Made by a program: the position numbers and the translations under genes
The notes under the pieces: model-generated
Told to the model about the DNA's origin: nothing
What the model saw: only the letters and a program-made list of their open reading frames with translations
Databases searched by the model: none
From: Mytilus edulis
Taxonomy: Eukaryota
Reading direction: 5' to 3'
Length of the DNA stretch: 64,000 bases
NCBI RefSeq assembly: GCF_963676685.1
Contig: NC_092348.1
Location: 19,840,001-19,904,000 of the forward strand
Shown: piece by piece, positions 1 to 64,000 of the stretch
How positions within the stretch are numbered: position 1 is the first letter of the stretch
Layout of the letters: every line of letters begins with the position of its first letter

Positions 1-1
1 A

Positions 2-202
2 TATGTTAAGATTGCTGTTCACAAAGTTGTCTTCAATGTGAACGAGGCAGGTGTAGAAGGCGCTGCAGCTACAGCTTTTGGAATTTCATTTAGAAGTGGC
101 GCACGACTGTTTTTGGCAAATAGACCCTTTTTGTTTTATGTAAGAGATATCAAATCAGGTCTTATTTTATTTATTGGTCGTTTCTATCCTAAAGTCGGAT
201 AA
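2..202 (+). CDS. Serpin, C-terminal part of last exon (5' part outside window)
   Basis: Frame 2 reads YVKIAVHKVVFNVNEAGVEGAAATAFGISFRSGARLFLANRPFLFYVRDIKSGLILFIGRFYPKVG* (TAA 200-202). It has the serpin hinge (NEAGVEGAAAT), reactive-centre loop and C-terminal signature (F-x-A-NRPFLF...ILFIGR). Confidence 0.95.
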   Translation, partial: YVKIAVHKVVFNVNEAGVEGAAATAFGISFRSGARLFLANRPFLFYVRDIKSGLILFIGRFYPKVG

Positions 203-1124
203 ATTATGATAATCATACACAAAACGACATTACTTTCAAAGCATGATGATTTCAACCAATAGCAGTTAAAGCAAATCCAAGGGCTGTTATTTGATCACAA
301 TGATAATGCTTTGTTCAAATGAAATAATGAAAATATTACTGTGAACTATGTGTCATATTAAAGAATTAATCTTGATATGAGATAACTGGAAACGATTTTG
401 TAAATTTATTGCAAGATATGAAGTAATTAAAACCTTGTGTTCCAAGAAGTTTGTATTCCGAACTGGAATGTTTGCATACATTAGATGTATTATATTAACT
501 TATTTGCATACATCATTAATCTATTATGTAGATACAAATAAAAGTATAACTTCTGTGAGCCAAACTCAAGCTTGTGATCAATTTTGTGATTTTATTATAC
601 AGTAAAACCTTCTTAAATCGACCTCTACCAGCCTGGACGAAAGAATTCGTCTCATCCGAGGTCGAGTGTGACTGCATTCCTTTGAAATGTATAAAATACC
701 AGTATGACATTACTGTAAACTAGATATTTTAATTATTGTAACTTTTTTTTCGGTATGTCAATTAATGATTGTGTATCCAGTCTCCATATTTTTTCTTTCT
801 AGAAATAAAAATGTGAACAAGTTTAACGTAGTTTATTCTTTACCCAGCAATTATCCAGTAAGTAAATATTGAAGACCGCAGTTTACTTTTAATATTGTGG
901 CTCATTGTCACTCAGACCAACCATTTGATATCTAATCACATTTATTTTCATAAAAAAAACAATACATACCTTCACCAGTATCTTTGAAATGAAAGCACTA
1001 GCTATAGATAAATTGCATCATAATAATTAAACACACAAGTACAATACAAAAATTAACAAATAAAATCGATACAAAAATATTTACCAAGGGCTTTCACTAT
1101 CAATGATGGAATCACTGGCGAAAT

Positions 1125-2595
1125 TAAAAAAAGTCCCGAAAGATCACTGGGTCGTCTGCTTTATGATTAACTTTCCTTCAAGCTGTTGAAGTAGCAGTTG
1201 ATCTTGGCGAGAGTTGTGGTAGCTATTGTTCTGTGTTGTCCTGAACTTCAAAGTATGACTGGTACGTGGCAGTAATCTCATTTATGGAGGATAAGCTTTG
1301 AAAGGGTTTTCTATCGTTATCGTATCATCTTCGTGACTGTCTTTTGTTTCTTTCATGGTCAAAATTATGTTGTTGATAATATACTCGTCTGTTAGTGGCT
1401 CAGTTAGTGAATTATCAATGTGGATGCTGTTTTGTTCTGTGAAATTAATTCTTACAAGACGGGCTAGTGGAATACCATCGTCGTCGTCACCTTGAAACAC
1501 TGAATATAAAATGTCAACACTGACATCTGCATGTCTAGAACAGTTGCTTATGTTGTGGTCATGCACTATAGATTATAGAATAACTCGGGAAGCGAAACAA
1601 GTCATGGAAAAATACTGCTGAGGCCCGATTTCCTTCTGCGTTGCCCTGAGTTTCAATGTATGACAGGTACTGTGGATTCATTTGTGTTCGTGGGTACCAA
1701 TTTTCGTGGATTGAGTAAAACTGGCATTTTCGTGGATATTTGATTTCGTGATTTTGCCAATCTCTGTATATAAAGCCTATAGAAAATGTGTAGTACGTTG
1801 AACATTGGAATTCGTGGTTTACATTGGTATCCAACGAATTATAATGACTCCACATGGCAGACAAGCCTTGGGCGGTTTTTTGTCGTTATCGTATCCTCTA
1901 AGTTACTGTCTCCTTCTGTCTTTTTCAGTGTCGAAGTTATCTTGTTGATGATATCGTCGTTTGTTAGTGGCTTAGTGATTGAATTATCAATGTCGAAGCT
2001 GTCGTATTCTGTGAAATTAATTCCTACAAGACGGGCTAGTGGAATATCATCGACGTCGTCATCTTAAAACACTGAACATAAAATGTCAACACTGACATTT
2101 GCCTATCTCGAACAGTTGTTTATGGGTTGGTTGTGACTGAAACCAAGCTCGGTGCAGAAATCGGAGTGCATCTAGGATAGTAACAATTAACTCTGTTTTA
2201 CTCTCGGTTCTTAGAATAAGTTTTATCATGACTCAGCGGAAGTGAACTTCAGAAGGATACCTTTGTCAAAGGGATGCGTCTAACTGGTTGCAAAATGTGG
2301 TAGTAAACCAGCTTAATATTTTTCAAGCCTTTAACGTGCAGATGGCAGGGCAGTTGTCCTCTATCATTGCTACTTTCCGTTGCTGCCGTTAAACATTCTT
2401 GTCAAGCTTGTTTGACCAATTAATAAAGGTTTCTTATGTCATCCATGCTTTTTGATTTGCATCATACTGTGTTGGTAGCGAATTGATAATCTAAAAGAAT
2501 CTTTGGTGATCTGATTTACAAAAAGATAGCATTTGGACTTTCACAAAACCGGAGACCGTTATCCTCTCTTTACGCCTTTTACTACCAATACAAAA
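1125..2595 (-). mobile_element. Degenerate Tigger/pogo (DDE_1) transposase fossil with internal duplication
   Basis: Minus-strand fragments with stops and frameshifts: CIGSKRRKERITV, LPTQYDANQKAWMT*ETFINW..LDK..RKVAMIEDNCPA, LPHFATS*THPFDKGIL, DDDD.IPLARL. These match the pogo/Tigger motifs KERIT, N.KAWMT, DNCPAH and PPNTTS..QP.DQGII. The C-terminal ~270 bp occurs twice (~1290-1560 and ~1870-2130). Confidence 0.85.
1668..1840. mobile_element. MITE-like fragment inserted in the Tigger fossil
   Basis: Starts TACTGTGGATTC with repeated TTTCGTG motifs and lies between the two duplicated transposase segments. Confidence 0.45.
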
Positions 2596-2810
2596 GAGAG
2601 GAGAAAGACACCAGAGGAACAAATTATAATCATAGATCAAAAATAAACTGACAACGACATGGTTGAAAAAGAAAAAAAGACACCAGAAAAACAATAATAT
2701 ACAAGACTCAACATAGAAAACTAAAGACTATGCAACACGAATCCCACAAAAACTGTGGATGATCATAGCTGCTTAGGAAGGATAAGCCGATCCTGCTCCA
2801 CATGTGACAA
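2592..2810 (+). repeat. Abundant interspersed repeat (GAGG..AAAGATACCAGAGGGACAGTCAAACTCATAGATC family)
   Basis: Related copies at ~9315-9470, ~14066-14170, ~48240-48440 (+) and ~26480-26680, ~28375-28555 (-). Confidence 0.75.
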
Positions 2811-5800
2811 TCTACACATTGACGTTAAGTTTATTCTTATATGTTTAAATATCATCATTCATAGACATTCCATCCAGTAAACCACTACCATGATATCCTT
2901 CTATTTCAATCTTTAGCCCGCTGCATTTTACATCAATGGCGTTATGGTAGGAATAATATCAGTTGTTATGTTTTACAATGTTTTTGTTGAAAAAAGAAGG
3001 CTTTTCGACGACAATTCAAGCCATTTTTTTTTTGTAATTTCTTTGTACGAAGAAGTATTTGCGTTGAACACTTTCAGTGCAATGCATATTATTTCATAAG
3101 CAACACCTTTAGAATGTGTATATGACGAAAATTGCAAAGAGAAAAAATTGACATTCAATGAAATTGGTGCAATTGTACACTTTATTTTTCGTTTGCTGCA
3201 TGATTTACATTTTTTGTCAGCGTTTAACAGTTTCCTGGATTAAACTCCCTTTTACAAACCAACGCCTGTGTAAATAATTTCGATAGTACCTGAAGTGGAT
3301 ACCTTAGTATGCAGAATTGTCAAATTTTGCAAATGAATCCAACATTAAAATAATACTCAAAATTGACAACAACACTTCAAATGGTCTCAATTTCATTTAT
3401 TATGGTCTACATGTTTTGCCTTACATACACGCGAAACATGTAGACTATAGCAAGTAAAATTAGAGACCATTTAAAGTGTCAATTGTGAGTATTAGTTTCC
3501 TGGATTGATCTCGTTTTTATAACGCTTGTGATCAGAATTTTGATACATAAATTGAACATCTTTGCTTGATTTTATAGTGATAAGGAATCGCGAATATAAC
3601 ATAATGTTGACTGCTGTGTCCCTAATTTTGATCTTTTTGCCTATTTTGTCTGTTTGTTTTGTTCACACGTGGTTGTCAATATAATGGAATTTGATGAGAC
3701 TGTCATACAGGTAAGGGGTTTATCAAATTTTAAAATATGGTTTAATCCACCATTTTCTACATAAGAACATGCCTGTATCAAGTCGGAAATATGACATTTA
3801 TTATCCATTCGATTGATGCGTTTGAACTTTTGATTTTGCCATTTGATTAGAGACTTTCCTATTAGAATTTTCTTCTGATTTCAGTATTTTTGAGATTTTT
3901 TATGTTTTTGTTTTACTATTAGTCGAAACCGATACCCATCAGTAAAGTCGATGGAAATTAGATAATGAAAATTTAAGTGTATCAAGTGTACCCGAATATA
4001 CTAACTTTTTTCCTGAAGCTGACAATATCATATATTTTATTACATAAACATAAATTAATATTTCCTCGCGTTTGTCACTAGTTTGTTGACACCATATATC
4101 TATCTGAACATCCAATTGATATAGCATATTATTCACAAAGTTAACACTATCAAAATAAGATAGTCACGAAAAAAGCAAACCTGTCAATGAAAAGGCTTGA
4201 ATAGGAAGATTTACTATATAAGTCAAATTCAATCTGTGTTGGTCATCGCGTCAGATATAAGAAGATGCGACATGAGTGCAAATGAGACAACTCTCTATCT
4301 AAGTCACAATTTGTAAAAGTAAACCATTATAGGTCAAAGTACGGTCTTTAACACGGAACCTTGGTTTACACCTAACAGCAAGCTATAAAGAGCCCAAAAA
4401 TGTCTTTAAACCATTGTAACGGGAATGATGGCTACTTTAAAACAAAGCATGGTTTACTGTATTTTATAATAGAGGTGCAGTCAATAGATCTGACTGTTTC
4501 TTCAAATTCCCGCAATTCCTCATCTAATTATTTATTTTACTTTAGTATCATGGATGATGAAAAATTGATTAAAAAAATTAACCACAGTTGGTTGATAGTT
4601 TTATTCATTAAAGGTTGTATTACACAAACGTCAAGGATCAGGTAAAATCATAACTATATTTATGGTCCGCTAAAGTCAAAATAACAACTAACACATATTA
4701 TGATGATGCAGGCCACAGATGTGACAGTTTATGTTTCAAAATCAATCATATCAAAAGATACATGTATAAAATTTGCATACACTACAATTATAAGTACCAA
4801 TTATGAATTTAAATATACAATACTATCATTAGACATTACAGTCTGAACCAATGAGCATATTATGTAATAAATGAAATTATTGAAATTGAATTTTTTGAAA
4901 AGTCAATCAATTTAGAGTTATCTCCCCTTGACTATAAATTTGTTAATAATAGTGTAACATTTCAACTTTTGGGAGCAGATACCACTCTGTTTGTCCTCAT
5001 CTAATTCAACAATTAACTTCTTTTCAAGGTGGAAGAAGGGGGAGGGAGAGGGGATTAAAATATTTTATGAAAATTGAATGTCACCAAATCTCTGTGTGTT
5101 CTTCCTTTGGCAGCTATTTGGAAAAGAGGCTCGAAATTAAAACATGTGCTTGAAGTAACGCCCCCTTATCAATTGCAAAATTCCAAAGATTTTCAGGTTA
5201 GATAATCACATATGTACCATCCGTAACTTTTTCTACATATTTCTAAAATTTACAAAACATGATAACACAAGACTGAATACAATTAAAATTTAGTCTCATT
5301 GTACCATAAAGTCACCTATGCTGCACATAAGTGTATATATAAGGAATCAAAAGTTTTATGTTACAAAAAAGACTAAAATAACTGTTGCTTTATATCGTTT
5401 TCTATCTAGTGAGAAGTCAATATTGTATGTCCTGCGAAGTTGGTCGCTGGCATTTCCGAATAAACTGTGTTCTGTCAATTGATAGGAAACATTATTTCCT
5501 TTCTATGTTTTGGTATTTCTTGTTTTACGCCTTGATAAACCCTCATTTTTCCCGTTTAAATTCGATAACTTATCAGCCTTGGTTTATATTTTTCATTGTG
5601 AAATTACTATTTCTTATGGAGGCAGATATAGAGAAGGCGCTTCTGCCGAAAGAAATTCACCAAGTGTTATTTTGTTTTTTTCTTTAAGCGGATACGTAAT
5701 TTGATGGAGTAGAAATTGGGTTTGACAGACCAGGCTATATCATTAATACAACATTTCTCCGTATGCAATTTGTTATTTGTGTGAAATAAATATAAAATGA

Positions 5801-6074
5801 ACGTGTTTTTATTTGTTCATCTGATCATTTTCGATATTTTGCAGTAATACATAGTACATTGTAAATTTTTTATCTTCGAATATGCATATGAATGTTTGTT
5901 AAAATACGCAATTATCTACAAAAAATTACATTACTATGAAACACAAATAGTGAACAAACATTATACATGACTAGGCACTTGTCTGATTTTGTTTACAGCT
6001 TTCTCTTGGTTGGTATGTCTCTCACGTGCGATTCTCTGATATTTGAGAACGTAATGAAAGATGTATTGAATGAT

Positions 6075-9000
6075 TTATACATGTTTTGCAACTTGGAATT
6101 CCTCCAACCAATAGGTAGCCATTTGTCCTTTTCCCTATAAAGATACACAGATTGTTAGTGTAGAATTTCATCTTAGTCTAGTGTTAGTCCCTATCTGCAA
6201 CCACCAATGAAGCTAATTGAATCATCGACACAAATATTACTGCACCTGATGCGCATTTCAACAATATATGTCTTTTCGGGACCGAATTCTAACAAAATAG
6301 TCGTGCTTCTTTTCTAAAGGATGACGAGAGATTCAGTTTCGAACTGAAGTCTCGTAACAAATAACAAACAACATATTTGATGTACCTATATTTCTCTAAT
6401 TTGATATTTGAAAAGAATTGGAATACAAACAAATTAATTTAGTTCATCCTAGCTCTTTTCTGAATTGTTCGTTATCGGGAATTGACAAGTCACATATTTT
6501 TAAAACCAAACATGTATTTTTTACTTGATTTATTTCACTTAACTGAACGGAGTTTAATTGGCTCGCTCATCACAGACCAGGCCATCTATAGACAGGTGTT
6601 TTGGAATAAACCTATCAATTTAGTGTCCAGAGTAATGGTAATTGATCTAGTTAAAACGCGTAAATAATATATGTGTATTCGCAAAATAGACAAAAAGACA
6701 CGGACGTTCAAAACGTATGCATATGTCATTATTATATATTGTTTAGCCATACTTTTTTTGTACCTTGCATCCCGAATGCTTTTTAGGGGAATAGGGGGTG
6801 CACTGGGAAAGTAAGTTGTGAATAGAATTTTAAAGGAAGGGAAAAAGTGTTTAAGTAATTGTTTAATGTATCATTTTTCTGAATCACGTTTAAAATAAAT
6901 CTCACAATCGGAATGTTTTAAACAGAATACTACAACAACCTATACTTTACCTCAAGATTCTCTGCTAAAGCTCATACAAGTGCTAAAAATTTTAAACTAT
7001 TCTATTTATTCCATGTCGTACCCTCAGTTCCTTTGTAAATCTGTTTGATAGCACTAATTATAGGCGATTAAAAATCAGTAATAATAATTATAACGGTAAT
7101 CAATCGTATTACATACATGTATGTACATCTTCAAATATACCGATCTTTTGCAAAATAAACGTAAGCTCCGCCAGATCACATGAAAAAACATTGGAATGAT
7201 TGTACTCGGGGAAAGGAATATTTGCTTGCAAGTACATAACAAGTAGCATACATTATTACCTTAACATCAATAAGACCTCTGAACTCTGTTATAAAATTCC
7301 CATGATGGCTCAGGATTTCTTGTGTGACACTACTTATATGTATCTTTCCACCTAAAATAAAATAAAAATAATTTCATTACAACAATTCACATGGCCTCCT
7401 AAAAGAAAAGTAAAAACTAATCTTACAAAACTTTCCATGGCCAACTTCAAGGATTTGTATAGAATAGAGACAGAAGATGCAAAGGTAATATTAAAAATCC
7501 ATAATTCGAAGAAAAACAAATAACGCCTTGTATAACTAAAATCGAAAGCGACGAAACGATAAACAAGTCCTAAAATACTTCATCGAAATTTAAGAATGAT
7601 TGCTACGAACCCCACCGAAAAAGGGAAAACCATTAACTTCAAAAGAAACAATAGTGGGTGGTTTGACAGTAGCAGCGTTTCTTCTATGAATGCATGGCGC
7701 AGACTAACACTAAGTTAAAATGTCATATCCAGCTCAATGAAACATTAAATGTTAACAAATGTCAAACTTAATCTGTTTCGAAGAAGAAAAAAACATTTCA
7801 GAACCTATGTTTTTACCATCTTAGCTCATCGGATAACTGATGCCCATTATAATCAATACGTTTTTAGCTAAGCCTAACGTTTAACTAGTTTTATTTCTAA
7901 CCAGGTGATTCTAGCTTCGCTTTTTTGTAACTGTTATTTGGCATTATCAGAAGGTCCTTTTGTAAGCTAATTATTAGAAATTTCTTGTATGTGGCATAAC
8001 ATTACGTACAGTAATTTAAAAAATATATAAAGCGAAATACAAGTCCTGCAACTAGAAAACTCAAGTAAATCTTGAAATATCAGAAACAAATGATAACGCT
8101 AACATAGCAGCCACATATTCCGTCAACAGTTATGGATCTCGAAAGGAATACAATACCTAATCATTTTAAATATCACCTGCCATTCTAAATATCCTTCTCA
8201 TTATATTTTATAACAACTATACATACGTCCATAAAACCAATATATTGCCTTATTGGTCAGATCTAATTACAGCTTCGATGCAGTATCGCATACGTGTTTA
8301 TGAAAAATTGTCAATTTATGAACACCCAAAGAAAATACTAAAGAACTTTCATCCGAAAGAGAAAAAATATAGTTTGGGCTTTGAATCTATTTTGTAAGAT
8401 TACTCAAAGTTTTGTACTATCTTTACTAGATGGTGTGCTTAAATGTTCAAAAGTAAGCTATACTATTGTTAGACCGTAATGTACACACATTCAATCAACC
8501 CTGATCGGTGTGGTGTATGACAAGTAATCCTTAATCTATGCATTGTTTTAACGTTCGCAGCAAAGGTAATCCAAAGCGTTGCTAGCGATCGTTGTTATCT
8601 TGTCGAAGAGATATATTTTGATCCGAGTTAAAGACCTTGACTTTGAGATGAAGACAGTAGTCAAATCGCTAGCCCTTTATTCGTGTTTTGCAAGACATTA
8701 ACCCGATTTTGAGTCTTTCTTTTATATATGGTCTGTTTTCTAAATCACAAATACTCCAAAACATGTTTAATGAACGTATGAGTTCTTTTAAGACGCTAGG
8801 TAATTTCAATACATACTAAATGAAGGCTTACCGATGCCGAAAGACTGCATTCTAGATGCTGTATTGACTGTGTCACCAAACAGACAATATCTTGGCATTT
8901 TAGTGCCAACACATCCAGCAACGCATGGTCCTGAAATATACCAATGGATATTAAATAAGTAATAATAATAAAACATAGTATTACTATAAAGTAGGCGGTG

Positions 9001-12000
9001 TGAAAAGAACTATTATTTGGTTCCTGAGATTGCAAATATATTTAAATTAACTAAGTAAAAGAATTAAGTTAATTTGATGTATACATGAGCAAGTTAACAT
9101 TAACTTTAGATTTTAATGCAGACATCTCACGGTTCTGATGTCACTCTCTTGTTGTAGATGTAAATAGTGATTAACATATAGCTTTCTGTGAAGATAGAAA
9201 TTAGCAAACGTATTGACATCTTTTTAGATATATTTTGAATCAAAATATACATGTTGGGTTTTTCCAAGTCTCATAAATCGAAGAATTTAATTTGAAGGTT
9301 AAAAACAAAAAAAAAAGAGGCAGAAAGATACCAGAGGGACAGTCAAACTCATAGATTAAAAATAAACTGACAACGCCATGACTAAAGAAAAGTAAGACAA
9401 ACAGACAAATAATAGTACACAAGATAAAACATAGAAAGTAAAGACTGAGCAAAACAAACCTCCACAGGTGGCAACATCTGAGGGAAAACCATTAACTTCA
9501 AAAGAAACAATAGTGGGTGGTTCGACATTCTTCTATGAATGCATGGCGCAGACTAACACTAAGTTAAAATGTCATATCCAGCTCAATGAAACATTAAATG
9601 TTAACAAATGTCAAACTTAATCTGTTTCGAAGAAGAAAAAAACATTTCAGAATCTATGTTTTTACCATCTTAGCTAATTGGATAACTGATGCCCATTATA
9701 ATCAATACGTTTTTAGCTAAGCCTAACGTTTAACTAGTTTTATTTCTAACCAGGTGATTCTAGCTTCGCTTTTTTGTAACTGTTATTTGGCATTATCAGA
9801 AGGTCCTTTTGTAAGCTAATTATTAGAAATTTCTTGTATGTGGCATAACATTACGTACAGTAATTTAAAAAAATATATAAAGCGAAATACAAGTCCTGCA
9901 ACTAGAAAACTCAAGTAAATCTTGAAATATCAGAAACAAATGATAACGCTAACATAGCAGCCACATATTCCGTCAACAGTTATACAAAAACCACAGAAAG
10001 ACAATAAAGAATATAAACAATTTATGAAATTCTAAAGTAACTACCGATGAAAACATATTTGAAGATCAAGATATATACTCTTACCGTTAAAATTAAAGTT
10101 TACTTTAAAATCTTTAGATTATTTAAACAAAACCTTTAACGTAACATAGACTATATATAGATAAATCAAACTTTAATGAATACGGGAGATGGCATAACAA
10201 ACATTTTTGAACAACCGAAGAACTGGATATATAAAGAGTTTCTTTTTAAATCCACGTGCATTTTACAAATACAAAATAAACATGCCATTCTTAAAGTCAT
10301 CTAAAACGAGTAACTGATGAAAAATAATGTTTATCCAATTCTTGAACCAATGCATGTACATATCATAAACTAAGTCAACTGTGCACGTTTTTGTCATTTT
10401 GTTACGCATTTATATCGTATAATCGTCAAAATAATTTTCTCTCGGTCTATTATGATGTGAAAATATGGCAGCTAATTGGTTGTCGTGTTTTAAAACCGAT
10501 GTTTACCGATTGTCACCTTATAAAAGCTCTGATTCCTTTCACGGATTTGGCTATACTTTTTGGACCTTTTGGATTATAGCTCTTCATCTTTTATATAAGC
10601 TTTGGATTTCAAATATTTTGGCCACGAGCATCACTGAAGAGACATGTATTGTCGAAATGCGCATCTGGTGCAAGAAAATTAGTACCGTTATTTTTTTTTA
10701 TAAGTAAACCATCAATAAACAATTAAAACAAATCTTTAAAATTTGGACAAATTATATAATTGTCTTGAGAAAAAAAGTATATGTACATAAGTTTAATGAT
10801 AAATAGAAGCCAATTAGTTATAAAAAAAAATATGCATCATTGTTTTAATTTAAATTTTATATGACTTCAATCAAATGAATGAAAACTAATGTCGAGTATA
10901 TGTCAATGAAATAGCAACCCAATGAAACATTGAATACAAAAATCTTTTTGAACCAACCTGAATGAAGTCCAATTCTTATTTTCAAAGTTCTACCCGGCAT
11001 ATGTGGTATATCATACCCGTTGACTTCCTGTCGGATTCTCAAGGCCATTAATGCTATTTCCGGAGCATGATTCCATCCGTTAGGTGTCGGTACACCACTG
11101 GCAACCATGTAAGAATCACCAATCGTTTCCACTTTATAAACATCATACTTATCTATACATTCGTCAAATAAACTGCAATAACAACATATACATGTATTGG
11201 GTAAAATTGAAAAAAATAAAAGAGGAAATTGGTGCAAGTTCTACGTTTACAGTGTTCGTACATGTACATGCGTGTTTTATTTGCAACTGGATTTCAAACA
11301 AACAACAATCAATTAATCATTACGTTAACACTGTTATTATAATGGGTAGGTTACACTCATAGTTGTGTATTTAAACTTTAAGATATCAATCGTTAAAAAG
11401 GGGACCTAAAGAAACCCAAAACATGGACCAAATATCAGAGCACAACTGACAATTTTCTTTTTTTATCGACTGCAACATTCTGGTAATAAACAATACACAC
11501 TTGTGTGAGATTATTTTGAGTTGATGAATAACTGTGGAATTAAATAATCTCATCATAGATACCAGGACTAAATTTTGTATATACGCCAGACATTAATAAG
11601 CTGTTGAAATATGTCAGTCATTTGATCAATTTTGTATAAGCTATAAACTAAAAGTTTGTGAAATGGTGTTGAGCTTTTGATTTTGTCATTAGATAAGAGG
11701 CTTACGTTTTGATTTTTTCTTGGAGATATTATTTAACCTTTTATTCCATTCAGAGTAAAATCATTATTTCTATTACCTATCCAGTTTTATTAATCAGTTT
11801 TTTATAAAGTTTTACTGGATTTCTAAATTTTTGTAGCACGTCATCTTATAAAAGTTAAGAATAAACATACCTGTATAAGTCATTTAGTAGGTTAACAATT
11901 TCAATTGGGCTACTTTCAGCTCCTAGTTGCGTAAAGTCTACAATATCACTAAAGTATATTGTCACTTCATTGAAAAATTCCGCAATAGAAGACGTCCCTG

Positions 12001-13285
12001 TTTTCAAATTTATTACAATTTGTTTTGGTAACATCTGATAAAGTAAAACATCAGTCTTGTTTTTCTCTGTTGCTATCTTGTCGGTCTTTCGTTTAATTTT
12101 CTCAGCAAACTTTAATAAATTTCCTGTCATTTTGGCAACAGAGTACACATACGATGTAAACAAAATAGCGCTAACTGTTACAACAGCTATCAAAGTAGAT
12201 AGAAAGAGATTAAACTCAAACTGGGCAACTATTTGTATAGCTTCTGAAAATGATTGTATATCTGTGTTGATAGCTTGTCGAATTTCGAAAAATATATCAA
12301 TGAATATTGTCATGTTACTAAACCATTCTATACTTTTAGTTTCTCTTTCAGACTGTGACGTAGTGGAACAAATATTTTCATAATCCTTAAACAATTGAAA
12401 TGAATAATATTGATCGGCAAAATATGACAAGTAAGCAGAGTTTTGCATCTTTTCTCTGACTTGTGTTTCAATGATCCCATGATGATGTATTGCTGTGTCT
12501 AAAAACGCCGATGACCGTCCATGTAATGTTATGTAGTATGTCTCTATTTCTGTAGATTGCCATCCACAAGATGTAAAAAATGTCGTCCCAAGAGCTCTTT
12601 GTATCCCTATGTCATCTGTCAATGATAATAGAGCTTCAGTAGCCACCACCATCTGTTGTACTGCTGCATTATCCGATGGAGTAATAGACTGAACTATATA
12701 CTTCAACAAGGCATGAGTAATTGTAGTATAATAGTCTAAATTATAGATGATATTTATAGATCTGTTCTCAACATACCTTCTATGATCAGCTAGCGATGAT
12801 AGCAAATCTTCTACTGTCCAATAAGAATTCCTTACAAAAATACCAGAGTAAGGCCACTTTACGCTGATCAAACTTGTATTCGTTTCTTGTCTCAGTATAT
12901 GAAGCTGGTTTAATATAGCAGATGATACATTTGATGTCCCAATGAAAGATGTAGACATGCCTCGTTCTCGTTGTAGATGCTTTATCAGTTCACTCATTTT
13001 AAAATTGTACTCTATATTCTCTATAGCTATTGATGTACTTTGTCGGATTCTAGATGCTCGATTTAATGAAATTCCAGACAGCATTATTATTGCTGATATA
13101 GGAATGATGATCACAACGAACATTTTCCAGTGGTTACATAAACTTCTGATTTCAGACGCTCTTGCTTCCTCCACTGCATCGCTATCACTTTGCTGGTCAT
13201 TCTCGTTACTTTCACTTTTAACGCAAGATCTAACTTCTATCCCTGACTCCGGAATTATGCTGCCTTTTTTATTGCATTTCATCAT
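6075..13285 (-). CDS. Membrane NIT-domain guanylyl cyclase (TM-NIT-TM-helix-GC), 626 aa
   Basis: Coding exons 13285-11871, 11172-10958, 8930-8832, 7351-7260 and 6134-6075, all GT-AG, total 1881 nt in frame. NIT motifs [12 protein letters not shown] and GIQRALG lie between two hydrophobic helices. Catalytic motifs [40 protein letters not shown] and [10 protein letters not shown]. The GTP-specifying Glu (KVE) and Cys (RYC) are present. An in-frame stop lies upstream of the ATG, and an acceptor at ~13327 implies a 5' UTR exon. Confidence 0.93.
7621..9983 (+). repeat. Near-identical ~510-bp direct duplication (7621-8133 and 9481-9983) in the introns either side of GC exon 3
   Basis: Both copies run from AGGGAAAACCATTAACTTCAAAAG to CCACATATTCCGTCAACAGTTAT, with only a few substitutions and small indels. 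Confidence 0.92.
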
Positions 13286-15273
13286 ATCTCAAATATGTAC
13301 TGATTTCGAATGTTATTGTTTATTTTCTGTAAATAAAAAACAGATTATGAAGTTACTTGGAGACTGAATCATTCCGCAAAATACAATCGATAGGAGTATT
13401 GAGTAAAATTATATTATAGATACATGTCATGCTAACGATTCCAATTGTCGATGTTTTACTTATCTTTCGCGGACAGTTCTAGTCGCCGGATAAAAGCTAG
13501 TTTTACTTCATAGCGCTTTTTTTTATCTGAGCGTCACTGGTTAGTATTGAGTGGACGAAACGCGCGTCTGGCGTATCTATTTTCAACCTGGTACCTTTTG
13601 TTAGTCATTATTCGTGTGTTTATCTGTCCTTTATATTCTCCTACTTATTTGTATTGTAGTCCTGTCATGTAATGTTTTCATTTTAATGTTATATTCAATA
13701 TTGCCATAAAAGCGGGAGGTTTGGCTAGCCACAAAACCAGGTTTTGTTTTTTTCTCAATCGATTTATGAATTTCGAACAGCGGTATATTACTTTTGCCTT
13801 AAATGTTGGGGTTTTTTTTGGGGGGGGGGGGGGGGGGTAAAACAGTCAGGAGTTCTTTTTATCAACGTGTTTTCAGCATCACCCTTTTAAGTGAATTCTG
13901 TTTTGTAAAATCACTGAAACAGTAATTTGAGAGGCGAATTTAAAACTTTTAAGTAAGTATTCATAACATTGCTTAATATTTTTTTTAAACGAACTTGATT
14001 TTTTTATATGATTGAAAGACATTAATTTCATTGACACAAAAAAATAACTGTAAGCATGCAGATAAAAGAGGGGCAAAAAAATACTAGATGGACAGTCAAA
14101 CTCATAGATCGACAAATCCATGGCTAAAAAAAACAAAAACAAACAGACAAATAATATTACACAAGATAGGGTATGTTGCTTAATGAACCTGTCGGTGTAA
14201 AAAAAAACTTAACAGTTAATTTGAAATATGAAATATGAAATTTAAACTGGAATACTTTGTAAATCAGAGCAAATCCTTCCGGATGATATTTGATACGTAA
14301 AGTAGAAACAGTTTTCAAAGGTATCAGACTTATAATTTATAAAGCCAAACAAGTTCAAAATTGAAGAGCATTGTAAACCAAAAATTCCAAAATAAAATGA
14401 CAAATACGGCTAAGGTAATCTATGCATGGGAAAAGAAAATCCTTAGTATTTCGAAAAATTCAAACTTTTGCCAACAGGAAATATATTTTAAAAATTACCA
14501 TATAATTAATATTCATATCAACACTGATGTGGTGACTACATCAGGTAACATAAAACCTTTTGTCTGATTGCTGGAGTAGTTTTATCATATATTTGATGAC
14601 AGAAAAATTCCAAAGATGCTTTTTAAAGCTTTAGCGCTCATTTTTACTGCACACTGCTGAAATTATTTTATAAATGGAACAGATAATGCATCTATGTATG
14701 CAAATTACAGAAACAACATGTCACTTAATTGAAAATTTATTAAATTGGCATTTAAAGATCATATTCAAAGGTAACACCATAATCACAAAAAAAGTGATTT
14801 AAATTCACTGAAATTTTCAAACCACTAAATAGGGGATAATGCAAACATATGATTAATTTGTACCACTAACTGGTACAATTGATAAACTCTTTTCGTACCA
14901 ATATTAAAATACTGACAATAGAATGCACCAGACGTACCGAATGTACTAGACATGTGACAGCATATTGTTTTTTATGTTTTTGTATTACCTATTATTGTAG
15001 ATATAATGCGTAATGATGGTTTGTGGAAGAATATTTTTAATCACGGACAATTATGATTATTTCGCCGAGAATAACAGAATATATACAAGATATTAGCTTA
15101 TTAATCGACTAGCTCATTCGATAGTTGTTTTGTATAAACGTGTTCTATTCATATCGAGTGTAAATGCGTCAATGGCAGTCAGAGAAATGCATTACCATGT
15201 ACAATGCAAAATTCTTCGTACATTATATTGACAGAATGTATGATCAAACGTTTTCACAACATTTTAAATTCTA

Positions 15274-16027
15274 CTAGAACACACCCGTGATATCGCGGGT
15301 CCGTGACTGAATTAAAGTATATAACTATGCGCAAGCCTTATTTTAGTATTAGTATTGTCATCTGATAAAGTCATGCCGATTATAAGATACACAGTTTTCT
15401 CTGCTTTCAAATCTTTCTGTTTGAACCCGTCGAACTGGAACTTGTCAATTATTGGTAATATTAATTATTTGGAAAACAAAAAGTCCTGGAATGGAGTATT
15501 TTTTAATCAACAGCATTGTCCTATATTCGTTATAAATAAAGTTGAATCCTTTGATTCGCTGTTTTACGTCATGCCCGCTAACAAATTGAAAACTGTACCT
15601 ATTCGCCTTTTTTAGTACAGATTTTTAGTATTCGTATTGTTATCTTAGAAAGTCTTACTGATTAAAATACTACAATAGGTAACAATTTGACAATTTAGTA
15701 GTGTCAACCCTGTGATTATGACCCGTGTATATAGCATATTATCCTGAATACACCGTTGGTTGGTGCGCCTGTCGATGCGGAACGTACCGATAAGAAAAAG
15801 GTAACAGGTGAATATACTATTGGTATCGGTATCGGACTCGACACGGAACTTCTTAAATATTGGCAATATTAATTACGTGGAAAACAAAAGGGCCTGGAGT
15901 GGTGTAACTTTTAATCTTCACCTTTGTACCATATTATTTATATATAGAGTTGAATTCTTTGATTCGTCGTTTTTACGTGATGACGGCTGACAAATTGGAC
16001 CTCGTAATTTTTATATTATATATATAG
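15274..16027 (-). mobile_element. Non-autonomous Helitron-like element
   Basis: Minus-strand 3' end has hairpin CCCGCGATATCACGGG followed by TGTGTTCTAG (plus 15274-15299). The 5' end is CTATATATATAATATAAAA. Internal ~160-bp duplication (~15435-15595 vs ~15845-16000). Confidence 0.65.
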
Positions 16028-17628
16028 TATGCTTTCTTTTCAATTAAATCTATAAAAACAAAATCAATGAACGTTCCAATCAATTCCATATTCGAAGAAC
16101 TTACTTCGTGTTACAATGATAACTTGAAGAATTAAGTTCAATCAAATTATCAATAAGTTTACATAGATAGTATGTAAGTTATCGTGCTTTATAAACACTA
16201 TTGTCGTAAAAGTTATGATTTGATATCTATGTTAACAAGAATTATACAGCAAGTCATCGTATCTATGATCCATTTTAGTAACATTTATTCATCGCTACGA
16301 AATATAAACACACCATAAGAAGAAACCAAAAGCAAACACCAGTCTAAAAGAAGTAAAATTCACGATAGAGAACGATCCCGTTTGACGTAGGTGTTAATTC
16401 TATTTTATCGTTCGATACTGAAATATAGAAAGGATGTTTCTGATTAGTAGTAGCATAAAAAATCTTACCACAATTTCATTTATTGTTCTTTATCTCCTAT
16501 TTTTTATCTTCCTTCCTTTTGTTGAAAGATTTGTTCTGTGTATTGTAGATTACAACTAGGAAATATATACTGAAGCCAAATATTCATTGTATTGATCATT
16601 TAATTACAGATTCTACTTCTGGCGACTCAATGAAGAAAAAAATAATTATAGATAAAAAGCACAGTACATTAATTATACTCCTAACGTTATTACTACCTAC
16701 ATTTTTAATAGAAAATACAATTATAGCATTCTATAAAATCTATATGACATATCATTGTGTTCTTTTTCTAAATTTGATAACGATATTTAATGGGGTTGTT
16801 AATTAATTAATAACACCTTATCCAAAGTATCTGACGTCAGGATAACTGTTCTTTCAATAATCAACTGCAATTTAGGTCATTTGAAAAATCATGAAAAACG
16901 TTGAATATGTTTTATATACTTGAGAGGTGACGTTTTACTTTGAATCTAATGTTCGTATTTTTTCTTGTAGAAAAAAATTTACATTTTCAAAATCTTCATA
17001 AATGAACTGATTTTGAATTATTGTCATTCGCCGATATTTTCCCGTATGCATTAACCTTAGTTACTCGTTAGAAATTCGATCAACGCACATCGCAAGTCCG
17101 AGGGGGAACGCTGTGTCAAAAGAATATAAACAACCGTTCACTGGAATGTTAATAGTAAGAACGAGTTATTAAAAAATATAATTCACCATTTCACTTTTTC
17201 ACTTTTTCGACCTATAAGAAACCCAAATCATAATCGTTTTAGTTTGTGAGTCACATTTAATAAAATGTTTGATAAGAAAATATGTCATTTGGAAAACCTC
17301 CATAGGCCTGAACACTGTACAAATATCTTTCGGTTCTTTATACCTTAGGAATTTTAACAAAATACGTAAAAATGGATCTTCCTTCACGCTTCAAAATACA
17401 GGAATGAAATATGTCTCTCTTCATGCCCACCGGGGGAAATTCTTTTTCTCTATATGACCAATGATTGGAAGCAAGTTTCATTAAACTGCCGAATAAAATA
17501 AATTGATTTTGAATAGTTTTAAAAGACTTATCTTTTGACATAATTCAGAAAAAACTGTACACCAACTTTCGAGATAGTATATGAGAAACATTTAAGTATC
17601 TAAAATGTAAACATCTATATAAACTAAA

Positions 17629-20600
17629 GTGATGTTTCTTCTAACATTACTGTGTAATGCTAGTAAGACCATGACAACGAAACATGGAAATATAGGAAGC
17701 GGTAAGGCTGCACATATACCGCCACATTTAGAAGAAAAATTTGTAGTGACAACATTTGATCGGAAGTTGTTATTTTCTACGACAGGATGGAATATTGCAA
17801 ATAGTTTGAGTACCTTTTACCCTAAGAAAAGGTCAGAGTAATAATTCGATACTAGTAAAAATGAAAATAATATTAATGCAATAACTGATGGAATATCGGC
17901 CATTTAGAACGATACAAAACAGGTTACCACTGAAAAGGAGGGTTTGTATTATTCCAATGCAGAAACAGGTATCTATCGAACTAATACTTTCATGTCGTCT
18001 CCGGCAACAATTCAAAATTATTCTGAACTCACTTTTACGGCTATTATGTTGAATAATGTTGCACATGCATTTGAAAATATGGTTTTAAAAATGTCTAATA
18101 CTTCAAAACATGATCTATCTACACAGTCCTATTTTAGAAATGTTACTCAGTTTTTCAGACCAACCTATAGAAAGTATCAATGATACCTTATTGACTGATG
18201 TACCTGGACCGACTTCAGACTTGATTTTACGTTATCCTTGTTTGAAAGAAGGATCTTACAACATTACGATGTCAATGAAGCATAAGTTCTGTAGATGTGA
18301 TCAGTACTGTAAAATATTCAATGATTGTTGTCGTGACAACAAAGTTAAAGTCATATGAACCGAGTGACTGGTGAAAAATAATGTTTATCCAATTCTTGAA
18401 CCAATTCATGTATATATCATTAACTTAGTCTTCTGTGAACGATTTGATCATTTTTTACGCAAAAATATCGTATAATCGTCAATTTTTTTTTCTCTCTGTC
18501 TGTTATGATTTAACAAATATGGCAGCTCATTAAATGCCGTGCTTTGAAGCCGAAGGTTACTGATTGTCACCTTAAAGTAAACAATCAACAAAATGCGCAT
18601 GGATATTGAGCACGTGTATAACATAATACAATCAGATAACAGTGTATTTTAATGACAGATCCACGCGTATTTCGATCACCGGATTTTTACGAGAAAGGTT
18701 CACGCTAAGGTCACATGCATATACGGAAATATGTCGGCGAATTGCTTCCTGGAAGCAACCAAATGAAATAAAGTAAACTTCTTCCAAATGTGGACAAATT
18801 AAAGAATTTTCTTCAGAAAAAAGTATATGTACATAAGTCTAATAATGAAATCTATCCATTTAGTTAAAAAAAAATCATATGCATCATTTATTTTAATTTC
18901 AGGTTTCATATTGTAATTTCAATGAAACAAATCACCACAATTATTTGTACACTTTAATTTAAACTGTAATTGTACTGCTCCTCGGGGCGTCTTGATTGAC
19001 AAATAAAAATTGTTGTTGTTGTTGTTGTTTTTAATGACTTTAAACAGAGTTCAGAATTGTCAATGTTTCCAAAAAATATACGATGTGTTACAAAGGACAG
19101 TCTTAATGATATATACAGAAAGTCTGGATACTTTACAATAACGTCATGTCCAGATGATTATTATAATAGTACTGTTATCGAAAAATGTAGCAAACATGAT
19201 ACGAAATACAATGGACCAATCGTAGCTGTTCAATCTAATCTACTTTTTAAATATCAATTTTAGGGGGCTTATGTCACAATTGTAGTACTTTTACGTCCTT
19301 TTCACGGACAGATACCACCAAAATCACCAATTTGCAATGATTCTAAAAACGGCAGTTAATATGTAAATCCTGTGGTTGGAATTGAATTTCCAGTTGGACT
19401 TGAAACAGTGTGTGTCGGAGAGGATAATGATGCCTTTGTTGGAGGTAAAAGACATACGACTGTTGCCGCGTCTGTCATGTTTTCTTGGCACCAACGAATA
19501 CTGTTACGGACACATGTGAAGAATTGACAAAGACGGTAGGTTCATTTTCTTCCTTTAAACTCTCATTCTGTCAATTTTTTGTTGAAATATTGAGTTTGAA
19601 ATTGCTAACTATAATAAGAATTAGGTATTTCATTGATTTTCTACTGTACTAATCACATAAACAGTATTTGATTATGTCGAATACAGAATATGTTTTTCTA
19701 AAATATGAAATAACCTGAAGGCATTTATTAAGGAATCCAACTATGAAATGTATCCTCATACCTTAAGTATGACACCTCTTCAACATGGTTGGAATGTTGC
19801 TTTTAACTAAATTCATTGACGGGAAGATAACGATTAGAATATTAATATGCTACATGTGCTAAAAAAATGAACATTTATCATAAAAGTAGACCAGTGACAC
19901 ACTGTGGTTTCTAACTTTGCACATCCACATACCGGATGAGTAATACAATAATCCCTTTATATATAGCTCTTCAACGGTTTCGGTACTTATACATCCTCGG
20001 ATTTCAAATGTTTGGCTTTGAGCGTTCCTGATGAAGGTAAATCCAGAAAAGCGCTTTGGACGCATTGTAATTATTAAACGTGTTGTTTTCCATTTTTTAT
20101 ACCTTTTACTTTTAAAATTTCTGCATCAATATTATTATACTTTTCATCAGATATTTTAGTTTTGTCATATACAGTAAATGATATGCTATATTTACTTGTT
20201 TGGTTATCATTGTTTAGCTAAAAGGTAAATGAGCAATACTCTTCAACTTTGAGATACGTTTTATATATTGTTATTATATCCAAGATATAAAAAACCATAT
20301 TTGATTGTGTGTTATGTCTCGATAAGATGTGTAATAATGAACATATATGAGCGTAGAGTATTTATATACACATGCAGCATCACTGGATTGCGAATTGAAC
20401 TATATCTGTAAAATTATAGCACTGCAATAATAATGTATGTCATTCTTAAATTTCATTCAATAGCACACAATATAGTTCCATGGCCATTGGGAGAGCCAAG
20501 TAAAATTCCTTTTACTTCTTTGAATTTTGACGTATATGCATGTGTATACCTGTAATTTTTATTTCCCTATTGATACATTAACATGGAATCGACACTGACA

Positions 20601-22240
20601 TAATATATGTATATTAATACACGTCAAGAGATGTACAAGAATTACGTGCATGTCCATTGATTTGTTTTATTATCAAGGTTTTTCAACGATTGAAATTTGC
20701 CTGTTCAGAAGAACCCGGCTAACCAACAGGAAACCAAGGACATTCGTCAGAAAAACATGCAATCTTAAGATCGAAGTCCTATGGAGCCAAGAGGAAAGTT
20801 CAAACTCAAATGTTCAGTGTTGACAGGCTAGAGCTTACTGTCAATTAGGTTTGTTCCATCCGGAAAATATTCAATACTAATTTAGGATATACAAACTTAT
20901 ATATCAAATAAAGGCAGAAAATAAGACTAACTGGAGATGAACCACGTTGTAAATATCCGCAATGTTTATATCTTTATTCAAATAGGAATCAAGTGATATT
21001 TTTGTCAGATAACTATCCCTTACACCAACTTTTACAATAGCATGAAAGAGCAACGCCAATGAACTGATGTCATTCCTTACAAATTATTTTAGATGGTAGA
21101 CGATATTTTGGTCCTCTTTTAGAAAACGTTTCTTTCGGTCTTTAAAGATGAATATGGTTATACTGATTATATCTAAACTTTGCTGTTTCAAAGTCACTTT
21201 TGAAGGAGCATTGTTTTCTATGTTAGCCTTCTACAACTGATGTGCATAGGTTTGTTACAATTAATCAGTATTCTAATAAGTATTTTACTTCAACTCAATG
21301 TATTTTTTGTTTGGATTTTTATTGGCAGATTGTGAAGAATGGATTGTGTTTACGCGAGGAAACCTACACAAAATACAATTATTCAAATGGACAATGTATT
21401 TCTTAAATGATGGAACATTGTTATTAAATGATATTAATCGAATTGTTTGGATTTTTGTCTACAAGTCAGAAAACATAATAGCTTAGAGTTCTCATTTAAT
21501 TTTGGGGAAATATTATGGAACTGTATTTCAGATTTTGCAATTGACAATTTAATTGTTTTTACAAAGACGGTTTTAATAAAGAACTTGCAAGAATAAAGAC
21601 TAATATTAACAATAACCAATGGAGTTGACAACTTGCTGATGTGAAAATGAATAGAACAATAACAGTTAAGAAGGACAAACAAGATTCCAGTTCGCCTGGG
21701 GTAAAAATGAAGATTTTTCTATACAAAGGTTCTTCAATGATATGCAAAATTTATGCATAAAACTGTTATGTTTTTCAATATTGCGTTTTCGTAACAGAAA
21801 AAGATATATCAGACTATTTCCACCAATGCTGTGCAAAACAAATCACAGACTACAATTGTAAAGTTCAAGTGTCAAAATATTAACAAAAAGGAAATCAAAA
21901 GAAAACCTGAACATATTTCATCAGGCAAACACTTTGTTAGCACTCATATAGTTTTTTTTATATTTGCAATTTCTTAAGTATTGCTAATTTTTGTTTATAG
22001 AAAATTCGGTCTATCTGAAAGTATAATGGAATCAAATTTAAAGAATGTGTAAGTGTCAATTCTAATATCCAACGTTTTGTTTATGGTTGACATTGGAGCT
22101 TCCAAACACCATTGCTATGATTCTGGAAAAGTTGTGAACAAAATCAGAGAATAACAAAGATCTGCTATCAATACTCAATTCGCCGTTTAGAATCTGAAGC
22201 ATTCTGGGTAGTATTTCCAAAGGCGTACACAAAAAAAACC
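17629..22240 (+). pseudogene. Decayed somatomedin-B (SMB)-domain adhesion/Methuselah-like GPCR
   Basis: Fragments in several frames: signal-like MFLLTLLCNAS; Thr/Asn-rich stalk; SMB-like CRCDQYCKIFNDCCRD (~18290-18340); TITSCPDDYYNSTVIEKC..GPIV (~19130-19260); TM1-TM2-like THIVFFIFAIS*VLLIFVYRKFGL..SNLKNV*VSILISNVLFMVDIGA (~21940-22100). Multiple stops and frameshifts; no TM3-7 seen. Confidence 0.6.
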
Positions 22241-23672
22241 AATTGAAAATCAACCAATGACTTATCGTTCGTTCCCTATTTGTATATGAACAATAAGATC
22301 ACACATCGTCCGTTAGATTCAAAACATATTTCAATAAAAAAAAACTACTGACATCATTGAAATATGACAGGCACACACATTCTTGTTATGTCATAACAAC
22401 TAATACTTCCTTTTATGTCATAACAACTAATACTTCTTTTTATTGTACGTTCTGAATTACGCCTTTGTATATTCCTACCTCTTTCTTCAATTAAAATCAC
22501 ATTTGCCTGTTTCTATCCTGTTTTGTGTCTGGCTAAAGACTAAAAGGTAGACAAAATTAAATTATATTCATTTTTTTATTGTAAAATACTGAGAAAAATA
22601 AACAAACAAATTTTCAAAAAATTGTTTTAGATGTTATCTCTTCATAGCTTGACTAAAATTCAATAAAATTTTATGAAAAAAAATAATTGATATGAAACAA
22701 ACCTAATCCCAAGACTGAATCTACTTGTTGACAGCTAACAGTTAATAAATATGATAGATGTGGCATGAGTTTCAATAAGGAGACAACTCAAGTCAATTTC
22801 TATGTTATATGGTATCAAAAGGGAAATAGAAAAGTACAGTAACACACATGCATATATATACCATGTACGTCAAAATCCATAGTATTGTAAAGAATTTTAC
22901 TTGGTTTTCCCCATGCCAATGAAACTATAGTTTGTGCTATTTAATAAATCATGAAAAAGACATGCATTATTATTGTAGTGCTATAATGTAAGGGATAAAG
23001 TTTTATTTTCAGTACGGTCTTCAACACTGAGACTTATATATATTTATTTCTCAACAAACTAAATTACATTTGTAAAGAGATACACACAACAAAAATTACA
23101 TAATGTATATGTACAGACATACAATAGTTTGCTACCACCGATATAGAAAGAGCTAGTTTTTGAAATTTTTTAAACATTTTCAGCGGTACTGAGTTAGTTT
23201 CTAGCTCAAATTATTAAACGGTCTTTTTGCATCCAATTTTTTAAGATGACTATAACCAACCACAAACAATATCCGAGAAAGGTCTCCGACACCCTAGGTT
23301 CTAAAGGCCCCAAATCATTAATGGATAATGAAAAGAGGTTAAATATTCCAAAAGGACACTAAAACTCATAAATCACGGTTTTGATCGTCATTGATTTACG
23401 TCAATTAAAAAAAATAAAACAACACTGTGACATATTTTGTATGAATAATCGATTATGTACATCTTGTCTTTTCAATGTCAGTTGCATATGCGTGGTGATT
23501 ATTAATCTTATTTGCATAATTCATCTCATTGCATATTTCTGATGGAGATGTCAATCATGTACGTGTTCGTTGAGTTTCCGAAGATTGACAGAAACAAACT
23601 CACGTGGTTTATGTACAACTTTAGAGGAAAGAGTAGGTCTGGAGTAAATACATATTCTAGATACGATCAGAG

Positions 23673-26076
23673 ATGATCATGTTGTTTCACACAATTCTCG
23701 TAAGTTACACCAATATTTATTTAAAACAATAGGAAAAAATCTATATTCAGTGTTAGCACTTTATAAATGATACTATCAAAAATATTCATGTTTTCAAATA
23801 ATATTCGTTTTTCTTAATTCTTTTGCCTTACGCTTCACTTTACTTCATATACAAAGTGTATAAACTTAGTTATTCTAGCACATCTTTTAACTTTTGTTTT
23901 TTTCAATTTTACTCGATTGTTAGGCCTATGCTATCTCTTAAAATCAAAATTTGTAAAATGACAATCTTGTGTAATAAGATGGAACCATGCAATAAAACTA
24001 AAGTATAAAATGTATATATACATGTATATATATTTTTTCAAAGACGTCTTACGAAGTGTGTGTTGCTTTTCGACTAGAAGTGGTACGTAGTTCAAGTTCT
24101 GTTAGTTTTTTTTATCAAAATGTTTTACTGATGTTGTGTTAGTTGTTTACCTTATAAGTTGTTACAGTTCGTATTTTGTTTTAGTTTTTTTTACCAGTAA
24201 ACGTTTACGTATACGTAGGTTGTGTTAGTTTTGCTGTATAAATTTGTTGATGCTGAGGTTGCCGATCCTACAAGAATATGTACACCACCATTACCCGAAG
24301 ACGACGATTATTTTAAGGACTTAGAACAGGGAGATAAAGAAATAAGGTAAATGTCTTTGTAAGATAGGCTAGTGGAAGTTGGCTATTAAATTTGGTGGAG
24401 ACACTTTCAAATGAATATAATGGACTGCACAAGATTTTAATGCAACCAAAAAGCCTCATATTTTTTTCGGATTAACTATATGAATCTATGACAAACCAGA
24501 TTGATGTGAAAACGAATTTATGTTACTTTGATATATAATTATCATAAAGGTTGTATCTTTATCATTATCCTTATATTTATTGTTGAAATTTTATCTTTTA
24601 TTGTTTATATTTTAACTTTCATTGTCATCATTAGTGCTACATTTTTATTATCAAAAACGTGATTTTTGTCTGTAGTGTTTGCGTTTAAATTTTTATTTTG
24701 TATTTGTAGAGCTGAAATAAATAGAAGTTTAGATAGGGAAACAACGCTTAAGGTAGAAACAGATAGAGCTGTCAATGAGTTAATGTTTGAAGCTAATCCA
24801 GTGTAAGTTTTGATACTCTTGTATTGCAGTTAAGTTACCAAGCAAAGAAAAGATTTTAAAAAAATGAATAAAAAGTAAAATCACAAAAATACTGAACTCA
24901 GAGGAAAATCAATACGGAAAGTCGATAATCACATGGCAAAATCAAATAACAAAACGCATCAAAAACGAATAGACAAGAACTGTCATATTGTTGATGCTGA
25001 AGTTGCCGATCCTACAAGAATATGTACACCACCAATACCCGAAGACAACGATTATTTTAAGGACTTAGAACAGGGAGATAAAGAAATAAGGTAAATGTCT
25101 TTGTAAGATAGGCTAGTCGAAGTTGGCTATTAAATAAATGTAATACAATTATCCGTTTCAATATATAAAACAATACATCTAACGGTTACTGTCAAAGTAC
25201 CAGTTTGCTAAATTATTTTACAGGATAAAAAAAAACATGCAAATTGATGAATAAATATGCATTGCTACATAGATATTTTAATCAGGATTCAATTCTTTTT
25301 AATTTACATATTGAAGGAAGGATATCAATTGTTGATTTGTTTTCAGGTTTGTATGGACGGTTGGAATGTGTAAATATAAATACCTGTCTTACGTCCCTTC
25401 CAAACAAGTCTGGTACCAAGGGAAAATGTGTTATGTATTGCATTACTTCTGGTATCAAATCTGGAAATACTTGGATTGTCCGTAAGTACATGTATAACTT
25501 TTAATGTTTTTAGAACCAAAGTTACCTAGTCACGATCATTACATAACAGGGAGATAACTCTTTCAAAATCAACTGAATGTATTAATAACGTTCTATTAAA
25601 TTCTTTTCAATAAACAAAACTAGTGCTTGTCCAAACGTCTCTGTGACAGTGTGTTGTTCACGTTTTTTGAATATTATATGTTGTTGTCAGAAGGTCAAAG
25701 TAAATATTTTGTCAAAATTTAAAGAAAAAGAGCCAGATTAAATTTCGTCAAGGTGTATGGTACCACCTTCATTCTTTCAATAATGTACCATAAGGTCTCC
25801 AGCTATCTGTTTCCCCAATTTTGTCGAATTTATTTTAGTTTGATACTTATTACAATTTTTATGATTACTTTTTTGTTTCATTTCAGTAAGCAACTTTGCA
25901 GTCACGTTCCGTGTAATCAATGGACCCCATACGTGTACAGATGTGTTCCGTCTTGTAAGCGTTCCTTCTATATGTGGATAGCTTGTCCCACTGGTCACCA
26001 TAGTTTCCCGTATAAGTACATCAGAATAGAGAAAAGGTTACCACAATGTTGTGAATGTAAGAGATACAAGTGCTGA
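23673..26076 (+). CDS. Secreted Spaetzle-like cystine-knot protein, type A copy 1 (A1), 190 aa
   Basis: Exons 23673-23699, 24219-24346, 24710-24802, 25347-25481 and 25887-26076, all GT-AG (phases 0,2,2,2). Protein: MIMLFHTILVVLVLLYKFVDA|EVADPTRICTPPLPEDDDYFKDLEQGDKEIRAEINRSLDRETTLKVETDRAVNELMFEANPVFVWTVGMCKYKYLSYVPSKQVWYQGKMCYVLHYFWYQIWKYLDCPKQLCSHVPCNQWTPYVYRCVPSCKRSFYMWIACPTGHHSFPYKYIRIEKRLPQCCECKRYKC*. AATAAA at 26119. Exon lengths are identical in paralog A2. Confidence 0.9.
24988..25135 (+). pseudogene. Intronic partial copy of A1 exon 2 plus its donor site
   Basis: Near-identical to 24243-24391, keeps the GTAAAT donor at 25091 and lacks the acceptor. It follows a repeat fragment (~24860-24987) and is absent from the equivalent intron of A2. 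Confidence 0.9.
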
Positions 26077-27769
26077 AGATGTGAGAGCGAAAACCAGTTT
26101 TCATGAAAAATTAATGAAAATAAAATTTAAACATGTTAAAATCGTCTTATTATTTCTTAATACCTTAAAAAAGGATATATTCCACTATCTTAATATATTG
26201 ATTCGGAATTGTTGTATGACTCCCACTGAAACAACTATCCGTTTAAAGACCTAAGGAAAAGGATCTTAACAAAAACAGGTCACTGTATGCCTTTCAACAG
26301 TGCATCTAGCAAAAATCACATAGTAAAGTAACAAAGGCAGCATAAAAATATATACAGTTACAATAGAGATTATAAAGCGAGCCTGTTTTGTCATCTGTTA
26401 TGATAACAGATAAGTTTTAATTATCGAAGCCACAATCCTCTTTCACTCAATTGTGACATGATGAATTTGGCTTTTGAAGTACAATATTTCGGGTGCTATA
26501 TGTGGAGCATAATCTTCTAACTCTTCGGGAGCACCAATTGAGATAACCAAAATTATTGATGGAGTTCGGCTTGCTAAGCCTTCAGTTGTTTTAGGTTGTG
26601 ACTATTTTTTGGCCATGGCTTGGTCCGTGTGTTTTCAATTTATAAGTTTTGATTTTTTTTTTAATTTTTCTGCTCTTTTTTTCAATGTTGCATACTCTTA
26701 ATCCATAATCGAACTACTAAAATCAGCAAGCAAAATAAAGATGGTCATGCCGATCGTACATGTACTACACATGACGACATATTCAATCAACCAACAATTA
26801 ACCTAGCATTACAAGATGTGCCAAAGTTATCCAAATATTTTAAAAACAATTGCATTGTGAAGACTAACAGCATAATTTACAACAAAATGGTTACGAAAAT
26901 CAACTATGGCTGATATAAAGCCACGACAACCAGTGAACTAAAGGCACCATACTTGTATTTGGCATATAAACGAATGAGTTGGTGTTGAACAGGTTTTGTG
27001 ATCGCTTCACCCTCCTTTAACCTGAGACAAAACAATATCAACACTTCGTCACATTGACATTCGAAACAAGAGGTAAATACATACAAAATACAATCACATA
27101 CAATCATAGTGAAATAAGTAATAAAACAACTTAGAAATGAACTATATTATTAATTACTTTACTATATGATATTTTCGTTAACTTTGAAACGAATAAAGGA
27201 ACATTTTTAAGTACATTTATATTAACCAATGATAGTAGTCCTTTCATTTTTGATGCACTGGGATATTCAATATAGTATTTTAAACAGTGTGGTTACATCA
27301 CAACATAATAAAGAACAAACTTTCAAACTTAATCTAAAAGGGCTTAACTCATCAGATCAATACAAAGAAGAAAAACATCACAAAAAACAAATCGGACGTA
27401 GACGATATTTATACATACCCAACAACAAACAAAACACAAAGTACAGATCTAAAAGTATTCACTATTACTCACACCTAGTTCAAAGCCAATAACAACTTTA
27501 AAAAAACTTGTACAAGTATCAATCAACAAAGTTCAACTACTGATGAATTTATAATAAACACGTCATAAACATTCAGGGCAAAACACGACCTTGTGAAATA
27601 CCAAACTAAATGGTACAAATGTATCGACATATTGTATAGTACCGTTGAAAACAGTTGTATTGGAGTTTTTTTTATATGTATATTCTGAGACTTTTGTGTT
27701 ATAGTAGTCTCAGTTATATTGTAAACGGTGATTCGTTGTAATAGAACCTCCGGCAATTGTTTTTGTTCA

Positions 27770-28012
27770 GGGGCTATGGAAATTTTTTCTGGACACACTT
27801 TTTTTTCGCCTTCGGCAACAATATTTTTCTTTCAATTTTAGCATTATATATAGTGGTAGCTGAGGGTGAAACAAACAATTTTTTTTTCTCAGGGTCAAAA
27901 AACAAATTATTTTTTTTCTCCAAAAACTGGAAACAAACTTTTTTTTCGAAAAAAAAACCTAAAAACCACCTACCCCCCACCCCCCCACCCCCACCCCCCC
28001 CCCCCCCCCCCC
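27770..28012. repeat. Low-complexity MITE-like insert ending in a C-rich tract (27965-28012)
   Basis: T/A runs and a poly-C tract; not present in the right arm of the inverted duplication. Confidence 0.5.
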
Positions 28013-30357
28013 GGCGGATTTTGTACTTAGGAATATGTTTGTAAACGTTGTTTCTTTTAACGTTTGCTTTTTTTAAATAGTAAGCTTAGAAGTTACGAAG
28101 ATATACTCAGTTGTAAGCATACAAGTGCAGAAGGTTGGATTTTTTTTAATTCACCAACAACTAAATGTTTTTGATATTTTACCTTAAAATAGAATGATAA
28201 GATATTTTTAATTAACAATTGGTTCTAGAAATATTTTAAAACGTTGGAAGATACAATAGGTATGTCACATTAGCAGTCATAAACCGAAGAGGAACAAAAA
28301 ATGACCAGTATTTAATAAACAAAAGATAAACAAAAAGACAAACAAAAACTGCACAAAACTTGCCACAAGAAACCTGAGATCACCCCTAGTTTTTGGTGGG
28401 GTTCGTGTTGCTTAGTCTTTAGTTTTATATGATTGTTGTGTCGTCTGTAGTATTATTTGTCTGTTTGTTTTTTTTTTTGTTTGTTTTTGCCATGGCATTG
28501 TATATTTTCAATCTATGAGTTTGACTGTCCCTCTTGTATATTTCGCCCCTCTTTTACAGACTGAGAGGTATTAACCAAACTCAATTCGGAACGTATGGGC
28601 CCCATGCATGGTGATGCTTATAGCAAGTACACTGCCATTAACAAGTTGTGTCTGCCGATAACTCTAATAGAAGAACAGAGGACGGTTTTGTTTGAACGGA
28701 AAATATCTATTGCCATGTCTTGTCCATATGTTTTTATTAAGTTATGATTGCGTTTGTTATAGTTCCTATTCTTTCTACATTCAAAAATTTTAATTATATC
28801 TATAGCATCAGAGTTATAAATATATAATGATACTTCCAATTTACAAAAAAGGATATCTAGCATGTCTGTTAAATCTTTGAAAACATGATTTTAACTTCAT
28901 TATAGAAACAATTTAGTAAACTACCTTAGACCTTAACAATAAAATTCTGATATGAAACACATTCGGAGATCTGAGGAAATAGGAGGTATCAACTGGAATA
29001 AATGGTTAAATTAAGCGACCATTACACACAGAATCTGTATGTTAAGGTGTCTACCCCATTTTGAGGGGCAGGTGGAATATTTCTTCATAAGTATGTAAAG
29101 CTCACAATTGGTAAATTGAAATCATTTTTTTTTAAAGTGTGCATATTATTTTGACAAAGTATGACAAGAACAGATCCTTCTTTTTTCTGTATCTGATTCC
29201 TCTTTAATAACAGAATTCCAATATAGTTAAAGCTCAAATGTCAACTTGGTTTTTTTTCGTATTAATCTTTCAGTACCTGCAAATTCAACAAGTTTTATAT
29301 ATATATTTTTTTATTATTATTATTATTATTGTGTTTTTTCATCACTGAACTATAATTACAATTTAAAAGTCATATTCCTTTCATGTAGATGTCGACCTTC
29401 AAAGTATGTCTTTTGTTGTACAATATTATAGTAATAAATAAGAGGGGGGAGTAAATGACCTGGTCTGATAAGAGCTTCTAACGAATTACCTTGCATAAGA
29501 CAGGATAAAAATGAATAGTCTGCAACCAAAAATATGTACTAAAGCGGAAATAAAATTTCGCGAGGCGATGCCGCGGAAAAAATAAGCACGCGTAGCAACA
29601 GATGAATATAATTGATAATGAGCATAAAAGCCAAAATGTTAATTGATAACTAAATTCAATTCAAACAAAACACTTTTCTTTCAGAAATGCTTGTTTAACA
29701 AGCATGTTTGAAAGAAAAGTGTTCTGTTTGAATATATATAGTTTCAAGGGATGACTCCTAAGTAAAGGGAGCAAGTTATTAATCATCACCAGTCAGTTCG
29801 GCTTTTAGTTTTAAATGAAAGCAAGGAAACTATGAAAGTAACTTTTAAAAGTTAAAGAAGTTATCCCTTAAATTTGCAATATCCCCCTTTCTAAACAGGG
29901 AAAATATAACAAAAGGTCTGGAGTATGGTAGATAAATATTATGCTATAAATTATTTCTACATGTACTAGCTGACATAAACGAAAACAGAAAACTTGATGA
30001 TTGCAGAAAATTAACAATCTGCGACATCACAATCTGTTTACTTATTAAAATTAAGATATTAATAGAGACAAGCGTCACATCGTTCACAGCTTCGTATATA
30101 TTAAATATGTAAAAGGAAAAGTACACCAAGTATAGGATTGATTTTAAAGAGGCGTGTCTAAACGTAGCGAAATTGGTCTGTGAAAATTTTTTCTGATGAT
30201 CTTGTAAAGCCACGTGAAATCACGACTGTTTCCAACACAAGGGGAGTGAGTATCAAGAATACTTATTCAAACGGTATACGCCTACTCAATACGTGGTTGA
30301 GTTTTCTAACAACATAACTAGAAGTTGTTGGATTTTGATGTATTCAAGTTAACAACT

Positions 30358-33004
30358 ATGCATTATATTCTGGTAAGCAATATTTTTCAAGTTACATAGG
30401 AATTCTATGTTTGTATTCCAAAACAAATAAAGAAATTTCGCAAAGATACTGTTTTTGGCTTTTGAAAATTAAGTTAATGTTTCTTGTGACTTATTTCAAT
30501 CTTTATAAAGCTAGATTACTTTCAAAACCCTTACGCTTTTGTTCCGATTTTTAAGAGTGTTGTAATCCTGGTACCTTTGATAACTATTGTGTAATAAAAA
30601 AGGAACAGAAATTACGGAACCTCAATAGCCAATGGACAGTACAACATACCACCCTACTTCCCCGCAAAAAAAATGAAAGCAAAGACAAAAAAAAAAAACA
30701 ACAACACGTAGCATTTCAGTGAACACTTCAAAATTAAACAAGAACTAAAAATAAATAGCGTTTTAAGGGATCGCTTTAAAATCGTACAACAAGCAAGGCA
30801 TATTTTAGCGTCTTTTAAAGTAAATATTTGTTTTGGTGTTTTATTAATGTTGACTGCATTGTTTTAGTTTTTTGTTTGTTTTGCTTAATCTTTTATTTAA
30901 TCTGTTGTTAGAAATTTTTCAAGGAATACACATTGTTTTTAACCTGGTTTTTTTTTTTTACAAAATGTGAAAATCTTTTATTTTCTTTACTAGCTTTTAG
31001 TGTTGGCGGCTTTATCTTGCTATGCACAAGAGGATCAGTGTGATCCAAATGATGGAGACTGTTTTAGAGAGCCGTTTGCTGGTGTCATGACTGGCGAGGA
31101 TGACCATTGTCCGTAAGTATTTCACATCAATGAAAGTCGATTCATATTTTGAAGGGGGAAGGATGATTTTCAAATTAAGTTATCTGAAATTGGAAATGAC
31201 AAATAAAAGCAGCTGGATACAATAAAATACAGAAAACAACTATCGAAAATAGTTGGGCATAAAAGATAAAAACAAAGATTCGTTTTGGTAATATGGCTCG
31301 TTTGATTGGTGTGGTTTTAATATATTAAGTATGCAGTATTTGGAGAATGCATTGTTTTCACTAACAACAATTCGCATGTGATGTATAAATTACACTTTAA
31401 TTGATTAATTATTGTTCCAGGGTTGAAAAAATGCAAGCAACATTAGACAAAGATCCAGAGATAAAAGCTGAAGTCGAGGCTGCGAAATTAGCAATTGCTC
31501 ACTTGACAAAACCTCCTGTTTCTCCGTAAGTAAATTTGAAAACTAAATCAAATCCTAGTACTGTATGTACATGGCAAAATTCGACAGAAGCCGAGGCTCG
31601 AAAAGCTGAATATATATTGAATGTTGTGAACAAATACAAATAATGGCTTGGAAGAGAGAATTAAATTGAAGTTCGTAAATAAGCTCACCAACGTTTGTAT
31701 TTTGTAAATTTAATTCAATTCAATTTAAATTTATAAAAAATTTAAACGAATACATGGGAAATTTTTAGATCAGTAATATGACGTCCTTAATGTGTTTTGA
31801 AATATTCTATATATAACATGTATAATAATTTGTATCACGTTGTTTTCTTGTGAACGTTTTCGATTTCAAATCATCTGTTCTCATTGGCGTGTACATCACG
31901 TCTTCTGATGCTCATATTATTATATTTTTCGAAATATATTATGAGATTTCTAATAAAGCATTCACGAAAATGTATAGATTGTTCCGTCCGTTTGGTAATT
32001 ATAGTGACTGTCTAAGTTGAACTATGTACAGTTAAATAAATACTTCAACTAGTGTCTATGTATCAGCTGGTTAAAACTTCACTAAAATACTTATTTCGTT
32101 TTTAATATAGAGTTGATCTTGGAATTCCATTGTGTTACAAGACATATTCAATATTGAAAGTGCCTCCAAAAATATGGATAAAGAAGGGGTATTGTTATTT
32201 CCATTGGTATTATGTGAAAAGCCAAATAACCTATGTAAACTGTGGACAGTAAGTTATTTATTTTGTTAATGTTATACTATTCTTATTTTGCTGTTCGTAA
32301 TTTTATTGAAGAATCACTATAAAAGTAGGATCAAAATCTCAATGACACGCACTTCAATTTTATAGTATGAGAATTTATTACAATTTACTGATGCGATAGG
32401 AATTGTAGTGGTATATTTCAAGATCGGCTGCCATGCACGTGCATGATGAAATCCTGTCAAATATTAAAAAGAAGCATTCGATCCTTATATTTGCAATTTT
32501 ATACTACAAAAATAAAATTACGAGTTAAATCTGATTTTTTTCTATGCATTGTTGTGACGTTGTCTTGGAAGCATGTGATGCCATGTATGTTGATATTTGT
32601 ATGTACATGTATAATTTAGTAACGTTTCTCAATTCTTAATACGGACTCTTATGAAACATATCATACAGATAATTTTTAATTGTCGTTTTCAAACAACATA
32701 GTCTTTATGCTAGTAAAAAGAGAAAAAGAAGGGACAGGCATATCAGTTTCCCGGTATATCTCCAAATTAACCATATTATGTTCATCTATTTTTCAGCAAA
32801 CAACGCTGCAGCAATTTGCCATGTTCTATGCTGTGGTCCCCATCTTTCTGTTATCCTGCCAACTTCTTGTCACTGAAACTATACATGTTTTGTCCACATC
32901 TAAAACCGAAATACTGGTATCCATACTACGTCCGCCTTCCTCAGTGTTGTGAATGTAGGAGAACCTATTGTTGGTGGCTGCAAGCGCCCCAGAGTCCCAA
33001 ATGA
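30358..33004 (+). CDS. Secreted Spaetzle-like cystine-knot protein, type B copy 1 (B1), 194 aa
   Basis: Exons 30358-30372, 30994-31112, 31421-31525, 32111-32248 and 32797-33004, all GT-AG (phases 0,2,2,2, as in A). Protein: MHYILLLVLAALSCYA|QEDQCDPNDGDCFREPFAGVMTGEDDHCPVEKMQATLDKDPEIKAEVEAAKLAIAHLTKPPVSPVDLGIPLCYKTYSILKVPPKIWIKKGYCYFHWYYVKSQITYVNCGHKQRCSNLPCSMLWSPSFCYPANFLSLKLYMFCPHLKPKYWYPYYVRLPQCCECRRTYCWWLQAPQSPK*. AATAAA at 33034. Confidence 0.9.
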
Positions 33005-35786
33005 CCATTTATTCCTTAAGAAAGAATAGTTCTAATAAAAATGATCGTTTCCTGTAAACGTATTTGTTTATTCTGTTAGCCAACTTGTAAGTTATGTGTT
33101 GTTTACAATCATCGGTTCATTCTTAGTTTTATGGTATAGCAACAACATATTTTATACAGAATGAAAGATAATTAAGCGTGGAATAGCGAATCATTTTGCA
33201 CCGATACAAATAAAGCTTCAAATTAAGGATGTGATCAACGACACAAATATTATTAAACTTTTTTTTTAACTCAGCTATTAATAAATACATTGGTTATTGC
33301 ATGAATAGTGATGACAAATACATCTATCCTTGAAGTTCCTAGGATACATGATATATAGCACTGGAAATATAAAAATACACTCGGGTCAATATTCACCAAT
33401 TAAGTATTCATGCAATATTAACCCTTTTGTGATACAAAATTGAAGGGGGGATTTGTAATTGCATGGAAACTCTCAAAAAGCCATTATCAATAATACATTA
33501 TGTTAGTGTTTATATATTGGAACACAAGTATTTTTCAACGATTTCATTGGGCTATACACATGTTTCTGTAATTACAATTATCCGGAGCTAGGAATGAAAT
33601 GTTTGAAAAGTCAAATATAAAATTTGGTAGTTACAGGAAGATCACATCAGATAAAAAAGATTTTTAAAAATACTAGGTTCTGACTGCTTATCGTTCACTC
33701 TTTGATCCTGGTTCGTCATTGAATTCAAATCATTTATTTATTTGGTTATTTGTGCCGTTAAATTGAATTATAAATGATTTTGATCCTAAGCTATTCTTAA
33801 TCATTATATCCCTTTGTCCTGATACTTTTATATAGCTTGAAAAACTTTGGATTTTAATGTCAATAAGGTCAAGGTCACAGCAGCTATTGGAAGACTTAAA
33901 TGTTTGGCAATTTTTTAATTTCAAGATGTTAAAATTTGCTTCTCGAGTGACATTATTTGGAGAATATGTCAAAACTTCATCAAACCTATCTGAAGGATGC
34001 TCTTGAAAAGATCAGTATATTAAAGGTCAAAGTAACAGAACCTTTAAATATAACAAAACTTTGGGACAAGTCTTTCAGTTATATTCAGTTTTAAACCTAT
34101 CTCTTGTAAGTTCTTGATCTTGTGGTGAAAACGAGACCAATTGGTCAAATGTCAGCGCTACAACAGTAGTTCATTGCGAACAGAATAAGCTCCGTACAAA
34201 AATGTATTTCTAATACAAAACCACCAAGATTATATACCTTTCATGCTATAAAATATCTATGGATTTATCCATTTTTGCATGTTTGTAATATGTATAGAAA
34301 AGTGTATCAAATATTTCTGACAGGGCAAACGCACATTTAGAACATTAACATTTTTACCGTTTCGTGGTTTTAGGGTCAATAAAATATCATAGATTGCATT
34401 GAATAGTAGACAGACTTATGAATCTTTCTTCAAACGCTGACTATTGCAAGTGATAGAACTTTTACATATAAGGAGGGTGTTATATACTAGGAATACACAG
34501 GTTGAACTGTGAGATCATAATAACGCATGAAAGGGTTTGTACATTATATCAATAAATAGATGATACTTTAGACATCTTTCGTTTGATATAAATAAACGAT
34601 GCCAGGTATAAGACACACCAACTACTTACTATCATTCGATGTAAACTATGCTGCTTCGCTACCTTCAAGGTTATAGCCGCATAAGCTTGTGTTTAATATT
34701 TGTCAATAATATTTACATCGTAGAAAACAGGATTTTTTTTTCTTAAGAGGTCTTCTGTAAAAAGGTATTTTTTGAGTCCAATGGTTCTTACACGATATGA
34801 CAACTAACTGCTTTTATCAAATCTTCGTAAAGGTTATAAAAATTCTGGATCTGCCAACGAGCACATTTTACAACTCCTGGGTTTTGGAGGAGTTCTTGTA
34901 TCTAATTGTTTAGTGTCCATGTTTTGTCTGTGTGTGAACTATTGTTTGTTTTATCGTCCTTTTTCGTTTGCAGTTTTTTTTTGTCATGTCGTTGTCAGTT
35001 TGTTTCCGGTTTGTGAGTTGACTATTTAAGATATTGGAACAAAATATTCAATAATCAATGAACAAATAATATCAAGCTTATAACCCTTTTTATAAAGAGT
35101 GTCTGGTTTTTTTTCATTTAAGTTGTTTTATTTGTACATGTGGACGACAGAAGTGTACCTCTAACAGACTATTATAATCTTATGCAATAACATGTTTTAC
35201 CCCAACTTTCTGTTAGGTATCGTGTTACTCAATCTTGAGTATTTGGATTTTTGCTTTGTTTTGTTATTTGTTTCATTTTGTTCCAATGATATTGTTTGTC
35301 TTAATTCAACAAATGGTCTTATATAGAGCCTCTTTTAATCTTCTTTTTATACTTGTTATGATTAGTCGTTCATTTAAAGCCAAAGAGTGACTAAGAAATA
35401 GAAAAATGGTCACTGCATGTTTTCTTCTGACCGGCAATAAAACCCTTACCAAAGTGAGACGGTGGTTTTATGCGGAATGAACAAGTACGCAGCCACGTCA
35501 TATAGGGACGATTTATTCGTTGCCACGTTTAAACTGTTGTAACATCTCGCTGAATTCATTCTGATTTTAGTTTTTTAGAATTTTCCTCGGAGTTCAGTAT
35601 TTTTGTTATTGTAACTTGTTTACAAGCACTTCGGTTATTCGTAATCCTGCTTGTTAAGAAAAACAATTAATTCCCTTTGAATGACCTTTAAAAAATATAA
35701 AAATAAATAATCAAAATTTCATCTTCTACGGTGTTCGTTTCTTTCCCACAGAGTTCTTTTTAACTTGTTGACCTCTGGTCTCTGAT

Positions 35787-36198
35787 TGTCGGTTGTGTAC
35801 GGCTTACTTTTCTTGTCAGTGACCTACCCGAGCAGTACTGATGTCGGTAGTGTACCCTTACTTCTCTTGTCAGTGACCTACCCGAGCAGTACTGATGTCG
35901 GTTGTGTACCCTTACTTCTCTTGTCAGTGACCTACCTGAGCAGTACTGATGTCGGTTGTGTACGGCTTACTTTTCTTGTCAGTGACCTACCCGAGCAGTA
36001 CTGATGTCGGTAGTGTACCCTTACTTCTCTTGTCAGTGACCTACCCGAGCAGTACTGATGTCGGTTGTGTTCCGTTACTTCTCTTGTCAGTGACCTACCC
36101 GAGCAGTACTGATGTCGGTTGTGTTCCCTTACTTCTCTTGTCAGTGACCTACCCGAGCATTAATATTACTGATGTCGGTAGTGTACCCTTACTTCTCT
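35787..36198 (+). repeat. 54/55-bp minisatellite, ~7.5 units, with 163-bp higher-order period
   Basis: Unit TGTCGGTTGTGTACCCTTACTTCTCTTGTCAGTGACCTACCCGAGCAGTACTGA. The 55-54-54 pattern repeats twice, and the ORF starts 35786 and 35949 differ by 163. Confidence 0.95.
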
Positions 36199-36698
36199 GT
36201 TCTAATTCTAATTTTGCTGTTCGTAATTTAAGTGACAAGACACGCACTTTCATTTTATAGTGTGGTGTATTATGCGAATTTATTACAATTTACTGATGCG
36301 ATAGGAATTGTAGTGGTATATTTCAAGATCGGCTGCCATGCACATGCATGATGAAATCCTGTCAAATATTAAAAAAAAGCATTCGATCCTTATATAAATT
36401 GCAATTTTATACTACAAAAATAAAATCACGAGTAAAATCTGACTTTTTCTATGCATTGTTGTGACGTTGTCTTTGGAAGCACGTGATGCTATGTATGTTG
36501 ATATTTGTATTTACATATTTCATTTAGTAACGTTTCACAATTCACAAATACGGATTCTTATGAAACATATGATACAGATAATTTTTAATTGTCATTTTTA
36601 AACATCATAGTCTTTATGCTAGTAAAAAGAGAAAAAAAAAAGGCAGGCATATCAGTTTCCCGGTATATCAACAAATTTACCATGATTCTATTTTTTAG

Positions 36699-36876
36699 CA
36701 AACAACGCTGCAGCAATTTGCCATGTTCTATGCTGTGGTCCCCATCTATCTGTTATCCTGCCAACTTCTTGTCACTGAAACTATACATGTTTTGTCCACA
36801 TCTTAAACCGAAATACTGGTATCCATACTACGTCCGCCTTCCGCAGTGTTGTGAATGTAGGAGAACCTATTCTTAG
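36699..36876 (+). pseudogene. Orphan type-B last exon (B'), no upstream exons
   Basis: AG acceptor at 36697-8; KQRCSNLPCSMLWSPSICYPANFLSLKLYMFCPHLKPKYWYPYYVRLPQCCECRRTYS*. The last Cys is lost and the stop is premature relative to B1 and B2. Confidence 0.85.
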
Positions 36877-39224
36877 TGGCTAAAAGCACCGTAGAGTCCC
36901 AGAGGACCATTTATTCCGTAAGAAAGAATAGTTCTAATAAAAGTGATCGTCTCTTGAAATTTGTTTGTTTGTTTGATTAGCCAACTCTTAAGTTATTTGT
37001 TGTCTACAATCATCGGTTTATTCTTAGTTTAATGGTATAGCAACAACATATTTCATACAGAATTAAAGATAATTAAGCGTGGAATAGCGAATCATTTTGC
37101 AGCGATGCAAATATAGTTTCAAATCAAGGATGTCATCAAATATTAATAAACTTTTTTTTATAACTCTGCTATTAATAAATACATTGGTTATTGCATGAAT
37201 AGTGATGACAAATACATGTATCCTTGAAGTTCGTAGAATACATGATATACAGCTCTGGAAATATAAAACAATACTCGGGCCAATACTCAGCAATTCATGC
37301 AATGTTAACCCTTTTGTGATCATATACAATACAAAAGGAGGAAAGTTTGTAATTGCATGGAATCTCTCAAAAAGTCAACATTAATAATACATTATATTAG
37401 TGTTTATATATTGGAACACAAGCATTTTTCACCGATTTCATTGGGTTATACACATGTTTCTGTAATAACAATTATCCGGAATAATTTAGGAATGAAACGT
37501 TTGACAGGCAAATATAAAATTTGCTAGTTACAGGAAGATTACATCAGATAAAAAAGATTTAAAAAAAAACTAGATTCGGACGGCTTATCGTTCACTCTGT
37601 GATCCCGGTTCGTCATTGGTTTCTCTAAATCGTTTTTTATTTGGTTATTTGTGCCGTTAAATTGAATTATAAATGATTTTGACCCTAAGCTTTTCTTAAT
37701 AATTACATCCTTTTGACCTATTTCTTTTATATAGCTTGATAAACTTTGGGTTTTTAATGTCAATAAGGTCAAGGTCACAGCAGCTATTGGAAGACTTAAA
37801 TGTTTGGCAATTTTTGTAATTTCAAGATGTAAAAATTTGCTTCCCCAGTGATATCATTTGGAGAATACATGTATGTCCAAACTTCATCAAACCTAGCTGA
37901 AGGATGCTCTTGAAAAGATCAATATATTAAAGGTCAAAGTAACAGGACCTTTAAATATACCAAAACTTTTGGTCAAGTCTTTCAGCTATATTCAGTTTTA
38001 AACCCTTTCTCTGGTAGGTTCCGGATCTTGTGGTGAAAACGAGATTAATTTATCATAGGTCAAATGTCAGGGCTACAACAGTAGTTCATTGCGAACAGAA
38101 TAAGCTACGTACAAAAATGTATTTCTAATACAAATCAACAAAGATCATATACCTCTCATGCTATAAAATATCTAAGGATTTATCCATTTTTGCATGTTTG
38201 TAATATATATAAAAAAGTGCATCAAATATCTGACAGGGCAAACGCACATTTAGAACATTATCAGTTTTACCGTTTCGTCATTTAAGGGTCAATAAAAAAT
38301 CATAGATTGCGTTGAGTAGTAGATAGACTTATGAAACTTTGTTCTAACGCTGACTATTGCGAGTGATAGAAATTGTACATATAAGGATGTTGTTATATAA
38401 TAGGAATACAGAGGTTGAACCGTGAGATCATAATAAACAATGAAAGGGTTTGGTTTGTACATTATATCAATAAATAGATGATACTATAGACATCTTTCGT
38501 TTGGTATAAATAAATGATGCCAGGTATGAGACACACCAACTATTTACTATCATTCGATGCTGCTTCGCTACCTTAAAGATCATAGCCGCATAAGCTCTTG
38601 TTAAATATTTATCAATAATATTTACATCGCAGTTTTTTTTCCTTCAGAGGTCTTCTGTAAAAAGGTAATATTTGAGTCCAATGGTTCTTAGACGTTATGA
38701 CAACTAACTGCTTTTATCAAATCATCTTACAGGTTATAAACATTCTGGATCTGACAACGAGCACTTTATACAACTCCTGGATTTTGTAGGAGTTCTTGTA
38801 TCTAATTGTTTAGTTTGCATGTTTTGTCTGTGTGTGAACTATTGTTCTTTTCGTCCTTTTTCGTTAGCATCGGCCTTTTTTTGTCATGTCGTTGTCAGTT
38901 TGTTTCTGGTTTGTGAGTTGACTGTTTAAAATTTTGGACCAAATACTCAATAATCAATGAACAAATAATATCAAGCCTATGACTCTATTTATAAAGAGTG
39001 TCTGTTTTCTTTTCTTTTTGCATTTAAATTGTTTTATTTGTACCTGTGGACGACAGACGTGTACCTCTAACAGACTTTATTAACCTTGAGCAATACCAGT
39101 TTCTGTTAGGTATCGTGTTACTCAATCTTTAGTGTTTGAAGTATTGCTTTGTTTTGTTATTTCTTTCATATATATGCATTTTGTTCCCATTATGTTGTTT
39201 GTCTTTATGATTCAACAAATGGTC

Positions 39225-39638
39225 TATGAGTTAAGCCTTTTTCAACTGATTTTTATAGTTCGTTCTTATGTTGTACTGTGATACCACTGTCCCAGGTTAG
39301 GGGAGGGTTGGGATCCCGTTAACATGTTCAACCCCGCCATATTATTTATGTATGTGCCTGTCCCAAGTCAGGAGCCCGTAATTCAGTGGTTGGCGTTTGT
39401 TTATGTGTTACATATTTGTTTTTCGTTCATTTTTTTACATAAATAAGGCCGTTAGTTTTCTCGTTTGAATTGTTTTACATCGTCTTATCGGGGCCTTTTA
39501 ATAGCTGACTATATGCGGTATGGGCTTTGCTCATTGTTGAAGGCCGTACGGTGACCTATAATTGTTAATGTTTGTGTCATTTTGGTCTTTTGTGGATAGT
39601 TGTCTCATTGGCAATCATACCACATCTTCTTTTTTATA
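39225..39638 (+). mobile_element. Interspersed repeat insertion (ending GTTGTCTCATTGGCAATCATACCACATCTTCTTTTTTATA)
   Basis: Interrupts the B' duplicate relative to 35320. Its 3' part recurs almost identically at 51716-51950. Confidence 0.8.
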
Positions 39639-40067
39639 TTATAGCATCTTGTAATCTTCTTTACTTTCATGATTTGTTTGCTGAATCTTCATGTTAAGTA
39701 GTGATATTGTCCAGTTCAAAAAGGTCAAATTTTATTACGTCTGAAGCTGTCAAACTGAATTTAAACCCCATAAACACAGAATTGTCAATACTTTGAGTTA
39801 AAGCTGGTAGAAGTTTCTATAATTTTGATATTGTTTGTCCCAGTGATAGTACACCACATTGTTAAACTCATTTTTAAATAGAGCAGGTGCGACTTTAAAT
39901 TTATTTGAATTTATTGTCTAAAAGAAATGTATTACGAAATACTAGTAACTGTGTTCTCGGGCCATCTAGATATAGGAAGATGTAGAGTGAGTGCCATAGA
40001 AACAACTCTCCATCCAAATAACAATTTAAAAAAGTAAACCATTATAGGTCAATGTACGGCATTCAAT

Positions 40068-40306
40068 AGTTATCAAAAGTACCAGGATTATAATTTAGTA
40101 CGCCAGACGCGCGTTTCGTCTACATAAGACTCATCAGTGACGCTCAAATCTAAATATTTATAAAGCCAAACAAGTACAAAGTTGAAGAGCATTGAGGATC
40201 CAAAACATCAAAAGTTGTGCCAAAGATGGCTAAGGAAATCTATGCCTGGGATAAGAAAATCCTTAGTTTTTTCTAAAAATTCAAAGTTTTGTAAACAGGA
40301 AATTTA
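40068..40306 (+). mobile_element. Interspersed repeat at the inner end of the right arm
   Basis: CGCCAGACGCGCGTTTCGTC...GTTGAAGAGCATTG family; related pieces at ~14310-14545 (+) and ~13530-13600 (-). Confidence 0.7.
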
Positions 40307-40851
40307 TCGGTGAAGAATAGTTTTGTTCCAAAATATTAAATAAGCACTAACATACTATATTATTGATAATGGCTTTTTGAGCGATCACATGCAATTACGA
40401 ACTTTCGATCCTTTTTTTATTGTATATGATCATAAAGGGGTTAATATTGCAGGAATATTGGTGAAAATTTACCCGAGTAAATTTTTATATTTCCAGTGCA
40501 ATATATACATTCTACGAAGGATACGTGTATTTGTCACCACTGTTCATGCATTAACTATCTTATTTAATAACAAAGATATAAAAAAAATGTTTTAAACATA
40601 TTCTTGTCTTTGATGACATCCTTGATTGGTAGTTTTATTTGCATCAATGCAAAATGATACTCGATTCCACGCTTACTTTTCTTTAATTCTGTATGAAATA
40701 TTTTGTTGCTTTACAACAAAACTGAGAATAAACCAATGATTGCAGACAACACATAACTTAAGAGTTGACTAATAGAATAAACAAATACGTTTACAGGAAA
40801 CGATCATTTTTATTACAACTATTCTTAAGGAATAAATGGTCCTCTGGGACT

Positions 40852-43622
40852 CTATGGCGCTTGCAGCCACCAACAATAGGTTCTCCTACATTCACAACAC
40901 TGAGGAAGGCGGACGTAGTAAGGATACCAGTATTTTGGTTTAAGATGTGGACAAAACATGTATAGTTTCAGTGACAAGAAGTTGGCAGGATAACAGAAAG
41001 ATGGGGACCACAGCATAGAACATGGCAAATTGCTGCAGCGTTGTTTGCTGAAAAATAGATGAATATAATATGGTTAATTTGGAGATATACCGGGAAACTG
41101 ATATGACTGTCCCTTCTTTTTCTCTTTTTACTAGCATAAAGACTATGATGTTTAAAATGACAATTAAAAAAGATCTGTATCATATGTTTCATAAGAATCC
41201 GTATTAGGAATTGCGAGACGTTACTAAATTATATATGTACATACAAATATCAACATACATGGCATCACGTGCTTGCAAAGACAACGTCACAACAATGCAT
41301 AGAAAAAGTCAGATTGAACTCGTAATTTTATTTTTGTAGTACAAAACTGCAATTTTGTATAAGGATCGAATGCTTCTTTATTATTTTTGACAGATTTTCA
41401 TTGTGCACGTGTTTGGCAGCCGATCTTGAAATATAACAATATCATTCCTATCGCATCAGTAAATTGTAATAAATTCGCATGGAAACACAACACTATAAAA
41501 CGGAAGTGCGTGTCATGTCAATAAAATTACGAACAGCAAAATTAGATTAACATTAACAAAATAAATAACTTACTGTCCACAGTTTACATAGGTTATTTGG
41601 CTTTTCACATAATACCAATGAAAATAACAATACCCCTTCTTTATCCATATTTTTGGAGGCACTTTTAATATTGAATATTTCTTGTAACACAATGGACTTC
41701 CAAGTTCAACTCTATATTAAAAAAGAAATAAGTATTTTAGTGAAATTTTTACCTGCTGATACACAGACACTAGTTGAAGTATTTATTTATCTGTACATAG
41801 TTCAACTTAGACAGTCACTATAATTAAAAATCGGACGGAACAATCTATACATTTTCGTGAATACTTTACTTGTGATTTTGGTGAAATTTGCACACAAAAC
41901 TAAATAAAATTTCTGGGTTATTTTCATCCGTTAAGTTCGTTGTTCACCTTTTCCCACTAAATCACCGATAAATACACACACTAGTAACTATCAATCCATG
42001 TATGTATGATGTAGACATTATACGTACTTTAAGTAGTGTTGAATTGTTTCCTTAGAACTCTCATAATGTATTTCTAAACATATCTTAATAATATGAGCAC
42101 CAGACGACGTGATGTGCACGCCAATGAGACGACATCTAAACAGATGATTTGAAATCAAAACATACACAAGAAAACAACGTTATACAAATTATTATATATG
42201 GAATATTTTAAAACATACTATCAAGGGCGCCATATTACTGATTTACAAATTTCCGATGTATTTGATTTTATTTATTATAAGTTTTAAATTGAATTGAATT
42301 GAAATTGAAAAATACAAACGTTGGTAAGCTTATATACGAACTTGAATTAAATTCTCTCTACCAAGCCATTATTTGTATTTGTTTACAACATTTAATATAT
42401 ATTCAGCTTCTCGAGCTTCGCCTCCTGCCGATTTTTGCCATGTACATGCAGTACTTGGATATAATTTAGTTTTCAAATTCACTTACGGAGAAACAGGAGG
42501 TTTTGTCAGGTGAGCAATCGCTAGTTTCGCAGCCTCGACTTCAGCCTTTATCTCTGGGTCTTTGTCTAATGTTGCTTGCATTTTTTCAACCCTGGAATAA
42601 TTAACGAAGTAAAGTGTTATTTATACATCACATGCGTATTGTTGTTTAGTGAAAAAAATGCATTCTGTAAATATTGTATACTGAATATCATAAAACCACA
42701 CCAATCAAACGAGCAAAATTACTACAACGAATTTGTCTTTTCATCTTTTAATGCCCAACTATTTTCGATAGTTGTTTTCTGTATTTATTATCCAGCTGCT
42801 TTTATTTGTCATTTGCAATTCAGATAATTTAATTTGAAAATCCTCCTTCTCCCTTCAAAATATGAACTGATGTGAAATACTTACGGACAATGGTCATCCT
42901 CGCCAGTCATGACACCAGCAAACGGCTCTCTAAAACAATCTCCATCATTTGGGTCACACTGGTCATCTTGTGCATAGCAAGATGAAGCCGCTAACACTAA
43001 AAGCTAGTAAAGAAAATAAAAGATTTTCACATTTTGTAAAAAAAAAACTTTAAAAAAAAACAAAGAGTATTCATTAAAAATTGTCTAACAACAGCTTAAA
43101 TAAAAGGTTCAGCAAAACAAACAAAAATCTAAAACAAAGCAGTCAACATTAATAAAACACAAAAACAAATATTCTCTTTAAAAGACGCTAAAATATGCGT
43201 TGCTTGTTGTACGATTTTAAAGTGATCCTTAAAATGCTTTTTATTGTAAAAAATGTTCTTGTTTAATCTTGAAATGTTCACTGAAATGCCACGTGTTGTT
43301 TTTGTTTTGGGGGTATTTTTTTTGTGTTTTTTTTTGTCGGGGAAGTAGGGTGGTATGTTGTATTGTCAATTAGTATATTGGGGTTCCGTAATTCCTGTTA
43401 CCCTTTTTCATTGCACAAGACTCTTAAAATCGAAACAAAAAACCTGCAAGTTGTCAAAGTTTTCTAGCTATATAAAGATCGCAATAAATAACAAAGCACA
43501 TTATTTCTTAATTTTCAAAAGCCAAAAACAGTATCTTTGCGATGTTTCTTTATTTGTTTTGGAATACAAACATAGAAATCATATGTAACTTGAAAAATAT
43601 TGCTTACCAGAATATAATGCAT
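40852..43622 (-). CDS. Secreted Spaetzle-like cystine-knot protein, type B copy 2 (B2), 190 aa
   Basis: Exons 43622-43608, 43003-42885, 42591-42487, 41711-41574 and 41047-40852; exons 1-4 have the same lengths as in B1 and all introns are GT-AG. Ends ...RLPQCCECRRTYCWWLQAP* (TAG). About 5 aa substitutions versus B1. Confidence 0.9.
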
Positions 43623-45736
43623 AGTTGTTAACTTTAAGTCATCAGAATCTAGCAACTTCTAGTTATGTTGTTAGAACGCTCCACCACGTATGGAGGAGGC
43701 GTATACTTTAAAATAAGTCTTATTTGATATTCACTCCTCTTATGTTCGGATATACTCGTGCTTTTACGTCATGTACATGGCTTTACAATCTCATTAGAGC
43801 AAAATTTCACAAACTAATTTCGACACGTTTAGACACGCCTACTTGGTGTACTTTTCTTTTTACATATTTCATATATACAAAGCTGTGAAAGATGTGTCTA
43901 TTAATATCTTAATTGTTATAGGGGAACATATTGTGATGTCGCAGATTGTTAATTTCTTACAATCATTAAGTTTTTTAGAATTTTTCTGTTAATGTCAGCT
44001 AGTACAATTAGAAATAATTTATAACATAATATAGTTTTACCATCCTCAAGATATTTTTGCTATATTTTTCCTGTTTAAAAAGGGGGAGGGATTGCAGATT
44101 CAACGGAAAAGTTCTTTAATTTTCTATTGTACTTACTTTCAACGTAAACTAAAAGACTGTTGATGTTTTTCAAACTTGCTCCCCTTACTTCGGAGTCACC
44201 CCTTGAATACCTCTCTCTATTTATATTCTTGTCAAACGAGCATATCTGTAAGCCTTAGTATTTTCTGTAATTTGGAGCTAGTCATCAATTAATATTTTTG
44301 TTTCTATATGAACCATAAGTTCATTTTCATCCTGTCTTACGCAAAGGTTACTCATGCTCAGCTCTTATCAGACCAGATCTTGCATTCCCGCCCCTACGGG
44401 AAATCAAATAATCGCACCTTAAATTTACACTGATACATTAATGTATCAATTTTAAACACAGTGATTTGGTTTGGAGGCAAATTACATCGAAAGTGGAAAT
44501 TATAAACAAAAATAAGGCCATTATAAATTAATGATTCTCTTTAACGAAGGGACGTTATGTTTTCATCCTTTATTTTGTAACTAGTTTCGAAGGAAATTTA
44601 TAGCGAAATAACGAAAATAGTATGTCTCTTTGATTTTTAAAAGCATGGAGGCCAATGACACTAGACATTTAAATATATATATATATATATTGAACAAATA
44701 ACAGAAATACGATAAAAAAAAACAAAAAAAAAAAACCAAACAAACAAACAAAAGCGCATGCAAGCGTTTTGAAATCATAAATCAATTAAATCCATTTCGT
44801 GGTAAATAGAAACAATCTGTACTTTTCAAGGTCGACATCAAGTTACATAAAAGGAAGATGTTTTTAAAAGTATAATAGTAAAGTGACGAAAAAAAATCCG
44901 CAAGAATAATAAACAAAAAAAAGATATAACTTGTTAAATTTGCAGATAATAAAAATTTAATACGGGGAAAAACAAGTTGACTTTTTAAATGAATCACAAT
45001 TTATTTTCGGATAAATTATTCAACTTTTCCAAACATTAGAAAATCGCCTTTTGCATTAACTATATTCAAATGTTGTTATTGAAGAGGAATCTGCTATGTT
45101 ATTCCTTTTCTTGTCATACTTCTTGTTCCATTCAATTAAAATAATATGCCAAAATCAAAATGATTTCAATTTTCCAATTGTAAGCTTTCCATATTTATGT
45201 TGAAATACTCCACCTGCACCTCCAAATAGGGCAGCTATCTCCAATATGATTGAAATTCCAATTATGTTTGTACTCGTCGCTTAAATATATTTATTCTTAT
45301 TCATTTTAAATTGATCAGATTGTAATACATTGTAACCCCTAGTTGTTAAACTATTCGAATTAAAATGTTTTAGATTAGAATTTCTTTGTTAATGTTTATT
45401 GTTAACATTTAGTTCACTATTTCTTCTCCATGGAAAAGTTAAAGTTCATGTCTCCAAAGGTTTAACAGACATGCTAAATTTCCTATTTTGTAATCAGAAC
45501 TCATGTTTGAATATCATACACAGCTATATTCCTAATTTTATGACTGTTAGTTGATACTTTTTAAATTTCATCAAAAGTGAATAGACATGAAAACATTATG
45601 TCTAGGATTTCTTAAACCTTTACTGAGAGGAATAATTTGATATTTGTTTGCTTTAAGATTTGTATATCTCAAGTCAAACGAAATGGGGGAAGGGATGTAG
45701 TATTGCATCTGTCCATCATAAAGTTAAAGTCTACCA

Positions 45737-46094
45737 GTTTAGTTTAAACACATTTATTTTAAGTGGATTATGAAACAAGTTATTGCAACTTATATTAATC
45801 CCTTTCCACTTTGCGGGTGCTAGTGCTGCCTTGTAGCGGAATTAGTATTCTCTTTTTCGAAATCTACAAGGGTGTCTTTTATGACATGAAAGAGATGTGA
45901 CTTTCTATCAACACGGGTAAGCCATTTATTATCTCCTTCCGACGGACTATCATCGTTTCTCAAGACCACACTCGCAAATGGTGTTGAGGGGGCACCGAAA
46001 ATTCGGTCCCTGGAATGTTCTCCACGGAACGGGTATCGAAACAAGATCATTGCGTTAGTAGTCCGATGCACTAATCACTACACCATGCCGCTCC
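45737..46094 (-). mobile_element. tRNA-derived SINE
   Basis: Minus-strand head GCGGCATGGTGTAGTGATTAGTGCATCGGACTACTAACGC...GTTTCGATACCCG (Pol III A and B boxes) and a TAAAC-type tail. A headless copy lies at ~50240-50488. Confidence 0.75.
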
Positions 46095-46666
46095 ATCGAT
46101 CTGTGGAAGTATAAGTTATAGTTCATGAAATTTTGTCTGAAATAACCGAGGGATCCTGAAAAAATAAGGTTATATTGACCTACAATTCACATATGAGTGA
46201 CTGATTGAAGTTCGATCGCGTTAGAGTCCATATCTGAGAAATAATGTTTTGGCAGTAATTGCGTCTGTAATAGTCAGAATCGAGGGTCCTAAAAATATTT
46301 CATCTTGGCATAAAGTTCATTGATGAGTAAATGAGGTGAAAGGTTGCGTTTAAGTCCATATCTGAGATGAAGAATACAATTTTGTCAGTAGATGCAAGTT
46401 GATAGTCATGAGTTTCAAAATCAAATCTTGAAAATGAATCAGATGATATTCTATTTCATCAACTGCACTCAAAAGATATTCGATTTCATCAACTACACAA
46501 TTAAGTTATATCTTATAGCTTATCATAACTTAATGTATTGGACCAGTTCTGTCAATTGAGGATGAAAATCAACTAAATATACAGATTGTTTATATAATAT
46601 TTGCACTTTTTTACACCAACAACCTCCATATTTCCGGCCCAAAAATTTGGTGAAGGAACCGATTAA

Positions 46667-47240
46667 GGGCATACGATACAGTTTTGATCCCGTGTTTAAA
46701 GTTTTATGAAAATTTCAGTATATGCTATTTTTTGCCTGATTAAATCAATTATGTAATAAAAAACATACCTTCATGTGCTACTTTTTTAGTTAAATGAGGT
46801 CGAAATTTTGTATATTTGCTAAAAATTCAGATTTGTGGCCGCTTTTTTTCCTTTCGAAAAAGAGACATAACCTTTTTTGTTTTAAAAGATAAACACAAAT
46901 TGTTTTTTGTTAAATAATTTGTAATTTCTGTATTTTATAAGTATCCTATACATTTATTCATTTTTTATTCAGAAATAACTCATATTTATCAAATGGTCAT
47001 GAATTGAGAAAAGAAAAAAAATTGCACTATTTACTGTCTTATAAAATTTGGTCCACATAATCTCCCTGCAAAATGAAACAAAATTTCTTTTAAAAAAAGG
47101 GGTCCATGCACTCGTTTCAAATTTAAATCAGTTCGAATTAAAAAAATTCAGTCGAAAAATGCACCTTTTTCCGGACGTCCCGAAAATTACATTTTACGTT
47201 AGCAACGTCATTATATCCCCTGTAACTGTTTCTTATGCCC
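46667..47240. mobile_element. Non-autonomous DNA transposon with TTAA target duplication (Kolobok-like)
   Basis: TTAA|GGGCATACGATACAGTT ... AACTGTTTCTTATGCCC|TTAA. Confidence 0.8.
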
Positions 47241-48800
47241 TTAACGCTCTTGTACAAAGAATATATATTCTTCTGAACAACACAATAGCCGGAAGTTCTA
47301 TAACAACTTCTCATCGTTTACAATATACATATAAAAAAAATCCAAATACAAAATATTCTCAACGGTACTACAATCTGTTGATACCATTTAGTTTGGTATT
47401 GCACAAGGTCGTGTTTTGCTCTGAAAGTTAATGACGTCTTTATTCTAAATTTATCGGTTGTTGGGACTTTGCTGATCGATACTTTTACAAGATTTTTTTA
47501 TAAGTCGTTATTGGCTTTGAACTAGTTGTCAATAACTGTATATACTCATAGATCTGTACTTTGTGTTTTGTTTGTTGTTGGGTATGTATAAATATCATGC
47601 CACGTCCGGTTTGGTTATTATGATGTTTTTCTGCTTTGTATCTAATAACAAAAGTATTGAACTCCGAGGAAAATTCAAAACGGAAAGTCCCTAATCAATG
47701 CAAATGACAAAATCAAACGATAAAACACATCAAACGAATGGACAACAACTGTCTTATTCCTGACTTGGTACAGTGATTTTCAAATGTAAAAAATGGTGTA
47801 TTGAACATATTTGCCACTGGACGTACGTTAATATATCTTAAGCCCTCTTAGATTAAGTTTAATAGTTTGTTCTTTATTATGTTTTGATGTAACACCACTG
47901 CCCCAGGTTAGAGGATGGTGAATCGATCACAAACCTGTCCAACCCTGATTCATTCTTTTATGTGCCAGGTACAAGTAGGGAGCCTGTTGGTCAATGGTTG
48001 CCGTTATTTCATATCAGCCATAGTTGTTTTTTGTAAATCATTTTGTTATTAATAATGCTGTTAGTCTTCACAAGTGAAATGTTTAATGTTTGTATAAATT
48101 TGGCATATCTTGGAATGCTAGGTTGATTAACGCCCATAAGCAAATATGTAACACATGTGTGGGACGATTGGTATGACTATCTTTATTTTGCTTGCTGATT
48201 TTGGTAGTTCGAGTATGGATTAAGAGTTTGCAACATTTAAAAAGGGGCAGAAAAAAATAAAAAAGGAACATTTAAACTCATAAGTTGAAAACAGAATGAC
48301 CAAGCCATGGCAAGAATATAATTACAACATAAAAAAAACTGAATACTTAGCAAGACGAACCCAATCAAAAACTTTGGTAATCTCAATTGGTGCTCTGGAA
48401 GAGTTCGAAAATTATTCTCCACATATGGCACCCGAAATATTGTTCTTCAAAGGTCAAATTCATTAATGTCACAATTGAGCGACAGAGGACAAAACTGTTG
48501 CTTCTAGAATTAAACTTATCTGTTATCATAGCAGATAACGAAACAGGCCCACCATATCATCTCTGCATATATTTGTATGCCTTTTATACTTTATGAGGCT
48601 TTGCGCTGCATTGTTAAAATGCATACAGTGACTTGTCATAATGTTTCAGTGGAAGTAATACGTTCTTCTTCGTATCAATAGACTAAGATACAATGCATTT
48701 CTTCTTTTGTTAAGGTATTCAAAAATTAAAAGCCGATTTTAACACGTTTAAATTATTTATTCATTAATTGACATGAAAACTGGTTTTGGCTCTCACATCT

Positions 48801-51255
48801 TCAGCACTTGTATCTTTTACATTCACAACATTGTGGTAACCTTTTCTCTATTCTGATGTACTTATACGGGAATCTACGGTCACCAGTTGGACAAGCTATC
48901 CACATATAAAAGGAGCGTTTACAAGATGGAACACATCGGTACACGTATGGGGTCCATTGATTACACGGAACGTTACTGCAACTTTGCTTACTGAAATGAA
49001 ACAAAAAGGTAATCATAAAAATTGCTCAGTATCATGTTAAAATGAATTCGAAAAAATGGGGGAAACAGATAGCTGGAGACCTAATGGGACATTATTGAAA
49101 GAATGAAGGTGGTACCATACACCTAGACTAAAATTAATTTGGTTGGTTTAAATTTCATCAATTTTGACAAAATATTTATTTTGACCCTTTCACAACAACA
49201 TACAATATTCAAAAAACTTGATCAACACATTTTATTGGAAAAATGTCATAGAGAAGTTTTGACAAGCACTAGTTTTAATCATTGAAAAGTTTTTATGCAT
49301 TTCCTTAACAATTAGAACGTGATTAATACGTTCAGTTGATTCTGACAGAGTTATCTCCCTGTTATGTAATGATAGAGACTGGTTATTTTGGTACTAACAA
49401 CATTAAAAGTTACACATGTACTTACGGACAATATACGTGTCTCCAGATTTGATACCAGAAGTAATGCAAGACATAACAACCATTCCCTTGGTACACGACT
49501 TTTTTGGAAGGTGCATAAGATCGGTATTTATATCTACACATTCCAACCGTCGATACAAACCTGAAAACAAATCAACAATTGATATCATCCATCAATATGT
49601 AAATAAAAAAAATAGAATCCTGATTAAAAATATCTAAAAAAGCAATCAACATTTATTCATCAATTTGCATGATAATTTTTTTTTATCCTGTAGAAATAAT
49701 TTAGCTAACTGGTACTTTGACAGTAACAGTTAACTGTATTGTTTTAAATATTGAATCGGATAATTTTATTACATTTATTAATTTTTTAACATTTGTCTTT
49801 ACTTAGTTAGTAACTTTTTAAACTGCAGTACAAGAGTATAAAAACTTACACTGGGTTAGCGTCAAACATTAACTCATTGACAGCTTTATCTGTTTCGACC
49901 TTAAGCATTGTGTCCCTATCTAAACCTTTCACTATTGCAGCTCTGAAAATACAAAAAAAAATGTATTTTGACACAAACACTACAGACAAACTTGATGTTT
50001 TTATAACAAAAATATAACACTAATGATGACAATGAAAGATGGAATATAAACAATAAAAGATCAAGTTTCAACAATAATCAGAAGGATAAGGATAAAGATG
50101 ATCTACAACCTTTATGATAATCATATTACAAATTAAAGTAATATAAATAAGTTTTCACATCAATCTGAGTTGTCAAAGATTCAACTATTTAATCAGAACA
50201 AACATAAGGCACATTTGGCCGCTTTAAAATCTTCTCGCTCTCCCTTGCCACCATTTGCTAGTATTGTCTTGAGAAATGATGACAGTACATCAGAATGGGG
50301 ACGTTAAATGGCTGAACCGTGTTATGAGAGAGCCATATCTCTTGCACGTAAAATACATCCTTGTAGATTTCGAAAAAGAGCAGGCTAATGCCGCTACAAG
50401 GCAGCACTCGCACTTGCAAAGTGGAAAGGGATTAAAATAAGATGCAAAATCTTGTTTCCCAATTCACTATTAATAAATAAACTAAACGTCAAATTTAACA
50501 GCCAAATTCCAATAGACTTTATATTATAAATTTATTTACCTTATGTTTTCATCTTTCTGCTCCAAGTCCCCAAAATAATCATCATCCTCAGGTGCTGGTG
50601 GTACACATATTCTTGTAGGGACGGAAACTTCAGCATCAACAGATTTATACAGGACAACTAACACAACCTACATAAAACTTTTTAATGAAAAACTAACACA
50701 AATTACGTAAAACATCTTTGTAAAAGACTAACATTCCATAAGTAAAAATTCAATGGCCAAAAATAAACAAGACCTTTGCAAAAATTCTATGGTCAAAAAC
50801 TAACACAACCTAGGTAACACTTCTAGTTGAAAACCAACACGAACTTCGTAAAAAATCTTTATAAATAAAAATACATTTGATACTATATAGTTACATTGCA
50901 TGGTTCCAACCTTGATACACAAGATTCGCATTCTGACAAATTATCTTTTTAAGAGATGGCATAGGCCAAAAATATAGTAAAATTGGAAATACACGAGTAA
51001 AATGCTTTGCTAGAATAAATGTATACATACTTGTAGTGTATATAACGCTTTGGTATTTAGATGACAAGCACACATCGCTTACAGTAAAATAAAGCGCATG
51101 GAAACGAATTGAGAAACACGCATATAGTTTTTTTTTAAATATGAGCATTTTTGATAGCATCTATAAAATGCAAACACTGTATATATTTATTTTTCGTATT
51201 GTTTTACATAAATATTGATGTAACTTACGATAATTTTGTGAAACAACATGATCAT
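48801..51255 (-). CDS. Secreted Spaetzle-like cystine-knot protein, type A copy 2 (A2), 190 aa
   Basis: Exons 51255-51229, 50667-50540, 49942-49850, 49560-49426 and 48990-48801, all GT-AG. Protein: MIMLFHKIIVVLVVLYKSVDA|EVSVPTRICVPPAPEDDDYFGDLEQKDENIRAAIVKGLDRDTMLKVETDKAVNELMFDANPVFVSTVGMCRYKYRSYAPSKKVVYQGNGCYVLHYFWYQIWRHVYCPKQSCSNVPCNQWTPYVYRCVPSCKRSFYMWIACPTGDRRFPYKYIRIEKRLPQCCECKRYKC*. Confidence 0.9.
50240..50488 (+). mobile_element. 5'-truncated SINE copy in A2 intron 2
   Basis: Reverse complement of the body and tail of 45737-46094; absent from A1 intron 2. Confidence 0.75.
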
Positions 51256-51715
51256 CTCTGATCGTATCTAGAATATGTATTTATTCAGACCTACTCTTTC
51301 CTCTACAGTTGTACATAAACCACGTGACTTTGTTTCTGTCAATTTTCAGAAACTTGACGAAGACCTACATGATTGACATCTCCATCAGAAATATGCAAAT
51401 GAAATTAATAATCACCACGTATATGCAACTGACACTGAAAAGACAAGATGTATACAAACGATGAAGTTATTCATACAAAATATGTGACAGTTTGTTTTTA
51501 ATTTTTTCTAATTGACGTAAATCAATGACGCTTAAAATCGTGATTTATGAGTTATCAAGAGTTGCCTTTTGGTATATTTCGCCTATTTTCATCATCCGTT
51601 AAAATTTTCGGACTTCTAGAAATTACGGTGTAGGGGGCCTTTCTCGGATTTTTTTTTTTTTTGTGGCTGTGTAAAAGATTGTCGTTTATGCACATGTTGC
51701 CAAAAAAACATAGAA

Positions 51716-51950
51716 AGTGTTACATATTTGTTTTTCGTTCATTTTTTTTTTACATAAATAAGGTCGTTAGTTTTCTCGTTTGAATTGTTCTACATTGTCT
51801 TATCGGGGCCTATTATAGCTGACTATGCGGTATGGGCTTTGCTCATTGTTGAAGACCGTACAGTGACCTATAGTTGTTAATGTCTGTTTCATTTTGGTCT
51901 TTTGTGGATAGTTGTCTCATTGGCAATCATACCACATCTTCTTTTTTTAT
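51716..51950 (+). mobile_element. Interspersed repeat at the outer end of the right arm
   Basis: Near-identical to 39405-39638. Confidence 0.8.
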
Positions 51951-53979
51951 AGAAAGAAGGAAATAGAACTTTAACCAAAAAAAAAAATTATAAAGACAAA
52001 AAAGAGCAACGAGTCAATTAAATCATCATTATCATACTTACACAATTTAATCTGATAAATGTTATGAGTGTGGTCATCTGTTACAAAACGAAGTGTTTAT
52101 TCTGTAGTAAATGGAACTTTGTCTAGAGAAAACTGGTCTAAAAAAAACTATCAATTCAGAAGACGTAAAATCGAAGACAAAACTTATGATTTCGGGAAAG
52201 CATGGTATATATACATTAAAAATCTGTACATGTTATGGGGGTATAGCCCACCCAAAGTAATCCCTTAACTTGAAACTATTTTGATGTTAATATATTGACG
52301 ATATGTGCAAAGATCAATATTGTCTATATCAGACAGCAACGTCTCGTGTGACAACTGCTTTGTACCTATTCGGTTATACCACTGAAGACCCAAAATCATA
52401 TCATATGCTCCAATTATTCATCCATCATGCATGAATATTTCTGTTGTGAAGTATGACCGTCGCCGGAAAAGTGACCATCGACCAAGTCGTCTGTGTGCAT
52501 TATCAATAAAGACACATCTTAATCTTGGCCAAATTAAAAATCGTGGTAAAATTCAATACATTTTAGTACAAAACTCAGTCGTTTTCTCGATATTTGAAAT
52601 TTATATGTTCCTCAATCCATCAAATATCTCTACGAGTGCATAAATCATCTGTGATATCGTGCTGTCTTTTTAAAGGACTGGTTGATACCATGCATAGGTA
52701 ATCTTGTACAATACATTTCAGTGCTAAAAAAAATCGCAGGAATAGGACAGAATTTGGCATTTCTTACGTGAATGAACTATATGGGTCACCCGTATACCAT
52801 ACCTTAATTAGGACCAAATAAATGCCACCCATATCCACCCCTCCCTCGATCGGTGGGTGTAATTTTATCTAGAAAGTACAAATAAACTTTAAAGGAAAAG
52901 GTATTTGAATAAAGTAATATAAAATATGTCTAATGACTTTTTTCTTGCGTATAGTTTAACGTTTACATTGGGATGTTTATAGATCAGTTGAAACAACCTG
53001 TTATCAACATAAAACTCATTAAATATTTCAATGTACTCATCTGCTGTCTTTTGCTATAAGCAATCCCTCATATGTGCATAATTAAGCAGAAACAGTTGTT
53101 AAAACGAGTTAATTATGTATAATACACTCGTGTTAATCAAGAAAAACACTTATGCATTGTATACTTTATCTCGACAATTTCTTCTCTTTTATCACTTTAA
53201 TATATCAATTGCCCCCTGCATTTTCTTCATAAACAACCGGAAAGCCATCCTATGATTTTAGCCAACACTTATGGTCCGACTCCCTGAATAAAAATTAAAA
53301 TGTCTTGAGTAGAAGGCCATCATTGCACGTTTTTCTACGTTTCACTTGGACCATAATTAATAGATATAAGTACACGATGTGTACCATTTTTATCAACGCT
53401 ATAGATCTAATTATATATGCTTCACATTGCTTTAGAAATGGGAATAAACTATTTAAATCAAATATGGCGATACGATACAATTGTCCCCGCTTTCAGTCCT
53501 ATTTTGAAAAGTCAACAGTAATTCTGCCAAAAGTCGCTACTCGAAACGAAATAAACTGTGAGTGATAATTATACATTAGGTACAAAATATCGTGTCTATG
53601 TTTGCAGGAATTACTAAAAAAAATCATGATTCAAAGGTTTTAATTCTGATAAAAGTTGGTCAACTGGCACGAAACGCCACATCAGCACAAAACCGCTATA
53701 TCGCAGCTACACTTTACATAGAAAACTGTAGGTTGGAAACACGAATCCCCGCAACTTAAGGGGGAACTTGGGTGTCCCGGAAGAGATTTTTGTGAAAACT
53801 GCTTCTTTAAAATTAGGTATTGACACTCTCGCAATAAGGTCGTTAATCAAACCGTTTACAAAATCGAATCTCCCTCTTGGTTGACAACTATTTCAATTCC
53901 AATTGATGTTGATGTCATTTTCCTAGATACTCGGGCATCATATCGTGCACTTGTACATCACATTCAGCGCTGTAGGAGC

Positions 53980-54059
53980 GTCTTAGTGTACCCGCTAGTT
54001 TTTGGAATCAAGTCAGCACGTCTTAGTGTACCCGCTAGTTTTTGGAATCAAGTCAGCAC
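53980..54059 (+). repeat. 40-bp perfect tandem duplication
   Basis: GTCTTAGTGTACCCGCTAGTTTTTGGAATCAAGTCAGCAC x2. Confidence 0.9.
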
Positions 54060-56345
54060 ATCACCAATCGATTAAATCTAATTTAAGTTACTTATTTATA
54101 CACCCAGCTCAAGCAACTAATCTTAACTGACAAGAAAAGTAAGGGTACACAACCGACATCAGTACTAGTACTGCTCGGGTTACCGGTTTCATGTTACATT
54201 ATCTCAACGGCATTTAATACATACAACCAGGCATAACTTTTCTTTACTAATGATTCATTTTTCCCGATTTTCAACCTCTATATAGTGTTTTGGTCAGTTT
54301 TACCCCCAAAATGACCCTCAAACCCAACAGAAGCCAAATTAAAAAAAAATATGATCAAATCGTTTAACCCTTTAGCCCCCAATCCCACCTGTAGGCGTGA
54401 TGGCGACAACCATTATTTGATGGCCCGTATGACCCTCCATACTTTTTTAACTGTCCCAGCTGAACTGTAATGATAGCAGATACTTCAACCAAGCAATTCA
54501 ATGGTCCATAAACTCTTCTCAGATGTCTGTTCATGAAAATATGGCAGTTTGAAAGCCGTTCGAGAGTTTAAAATCGGAAAAACGTGAAAAGTAGGCAGAA
54601 TCAGGTGGGGTGGGCATCTTTTGATGGCACTACGTAACTGGAAGGGACTGTAGGTATAAACTATTATCCTAAATGCATGCATAGTTGGTACAGGAACACA
54701 ACGAGGTATAATATGGCCAATAGGAATTTAGTTTGTAAATTCTAGGTCACCGTTTTGTCAAAAATCAGTAAAAACGGACATTTATGCAGACCTGACTTGA
54801 CAATAATAATTCCCAAGCAAGACACTCAAGTCCCACATATTCCCAGTTAGCATGAATGGACTGCTGTAACGATAGGGTAAATACCCTAATGACAAAAAAA
54901 AACACAGTGTTGTCAATGTTCACCTCTCAAGGTCGTTTTAAAATTGGAAATAGACGGAAAATTACCATTTTTCAGTGGGGGTGGGTTCAAACCCACGAGA
55001 AAATGCTGGGTGCCAAACCTCATTTCACCTTTCATCTTTGAAGAATTCCGTTACGAAGATATGTATTCCTTTCAAACGAATACAATTTAGCTATTGTTTA
55101 TAAATAATATCCGAGAAACTCACCTTCACTATTGTCGAATGAATTTTAGACAAGAGGTCAAGGTAAAAATAACTCTGCGGGAAAGACAAGTACACCGTAG
55201 AATATGGAATTTGATTATTTCTTTTTACTGTTTCCACGGGTCATTCAAAGGGAATCAATTATTTTTCTTGACAAGCAGTATCACGAATAATCAAAGTGCT
55301 TGTTATCATGCTCTTTTTTTCAGTGGAAAGTTAAAATAAACATTGCATTATGGACGAAAAGACAACTCTAATTTTTAAAGATTACACCATTGATGATTTC
55401 AGAACATATATTAGATTTCAGCACCTTGTACAAGCTATGTAATTTTCTCGACAAATACAACATCATTTTGTAACTTGAATATCTGGAAATGTTCATAAAT
55501 AGGATGTTCAGAAGGTTATGATGAATGCCCTATATTTTGTGCATCTCAAAACAAAGTGATAACCCTTGGAAGATTTAGATATTAAGCGTCAGTACCCTAG
55601 GGTTTTGATTGATTTTCATGCATTCTTTAGCCCAAAATGGATGCAACGGGTTTCAAATTCTTCAAAACTCCATATCGATTGTTAATTCAACTAGCCCCTT
55701 CTGATAGGGTAAATTTCATCTTTCAAAGCCACATACTTCTTAAATTCAATATGTTCAATGACTAGTATCAATCCACCAAAACCACTTATTCTAAAAGATA
55801 ACCAATGTATCACTGTAGTGATGTGTATTTATATCTTTTATATGTATTAATATTTGTATCAGTAAATTAAAACCATACTATGATGGTTATACTTATATAT
55901 TTAGTTTCATTGTACTAATCTGTTGATATCAATATTTTGGCATGGCACAAGATCGGGTTTTTCTCTTGACTGTTACTATTTGATGTGTAGTGATAGATAT
56001 TCTATATGTGCCTGTTCAAAGCTAAGAGCATGTAGTTTAGTGGTTGTTGTTGGATTCTGTCCCGTTATATTTGTCGTCTTAGATTTTCTGAAAATTCTTG
56101 TAGGGCCTTCTACAGTCGACTATTTGGTATGGATTTGTTAGAGTACCGTATTGTTGCCTTATATGCATCGTTGCTACATATAGCCAAGAATTAGAGACCA
56201 GTCCCGTTCTCTAAAATGTTGGCTTGATCTGACAGATGGAGAGGAACTTCTGAGGAAAGGACTGATTGCAGTCTTTGGCTAGCGAAGATGTCTCATTGGC
56301 AATCAAACCACATCTACATGTACTGTCTTATTTTTATATTAATAT

Positions 56346-56801
56346 ATCGTCGCTGGGTTTCCAAAATGTTGTAAATTACAATTTTATCAAGAACAAAATT
56401 TCTCACAAACAGGCTTTGAAAATTTTGACAAAATGCATGCTTCCAAAATGTCGAATGTGAACTTGAACATTTTTGTTAATAGCAGTGAAATAAAAACTTT
56501 GACATTTCTTGATTATATAAGAAGTTTAATTATTTTCACAGAAATAATGAAATGTATGATTATTTTATTCCCAAAGCCATTATACAACAGTTTTCAAGTT
56601 TTCATACAACATTTTGGAAGTAAACTCTACAAATAACTGACATTGGCAATTTTGTAATATGTCTTATTTCAAAAGTTTTGATTGGTCTAACTGTATGCTA
56701 TTTTGTAATACCAAAGATTTCTTCCGCCCAGACCATTGGTGTCAATAAGTATTTTTTAGCCAAAAAAGTCATATACGACATTTTGGAAGCCCAGCGACGA
56801 T
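56346..56801. mobile_element. MITE with ~27-bp terminal inverted repeats
   Basis: ATCGTCGCTGGGTTTCCAAAATGTTGTA ... TACGACATTTTGGAAGCCCAGCGACGAT. Confidence 0.8.
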
Positions 56802-57075
56802 GGATATGTAGATGATATTGTTGTGGAGATTTTTCTATCCATCTGCATGTGTTTAAGGTTAATAGCAAATCAAGAGCTGCACCATGACGGCATGATACAA
56901 CCCTCCCTTTTTCAATTAATTAATTTCCATAACTCCTCAATGTCACAAGAAATTGATGGAAAAACTTGCGAGGTTATATATATAAAATTAATTCACCAAA
57001 GTTTGATGCAAACAAGTTTATGCATGTTGATAACAGATTTTAAGATAAAGGTATACCATAATACGTCCTGTAAAT

Positions 57076-57231
57076 GAGGCCCCTCATGGGGGGTCCTAGT
57101 AATCACATAATCATTAAATATTTGCTTATCTTTAGTAATCAAATAATCATGAAATATTTGGCTTAATAATCAAATAATCATTAAAAAAACGGCCAAGTAA
57201 TCACATAATCAAAAACCCCATGAGGGCCCTC
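57076..57231. mobile_element. 156-bp MITE with 6-bp target-site duplication
   Basis: GTAAAT|GAGGCCCCTCATGGGG ... CCCCATGAGGGCCCTC|GTAAAT, with four internal TAATCA(C/A)ATAATCA repeats. Confidence 0.85.
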
Positions 57232-57602
57232 GTAAATGGGCATATAAAGATTACTATTGACTTGATTTTGGTTATATTGTTTCTCATTATTCAACTGCTT
57301 GTACATCATCCATCCTTGGCATTCAACATTTTGGGCTTTATATGGTTTCTCATGAAAAACAACTTTTCCATTCCTGCCTAACTTTGCTTTACTACAAGTA
57401 TATTAAAACCAACATGTCAGCAAGGGCCCTAGCCTGCTTGCCAAAATTATTGTGTGGTACAGAGACTAAAGTATACAAAGCTGTTCATGTTCCCGGATAA
57501 TTGTCAATTTTCATAAATTTCAATTGACCTCTAAAGTGTTTGCCAATGAATACAAGTTTAGTTAAATTGATTGATTTTTTGGTGCTTTATCGCCACTTTT
57601 AA

Positions 57603-58103
57603 GGAAGCTCATGGGTACAAAAATTTCAGCATTCATTATATATTTATTTATTACACTATTAATTATTACTTTATGATATGGTACAAAAATCGATTCTGTT
57701 TCGCACCAGATGACTTAAAATATTTTTCTCATTGAAAAGCTCCAGATTATCTCCCTTTGGTGCAAAAATGCCATTTTTTGGCATTGAAATTGAAAGATCT
57801 TTTTTAACTCGTATGTGACGTATATTTTTTTTATTATTGTTTTCAAATAAACTAAATAATTGTAAAATTTAAGTGATTTCTGTAATTAAGTTCTTTTTTT
57901 ATTTCGATATTAACTCTATTTCTCCTATTAGTTCAACAGAAAAAAAGGACATCAACAAAAAAGTATGCTTCTTTCGGAGGCAGATTGTTAGCTTAAATGA
58001 ACAGTGACCCCATTTTTTTTAGTATATGATAAAGTTCATTTATAAAAAATACAGCGAAATCCTATATTAAAAAATAAAAATCGATTTATACCCGTGAGCC
58101 CCC
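57603..58103. mobile_element. Non-autonomous DNA transposon with TTAA target duplication (Kolobok-like)
   Basis: TTAA|GGAAGCTCATGGGTA ... TACCCGTGAGCCCCC|TTAA. Confidence 0.7.
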
Positions 58104-58788
58104 TTAAGACCACATTTAGGCTATTTTGTGGTGGCCAGTTTTTATTGTTTGAGGAAGCCAGAGTGCCTGGAGAAAACCATCGACCTTCAAAAGAATCAAA
58201 GCCTTAAAGGCTGTAAAAGCAATTGCTGCCATGTTAATGTTTGGGGACTTTTATTTTTCATCCACATATATACAAGAATTAAACCTGACATGAGTGTTGT
58301 CTAGTTAAAAGTAAGAAGGTTTTAACTTTATATAAATAAAAGACTTTAGCAGAAAGTCATTTTTAATATGTTTTATATTTCACAAGGAGACAACACTTTT
58401 ACCAGGCTAAAGTTGGGGTCAAATATACATGTGCTGAAACATATAACTCAAAAAGAAATCATCATGGATTATCCCCTGGTAGTGTTTGTAACTTCCTTGG
58501 CAATAATTTCCTTTTATATTGATTTAATTTTAACAATTTTCATTATTAATTTATATTTAACCATTAACACAAATGATTAAGTTAAAACATTTCAACTTTC
58601 CAGACGCAAATGTTAAAAAACGGGAAAGAAATAAAATATCTTACAAGACATAAACATGTAAAGAATAAATGTATATTTCAGCTTATTAAAAATATTTTCA
58701 TAATGTTACTTTGTCATCATTTTTAAAACTAAGTTCCAAACATTATTGCTCAGTTGATATGTGTCCTTCTGATGCGGTACGAGCACAG

Positions 58789-58875
58789 GCACTTGTTTCT
58801 ATCCATAGGAAGGTCGATTATCCATATAATATTTTTATATGGATAGTCGACCTTCCTATGGATAGAAACAAGTGC
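58789..58875. repeat. Near-perfect 87-bp hairpin (41-bp arms, 5-nt loop)
   Basis: GCACTTGTTTCTATCCATAGGAAGGTCGATTATCCATATAA-TATTT-TTATATGGATAGTCGACCTTCCTATGGATAGAAACAAGTGC, with a single T:G mismatch. Confidence 0.95.
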
Positions 58876-60271
58876 ATGTGGGTACGAGATAACTACAATT
58901 CTCATGCAATTCAACGGGGCCAGCTGAAGGACGCCTCCGGGTGCGGGAATTTTTCGCTGCATTGAAGACCTGTTGGTGACCTTAATTCTGCTGTTGTATG
59001 TTTTTCTATGGTCGGGTTGTTGTCTCTTTGACAAATTCCCCATTTCCATTCTCAATTTTATTATACGAACAAGAACAAACAGCTCTACGTTGCTTTGATA
59101 TTTATCAATTTTTAGGAAACATTGCGAAAAATGATCTTCAATATTTCGAAAACATGTGAAATAAAATTGCTAACACGGTGGACCGTCGAGTGTCAACAAA
59201 CGTAGTAGACTTGTTAACTGAAAAGACGAGGATAATGGTTTCATCTGACATTTGTTATGCAAACCCAGTTTTGATCATGATATTTAAAAAGACGTACTTT
59301 TTTTCAATCTATGTATTAATAAACTAGAAAATTCCAAATTGTAAATATCTCTTCATCTGGACCGACTTGGCATCTACTACGTTTGGACGGGTCCATTTCA
59401 TTAGTAAGGCGATCGATAAATATTACGGAGTTTTGACAGAAAAGGAAAACGAACTTATTGTTATGTGTTTTCAACAAAAGGTTTCGTTCCGCTAAATTAT
59501 TTGCGCAAATAAAGTTTGTCTATTTTTAGATTACAGGTAATAATTTGACACTACGCATTAACCTGTGTAGTGATTTTGATTTTACGATAAATGTATGAAT
59601 GAACGATAATTTTATGAATGAACAAGAGCACCTGACCTCTTAAAGAAACACAAATTAAACATAAAAAACCGTATTTATCAGAAGATAATTCAGTTAAATT
59701 TTCAATACTAAATCAACAACTGAAATGAATCCATATTTTGTTGAAACATCGTACGAACGGCGGAAAACGGAATCGCATTTATAAAAATGTACTTTTTTTC
59801 ACTCGGACTTCTATGTTATTTGATAGTCAAACGGTTGACCCTTTAAATACAAAAATACATCTACAAGAACATATTCTGAAACTTCTTAAATCCACTAACT
59901 TTTTTTTAAAGTTTCAAGCTATGTATTGCATTAGAAAACATACATAGGTGTTAAAGAATGACTGACCAGGAGCCTGTTTAACAAAATACTATGGCTTGAT
60001 CTGGGTCACAAAGATGGCCATACGCGACGGCATAAAAGCAATTGCTTTAAAAACTAGCAATCCTAGAGTCAAATTAGATTGGAGTAAGTTTAGTTAAAAT
60101 CCAATACTATGTATTTTGTTTTTTGAAACGGGCAACCATATTGCAATAGCAAACCATACTGCACCGTGACCTGGTGTCACATTTTTTTATACCTTTATAT
60201 CAATTCTGTTGAAATCAGACATGTAGACAGACGGACAAAGTGGTTACTATATTGCACCCAAATCAATTACC

Positions 60272-61369
60272 AACAAGAGGCTGTCACAACGACAGCAAAC
60301 CGGATTTATTAATATTTATTTGTGTCCTGGCAATATCACAAGAACCATTACTGATGAATGGTGAAAGTGAAAATCGTCAATATCAAATTTGACCTCCATT
60401 TTGTCATCAGTATCAACATCTTAAAATTTGAAAAGCTTAGATTGAATGGTTCATGAGTAAATGCAACAACGTGAATGGAAACGCCATTTCACAATCTTTC
60501 AAGAACCACAACTCCTGAACGGTAAAAGTCAAAATCATCATTATTGAACTTGACCTCTAATTTGCCATCAGTAACAACATATAAAAATTTCAAAAGCTTT
60601 GGTTGAATGGTTCATGAGAAAATGCACGGACACGACTGGAAACACCATTTTTCAATCTTTCAAGAACCATAACTCCTGAACGGTAAAAGTCAAAATCGTC
60701 ATTATTGAACTTGACTTCTATTTTGTCATCAGTAACAACATATTAAAATTTTGGAAGCTTTGGTAAAACAGTTCATGCGTAAATGCATGGACACGACTGG
60801 AAACACCATTTTTCAATCTTTCAAGAACCATAACTCCTGAACGGTTAAAGTCAAAATCGTCATTATTGAACTTGACCTCCATTTTGTCATCAGTAACAAC
60901 ATAATAAAATTTGGGAAGCTTAGGTAGAACAGTTCATGCGTAAATGCACGGACACGACTGGAAACTCCATTTTTCAATCTTTCAAGAACCATAACTCCTG
61001 AACGGTAAAAGTCAAAATCGCCATTATTGAACTTGACCTCCATTTTGTCATCAGTAACAACATATTAAAATTTGGGAAGCTTAGGTAGAACAGTTCATGC
61101 GTAAATGCACGAAAACGACTGGAAACTCCATTTTTCAATCTTTCAAGAACCATAACTCCTGAACGGTAAAAGTCAAAATCGCCATTATTGAACTTGACCT
61201 TCATTTAGTTGTCAGTAACAACATATTAAAATTTTAAAAGCTTTGGTTGAACGGTTCATGAGTTAATGCACGGACAACATTTGATTGCCGCCCGCCCGCC
61301 CGACCGCCCGCCCGCCGTACATCCCCAAATCAATAACCGACATTTTTGTCACAAAAATCCGGTTAAAAA
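60272..61369. mobile_element. Helentron-associated (HINE/DINE-1-like) element carrying a 161-bp tandem array
   Basis: About 5.5 units of 161 bp (~60370-61270; ORF starts 60813 and 60974 differ by 161), a (CCGC)n microsatellite at ~61287-61317, sub-terminal inverted repeats AACCGGATTT/AAATCCGGTT, and hairpins GCTGTC..GACAGC and ATTTTTGT-C-ACAAAAAT. Confidence 0.75.
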
Positions 61370-61670
61370 CTTTAATTAACCAACAGGAGAATCCATATGT
61401 ACCCTTGAGTCTCCACCATGTTGTTAAAAACACAATTCAAACGCTAAAATAATCTGCAGTCATGAAATGATTGATTGATGCTCATGTCATAAAGTCCAGT
61501 AGCATATATTTCATACATATTCAAGACTAATCAAGAAAAAATAGGACAAGTAATGACTTTTTCTCATAGAGCTAGTCATCCAGGCCAGGTAATCTATAAA
61601 ACTTTTTTCTCTCTCAAATAATCAGAAGAATTTTTTTCCATATTTTTTTTTTAATTGACACAAGAGTAGT

Positions 61671-61889
61671 TTATTTTTTAGGCTTGTTAGCCTCTTCCTC
61701 AGCCTTCTGTTTAGCCTTCTTTTCCCTGTATCCCACCAATCTAGCGGCTGCACGGGCCTGTCGGAGTGCAGTGAAAGCACTGAATTTCTTCTCCTCATCA
61801 GTGATCTTCCTTGCTTTCTCTGTTTTAGCGATATTGGTAATAGGCATCACTGCTCCCTTCAGTTGTTTAGCCATCTTTATCTCTTCAGC
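61671..61889 (-). CDS. RPL13: 60S ribosomal protein L13 (eL13), last coding exon
   Basis: AG acceptor at 61891-61890; [72 protein letters not shown] matches the eL13 C-terminus (AEELKLATQL.G.VMP...EKARVITEEEK.F.AF..LR.ARA.ARL.G.R). No upstream exons were found in the window. Confidence 0.95.
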
Positions 61890-62274
61890 CTGGAAATTTG
61901 ATCATAAAAAACTTAATTACAGATAATTGTAACTACTCAATGACATGTTATTTTCATATACCAATATGTTATTCTTTGTATATAGTCTGAAAACAGATTA
62001 TAAGTTCTGTGAACACATTTATTCTGTCAGAAACCTATAATGTGTCAAATGTTAAATTACAACCTGTATCAAGCTTGAATATTGTGTCCATTTTTGCCAA
62101 CTGTTCAGAGTTTGACCTCTGGAATTGTATCCAGCTGCTCACGGCCAAGCTGTTTATTTGTTAATTGTTTAATTATAAATTTGATTGTTATTTTTTTTAT
62201 TGTTTTGTTTCACACTATCATACCTTTCACAGCCAAGTTTAAGCTATGGAGTTTTCTCATACATGTAGTTGAAT

Positions 62275-62395
62275 AGGGGCTGAGTGGTTTAAGTAGTAAC
62301 ACTATGTATCATTAGTCTGTCAACATGGAGGATGTGAGTTTGAATATGGCACCTAGCAGGAGTACTCAACACTAAACTCAATTGACTACGATTTG
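62275..62395 (+). mobile_element. Degenerate tRNA-derived SINE head
   Basis: A-box-like GGCTGAGTGGTTTAAG and B-box-like GTGAGTTTGAAT; a probable related reverse piece lies at ~20700-20850. Confidence 0.4.
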
Positions 62396-64000
62396 TTTGG
62401 AATCAAAATACTTATACACAAGTTATATATAATTCTTGACCTGAAACTAGTGTCTTGGGGCCCCTTTTTTTAGGTTAAGACCATCATCCCCCAACAACAA
62501 TTCCAACCTTCCTTTTGTGGTATTGAACCTTCTGGTTAAATTTTAAAAAGATCCATACACTTTTTAAAACTAAAAGTTATCGTCTTAGTCCAGTCAAAGT
62601 AAGTTTGAACATCAGACTAATTGCAACAGAAAATGTGTTAACTCTTATCTATACCATTTAGCCAAAAGTATACACAGAAAAAAGTCCCATAAAATCTAAC
62701 TGGAGGAACACTCAAAAATCAGTTTTTAATACCTATGGAAATAAACATTGGAAAGGGAGATAACTCTGCAAAAATAAGTCTTTAATTGGGTCAGTTTTTG
62801 GTCGATTTTCTTAAAATTCATGTCAAGTTTGATACTTTGATGAGGTTATAAGTTTGTTTTTGACTACATTATATAATCTTCTGCTCATGAAATGTACAAA
62901 ACCGAAGTGTTATTGGTATTTTAAAATTTTTTGGCACATTTTTCATTAAATAAATTGCAAATTTATCGCTTCGTGAATATTTTGAAAAAATAATGTGCAT
63001 ATTTGGTATTGTTTATATCTGCAAATTATATTTGTTCAGCATCTACCTTGTTTTGGGATACTTTGCACCATTATATATATAATTAAAAGAATAGATGCTT
63101 AATTATTTTAAATTAAATTTGAGATTCTTTACCTTGGCATGTTGAAAAATCTAACAAATGGTCAACTAGTGAATTATGTAATCTAGGTTGTAGCTTGATA
63201 AAAGATATGAAAACACCTTTAGGTACCAGTCTTGTATTACAACTCCAGTTTCCGGTGCATGTCTCAAAGCATGGAGGGAAACAAAATAGTGCATTTTTTT
63301 CTGAATATTTTTTCTGAACTCAATTTTTTCTGTTTGATTATAGGTTTATGCTGAATTGAAACATATATATAGACTTTAAAAAAATCTTGCATCTTTTGGG
63401 GGATATCAATCCATGAAAGTGGAAGGATATCATGTTTACTGGAAGTGGTGCGGCCTAGTAAAAAAAGAAACAGAAAGTAGAAAAAAAATGTTTTGACTTC
63501 AGGATTACGTAACTTTTTATTCTTCATGGCATGACCCACTTTTTTTTCGATTAAATCACAATTCCACATTAGTACATACATTATATGAACATGAATTTTT
63601 TTTCTATATGTATCATTTTTTATTTTTTTTACTTCCAAAGATCAGCTGTTTTGCATGCAAGCCTATGGAGCAGTCAATTAGAAGACTGCAACCTTTAGAG
63701 TTGTTTGTTATACTCTAAAGACGGCTAAAATATCAAGAATCAATACATTCTGTTGAATAGAAGCGGTAAAGTTAGAACTTTGTATCAATTTTAATTGATA
63801 TTTTTGCCTTTCTTGTAGTTATCTTCCACTTCTATGCAAATCTCAACAGGAATTTTAAAATTGTTTATTTTTAGTTTTAATTAAGTTAGATTTTGTTGGA
63901 TTTTTTTCTGTGTATATTTGGGGTATAATGGTTAAGATTAAAACTTAAAAATCTTCTGTTGCAATTACTTTAAGGTTAGGGTCAAATTTATGCTAGATTG

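What the first reader, a model, noticed from the sequence alone, without database searches (positions are those of the whole stretch)
25347..49560. Asymmetric evolution after one duplication: A diversifies, B is conserved
Seen (manual alignment): A1 and A2 differ at about 37/190 aa, B1 and B2 at about 5/190, although both pairs sit in the same duplicated arms. In A exon 4, 12 codons change amino acid and only 2 change silently (W>S, L>R, W>V, KM>NG, KYLD>RHVY). A exon 5 has about 7 silent and 5 replacement changes. B exon 3 has 5 silent and 0 replacement changes. All Cys are retained. Inference: positive selection on the first finger of A (variable specificity subunit) and purifying selection on B (constant partner). 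The silent differences in B argue against recent gene conversion as the sole cause.
Basis: partly seen in the sequence, partly recalled or inferred. Interest (0 to 1): 0.72.

Follow-up and report, generated by a model that had tools for sequence, protein, structure and literature searches.

The report
Converted partner in paired cystine-knot genes
Two neighbouring mussel genes for predicted cystine-knot proteins were copied together, and one pair of copies now looks far more alike than the other, likely because it was partly overwritten by its twin later and then kept constant, not because the other gene is under positive selection.

Summary
The counts are exact: A1/A2 differ at 37 of 190 residues, B1/B2 at 5 of 190, and the per-exon counts hold. 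The inference is only partly right. Normalised per site, A exon 4 has dN/dS 0.64-0.76, not above 1, and 0.42-0.44 once a third copy is added. Twenty of the 37 changes lie in the signal and pro-region. A third A-B pair upstream (A0/B0) shows that both genes evolved alike on the older branch (omega 0.51 vs 0.54). The outlier is B1/B2 (omega 0.10). Non-coding DNA over the B gene body (30784-33052) is 8.8% divergent between the arms against 15.1% elsewhere, while distance to the third arm does not fall (0 of 300 permutations). This points to a later gene-conversion tract, followed by real purifying selection. A1 exon 4 is identical in three Mytilus species. A and B are predicted Spätzle/NGF/coagulogen-like cystine-knot proteins. 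The family always occurs as two-gene cassettes: 3 A-B pairs here and 7 alternating C-D pairs on another chromosome. An A-B heterodimer has only weak modelling support.

The parts
23264..33542 (+). Arm 1 of the inverted duplication (A1 + B1)
   Evidence: self-blastn blocks of 65-90% identity to 51656-40306
40306..51656 (-). Arm 2 of the inverted duplication (A2 + B2)
23673..26076 (+). Gene A1, CDS exons 23673-23699, 24219-24346, 24710-24802, 25347-25481, 25887-26076; 190 aa
   Evidence: model; equals P0019/XP_071171957.1; all four junctions in contigs of 3 of 4 runs laid (X1, X4, X7), two of them in the fourth
48801..51255 (-). Gene A2, CDS exons 51255-51229, 50667-50540, 49942-49850, 49560-49426, 48990-48801; 190 aa
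   Evidence: model; equals P0002/XP_071173073.1; transcription not tested
30358..33004 (+). Gene B1, CDS exons 30358-30372, 30994-31112, 31421-31525, 32111-32248, 32797-33004; 194 aa
   Evidence: equals P0013; junctions 2-4 in run X4, junction 4 also in X7
40852..43622 (-). Gene B2, CDS exons 43622-43608, 43003-42885, 42591-42487, 41711-41574, 41047-40852; 190 aa
   Evidence: equals P0012, which is the same sequence in M. edulis and M. galloprovincialis; contigs with B2-type letters in X4 and X7 laid on B1 (my reading of tables 3, 4, 7)
30784..33052 (+). Inferred gene-conversion tract shared by B1 and B2 (arm-1 coordinates; about 43200-40800 on arm 2)
   Evidence: 167 of 259 informative non-coding sites group arms 1+2, against 291 of 745 outside; chi2 50; 0 of 300 block permutations reach it
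25347..25481 (+). A1 exon 4 (first hairpin/finger of the predicted knot): 12 residue changes against A2
49426..49560 (-). A2 exon 4; carries K92R, W105V, K109N and M110G, which are absent from the nine other A proteins compared
36239..39260 (+). Tandem copy of 32344-35354 holding an orphan B exon 5 (from 36699) with a stop at 36874, after the last knot cysteine
24988..25135 (+). Partial copy (97% identical) of A1 exon 2 inside A1 intron 3; skipped by the spliced contigs

Best explanation
The B copies look conserved likely because a gene-conversion tract of about 2.3 kb overwrote one B gene with the other well after the A-B cassette was duplicated, and purifying selection then held them alike, while A1 and A2 keep the full, ordinary divergence of this family. 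In order: (1) Shown: an A-B cassette exists in three copies, and outside B the three arms are nearly equidistant (15-17%). (2) Shown: on the older branch A and B gained amino-acid changes at the same relative rate (omega about 0.5). (3) Inferred: conversion between the inverted arms reset B1/B2 at about 60% of the arms' age and erased the changes B had gathered. (4) Shown: since then B1/B2 evolved at omega about 0.1. (5) Inferred: A1 is now constrained too, so each copy likely changes in a burst after duplication and then freezes; the A1/A2 comparison still contains the burst and the B1/B2 comparison does not. The proteins are predicted to be secreted precursors with an acidic pro-region and a basic, aromatic-rich cystine knot, and A and B likely act together as a dimer.
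For: Non-coding divergence arm1-arm2 is 0.088 in the tract and 0.151 outside; distances to arm 0 are 0.188/0.193 inside and 0.167/0.174 outside, which rules out constraint or a low mutation rate in B introns. Branch omegas: A0 0.51, A1+A2 0.56, B0 0.54, B1+B2 0.10; A0=B0 p=0.91, A0=A1/2 p=0.83, B0=B1/2 p=0.005. A M. galloprovincialis pair with adjacent accessions on one contig (VDI00726/VDI00725) couples an A2-like A to a B that differs from edulis B1 at 15 residues before the tail, as expected of an unconverted partner. A1 exon 4 has 0 differences in M. galloprovincialis (P0015) and M. trossulus (P0017). A trossulus protein (P0007) joins an A1-like pro-region to an A2-like exon 4, a further sign of exchange among copies. 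Fold: NGF Z 6.2, Spätzle Z 6.0, coagulogen Z 5.4; atlas top hits are Spaetzle clusters at 0.92-0.93. Cassettes: 7 C genes alternate strictly with 7 D genes on contig C12. A1:B1 complex score 0.49 against best control 0.01, rated weak.
Against: Conversion explains only a factor of about 1.7-1.8; the omega difference of about sixfold needs the burst-then-freeze step, which is inferred from proteins only, since no ortholog DNA was available. The identity of A1 across species could reflect introgression or very recent divergence. M2a fits the A copies slightly better than M1a (2dL 4.35, p=0.11, a class at omega 1.95), and the A2 branch has a point estimate of 1.26 in exon 4, so some positive selection on A is not excluded. 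The galloprovincialis pair could be a fourth paralogous pair and not the A2 cassette. The direction and mechanism of the overwrite (conversion or a second segmental copy) were not determined. All fold matches lie below Z 8 and Foldseek found nothing at E<=0.001.
Confidence: 0.62

Rival explanations
1. A2 is under relaxed constraint, as a redundant or weakly expressed copy, and this adds to the A1/A2 gap.
For: A2 alone among the Mytilus A, B, C and D proteins aligned has lost the Trp at 105. The branch omega for A2 is 0.68 overall and 1.26 in exon 4, against 0.45 and 0.23 for A1. The exon-4 nonsynonymous rate does not differ from that of the flanking introns (p=0.31).
Against: The A2 frame, splice sites and all 13 Cys are intact. 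Exon 5 omega is 0.17-0.20, p<0.01 below 1. An A2 gene with nearly the same exon 5 is annotated in a second M. edulis assembly (P0004). Branch estimates rest on few changes.
Confidence: 0.17
2. One reading: positive selection diversifies the first finger of A as a variable specificity subunit, against a constant B.
For: 12 residue changes in 45 codons, several of them radical. M2a point estimate of about 35% of sites at omega 1.95. Weak modelling support for A-B binding.
Against: Exon-4 omega is 0.42-0.76 in every whole-exon estimate. M1a vs M2a is not significant and candidate sites are not concentrated in exon 4. In exons 4+5, A and B omega do not differ (0.38 vs 0.15, p=0.27). 12 of the 20 exon-4 base differences touch another difference (p=0.01 against random; 147 of 386 do so in introns, Fisher p=0.06), so some may be single multi-base mutations; KM>NG can be aligned as one 2-base shift. 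On the older branch, B exon 4 has the higher omega (1.92 vs 0.25, p=0.048). In the C-D cassettes neither knot domain is variable.
Confidence: 0.13
3. Conversion alone, recent or repeated within exons, explains the B similarity, with no difference in selection.
For: The tract covers B exons 2-5 almost exactly.
Against: B exons carry 15 silent against 5 replacement changes, and dS (0.126) is not below the non-coding divergence of the tract (0.088). At omega 0.55, roughly 25-30 replacement changes would be expected (my arithmetic).
Confidence: 0.05

Closest known systems
Spätzle / neurotrophin (NGF) / coagulogen branch of cystine-knot proteins (Pfam PF16077, PF00243; PDB 3e07, 1sg1, 1aoc)
   Same: Hydrophobic N-terminus, pro-region and C-terminal knot. 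The predicted fold aligns best to NGF (Z 6.2, rmsd 4.0, 91 residues), Spätzle (Z 6.0, rmsd 6.9, 81) and coagulogen (Z 5.4, rmsd 4.3, 127, reaching into the helical pro-part). Atlas neighbours are Spaetzle clusters.
   Different: No Pfam hit for A or B; paralog D scores 12.3 bits against a cut-off of 27. The pro-region is short (about 70 aa), partly helical in the model, and has no dibasic or furin motif in A1, A2, B, C or D. The knot carries net charge +12 to +16 and 18-23% aromatic residues. Genes come in fixed two-gene cassettes, whereas Spz1C is described as a homodimer (PMC9427763, passages).
Glycoprotein-hormone and bursicon heterodimers (common subunit plus specific subunit; the description of the GPH heterodimer is from an abstract in the listing, the rest is recalled)
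   Same: Two related cystine-knot genes kept together, plausibly dimerising (weak support).
   Different: Here both genes duplicate together 1:1 and both diverge on the older branch, so there is no common subunit. Fold matches to GPH chains are lower (Z 2.5-3.3).
Concerted evolution by gene conversion between arms of inverted repeats (general process, recalled)
   Same: A bounded tract of lower divergence with an unchanged outgroup distance, and mosaic proteins among copies.
   Different: An ordinary instance of the process; the tract coincides with one gene of a two-gene cassette.

Membership tests
Spätzle (PF16077) | Pfam profile score above the gathering cut-off | tested here: not met
   No family for A or B exons or proteins; paralog D E=0.27, 12.3 bits < 27
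Spätzle/NGF-type cystine knot | C-terminal cystine-knot fold with two beta-hairpin fingers | tested here: met
   Model with mean pLDDT 70 and about 80 over the knot; the top 26 VIA rows are all cystine-knot proteins, but best Z is only 6.2; Foldseek best E 0.009, neurotrophin-3; nine Cys-containing or flanking knot columns invariant plus one Cys nearly so in 16 family members. Disulfide pairing was not read from the model.
Spätzle (PF16077) | Secreted precursor with signal peptide and pro-domain | tested here: inconclusive
   A hydrophobic N-terminus and an acidic pro-region are visible in the sequence; no signal-peptide predictor was run
Spätzle (PF16077) | Proteolytic release of the knot (trypsin-like or furin) | tested here: inconclusive
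   No dibasic or RxxR motif in the pro-region of 7 of 8 proteins; monobasic cleavage is not excluded
Spätzle (PF16077) | Disulfide-linked dimer that binds a Toll receptor | not testable with these tools
   A has an odd number (13) of Cys after the signal region; no receptor test
Common-plus-specific subunit heterodimer (glycoprotein-hormone logic) | One subunit invariant across paralogous dimers | tested here: not met
   B0 is 82% and the galloprovincialis B (P0014) 90% identical to B1; B0 branch omega 0.54
Common-plus-specific subunit heterodimer | The two gene products bind each other | tested here: inconclusive
   Score 0.49 vs best control 0.01, rated weak; runs agree in at least 78% of contacts, partner pLDDT at least 75; homodimers and close relatives not controlled
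Positively selected domain | dN/dS significantly above 1 in A exon 4 | tested here: not met
   0.76, 0.64-0.66, 0.42-0.44; M1a/M2a p=0.11; power is low with 2-3 sequences
Gene-conversion tract | Bounded drop in paralog divergence with unchanged outgroup distance and a shift in site patterns | tested here: met
   0.088 vs 0.151; 167/259 vs 291/745; 0 of 300 block permutations

The most novel reading that the evidence does not exclude
Mytilus has an undescribed family of Spätzle/coagulogen-like cystine-knot proteins that work as obligate heterodimers encoded by two-gene cassettes (3 A-B, 7 C-D), amplified only as pairs. They act either as combinatorial ligands for the expanded bivalve Toll-like receptors or as a charge-masked, protease-activated assembling secretion, with the two partners changing together in bursts after each duplication.
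Probability: 0.3. Interest if true: 0.62.

Novelty: new member of a known kind. Interest (0 to 1): 0.33.

Why it matters
The asymmetry itself is an ordinary product of conversion plus purifying selection. It is a caution against reading codon counts from two paralogs as positive selection. What remains worth following is the family. A 2020 mussel paper states that no spaetzle homolog had been described outside arthropods except in one clam (PMC7773633, passage), and bivalves have very large TLR repertoires (PMC10279657, abstract start and passages). A transcribed, 1:1-paired set of about 20 Spätzle-like genes in mussels gives testable candidates for endogenous ligands, or for a coagulogen-like secretion.

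Tried and rejected
Pfam on exons and on whole A and B proteins: no family. phmmer against PDB sequences: 0 matches at E<=10. The first structure model, from 13 close sequences, had pLDDT 49 and was discarded. The three-way intron table used an A0 exon 3 boundary that was off by two bases and a misaligned A intron 4 (p 0.48 to A0), so only its arm1-arm2 values are quoted; the blast-based analysis replaced it. Eight C-terminal B codons were dropped from the three-way models as poorly aligned. IQ-TREE codon runs on the C and D copies gave no readable omega, so only protein differences are used. The run search listed no holder on record as RNA; the spliced GT-AG joints are the evidence for transcription, and contig depth was not used to rank genes. 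Transcription of A2 was not established. A mis-assembled haplotype was rejected: the arms are 15% divergent, and neighbouring A1/B1- and A2/B2-type genes are annotated in a second M. edulis assembly and B1/B2 in M. galloprovincialis. Literature: 0 papers hold any of six accessions or gene ids, 0 hold all five terms, and the listings showed no title on this family. Subscription journals and supplements were not searched, so a mention in a proteome table may exist. Three look-ups in earlier scan findings returned nothing.
Full report
Anatomy. Self-comparison shows an inverted duplication (23264-33542 against 51656-40306) and a tandem copy of 32344-35354 at 36239-39260. Each arm holds two five-exon genes in the same orientation, A then B (models). 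A search of the own genome found a third A-B pair, A0/B0, about 48-36 kb before the window start. All six models equal M. edulis RefSeq proteins letter for letter. Contigs laid on the A1/B1 arm join all four A1 introns at GT-AG in 3 of 4 runs, one of them (X1) as a single 622-base contig with no difference; the fourth run (X2) joins two of them and carries a variant exon 2. B1 junctions and contigs with B2-type letters appear in X4 and X7. A2 transcription was not established.

The observation. The contrast is significant (Fisher p=0.0009; codon LRT p=0.002).

Positive selection on A exon 4 is not shown. The 12:2 ratio ignores silent changes inside replaced codons and the roughly 3.3:1 excess of nonsynonymous sites. 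NG86 gives dN 0.154, dS 0.202, ratio 0.76. ML codon models give 0.64-0.66 for the pair (not different from 1) and 0.42-0.44 with A0 (p=0.03-0.04 below 1). Exons 1-3 hold 20 of the 37 changes and have the higher omega (0.68-0.81). M2a does not beat M1a (p=0.11) and its candidate sites lie in all five exons; with three sequences this test is weak, so some positive selection is not excluded. Twelve of the 20 exon-4 base differences are adjacent to another (permutation p=0.01; 147 of 386 in introns, Fisher p=0.06), so some may be multi-base mutations; that such mutations inflate selection tests is recalled, not from a call. The A1 exon-4 peptide is identical in M. edulis, M. galloprovincialis and M. 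trossulus, with 0 and 1 differences over the whole compared region. Four exon-4 changes are private to this A2 among 10 A proteins, including loss of a Trp kept across the Mytilus family.

B is not a constant partner. On the branch to the older pair, omega is 0.51 for A and 0.54 for B (p=0.91). A keeps this rate (0.56, p=0.83), while B1/B2 drop to 0.10 (p=0.005). Exon 4 differs at 13 sites for A0-A1 and at 11 for B0-B1. Within the knot (exons 4+5) the A/B difference is not significant (0.38 vs 0.15, p=0.27).

The arms are not of one age. Among non-coding columns aligned in all three arms, a tract at 30784-33052, spanning B exons 2-5, has arm1-arm2 divergence 0.088 against 0.151 outside and 0.158 over the A gene, while distances to arm 0 are 0.19 inside and 0.17 outside. 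167 of 259 informative sites inside group arms 1+2, against 291 of 745 outside, and 0 of 300 block permutations reach the observed chi-square. This is the signature of a later overwrite. It explains about 1.7-1.8-fold of the gap. In M. galloprovincialis an A2-like gene sits beside a B that differs from B1 at 15 residues, which fits an unconverted partner; it could also be a fourth pair. Mosaic proteins such as P0007 point to repeated exchange.

Mechanism, with status. Shown: a triplicated cassette, equal omega on the old branch, a younger B tract, low omega in B1/B2, and A1 protein stasis across species. Inferred: conversion erased B's early divergence, and each copy changes in a burst and then freezes. 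Confidence 0.62.

What the proteins are. Pfam finds nothing for A or B. A profile search of 1.84 billion representatives gave 10 hits at E<=0.001: four Mytilus representatives, one scallop and one oyster protein, three unnamed similar proteins, and one 6679-aa protein matching only the acidic pro-region, which I take as spurious. Atlas neighbours are Spaetzle clusters (0.92-0.93; one source of evidence). The better model (pLDDT 70) aligns to NGF, Spätzle and coagulogen at Z 6.2, 6.0 and 5.4, which are modest scores, though the top 26 rows are all cystine knots; Foldseek's best E is 0.009. All eight proteins checked have an acidic pro-region (net -6 to -12) and a basic knot (+12 to +16) rich in aromatic residues. 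So it works like a Spätzle/NGF-type precursor, but membership of PF16077 is not met.

Pairing. On contig C12, seven C genes (minus strand) alternate strictly with seven D genes (plus strand) over 16.37-16.62 Mb; both knots are nearly uniform among copies. With the three A-B pairs, that makes ten two-gene cassettes, though these derive from only two ancestral cassettes. An A1:B1 knot model scored 0.49 against a best control of 0.01 (weak; the mark was reached by 51 of 78 solved complexes and 2 of 108 mismatched pairs, but at 0.60 or under by only 5 of the 78 and by all 4 mismatches that passed; runs agree in at least 78% of contacts, partner pLDDT at least 75). Cystine-knot dimers are well represented among solved structures and A and B are relatives, so the pass may reflect likeness and does not separate hetero- from homodimer.

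Literature seen. PMC7773633 (one passage: no spaetzle homolog described outside arthropods except in Paphia undulata); PMC5484132 (one passage); PMC11087794 (three passages); PMC10279657 (eight passages and abstract start); PMC9427763 (twelve passages on Spz processing and dimers). Seven searches showed no paper on this family; supplements and subscription journals were not searched.

Verdict. The asymmetry is ordinary concerted evolution plus purifying selection. The residual interest lies in an apparently undescribed, pair-encoded Spätzle-like family. Interest 0.33.

Noticed in passing
G000:C12:16.37-16.62 Mb (loci L012-L032): Seven divergently oriented pairs of paralogs (C on minus, D on plus) in strict alternation, with the same family signature; D2, D3 and D6 form one subtype and D1, D4, D5 and D7 another, so the array is mosaic.
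   Followed up: partly
G000:C5:19791120-19804130 (window -48.9 to -35.9 kb): A third intact A-B pair (A0/B0); A0 has an extra Cys at 101, and B0 lacks the Cys at 184 of B1/B2.
   Followed up: yes
L033:3972-6067 (G000:C8 about 30.05 Mb): A further, more distant family member, resembling the scallop protein P0025; no partner gene was looked for beyond the 10 kb fetched.
   Followed up: partly
window 36699-36891: Orphan B exon 5 with a stop after the last knot Cys. Two database B proteins (P0015, P0001) end in this copy's tail type without that stop, suggesting hybrid last exons from unequal crossover or alternative last-exon use.
   Followed up: partly
window 13288-8800, minus strand: Gene for a NIT (nitrate/nitrite-sensing) domain joined to a guanylate cyclase domain, with two hydrophobic segments; Pfam NIT E 6.5e-21, Guanylate_cyc E 4.8e-17.
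   Followed up: partly
window 61671-61901, minus strand: Lysine/alanine-rich terminal exon that looks like the C-terminus of ribosomal protein L13 (recalled resemblance, not tested).
   Followed up: no
window 35782-36198 and 60331-61276: Minisatellites of about 55 bp and 161 bp; the first lies at the junction of the tandem B 3' duplication.
   Followed up: no
window about 18090-18150: A frame here matches the N-terminus of the fused galloprovincialis model P0015, which supports synteny of that contig with this locus.
   Followed up: partly

What the first reader, a model, noticed from the sequence alone, without database searches (positions are those of the whole stretch)
23673..51255. Hidden four-gene cluster of two-type (A/B) secreted Spaetzle-like cystine-knot proteins
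Seen: four intact 5-exon genes with canonical splice sites. A and B share intron phases (0,2,2,2), signal peptide, Cys spacing and the RLPQCCEC end. Knowledge: Drosophila Spaetzle C-106 has C-x8-P...Q-x6-C (36 residues between the first two Cys), then x6-C-x13-C...PSCCKC. A1 has C-x8-P...Q-x6-C (35 residues), then x4-C-x14-C...PQCCEC; B has the same 35-residue spacing. Inference: a lineage-specific family with the Spaetzle/neurotrophin/coagulogen fold, kept as an A+B module. The ligands of the expanded bivalve Toll-like receptors are poorly known, so this may be an undescribed signalling or effector system.
Basis: partly seen in the sequence, partly recalled or inferred. Interest (0 to 1): 0.9.

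Follow-up and report, generated by a model that had tools for sequence, protein, structure and literature searches.

The report
Mussel Spaetzle-like cystine-knot gene cluster
Four real, transcribed blue-mussel genes encode small secreted proteins with the cystine-knot fold of Spaetzle and nerve growth factor. They belong to an unstudied family of about 30 mussel genes, whose function and receptor are unknown.

Summary
The window (Mytilus edulis, G000:C5:19.84-19.90 Mb) carries four intact 5-exon genes, A1+, B1+, B2- and A2-. All introns are GT-AG with phases 0,2,2,2. The genes lie in an inverted segmental duplication.

- **Annotation:** my spliced models match four RefSeq "uncharacterized protein" entries letter for letter, so the genes are annotated, not hidden.
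- **Transcription:** contigs from three studies carry the A1 intron-4 joint. Their loose ends match the A1 exon 3-4 and B1 exon 1-2 and 2-3 junctions.
- **Fold:** an AlphaFold2 model of B1 (domain pLDDT about 85-93) matches almost only cystine-knot growth factors. Noggin, coagulogen, Spaetzle, NGF and IL-17 are roughly tied at Z 4.5-6.
- **Family assignment:** the only recurrent Pfam signal is Spaetzle (PF16077). It is below the cut-off, appears only in paralogous subfamilies (best E 3.7e-5, full model length), and not in A or B themselves. Language-model features also point to Spaetzle clusters.
- **Family size and range:** about 30 terminal exons in M. edulis, in Mytilus species and one scallop. 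A+B modules occur three times on this chromosome.

The Toll-ligand idea is untested. I read this as a divergent, undescribed Spaetzle-like family that probably forms secreted dimeric ligands. Antagonist and effector or structural roles remain open.

The parts
23673..26076 (+). Gene A1, 5 exons (23673-23699, 24219-24346, 24710-24802, 25347-25481, 25887-26076), 190 aa
   Evidence: GT-AG at every intron, phases 0,2,2,2. Identical to RefSeq P0040, XP_071171957.1. The intron-4 joint 25481->25887 is present in RNA contigs of X1, X2 and X3, and the loose end at 25347 equals the end of exon 3.
30358..33004 (+). Gene B1, 5 exons (30358-30372, 30994-31112, 31421-31525, 32111-32248, 32797-33004), 194 aa
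   Evidence: Splice sites and phases. Identical to RefSeq P0034, XP_071176824.1. Loose ends at 30993 and 31113 equal the end of exon 1 and the start of exon 3. Depth lies on exon 2 only.
40852..43622 (-). Gene B2, 5 exons (43608-43622, 42885-43003, 42487-42591, 41574-41711, 40852-41047), 190 aa
   Evidence: Gapless exon-by-exon match to B1 with GT-AG kept. Identical to P0033, which is XP_071173071.1 and also M. galloprovincialis VDI25754.1. dN/dS against B1 is 0.09.
48801..51255 (-). Gene A2, 5 exons (51229-51255, 50540-50667, 49850-49942, 49426-49560, 48801-48990), 190 aa
   Evidence: Gapless exon-by-exon match to A1 with GT-AG kept. Identical to RefSeq P0001. dN/dS against A1 is 0.45.
36670..36876 (+). 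Orphan copy of the B terminal exon (B'). The acceptor AG is kept, a Cys is changed to Ser, and an early stop follows RRTYS.
   Evidence: It lies in the tandem duplication 32344-35354 -> 36239-39260 at 87% identity. Aligned with B1 and B2 exon 5. No upstream exons were copied. Whether it is used was not tested.
24981..25092 (+). Partial copy of A1 exon 2 inside A1 intron 3, with no acceptor AG
   Evidence: Read from the sequence. RNA contigs join exon 3 directly to exon 4 and so skip it.
23264..33542 (.). Left arm of the inverted segmental duplication, carrying A1 and B1
   Evidence: Self-BLAST gives 75-86% identity to 51656-40306 in reverse orientation.
40306..51656 (.). Right arm of the inverted segmental duplication, carrying B2 and A2
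   Evidence: Self-BLAST.

Best explanation
The four genes encode secreted proteins of about 190 aa. Each has a signal peptide, an acidic and largely helical N-terminal region (pI about 4.2) with one family-wide conserved Cys, and a basic, aromatic-rich C-terminal domain (pI about 9.3-9.5). The C-terminal domain folds as a growth-factor cystine knot.

They belong to a divergent, Spaetzle-like branch of the cystine-knot cytokine superfamily. The branch is confined, as far as seen, to Mytilus and a scallop, and has about 30 genes in M. edulis. A and B are sister paralogues from a local duplication. The A+B pair was then copied as a unit, giving three modules on this chromosome.

The most likely mode of action is inferred, not shown. 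After secretion the knot domains would pair into disulfide-stabilised dimers, either A-A, B-B or A-B. The dimers would act as extracellular ligands on a cell-surface receptor, in the manner of Spaetzle, neurotrophins and IL-17. The expanded mussel Toll-like receptors are one candidate receptor class.

Shown here: gene structure, transcription and splicing, purifying selection, family membership and fold. Inferred: secretion, the disulfide map, dimerisation and the signalling role.
For: - **Genes are real.** The models equal RefSeq proteins. Spliced RNA contigs from three studies cover A1 and B1 exons only, in the same runs. dN/dS is 0.09 for B1/B2 and 0.45 for A1/A2, and 0.33 in the A knot domain.
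- **Fold.** The AF2 model of B1 on a 20-sequence alignment has mean pLDDT 75.6 and about 85-93 in the domain. Foldseek top hits are NT-3, sclerostin, NGF, IL-17A and Spaetzle, at E 0.012-0.1. In the VIA-wide search, 36 of the 37 chains with Z>=2 are cystine-knot growth factors. Spaetzle 4bv4_M scores Z 5.0, rmsd 2.6 over 66 residues.
- **Spaetzle pointer.** PF16077 is the only Pfam family that recurs in the family, in 5 of 20 members. P0041 scores E 3.7e-5 and 24.7 bits over model positions 3-95 of 96. Those paralogues are tied to A/B by a profile built from A+B only: P0016 E 4e-5, P0013 1.5e-13, P0012 1.6e-20, against 1.84 billion proteins. ESM-feature neighbours are Spaetzle clusters, 0.90 for A2 and 0.92 for B1, with 14 of 30 hits for B1.
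- **Shared motif.** The C-C-x-C end and the 35-residue Cys spacing are present.
- **Dimer.** ESMFold2 scored A2+B1 at 0.60 against a best control of 0.00, reported as weak support. The mark was reached by 51 of 78 solved complexes and 2 of 108 mismatched pairs. At 0.60 or under it was reached by only 5 of the 78 solved complexes and by all 4 mismatches that passed. The runs agree in at least 82% of contacts and the partner pLDDT is at least 67. Mature A has an odd Cys count of 13.
- **Module.** A3/B3 lie about 36-48 kb upstream of the window in the same order.
Against: - A and B give no Pfam hit, either as exons or as full-length proteins at E<=10.
- All PF16077 hits in paralogues are under the 27-bit cut-off.
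- Structural Z-scores are modest, at most 6.0. They do not separate Spaetzle from Noggin, coagulogen, NGF, IL-17 or DAN.
- The best PDB sequence match is sclerostin, not Spaetzle, at E 0.1 and over the C-terminal half only.
- The core has 10 conserved Cys against Spaetzle's 7.
- No conserved basic cleavage site separates the N-terminal region from the knot in alignment A4. A protease-activated pro-ligand like Spaetzle is therefore not supported.
- The domain is unusually rich in Tyr, Trp and Lys (aromatics about 21%), and the family sits in large tandem arrays. Both fit effector or structural proteins as well.
- The tissue of expression is unknown because run metadata are coded.
- A pass in the complex test cannot tell a heterodimer from a homodimer of paralogues.
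Confidence: 0.5

Rival explanations
1. They are extracellular antagonists, not ligands. Like Noggin, sclerostin and the DAN family, the knot domain with its N-terminal clip would bind and sequester another secreted ligand such as a BMP or Wnt co-receptor partner.
For: The highest structural scores are to Noggin: 1m4u_A Z 6.0, rmsd 4.4 over 115 residues, and 7ag0_A Z 5.9. Both alignments include the N-terminal helical region, model residues 26-181. The best PDB sequence match is the sclerostin C-terminal half, E 0.1. The eight core Cys can be laid on the DAN/sclerostin pattern, with the same x13 spacing between two of them (read from alignment A4). One distant paralogue exon hits Pfam DAN at E 0.04.
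Against: No member gives a Pfam Noggin or Sclerostin hit. The ring segment is C-x4/5-C, not the C-x-G-x-C of DAN proteins. The Z-scores are tied within 1 unit with Spaetzle, NGF and IL-17. BMP and Wnt antagonists are usually single-copy, conserved genes, not lineage-specific arrays of about 30 genes.
Confidence: 0.13
2. They are effector or structural proteins built on a cystine-knot scaffold. Options are a coagulogen-like clottable protein, an adhesive or byssal or shell-matrix component, or a cationic antimicrobial protein whose acidic N-terminal region masks a basic domain.
For: Coagulogen aligns over nearly its whole chain: 1aoc_B Z 5.8 over 140 residues and 1aoc_A Z 5.5 over 134 residues. 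The layout of an acidic N-terminal region (pI about 4.2) and a basic domain (pI about 9.3-9.5, Tyr 12-13%, Lys about 10%, aromatics about 21%) fits this reading. So do the large tandem expansions (about 30 terminal exons, 7 two-gene modules on C12), the relaxed or diversifying change in A (dN/dS 0.45; exon 2 is more diverged than its introns), and the high contig depth on exons, about 150-450 in X2 and X3.
Against: There is no Pfam Coagulin hit. No member was found in the text of any paper on mussel foot, byssus or shell proteins, by accession or by motif. B is under strong purifying selection and is identical between M. edulis and M. galloprovincialis, which suits a specific partner more than a bulk material. 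Depth in contigs is a poor measure of expression.
Confidence: 0.25
3. The four models are pseudogenes or chance ORF chains, and the similarity to cystine-knot proteins is a coincidence of Cys-rich sequence.
For: The window does hold relics: an orphan terminal exon (36670-36876) and a partial exon-2 copy (24981-25092).
Against: All four ORFs are intact and every splice site is canonical. Spliced transcripts occur in three studies. dN/dS is below 1. Orthologues exist in five Mytilus species. The AF2 model is confident in the domain.
Confidence: 0.02

Closest known systems
Spaetzle (Pfam PF16077), the arthropod Toll ligand
   Same: Both are secreted proteins with an N-terminal region followed by a C-terminal growth-factor cystine knot. 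The Spaetzle numbers come from my own knowledge, not from a tool. PF16077 is the only Pfam family that recurs in the mussel family, below the cut-off but over the full model length in E-type paralogues. ESM-feature neighbours are Spaetzle clusters. Structural match to 4bv4_M: Z 5.0, rmsd 2.6 over 66 residues.
   Different: A and B give no Pfam hit. The core has 10 conserved Cys, not 7. An extra conserved Cys sits in the N-terminal region. No conserved basic activation site is present. The N-terminal helices are predicted to pack on the knot. The family is known only from mussels and a scallop. Toll binding is untested.
Noggin (PF05806) and DAN/sclerostin BMP/Wnt antagonists
   Same: Noggin gives the highest structural scores when the N-terminal region is included, Z 5.9-6.0. 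Sclerostin is the best PDB sequence hit, E 0.1, across C..P..Y(K/R)....C-P.......(V)(R/K)L...C-x-C-K-R.
   Different: No member hits Pfam Noggin or Sclerostin. The ring spacing differs from C-x-G-x-C. Noggin and DAN genes are conserved and low-copy, while this family is lineage-specific and expanded.
Horseshoe-crab coagulogen (PF02035)
   Same: It is of similar length (175 aa) and aligns over nearly its whole chain, Z 5.5-5.8. In coagulogen an N-terminal piece is tethered to a cystine-knot body, with a helical segment between them (my own knowledge).
   Different: There is no sequence-level match. No conserved cleavage sites flank the helical segment. Clotting is untested.
Neurotrophins (PF00243) and IL-17 (PF06083)
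   Same: Same fold class. NT-3 1b8k is the top Foldseek hit, E 0.012 and TM 0.62 on the target. IL-17A and NGF score Z 4.5-4.9.
   Different: No member hits either Pfam family. The mussel genome has its own clear neurotrophin gene elsewhere, L001 (PF00243, E 6.4e-23). hhalign does not relate that gene to this family.

Membership tests
Spaetzle (PF16077) | Match to the Pfam model at or above its 27-bit cut-off | tested here: not met
   A/B exons and full-length A/B proteins give no hit at E<=10. Paralogous E-type members score 19.8-24.7 bits over model positions 3-95 of 96, and D-type about 12 bits. All are under the cut-off.
Spaetzle (PF16077) | Growth-factor cystine-knot fold of the C-terminal domain | tested here: met
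   AF2 model m259f81950840 has domain pLDDT about 85-93. In the wide search, 36 of the 37 chains with Z>=2 are cystine-knot growth factors. Spaetzle 4bv4_M Z 5.0, 3e07_A Z 4.7. The disulfide threading itself could not be read because no coordinates were available.
Spaetzle (PF16077) | Seven-Cys pattern with C-C-x-C, the first Cys of the pair making the interchain bond | tested here: inconclusive
   C-C-x-C and the 35-residue spacing are present. However, the family has 10 conserved Cys plus one in the N-terminal region. Which Cys is free is only inferred from presence and absence patterns across members.
Spaetzle (PF16077) | Pro-domain removed at a defined basic site by a clip-domain protease | tested here: not met
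   Alignment A4 shows no conserved Arg/Lys or dibasic site at the border between the N-terminal region and the knot. The N-terminal helices are predicted with pLDDT above 90.
Spaetzle (PF16077) | Binds and activates a Toll-type receptor | not testable with these tools
   Needs binding or reporter assays.
Neurotrophin (PF00243) | Match to the Pfam NGF model | tested here: not met
   No hit in any of the 20 members. The model does detect a true mussel neurotrophin at E 6.4e-23. hhalign of A4 against that protein gives probability 0.1.
Noggin (PF05806) | Match to the Pfam Noggin model | tested here: not met
   No hit. There is only structural likeness, Z 5.9-6.0.
DAN / sclerostin (PF03045, PF05463) | Eight-Cys knot with a C-x-G-x-C ring segment, and a Pfam match | tested here: not met
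   The ring segment is C-x4-C in A and C-x5-C in B. No Pfam hit in the 20 members. One distant paralogue exon hits DAN at E 0.04. Sclerostin scores E 0.1 in the PDB sequence search.
Coagulogen (PF02035) | Match to the Pfam Coagulin model, and cleavage sites flanking a releasable helical peptide | tested here: not met
   No Pfam hit. No conserved flanking basic sites. Structural Z 5.5-5.8 only.
IL-17 (PF06083) | Match to the Pfam IL17 model | tested here: not met
   No hit. Structural Z up to 4.9.

The most novel reading that the evidence does not exclude
A and B, and the second pair of types arrayed on chromosome C12, form heterodimeric Spaetzle-like cytokines. These would be the endogenous protein ligands of some of the greatly expanded bivalve Toll-like receptors. 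Mussels would then have a cytokine-gated Toll system outside arthropods, diversified by copying ligand pairs as units.
Probability: 0.15. Interest if true: 0.85.

Novelty: new variant of a known kind. Interest (0 to 1): 0.6.

Why it matters
Bivalves hold the largest known Toll-like receptor repertoires (PMC10279657). A 2020 mussel study states that no Spaetzle homologue had been described outside arthropods apart from one clam report (PMC7773633).

This work defines a transcribed family of about 30 Spaetzle-like cystine-knot genes in Mytilus. It gives exact gene models, protein ids and a usable structural model. That turns the question of whether mussel Tolls have protein ligands into a direct binding experiment.

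If the proteins turn out to be antagonists or structural or effector proteins instead, they would be a new use of the cystine-knot scaffold in a well-studied aquaculture and biomaterials organism.

Tried and rejected
**Searches that gave nothing**
- Pfam on eight exon peptides, searched exon by exon by reference, found nothing relevant.
- Pfam on full-length A and B homologues found nothing.
- The first AF2 run, on a 6-sequence alignment, was too poor to use (pLDDT 46) and was not searched.
- hhalign of the family profile against the mussel neurotrophin found no relation.
- PDB sequence searches with three profiles never found Spaetzle, NGF, Noggin or coagulogen, only sclerostin at E 0.1-0.9.
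- A six-frame search of the genome with PF16077 found only the neurotrophin locus and none of these genes. Introns split the domain, so this is weak negative evidence.

**Literature**
- Searches by accession and by motif found nothing.
- One broad search was too unspecific.
- Two further searches found no description of this family.

- The listing of cluster members timed out once.
- treekit was killed by the sandbox; FastTree was used instead.
The source organisms of P0010, P0011 and P0014/P0032 therefore remain unknown.

**Other points**
- The RNA raw-read run X24, from another species label, showed no reads on the exons.
- The idea that the C12 two-type module is orthologous to the A/B split is not supported by the tree: A and B are sisters with support 0.93.
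Exons were joined only inside local scripts. Full-length searches, folds and the complex test used the identical RefSeq proteins by id.


Full report
**1. What is in the sequence**

The window has no N and about 31% G+C. A self-comparison shows a large inverted duplication, 23264-33542 against 51656-40306, at 75-86% identity. There is also a tandem duplication, 32344-35354 to 36239-39260, at 87% identity.

I read the DNA and mapped exons between the arms. This gave four gene models with five exons each. Every intron is GT..AG and the intron phases are 0,2,2,2.

| Gene | Strand | Exons | Length |
|---|---|---|---|
| A1 | + | 23673-23699, 24219-24346, 24710-24802, 25347-25481, 25887-26076 | 190 aa |
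| B1 | + | 30358-30372, 30994-31112, 31421-31525, 32111-32248, 32797-33004 | 194 aa |
| B2 | - | 43608-43622, 42885-43003, 42487-42591, 41574-41711, 40852-41047 | 190 aa |
| A2 | - | 51229-51255, 50540-50667, 49850-49942, 49426-49560, 48801-48990 | 190 aa |

The layout is A1> B1> (orphan B exon 5>) <B2 <A2. The orphan copy of the B terminal exon (36670-36876) keeps its acceptor AG. It has a Cys-to-Ser change and an early stop. A1 intron 3 holds a partial copy of exon 2 with no acceptor.

**2. The genes are real and already annotated**

Searching with the A1 terminal exon, by reference, found full-length Mytilus proteins. Cluster look-ups then gave the rest.

A script confirmed that the four spliced models equal four RefSeq M. 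edulis "uncharacterized protein" entries letter for letter:
- A1 = P0040 (XP_071171957.1)
- A2 = P0001
- B1 = P0034 (XP_071176824.1)
- B2 = P0033 (XP_071173071.1, which is also identical to M. galloprovincialis VDI25754.1)

So the cluster is not hidden, only uncharacterised.

Fourteen runs guessed to be RNA hold about 10% of the words of 23600-33100. That is roughly the exon share of the stretch. I laid three of them, from three studies, on 25300-31299:
- The joint 25481->25887 (GT..AG) is present in all three.
- The loose end at 25347 equals the end of A1 exon 3.
- The loose ends at 30993 and 31113 equal the end of B1 exon 1 and the start of B1 exon 3.
- Outside repeats, depth lies on exons only.

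A1 and B1 are expressed in the same runs. The tissue is unknown because the metadata are coded.

Selection is purifying. dN/dS is 0.09 for B1/B2. For A1/A2 it is 0.45, split into 0.62 in the N-terminal part and 0.33 in the knot domain.

**3. The family**

A profile of A+B proteins was searched against 1.84 billion representatives and gave only nine hits. These comprise further Mytilus subfamilies, one scallop protein and a few unnamed fragments:
- P0012/P0020 type, 208 aa
- P0013/P0022 type, 180 aa
- P0016 type, about 220 aa
- the scallop protein XP_021364070.1 from Mizuhopecten yessoensis

In the M. edulis genome the profile finds about 30 terminal exons:

| Chromosome | Terminal exons | Notes |
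|---|---|---|
| C5 | 7 | three A+B modules plus the orphan exon |
| C12 | 14 | seven two-gene modules of two other types, 16.378-16.614 Mb |
| C7 | 6 | |
| C8 | 2 | |
| C10 | 1 | |

The third A+B module (A3 = P0003, B3 = P0007) lies about 36-48 kb upstream of the window in the same order. A FastTree tree puts A and B as sister clades with support 0.93. So A and B arose by a local duplication, and the pair was then copied as a unit.

**4. Architecture**

All members share the same plan:
- a hydrophobic N-terminus;
- an N-terminal region with one conserved Cys and a conserved Y-P-x-x-x-I stretch in most subfamilies;
- a domain with the pattern C-x19-C-[YW]-[VI]-L-x2-W-W...C-x4/5-C...C-x-P...C-P...L-P-Q-C-C-x-C.

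The N-terminal region is acidic (pI about 4.2). The domain is basic (pI about 9.3-9.5) and about 21% aromatic. Mature A has 13 Cys and mature B has 14.

**5. Fold**

AF2 on a 6-sequence alignment failed (pLDDT 46). On a 20-sequence alignment the B1 model reached mean pLDDT 75.6, with about 85-93 in the domain and above 90 in two N-terminal helices.

- **Foldseek:** top hits are all cystine-knot cytokines: NT-3, sclerostin, NGF, IL-17A and Spaetzle, at E 0.012-0.1.
- **Independent wide search:** 36 of the 37 chains with Z>=2 are cystine-knot growth factors. It is led by Noggin (Z 5.9) and coagulogen (Z 5.8), which also align to the N-terminal helices. NGF and Spaetzle follow at 4.7.
- **Second look:** Noggin 6.0, coagulogen 5.5, Spaetzle 4bv4_M 5.0 (rmsd 2.6 over 66 residues), IL-17A 4.9 and NT-3 4.9.

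These scores are modest and tied. What carries weight is that the hits are almost exclusively from this superfamily. The fold class is established. The nearest family cannot be told from structure alone.

**6. Which family**

- **Pfam:** nothing for A or B. A scan of all 20 aligned members shows one recurrent family, Spaetzle PF16077, in five members. The scores are P0041 E 3.7e-5 (24.7 bits, model 3-95 of 96), P0030 6e-4, P0016 1.3e-3 and P0013/P0022 about 0.3. All are under the 27-bit cut-off. These subfamilies are linked to A/B with strong E-values.
- **Language-model features:** these place both A2 and B1 next to Spaetzle clusters, at 0.90 and 0.92, with 14 of 30 hits for B1.
- **Against a simple assignment:** the best PDB sequence hit is the C-terminal half of sclerostin, E 0.1. 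One distant paralogue exon hits Spaetzle and DAN about equally.
- **Separate neurotrophin:** the genome holds a clear neurotrophin gene elsewhere, L001 (PF00243, E 6.4e-23). It is not related to this family by hhalign.

I therefore file the family as a divergent Spaetzle-like branch of the cystine-knot cytokine superfamily. It is not a member of PF16077 in the strict sense.

**7. Mechanism**

Shown: the genes are spliced and expressed, they are under constraint, and the proteins are predicted to fold as cystine knots.

Inferred: secretion, a tether between the N-terminal Cys and the knot domain, dimerisation and a ligand role.

The tether rests on the pattern of which Cys are present together across subfamilies. 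The scallop protein lacks both the Cys after the ring and the first Cys of the C-C pair. It keeps the N-terminal and C-terminal Cys.

A complex prediction for mature B1 with mature A2 scored 0.60 against 0.00 for three controls, reported as weak support:
- The mark was reached by 51 of 78 solved complexes and 2 of 108 mismatched pairs.
- At 0.60 or under it was reached by only 5 of the 78 solved complexes and by all 4 mismatches that passed.
- The runs agree in at least 82% of contacts, and the partner pLDDT is at least 67.

Because A and B are paralogues, this fits dimerisation in general and cannot show a heterodimer.

No conserved basic cleavage site separates the N-terminal region from the knot. 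A Spaetzle-type protease switch is therefore not supported.

**8. Rivals**

- **Antagonist.** A role like Noggin or sclerostin fits the top structural and PDB-sequence hits.
- **Effector or structural protein.** A coagulogen-like, adhesive, matrix or antimicrobial role fits the charge split, the Tyr/Trp/Lys richness, the tandem arrays and the high contig depth.

Neither rival is excluded. The tissue of expression would separate them.

**9. Novelty**

No paper in the searchable library names these accessions or motifs. A 2020 mussel paper states that no Spaetzle homologue was known outside arthropods apart from one clam report (PMC7773633).

The family looks undescribed. Its kind, a secreted cystine-knot protein, is known, and the genes are already in RefSeq.

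Spliced models were searched exon by exon by reference. The joined sequences were never typed into a search tool.

Noticed in passing
window 10857-13285 (- strand): Two exons of a neighbouring gene encode a NIT (nitrate/nitrite-sensing) domain, an HNOBA segment and a guanylate/adenylate cyclase catalytic domain (PF08376 E 6e-21, PF07701, PF00211 E 5e-17). This looks like a receptor-type cyclase with an unusual sensor domain.
   Followed up: partly
L001 = G000:C10:22367283-22370576, ORF 1108-1854 (+): A single-exon 248-aa ORF with a basic run and an RSKR site before an NGF-family domain (PF00243 E 6.4e-23, and Spaetzle at 20 bits). This is a mussel neurotrophin gene, unrelated by hhalign to the family studied.
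   Followed up: partly
G000:C12:16377752-16614488: Seven repeats of a two-gene module from two other subfamilies of the same family (P0013 type and P0020 type). The terminal exons alternate between - and + strands about every 28-45 kb.
   Followed up: partly
window 36670-36876 (+): An orphan copy of the B terminal exon with its acceptor intact, a Cys-to-Ser change and an early stop. It could be a relic or an alternative last exon of B1. No reads were laid on it.
   Followed up: partly
window 35782-36198 and 60339-61276: Two tandem repeat arrays: period 54 (7.6 copies, 92% matches) and period 161 (5.8 copies, 90% matches).
   Followed up: no
window 27700-28700: An intergenic stretch between A1 and B1 with very high depth in all RNA runs, up to about 32,000 in X1, and many variant contigs. 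It is probably a transcribed high-copy repeat or mobile element.
   Followed up: no
window 45737-45983 and 50249-50487: A 79%-identical repeated piece in inverted orientation. One copy lies inside A2 intron 2 and the other between B2 and A2. It carries an open frame in both copies.
   Followed up: no
L006 = G000:C10:28746001-28749000, ORF 1331-1615 (-); L004/L005 on G000:C8: More divergent family members. The C10 terminal exon ends IPTACSC and hits Pfam Spaetzle (E 0.026) and DAN (E 0.04) about equally. The C8 pair ends LPQCCFC.
   Followed up: partly

What the first reader, a model, noticed from the sequence alone, without database searches (positions are those of the whole stretch)
24219..33004. 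Acidic pro-region plus basic Tyr/Trp-rich knot: a possible protease-triggered material-forming or antimicrobial protein
Seen (manual counts): the A1 C-terminal 107 aa have 14 Tyr, 6 Trp, 12 Cys and 16 K/R versus 3 D/E, while its pro-region has 17 D/E versus 8 K/R. The B1 knot region has 14 Tyr, 6 Trp, 11 Cys and 15 K/R versus 2 D/E. KY/YK/WY/YY pairs are frequent. Knowledge: Tyr/Lys-rich basic chemistry characterises DOPA-bearing mussel adhesive proteins; anionic pro-pieces neutralise cationic antimicrobial peptides; horseshoe-crab coagulogen is a Spaetzle-fold protein that polymerises after proteolysis. Inference: A/B may be a cytokine fold co-opted for byssus, adhesive or clot material, or a cationic defence effector, rather than a classical Toll ligand.
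Basis: partly seen in the sequence, partly recalled or inferred. Interest (0 to 1): 0.78.

Follow-up and report, generated by a model that had tools for sequence, protein, structure and literature searches.

The report
Aromatic-rich mussel cystine-knot secreted proteins
Two real, expressed mussel genes encode secreted proteins with an acidic front half and a basic, tyrosine/tryptophan/cysteine-rich back half that is predicted to fold like the Spaetzle/IL-17/nerve-growth-factor signalling proteins; the idea that they serve as glue, clot or antimicrobial material is not supported but not excluded.

Summary
The KY/YK/WY/YY pairs are no more frequent than composition predicts. A1 and B1 are intact five-exon genes in an inverted A1>B1>[B fragment]<B2<A2 duplication. 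B1 is spliced and polyadenylated in RNA contigs. The family occurs only in Mytilus species plus two unnamed metagenome fragments, is annotated "uncharacterized", and has no Pfam match and no text hit in the papers searched. An AlphaFold model of A2 (knot pLDDT 66-82) matches cystine-knot cytokines only, best Spaetzle (Z 6.7), IL-17 and NGF. The acidic/basic split and about 20% aromatics hold in the A and C types measured. Several points weigh against DOPA-adhesive or classical AMP readings: half of the Tyr/Trp sites are merely aromatic in paralogues, often as Phe; dN/dS is 0.05-0.6; and no basic cleavage site precedes the knot. Best reading: a lineage-specific secreted cystine-knot ligand, function untested. 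No tissue data were reachable. The scan noted this family before, here and on another chromosome of this genome.

The parts
23673..23699 (+). A1 exon 1: start codon and first 9 residues of the signal peptide (MIMLFHTIL), donor GTAAGT at 23700
   Evidence: Motif search; sequence; same residues as the start of P0008/P0002
24219..24346 (+). A1 exon 2: end of the signal peptide (..YKFVDA) and first acidic block (EVADPTRICTPPLPEDDDYFKDLEQGDKEI)
   Evidence: phase-2 donor read
24710..24802 (+). A1 exon 3: second acidic block (AEINRSLDRETTLKVETDRAVNELMFEANP)
   Evidence: junction phases consistent with P0008
24987..25135 (+). Extra copy of the 3' part of A1 exon 2 plus the start of its intron, lying inside intron 3. 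It has no good acceptor, is absent from A2 and is not part of the model.
   Evidence: tblastn (94% identical peptide); sequence. Its use in RNA was not tested.
25347..25481 (+). A1 exon 4: first half of the basic aromatic knot domain (3 Cys)
25887..26076 (+). A1 exon 5: second half of the knot domain (9 Cys, ends LPQCCECKRYKC, stop TGA)
30358..30372 (+). B1 exon 1: ATG and MHYIL
   Evidence: RNA-contig joint 30371/2 to 30993/4 GT..AG (X5); sequence; identical in B2
30994..31112 (+). B1 exon 2: rest of the signal peptide (LLVLAALSCYAQ) and acidic Cys-containing block
   Evidence: joint 31112 to 31421 in X1, X2 and X5
31421..31525 (+). B1 exon 3: acidic/helical block (VEKMQATLDKDPEIKAEVEAAKLAIAHLTKPPVS)
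   Evidence: joint 31525 to 32111 in X1, X2 and X5; contigs with 0 differences
32111..32248 (+). B1 exon 4: first half of the knot domain
   Evidence: joint 32248 to 32797 GT..AG in X2 and X5
32797..33004 (+). B1 exon 5 coding part: second half of the knot domain (LPQCCECRRTYCWWLQAPQSPK, stop). The 3' UTR runs to about 33058, where a poly(A) loose end begins.
36700..36903 (+). Lone B-type last-exon fragment with internal stops (outside the finding)
40852..43622 (-). B2, inverted paralogue of B1 (five exons; 3-4 residues shorter at the C-terminus)
48801..51255 (-). A2, inverted paralogue of A1. Its exon translations equal P0008 = XP_071173073.1, 'uncharacterized protein [Mytilus edulis]'.

Best explanation
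A1 and B1 are members of a Mytilus-restricted multigene family of secreted proteins of about 190 aa. Each has a signal peptide, an acidic and probably flexible or helical N-terminal region of about 65-75 aa, and a disulfide-rich, strongly basic, aromatic-rich C-terminal domain of about 105 aa. That domain adopts the cystine-knot cytokine fold closest to Spaetzle, IL-17 and neurotrophins.

Most likely mechanism (inferred). The knot domain is an extracellular ligand that dimerises through its aromatic beta-sheet faces, as homodimers or as A:B pairs. The acidic N-terminal region shields the basic domain during secretion and may be displaced or trimmed outside the cell. The basic, aromatic surface then binds a receptor or an anionic partner.

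Shown here: gene structure, expression and splicing of B1, secretory signal, conserved charge split, conserved cysteine framework, purifying selection and predicted fold. Inferred: dimerisation, any processing, the receptor and the biological role.
For: Gene models. All junctions are phase-consistent. A2 equals RefSeq protein P0008. B1 exons are covered and joined by four GT..AG joints, with a poly(A) end, in contigs of runs X2 and X5 and weakly X1.

Family range. An exhaustive HMMER search of 1.84e9 representatives gave 6 hits at E<=1e-3. Five are family members: three Mytilus and two unnamed metagenome fragments. Word-indexed searches returned only Mytilus edulis, galloprovincialis, californianus, trossulus and coruscus, all 'uncharacterized'. 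The own genome gave 21 last-exon matches on three chromosomes.

Fold. The AlphaFold model built from 26 alignment rows has pLDDT 66-82 over residues 90-190. All 40 Foldseek rows shown are cystine-knot factors, the best being NT-3 (E 0.027, prob 0.99). In VIA-align against 48,161 chains, 18 of the top 20 rows are cystine-knot factors by title: IL-17A Z 6.0, Spaetzle Z 5.8, NGF Z 5.8. In the second look the best match is Spaetzle from the Toll complex, 4bv4_M (Z 6.7, rmsd 2.6, 62 aligned). The ESM-Atlas feature search puts a Spaetzle cluster first (0.90, 195 of 256 features).

Conservation. dN/dS is 0.33 for the A knot and 0.14 for the B knot. The pro region has pI about 4.1 and the knot about 9.5 in the 8 A/C proteins examined.
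Against: There is no sequence-level membership in any cytokine family. None of the 12 family proteins scanned reaches a Pfam cut-off; the only match is a sub-threshold DAN hit (13.4 bits, cut-off 22) in one of them. None of the 8 exon peptides gives a relevant match. hhalign against the mussel's own NGF-like family gives probability 0.06%. Structural Z scores are middling (below 8), Foldseek E-values are all above 0.001, and the N-terminal half is unmodelled. Aromatic content (18-22%) is about twice that of the mussel NGF-like protein (10.4%), which a plain ligand role does not explain. No activating cleavage site is visible. Contig depth of hundreds in X2 and X5, against none in raw RNA run X21, fits an abundant gland or effector product at least as well as a cytokine. 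No receptor, dimer or tissue evidence was obtained.
Confidence: 0.5

Rival explanations
1. Cationic defence effector. The basic Trp/Tyr-rich knot domain acts directly on microbial envelopes, and the anionic N-terminal region neutralises it until release.
For: The charge split is conserved. The family is lineage-restricted and multi-copy, in tandem and inverted arrays, as is usual for Mytilus effector families (PMC10138031, abstract seen). Exon depth is high in X2 and X5, low in X1 and absent in X21.
Against: The domain is about 105 aa with 10-12 Cys and a cytokine fold, much larger than known Mytilus antimicrobial peptides (my knowledge). No dibasic or furin site lies at the junction. The mature part is the most conserved part: A knot exon 5 has pN 0.040 against pS 0.205, and B knot dN/dS is 0.14. 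That is the opposite of the hypervariable mature peptides described for MgCRP-I (PMC4558851, abstract seen).
Confidence: 0.2
2. Structural, adhesive or redox material protein (byssus, plaque, periostracum or clot). A cytokine fold has been co-opted, with Tyr converted to DOPA and cation-pi or thiol chemistry, by analogy with Mfp-6 or coagulogen.
For: The knot composition (about 105 aa, Cys 11%, Tyr 12-13%, pI 9.5) is close to Mfp6-1 (101 aa mature, Cys 11.0%, Tyr about 16.5%, pI 9.04; PMC13208468, passages read). The family is restricted to the byssate genus Mytilus.
Against: Of the 20 Tyr/Trp positions in A1, only 11 of 18 in C, 9 of 17 in B and 8 of 15 in D stay aromatic, and Tyr is often exchanged for Phe. 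C-type proteins carry 7-10 Tyr and 7-8 Phe. There is no low complexity or repeat, and KY-type pairs are at chance level. Mfp6-1 has no pro-region. No foot-protein-named sequence appears among the hits. Coagulogen is not among the rows shown. Motif and accession searches of the paper library found nothing.
Confidence: 0.15
3. Decaying duplicates or annotation noise without function.
For: There is a lone B last-exon fragment with stops at 36700-36903 and a stray exon duplicate in A1. Older gene models fuse A and B (P0001, P0010). No separate B-type protein appears in the databases searched.
Against: All five exons of A1, A2, B1 and B2 are open with canonical splice sites. B1-identical spliced, polyadenylated contigs exist. 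dN/dS is well below 1.
Confidence: 0.05

Closest known systems
Spaetzle (Pfam PF16077; structures 3e07, 4bv4), the arthropod Toll ligand
   Same: Secreted pro-protein with a C-terminal domain of about 100 aa and a cystine-knot fold. It gives the best structural match (4bv4_M Z 6.7, rmsd 2.6, 62 aligned; 3e07 Z 5.8) and the top ESM-Atlas cluster. The C-terminal CC-x-C motif resembles the end of Drosophila Spaetzle as I recall it (not checked by a call).
   Different: No PF16077 match at E<=10 and none at these loci in the six-frame genome search. It has 10-12 Cys instead of 7 (the 7 is recalled). No Arg cleavage site precedes the knot. It has twice the aromatic content. The knot is split by an intron. 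Toll binding is unknown.
Interleukin-17 family (PF06083)
   Same: Structural matches at Z 6.0-6.2 over about 80 residues. IL-17 genes are expanded in marine molluscs (PMC8353272, abstract seen).
   Different: No Pfam match. The family has a full set of 10 conserved Cys, whereas IL-17 has four knot cysteines (recalled). It has an acidic N-terminal region.
Neurotrophins/NGF (PF00243), including the mussel's own NGF-like gene (L001/P0023)
   Same: Basic mature knot domain after a pro-region. Structural Z 5.5-5.8; Foldseek top hit NT-3. hhalign lines up VPC / Y.YRC / CCEC with NGF knot cysteines 3, 4 and 5-x-6.
   Different: hhalign probability 0.06%. No RSKR furin site, which P0023/L001 has. P0023 hits PF00243 at 7e-23 while this family hits nothing.
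DAN/sclerostin cystine-knot antagonists (PF03045)
   Same: These are the only faint sequence signals: sclerostin E 0.43 in the PDB profile search and DAN at 13.4 bits in P0021, both aligning RC.P...CP...C.C. Foldseek gives SOST prob 0.98.
   Different: Below every threshold. No C-x-G-x-C motif.
Mussel foot protein Mfp-6 (M. coruscus Mfp6-1, PMC13208468)
   Same: A basic, Cys- and Tyr-rich mature domain of about 100 aa in the same genus.
   Different: No detectable sequence relation in the searches run. Mfp6-1 has no acidic pro-region and contains a low-complexity region. Tyr is not specifically conserved here.

Membership tests
Spaetzle (PF16077) | Match to the family profile above the curated cut-off (27 bits) | tested here: not met
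   None of the 8 exon peptides and none of the 12 family proteins matches at E<=10. The six-frame search of the own genome finds only L001 on another chromosome (21.3 bits).
Spaetzle (PF16077) | Cystine-knot fold of the C-terminal domain | tested here: met
   Predicted model only: 4bv4_M Z 6.7, rmsd 2.6, 62 aligned; 3e07 Z 5.8. Z is below 8, so this is fold level only.
Spaetzle (PF16077) | Activating cleavage after a basic residue just upstream of the knot | tested here: not met
   The junctions read ..EANPVFVSTVGMC (A) and ..PWIAPPQPAGASMC (C) and ..LTKPPVSPVDLGIPLC (B). No conserved Arg/Lys site is present.
Spaetzle (PF16077) | Binds and activates a Toll receptor | not testable with these tools
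   Needs binding or reporter assays.
NGF/neurotrophin (PF00243) | Profile match, or profile-profile relation to the mussel NGF-like family | tested here: not met
   No Pfam hits, while the control P0023 scores 81 bits. hhalign probability 0.06%, E 0.79.
IL-17 (PF06083) | Profile match | tested here: not met
   Structural similarity only (Z about 6).
Mussel foot protein Mfp-6 | Basic mature protein of about 100 aa with about 11% Cys and 16-20% Tyr | tested here: met
   The knot domain has Cys 11%, Tyr 12-13% and pI 9.5, against Mfp6-1 values from PMC13208468. This is composition only.
Mussel foot protein Mfp-6 | Signal peptide directly followed by the mature protein; sequence similarity to Mfp-6 | tested here: not met
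   An acidic region of about 65-75 aa intervenes. No foot-protein-named hit appears. I did not align an Mfp-6 sequence directly, because no tool gave me one.
Mussel foot protein Mfp-6 | Foot-gland expression, presence in plaque, DOPA modification | not testable with these tools
   Run and sample names are coded. Supplementary proteome tables are closed.
Cationic antimicrobial peptide precursors with an anionic pro-piece | Signal, anionic and cationic parts in one precursor | tested here: met
Cationic antimicrobial peptide precursors with an anionic pro-piece | Recognisable processing site; diversifying mature region | tested here: not met
   No basic site. dN/dS is 0.14-0.33 in the knot, with the last exon the most conserved.
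Coagulogen | Structural match to coagulogen; clotting-enzyme cleavage sites; polymerisation | tested here: inconclusive
   Coagulogen is not among the rows shown, but the lists are capped. Cleavage and polymerisation are not testable here.

The most novel reading that the evidence does not exclude
A Spaetzle/IL-17/NGF-type cystine-knot fold has been turned, within the genus Mytilus, into an abundant basic, aromatic- and cysteine-rich extracellular working protein. This could be a redox or adhesive partner in byssus or periostracum convergent on Mfp-6, or a clot or antimicrobial effector. Its acidic N-terminal half would act as a built-in neutraliser, and the A and B types would work as a pair.
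Probability: 0.2. Interest if true: 0.75.

Novelty: new variant of a known kind. Interest (0 to 1): 0.5.

Why it matters
A passage in PMC7773633 states that no spaetzle homologue had been described outside arthropods except in one clam. Mussels have very large Toll-like and IL-17 receptor repertoires (my knowledge) whose endogenous ligands are unknown. A genus-specific, multi-copy family with this fold is a concrete candidate set for such ligands.

If the family instead proves to be a material or effector protein, it would be a clear case of a cytokine scaffold recruited for extracellular chemistry. The unusual 20% aromatic, pI 9.5 composition is real and unexplained under either reading.

Tried and rejected
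Searches that gave nothing useful:
- Pfam on each exon peptide gave nothing relevant.
- The first AlphaFold run with 12 rows was too poor to use (mean pLDDT 46.5). Its Foldseek list already held only cystine-knot factors, but at E of 0.18 or worse.
- hhalign against the mussel NGF-like alignment was not significant.
- Paper searches for six database accessions or locus names and five peptide motifs returned 0 papers. Two topical searches and one on spaetzle in bivalves returned no paper on this family. That the family is not in print rests on these five searches of the held library only.

Other dead ends and limits:
- I first thought B1's knot exons were out of phase. This was my misreading of the donor site, corrected by the alignment and confirmed by the RNA joint.
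- Raw RNA run X21 (another Mytilus label, about 6% of the run read) showed no reads on B1 exons, so it gave no strand or level information.
A1 expression, and any use of its duplicated exon, are therefore untested.
- A non-canonical in-frame joint, 32246 to 32843 (CA..CA), in X2 and X5 at depths similar to the canonical joint remains unexplained. It could come from a paralogue or allele, an assembly effect or a real isoform.

Full report
WHAT IS THERE. The window is AT-rich animal DNA (GC about 31%). It equals G000:C5:19840001-19904000 of a 1.37-Gb assembly. The exon translations of one gene in it (A2) are identical to P0008 = XP_071173073.1, 'uncharacterized protein [Mytilus edulis]', so the organism is a blue mussel or a very close relative.

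tblastn of the exon peptides against the window and the inverted-repeat scan (12 arm pairs, 81-97% complementary) show an inverted segmental duplication. Its order is A1 (+, 23673-26076), B1 (+, 30358-33004), a lone B last-exon fragment with stops (+, 36700-36903), B2 (-, 43622-40852) and A2 (-, 51255-48801).

GENE MODELS.

A1 has five exons: 23673-23699, 24219-24346, 24710-24802, 25347-25481 and 25887-26076. All have canonical GT/AG sites and consistent phases, read, and they mirror the 190-aa P0008.

B1 has five exons: 30358-30372, 30994-31112, 31421-31525, 32111-32248 and 32797-33004. For B1 there is direct RNA evidence (6000 letters, 4 runs). In Logan contigs of X2 and X5, depth falls almost wholly on the exon-bearing bins (about 250-1300 there, at most 90 in the bins just after exons 2 and 3, and 0 in most intron bins). 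It is weak in X1 (5-28). Joints with GT..AG ends are seen at 31112 to 31421 and 31525 to 32111 (X1, X2, X5), 32248 to 32797 (X2, X5) and 30371/2 to 30993/4 (X5). A poly(A) loose end lies at 33058 (X2). Several contigs match B1 with 0 differences.

These runs are labelled only 'RNA?', but intron-skipping, polyadenylated contigs show that they hold transcripts. Raw RNA run X21 (another species label, about 6% read) had no reads on B1 exons.

THE OBSERVATION. The enrichment of Tyr, Trp and Cys is far beyond generic protein composition (the background frequencies are recalled values). The 'frequent KY/YK/WY/YY pairs' are not beyond what the composition gives: A1 has 9 against 6.5 expected (736 of 5000 shuffles reach 9), and B1 has 7 against 5.9 (1795 of 5000).

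The features are not peculiar to A1 and B1. In the 8 full-length A- and C-type proteins from four or five Mytilus species, the N-terminal region has pI 4.05-4.47. The knot domain has pI 9.2-9.6 with 18-22% aromatic residues. The mussel's own NGF-like mature domain has 10.4% aromatics and pI 6.9.

THE FAMILY. A profile of the four last-exon peptides was run by HMMER against 1.84e9 representative proteins. It found 6 proteins at E<=1e-3. Five are real: two M. edulis models, one M. trossulus protein and two unnamed metagenome fragments. The sixth is an unrelated repeat protein.

Word-indexed searches with an A-type and a C-type protein returned 6 and 3 clusters, all Mytilus and all unnamed. Two older M. 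edulis models (P0001, P0010) are A-B fusions. No separate B-type protein was found, so B1 and B2 appear to be unannotated as genes of their own.

In the own genome the same profile gives 21 last-exon matches. Seven are on C5 (three A, four B including the fragment), twelve on C12 (seven 'C' on one strand, five 'D' on the other, interleaved) and two on C8 ('E'). All carry LPQCC[E/F]C. Ten cysteines are conserved across the A and C types, A has 12 and B has 11.

FOLD AND FAMILY MEMBERSHIP. No Pfam family is matched by the exon peptides or by 12 family proteins at E<=10. The one exception is a sub-threshold DAN hit in one protein (13.4 bits, cut-off 22). The control P0023 (mussel NGF-like) scores 81 bits on PF00243. 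PF16077 searched in six frames over the genome hits only that NGF-like locus (21.3 bits). A PDB profile search gives only sclerostin at E 0.43. hhalign against the NGF-like alignment gives probability 0.06%, although it lines up VPC, Y.YRC and CCEC with NGF knot cysteines 3, 4 and 5-x-6.

At the level of predicted structure the signal is consistent. With 26 alignment rows, the A2 model reaches pLDDT 66-82 over residues 90-190; the N-terminal half stays below 50. All 40 Foldseek rows shown are cystine-knot factors, although none has E<=0.001; the best is NT-3 at E 0.027 with prob 0.99.

VIA-align against 48,161 chains puts cystine-knot factors in 18 of the top 20 rows. The other two rows have uninformative titles, and the first clearly unrelated row is at rank 21 with Z 3.7. 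The leaders are IL-17A (Z 6.0), Spaetzle (Z 5.8) and NGF (Z 5.8). The second look gives Spaetzle from the Toll complex as best (Z 6.7, rmsd 2.6 A, 62 aligned).

The ESM-Atlas feature search independently puts a Spaetzle cluster first (0.90, 195 of 256 features), followed by NGF, IL-17 and Noggin clusters. By the tool's own calibration this is a lead only. I conclude that the domain has a cystine-knot cytokine fold of the Spaetzle/IL-17/NGF class. It cannot be filed as a member of any of those sequence families.

(a) Protease trigger. No basic, dibasic or furin-type site lies in the 12-20 residues before the first knot cysteine in A, B or C. The mussel NGF-like gene, by contrast, has RSKR. Processing is therefore unshown, and the acidic part may be a permanent arm.

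(b) DOPA or adhesive chemistry. Of the 20 Tyr/Trp positions in the A1 knot, 16 stay aromatic in all four A-type proteins. Only 11 of 18 do so in C, 9 of 17 in B and 8 of 15 in D, and Tyr is frequently exchanged for Phe, Trp, His or Leu. C-type proteins hold 7-10 Tyr but 7-8 Phe, with the same total aromatic share. What is conserved is aromatic packing in beta-strands, not tyrosine as such. The sequence has no repeats or low complexity.

Still, the knot's gross composition is close to that reported for Mfp6-1: 101 aa, Cys 11.0%, Tyr about 16.5%, pI 9.04, with no pro-region (PMC13208468, passages read).

(c) Antimicrobial effector. The charge architecture fits. However, the paralogue pairs show purifying selection. 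For A, prepro dN/dS is 0.62 and knot 0.33, and the last exon has pN 0.040 against pS 0.205. For B the values are 0.05 and 0.14. The mature part is the most conserved part, unlike the hypervariable mature peptides of Mytilus CRP-I (PMC4558851, abstract only).

(d) A basic mature knot after a less basic pro-part is also normal for neurotrophins (my knowledge). So the charge split does not by itself argue against a ligand.

VERDICT. The best-supported reading is a lineage-specific secreted cystine-knot ligand family (confidence about 0.5). The effector reading (0.2) and the material reading (0.15) remain open because no tissue, proteome or activity evidence could be reached. Published supplementary proteome and expression tables, which were closed, may already hold the answer.

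The scan had noted this cluster before (s1-841827, s1-842226) and the related paired cassettes on another chromosome (s1-841820, with a follow-up proposing a two-part ligand). My one search agrees with the interleaved two-type arrangement there.

Noticed in passing
window 24987-25135: A1 carries a second, 94% identical copy of the 3' part of exon 2 plus the first bases of its intron, sitting inside intron 3. A2 has no such copy. It has no obvious acceptor. If spliced in, it would add about 34 acidic residues in frame (the flanking exons end and start in phase 2).
   Followed up: partly
window 32246 to 32843: A non-canonical (CA..CA) in-frame joint in RNA contigs of X2 and X5, at depths similar to the canonical 32248 to 32797 joint. 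It would remove 16 residues including two conserved cysteines. It could be a paralogue or allele, an assembly effect or an isoform.
   Followed up: no
window 27701-28700: Repeats with very high contig depth (up to about 42,000 in X1) and many variant joints and loose ends in all four runs. This is probably an expressed transposable element or SINE-like repeat between A1 and B1. It includes a poly-Pro-coding simple stretch near 27960-28030.
   Followed up: no
window 36700-36903: A lone B-type last exon (91% identical peptide) with two stop codons and no upstream exons found. It is a remnant at the centre of the inverted duplication.
   Followed up: partly
window 10857-13285 (- strand): Long open frames (476 aa and 126 aa) that look like a receptor-type guanylate/adenylate cyclase (catalytic-domain-like motifs). 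It is an unrelated neighbour gene and was not scanned against Pfam.
   Followed up: no
G000:C12:16.37-16.62 Mb (loci L009-L015, L017-L021): Seven C-type and five D-type last exons alternate on opposite strands, a repeated two-type cassette like the A/B pairs on C5. The B and D types have 11 knot cysteines (odd), and the A and C types have 12 and 10 (even).
   Followed up: partly
L001 (G000:C10:22368783-22369076): The mussel has a canonical single-exon neurotrophin-like gene (248-aa ORF, RSKR site, PF00243 at 7e-23 in its relative P0023). It also scores weakly on the Spaetzle profile.
   Followed up: partly
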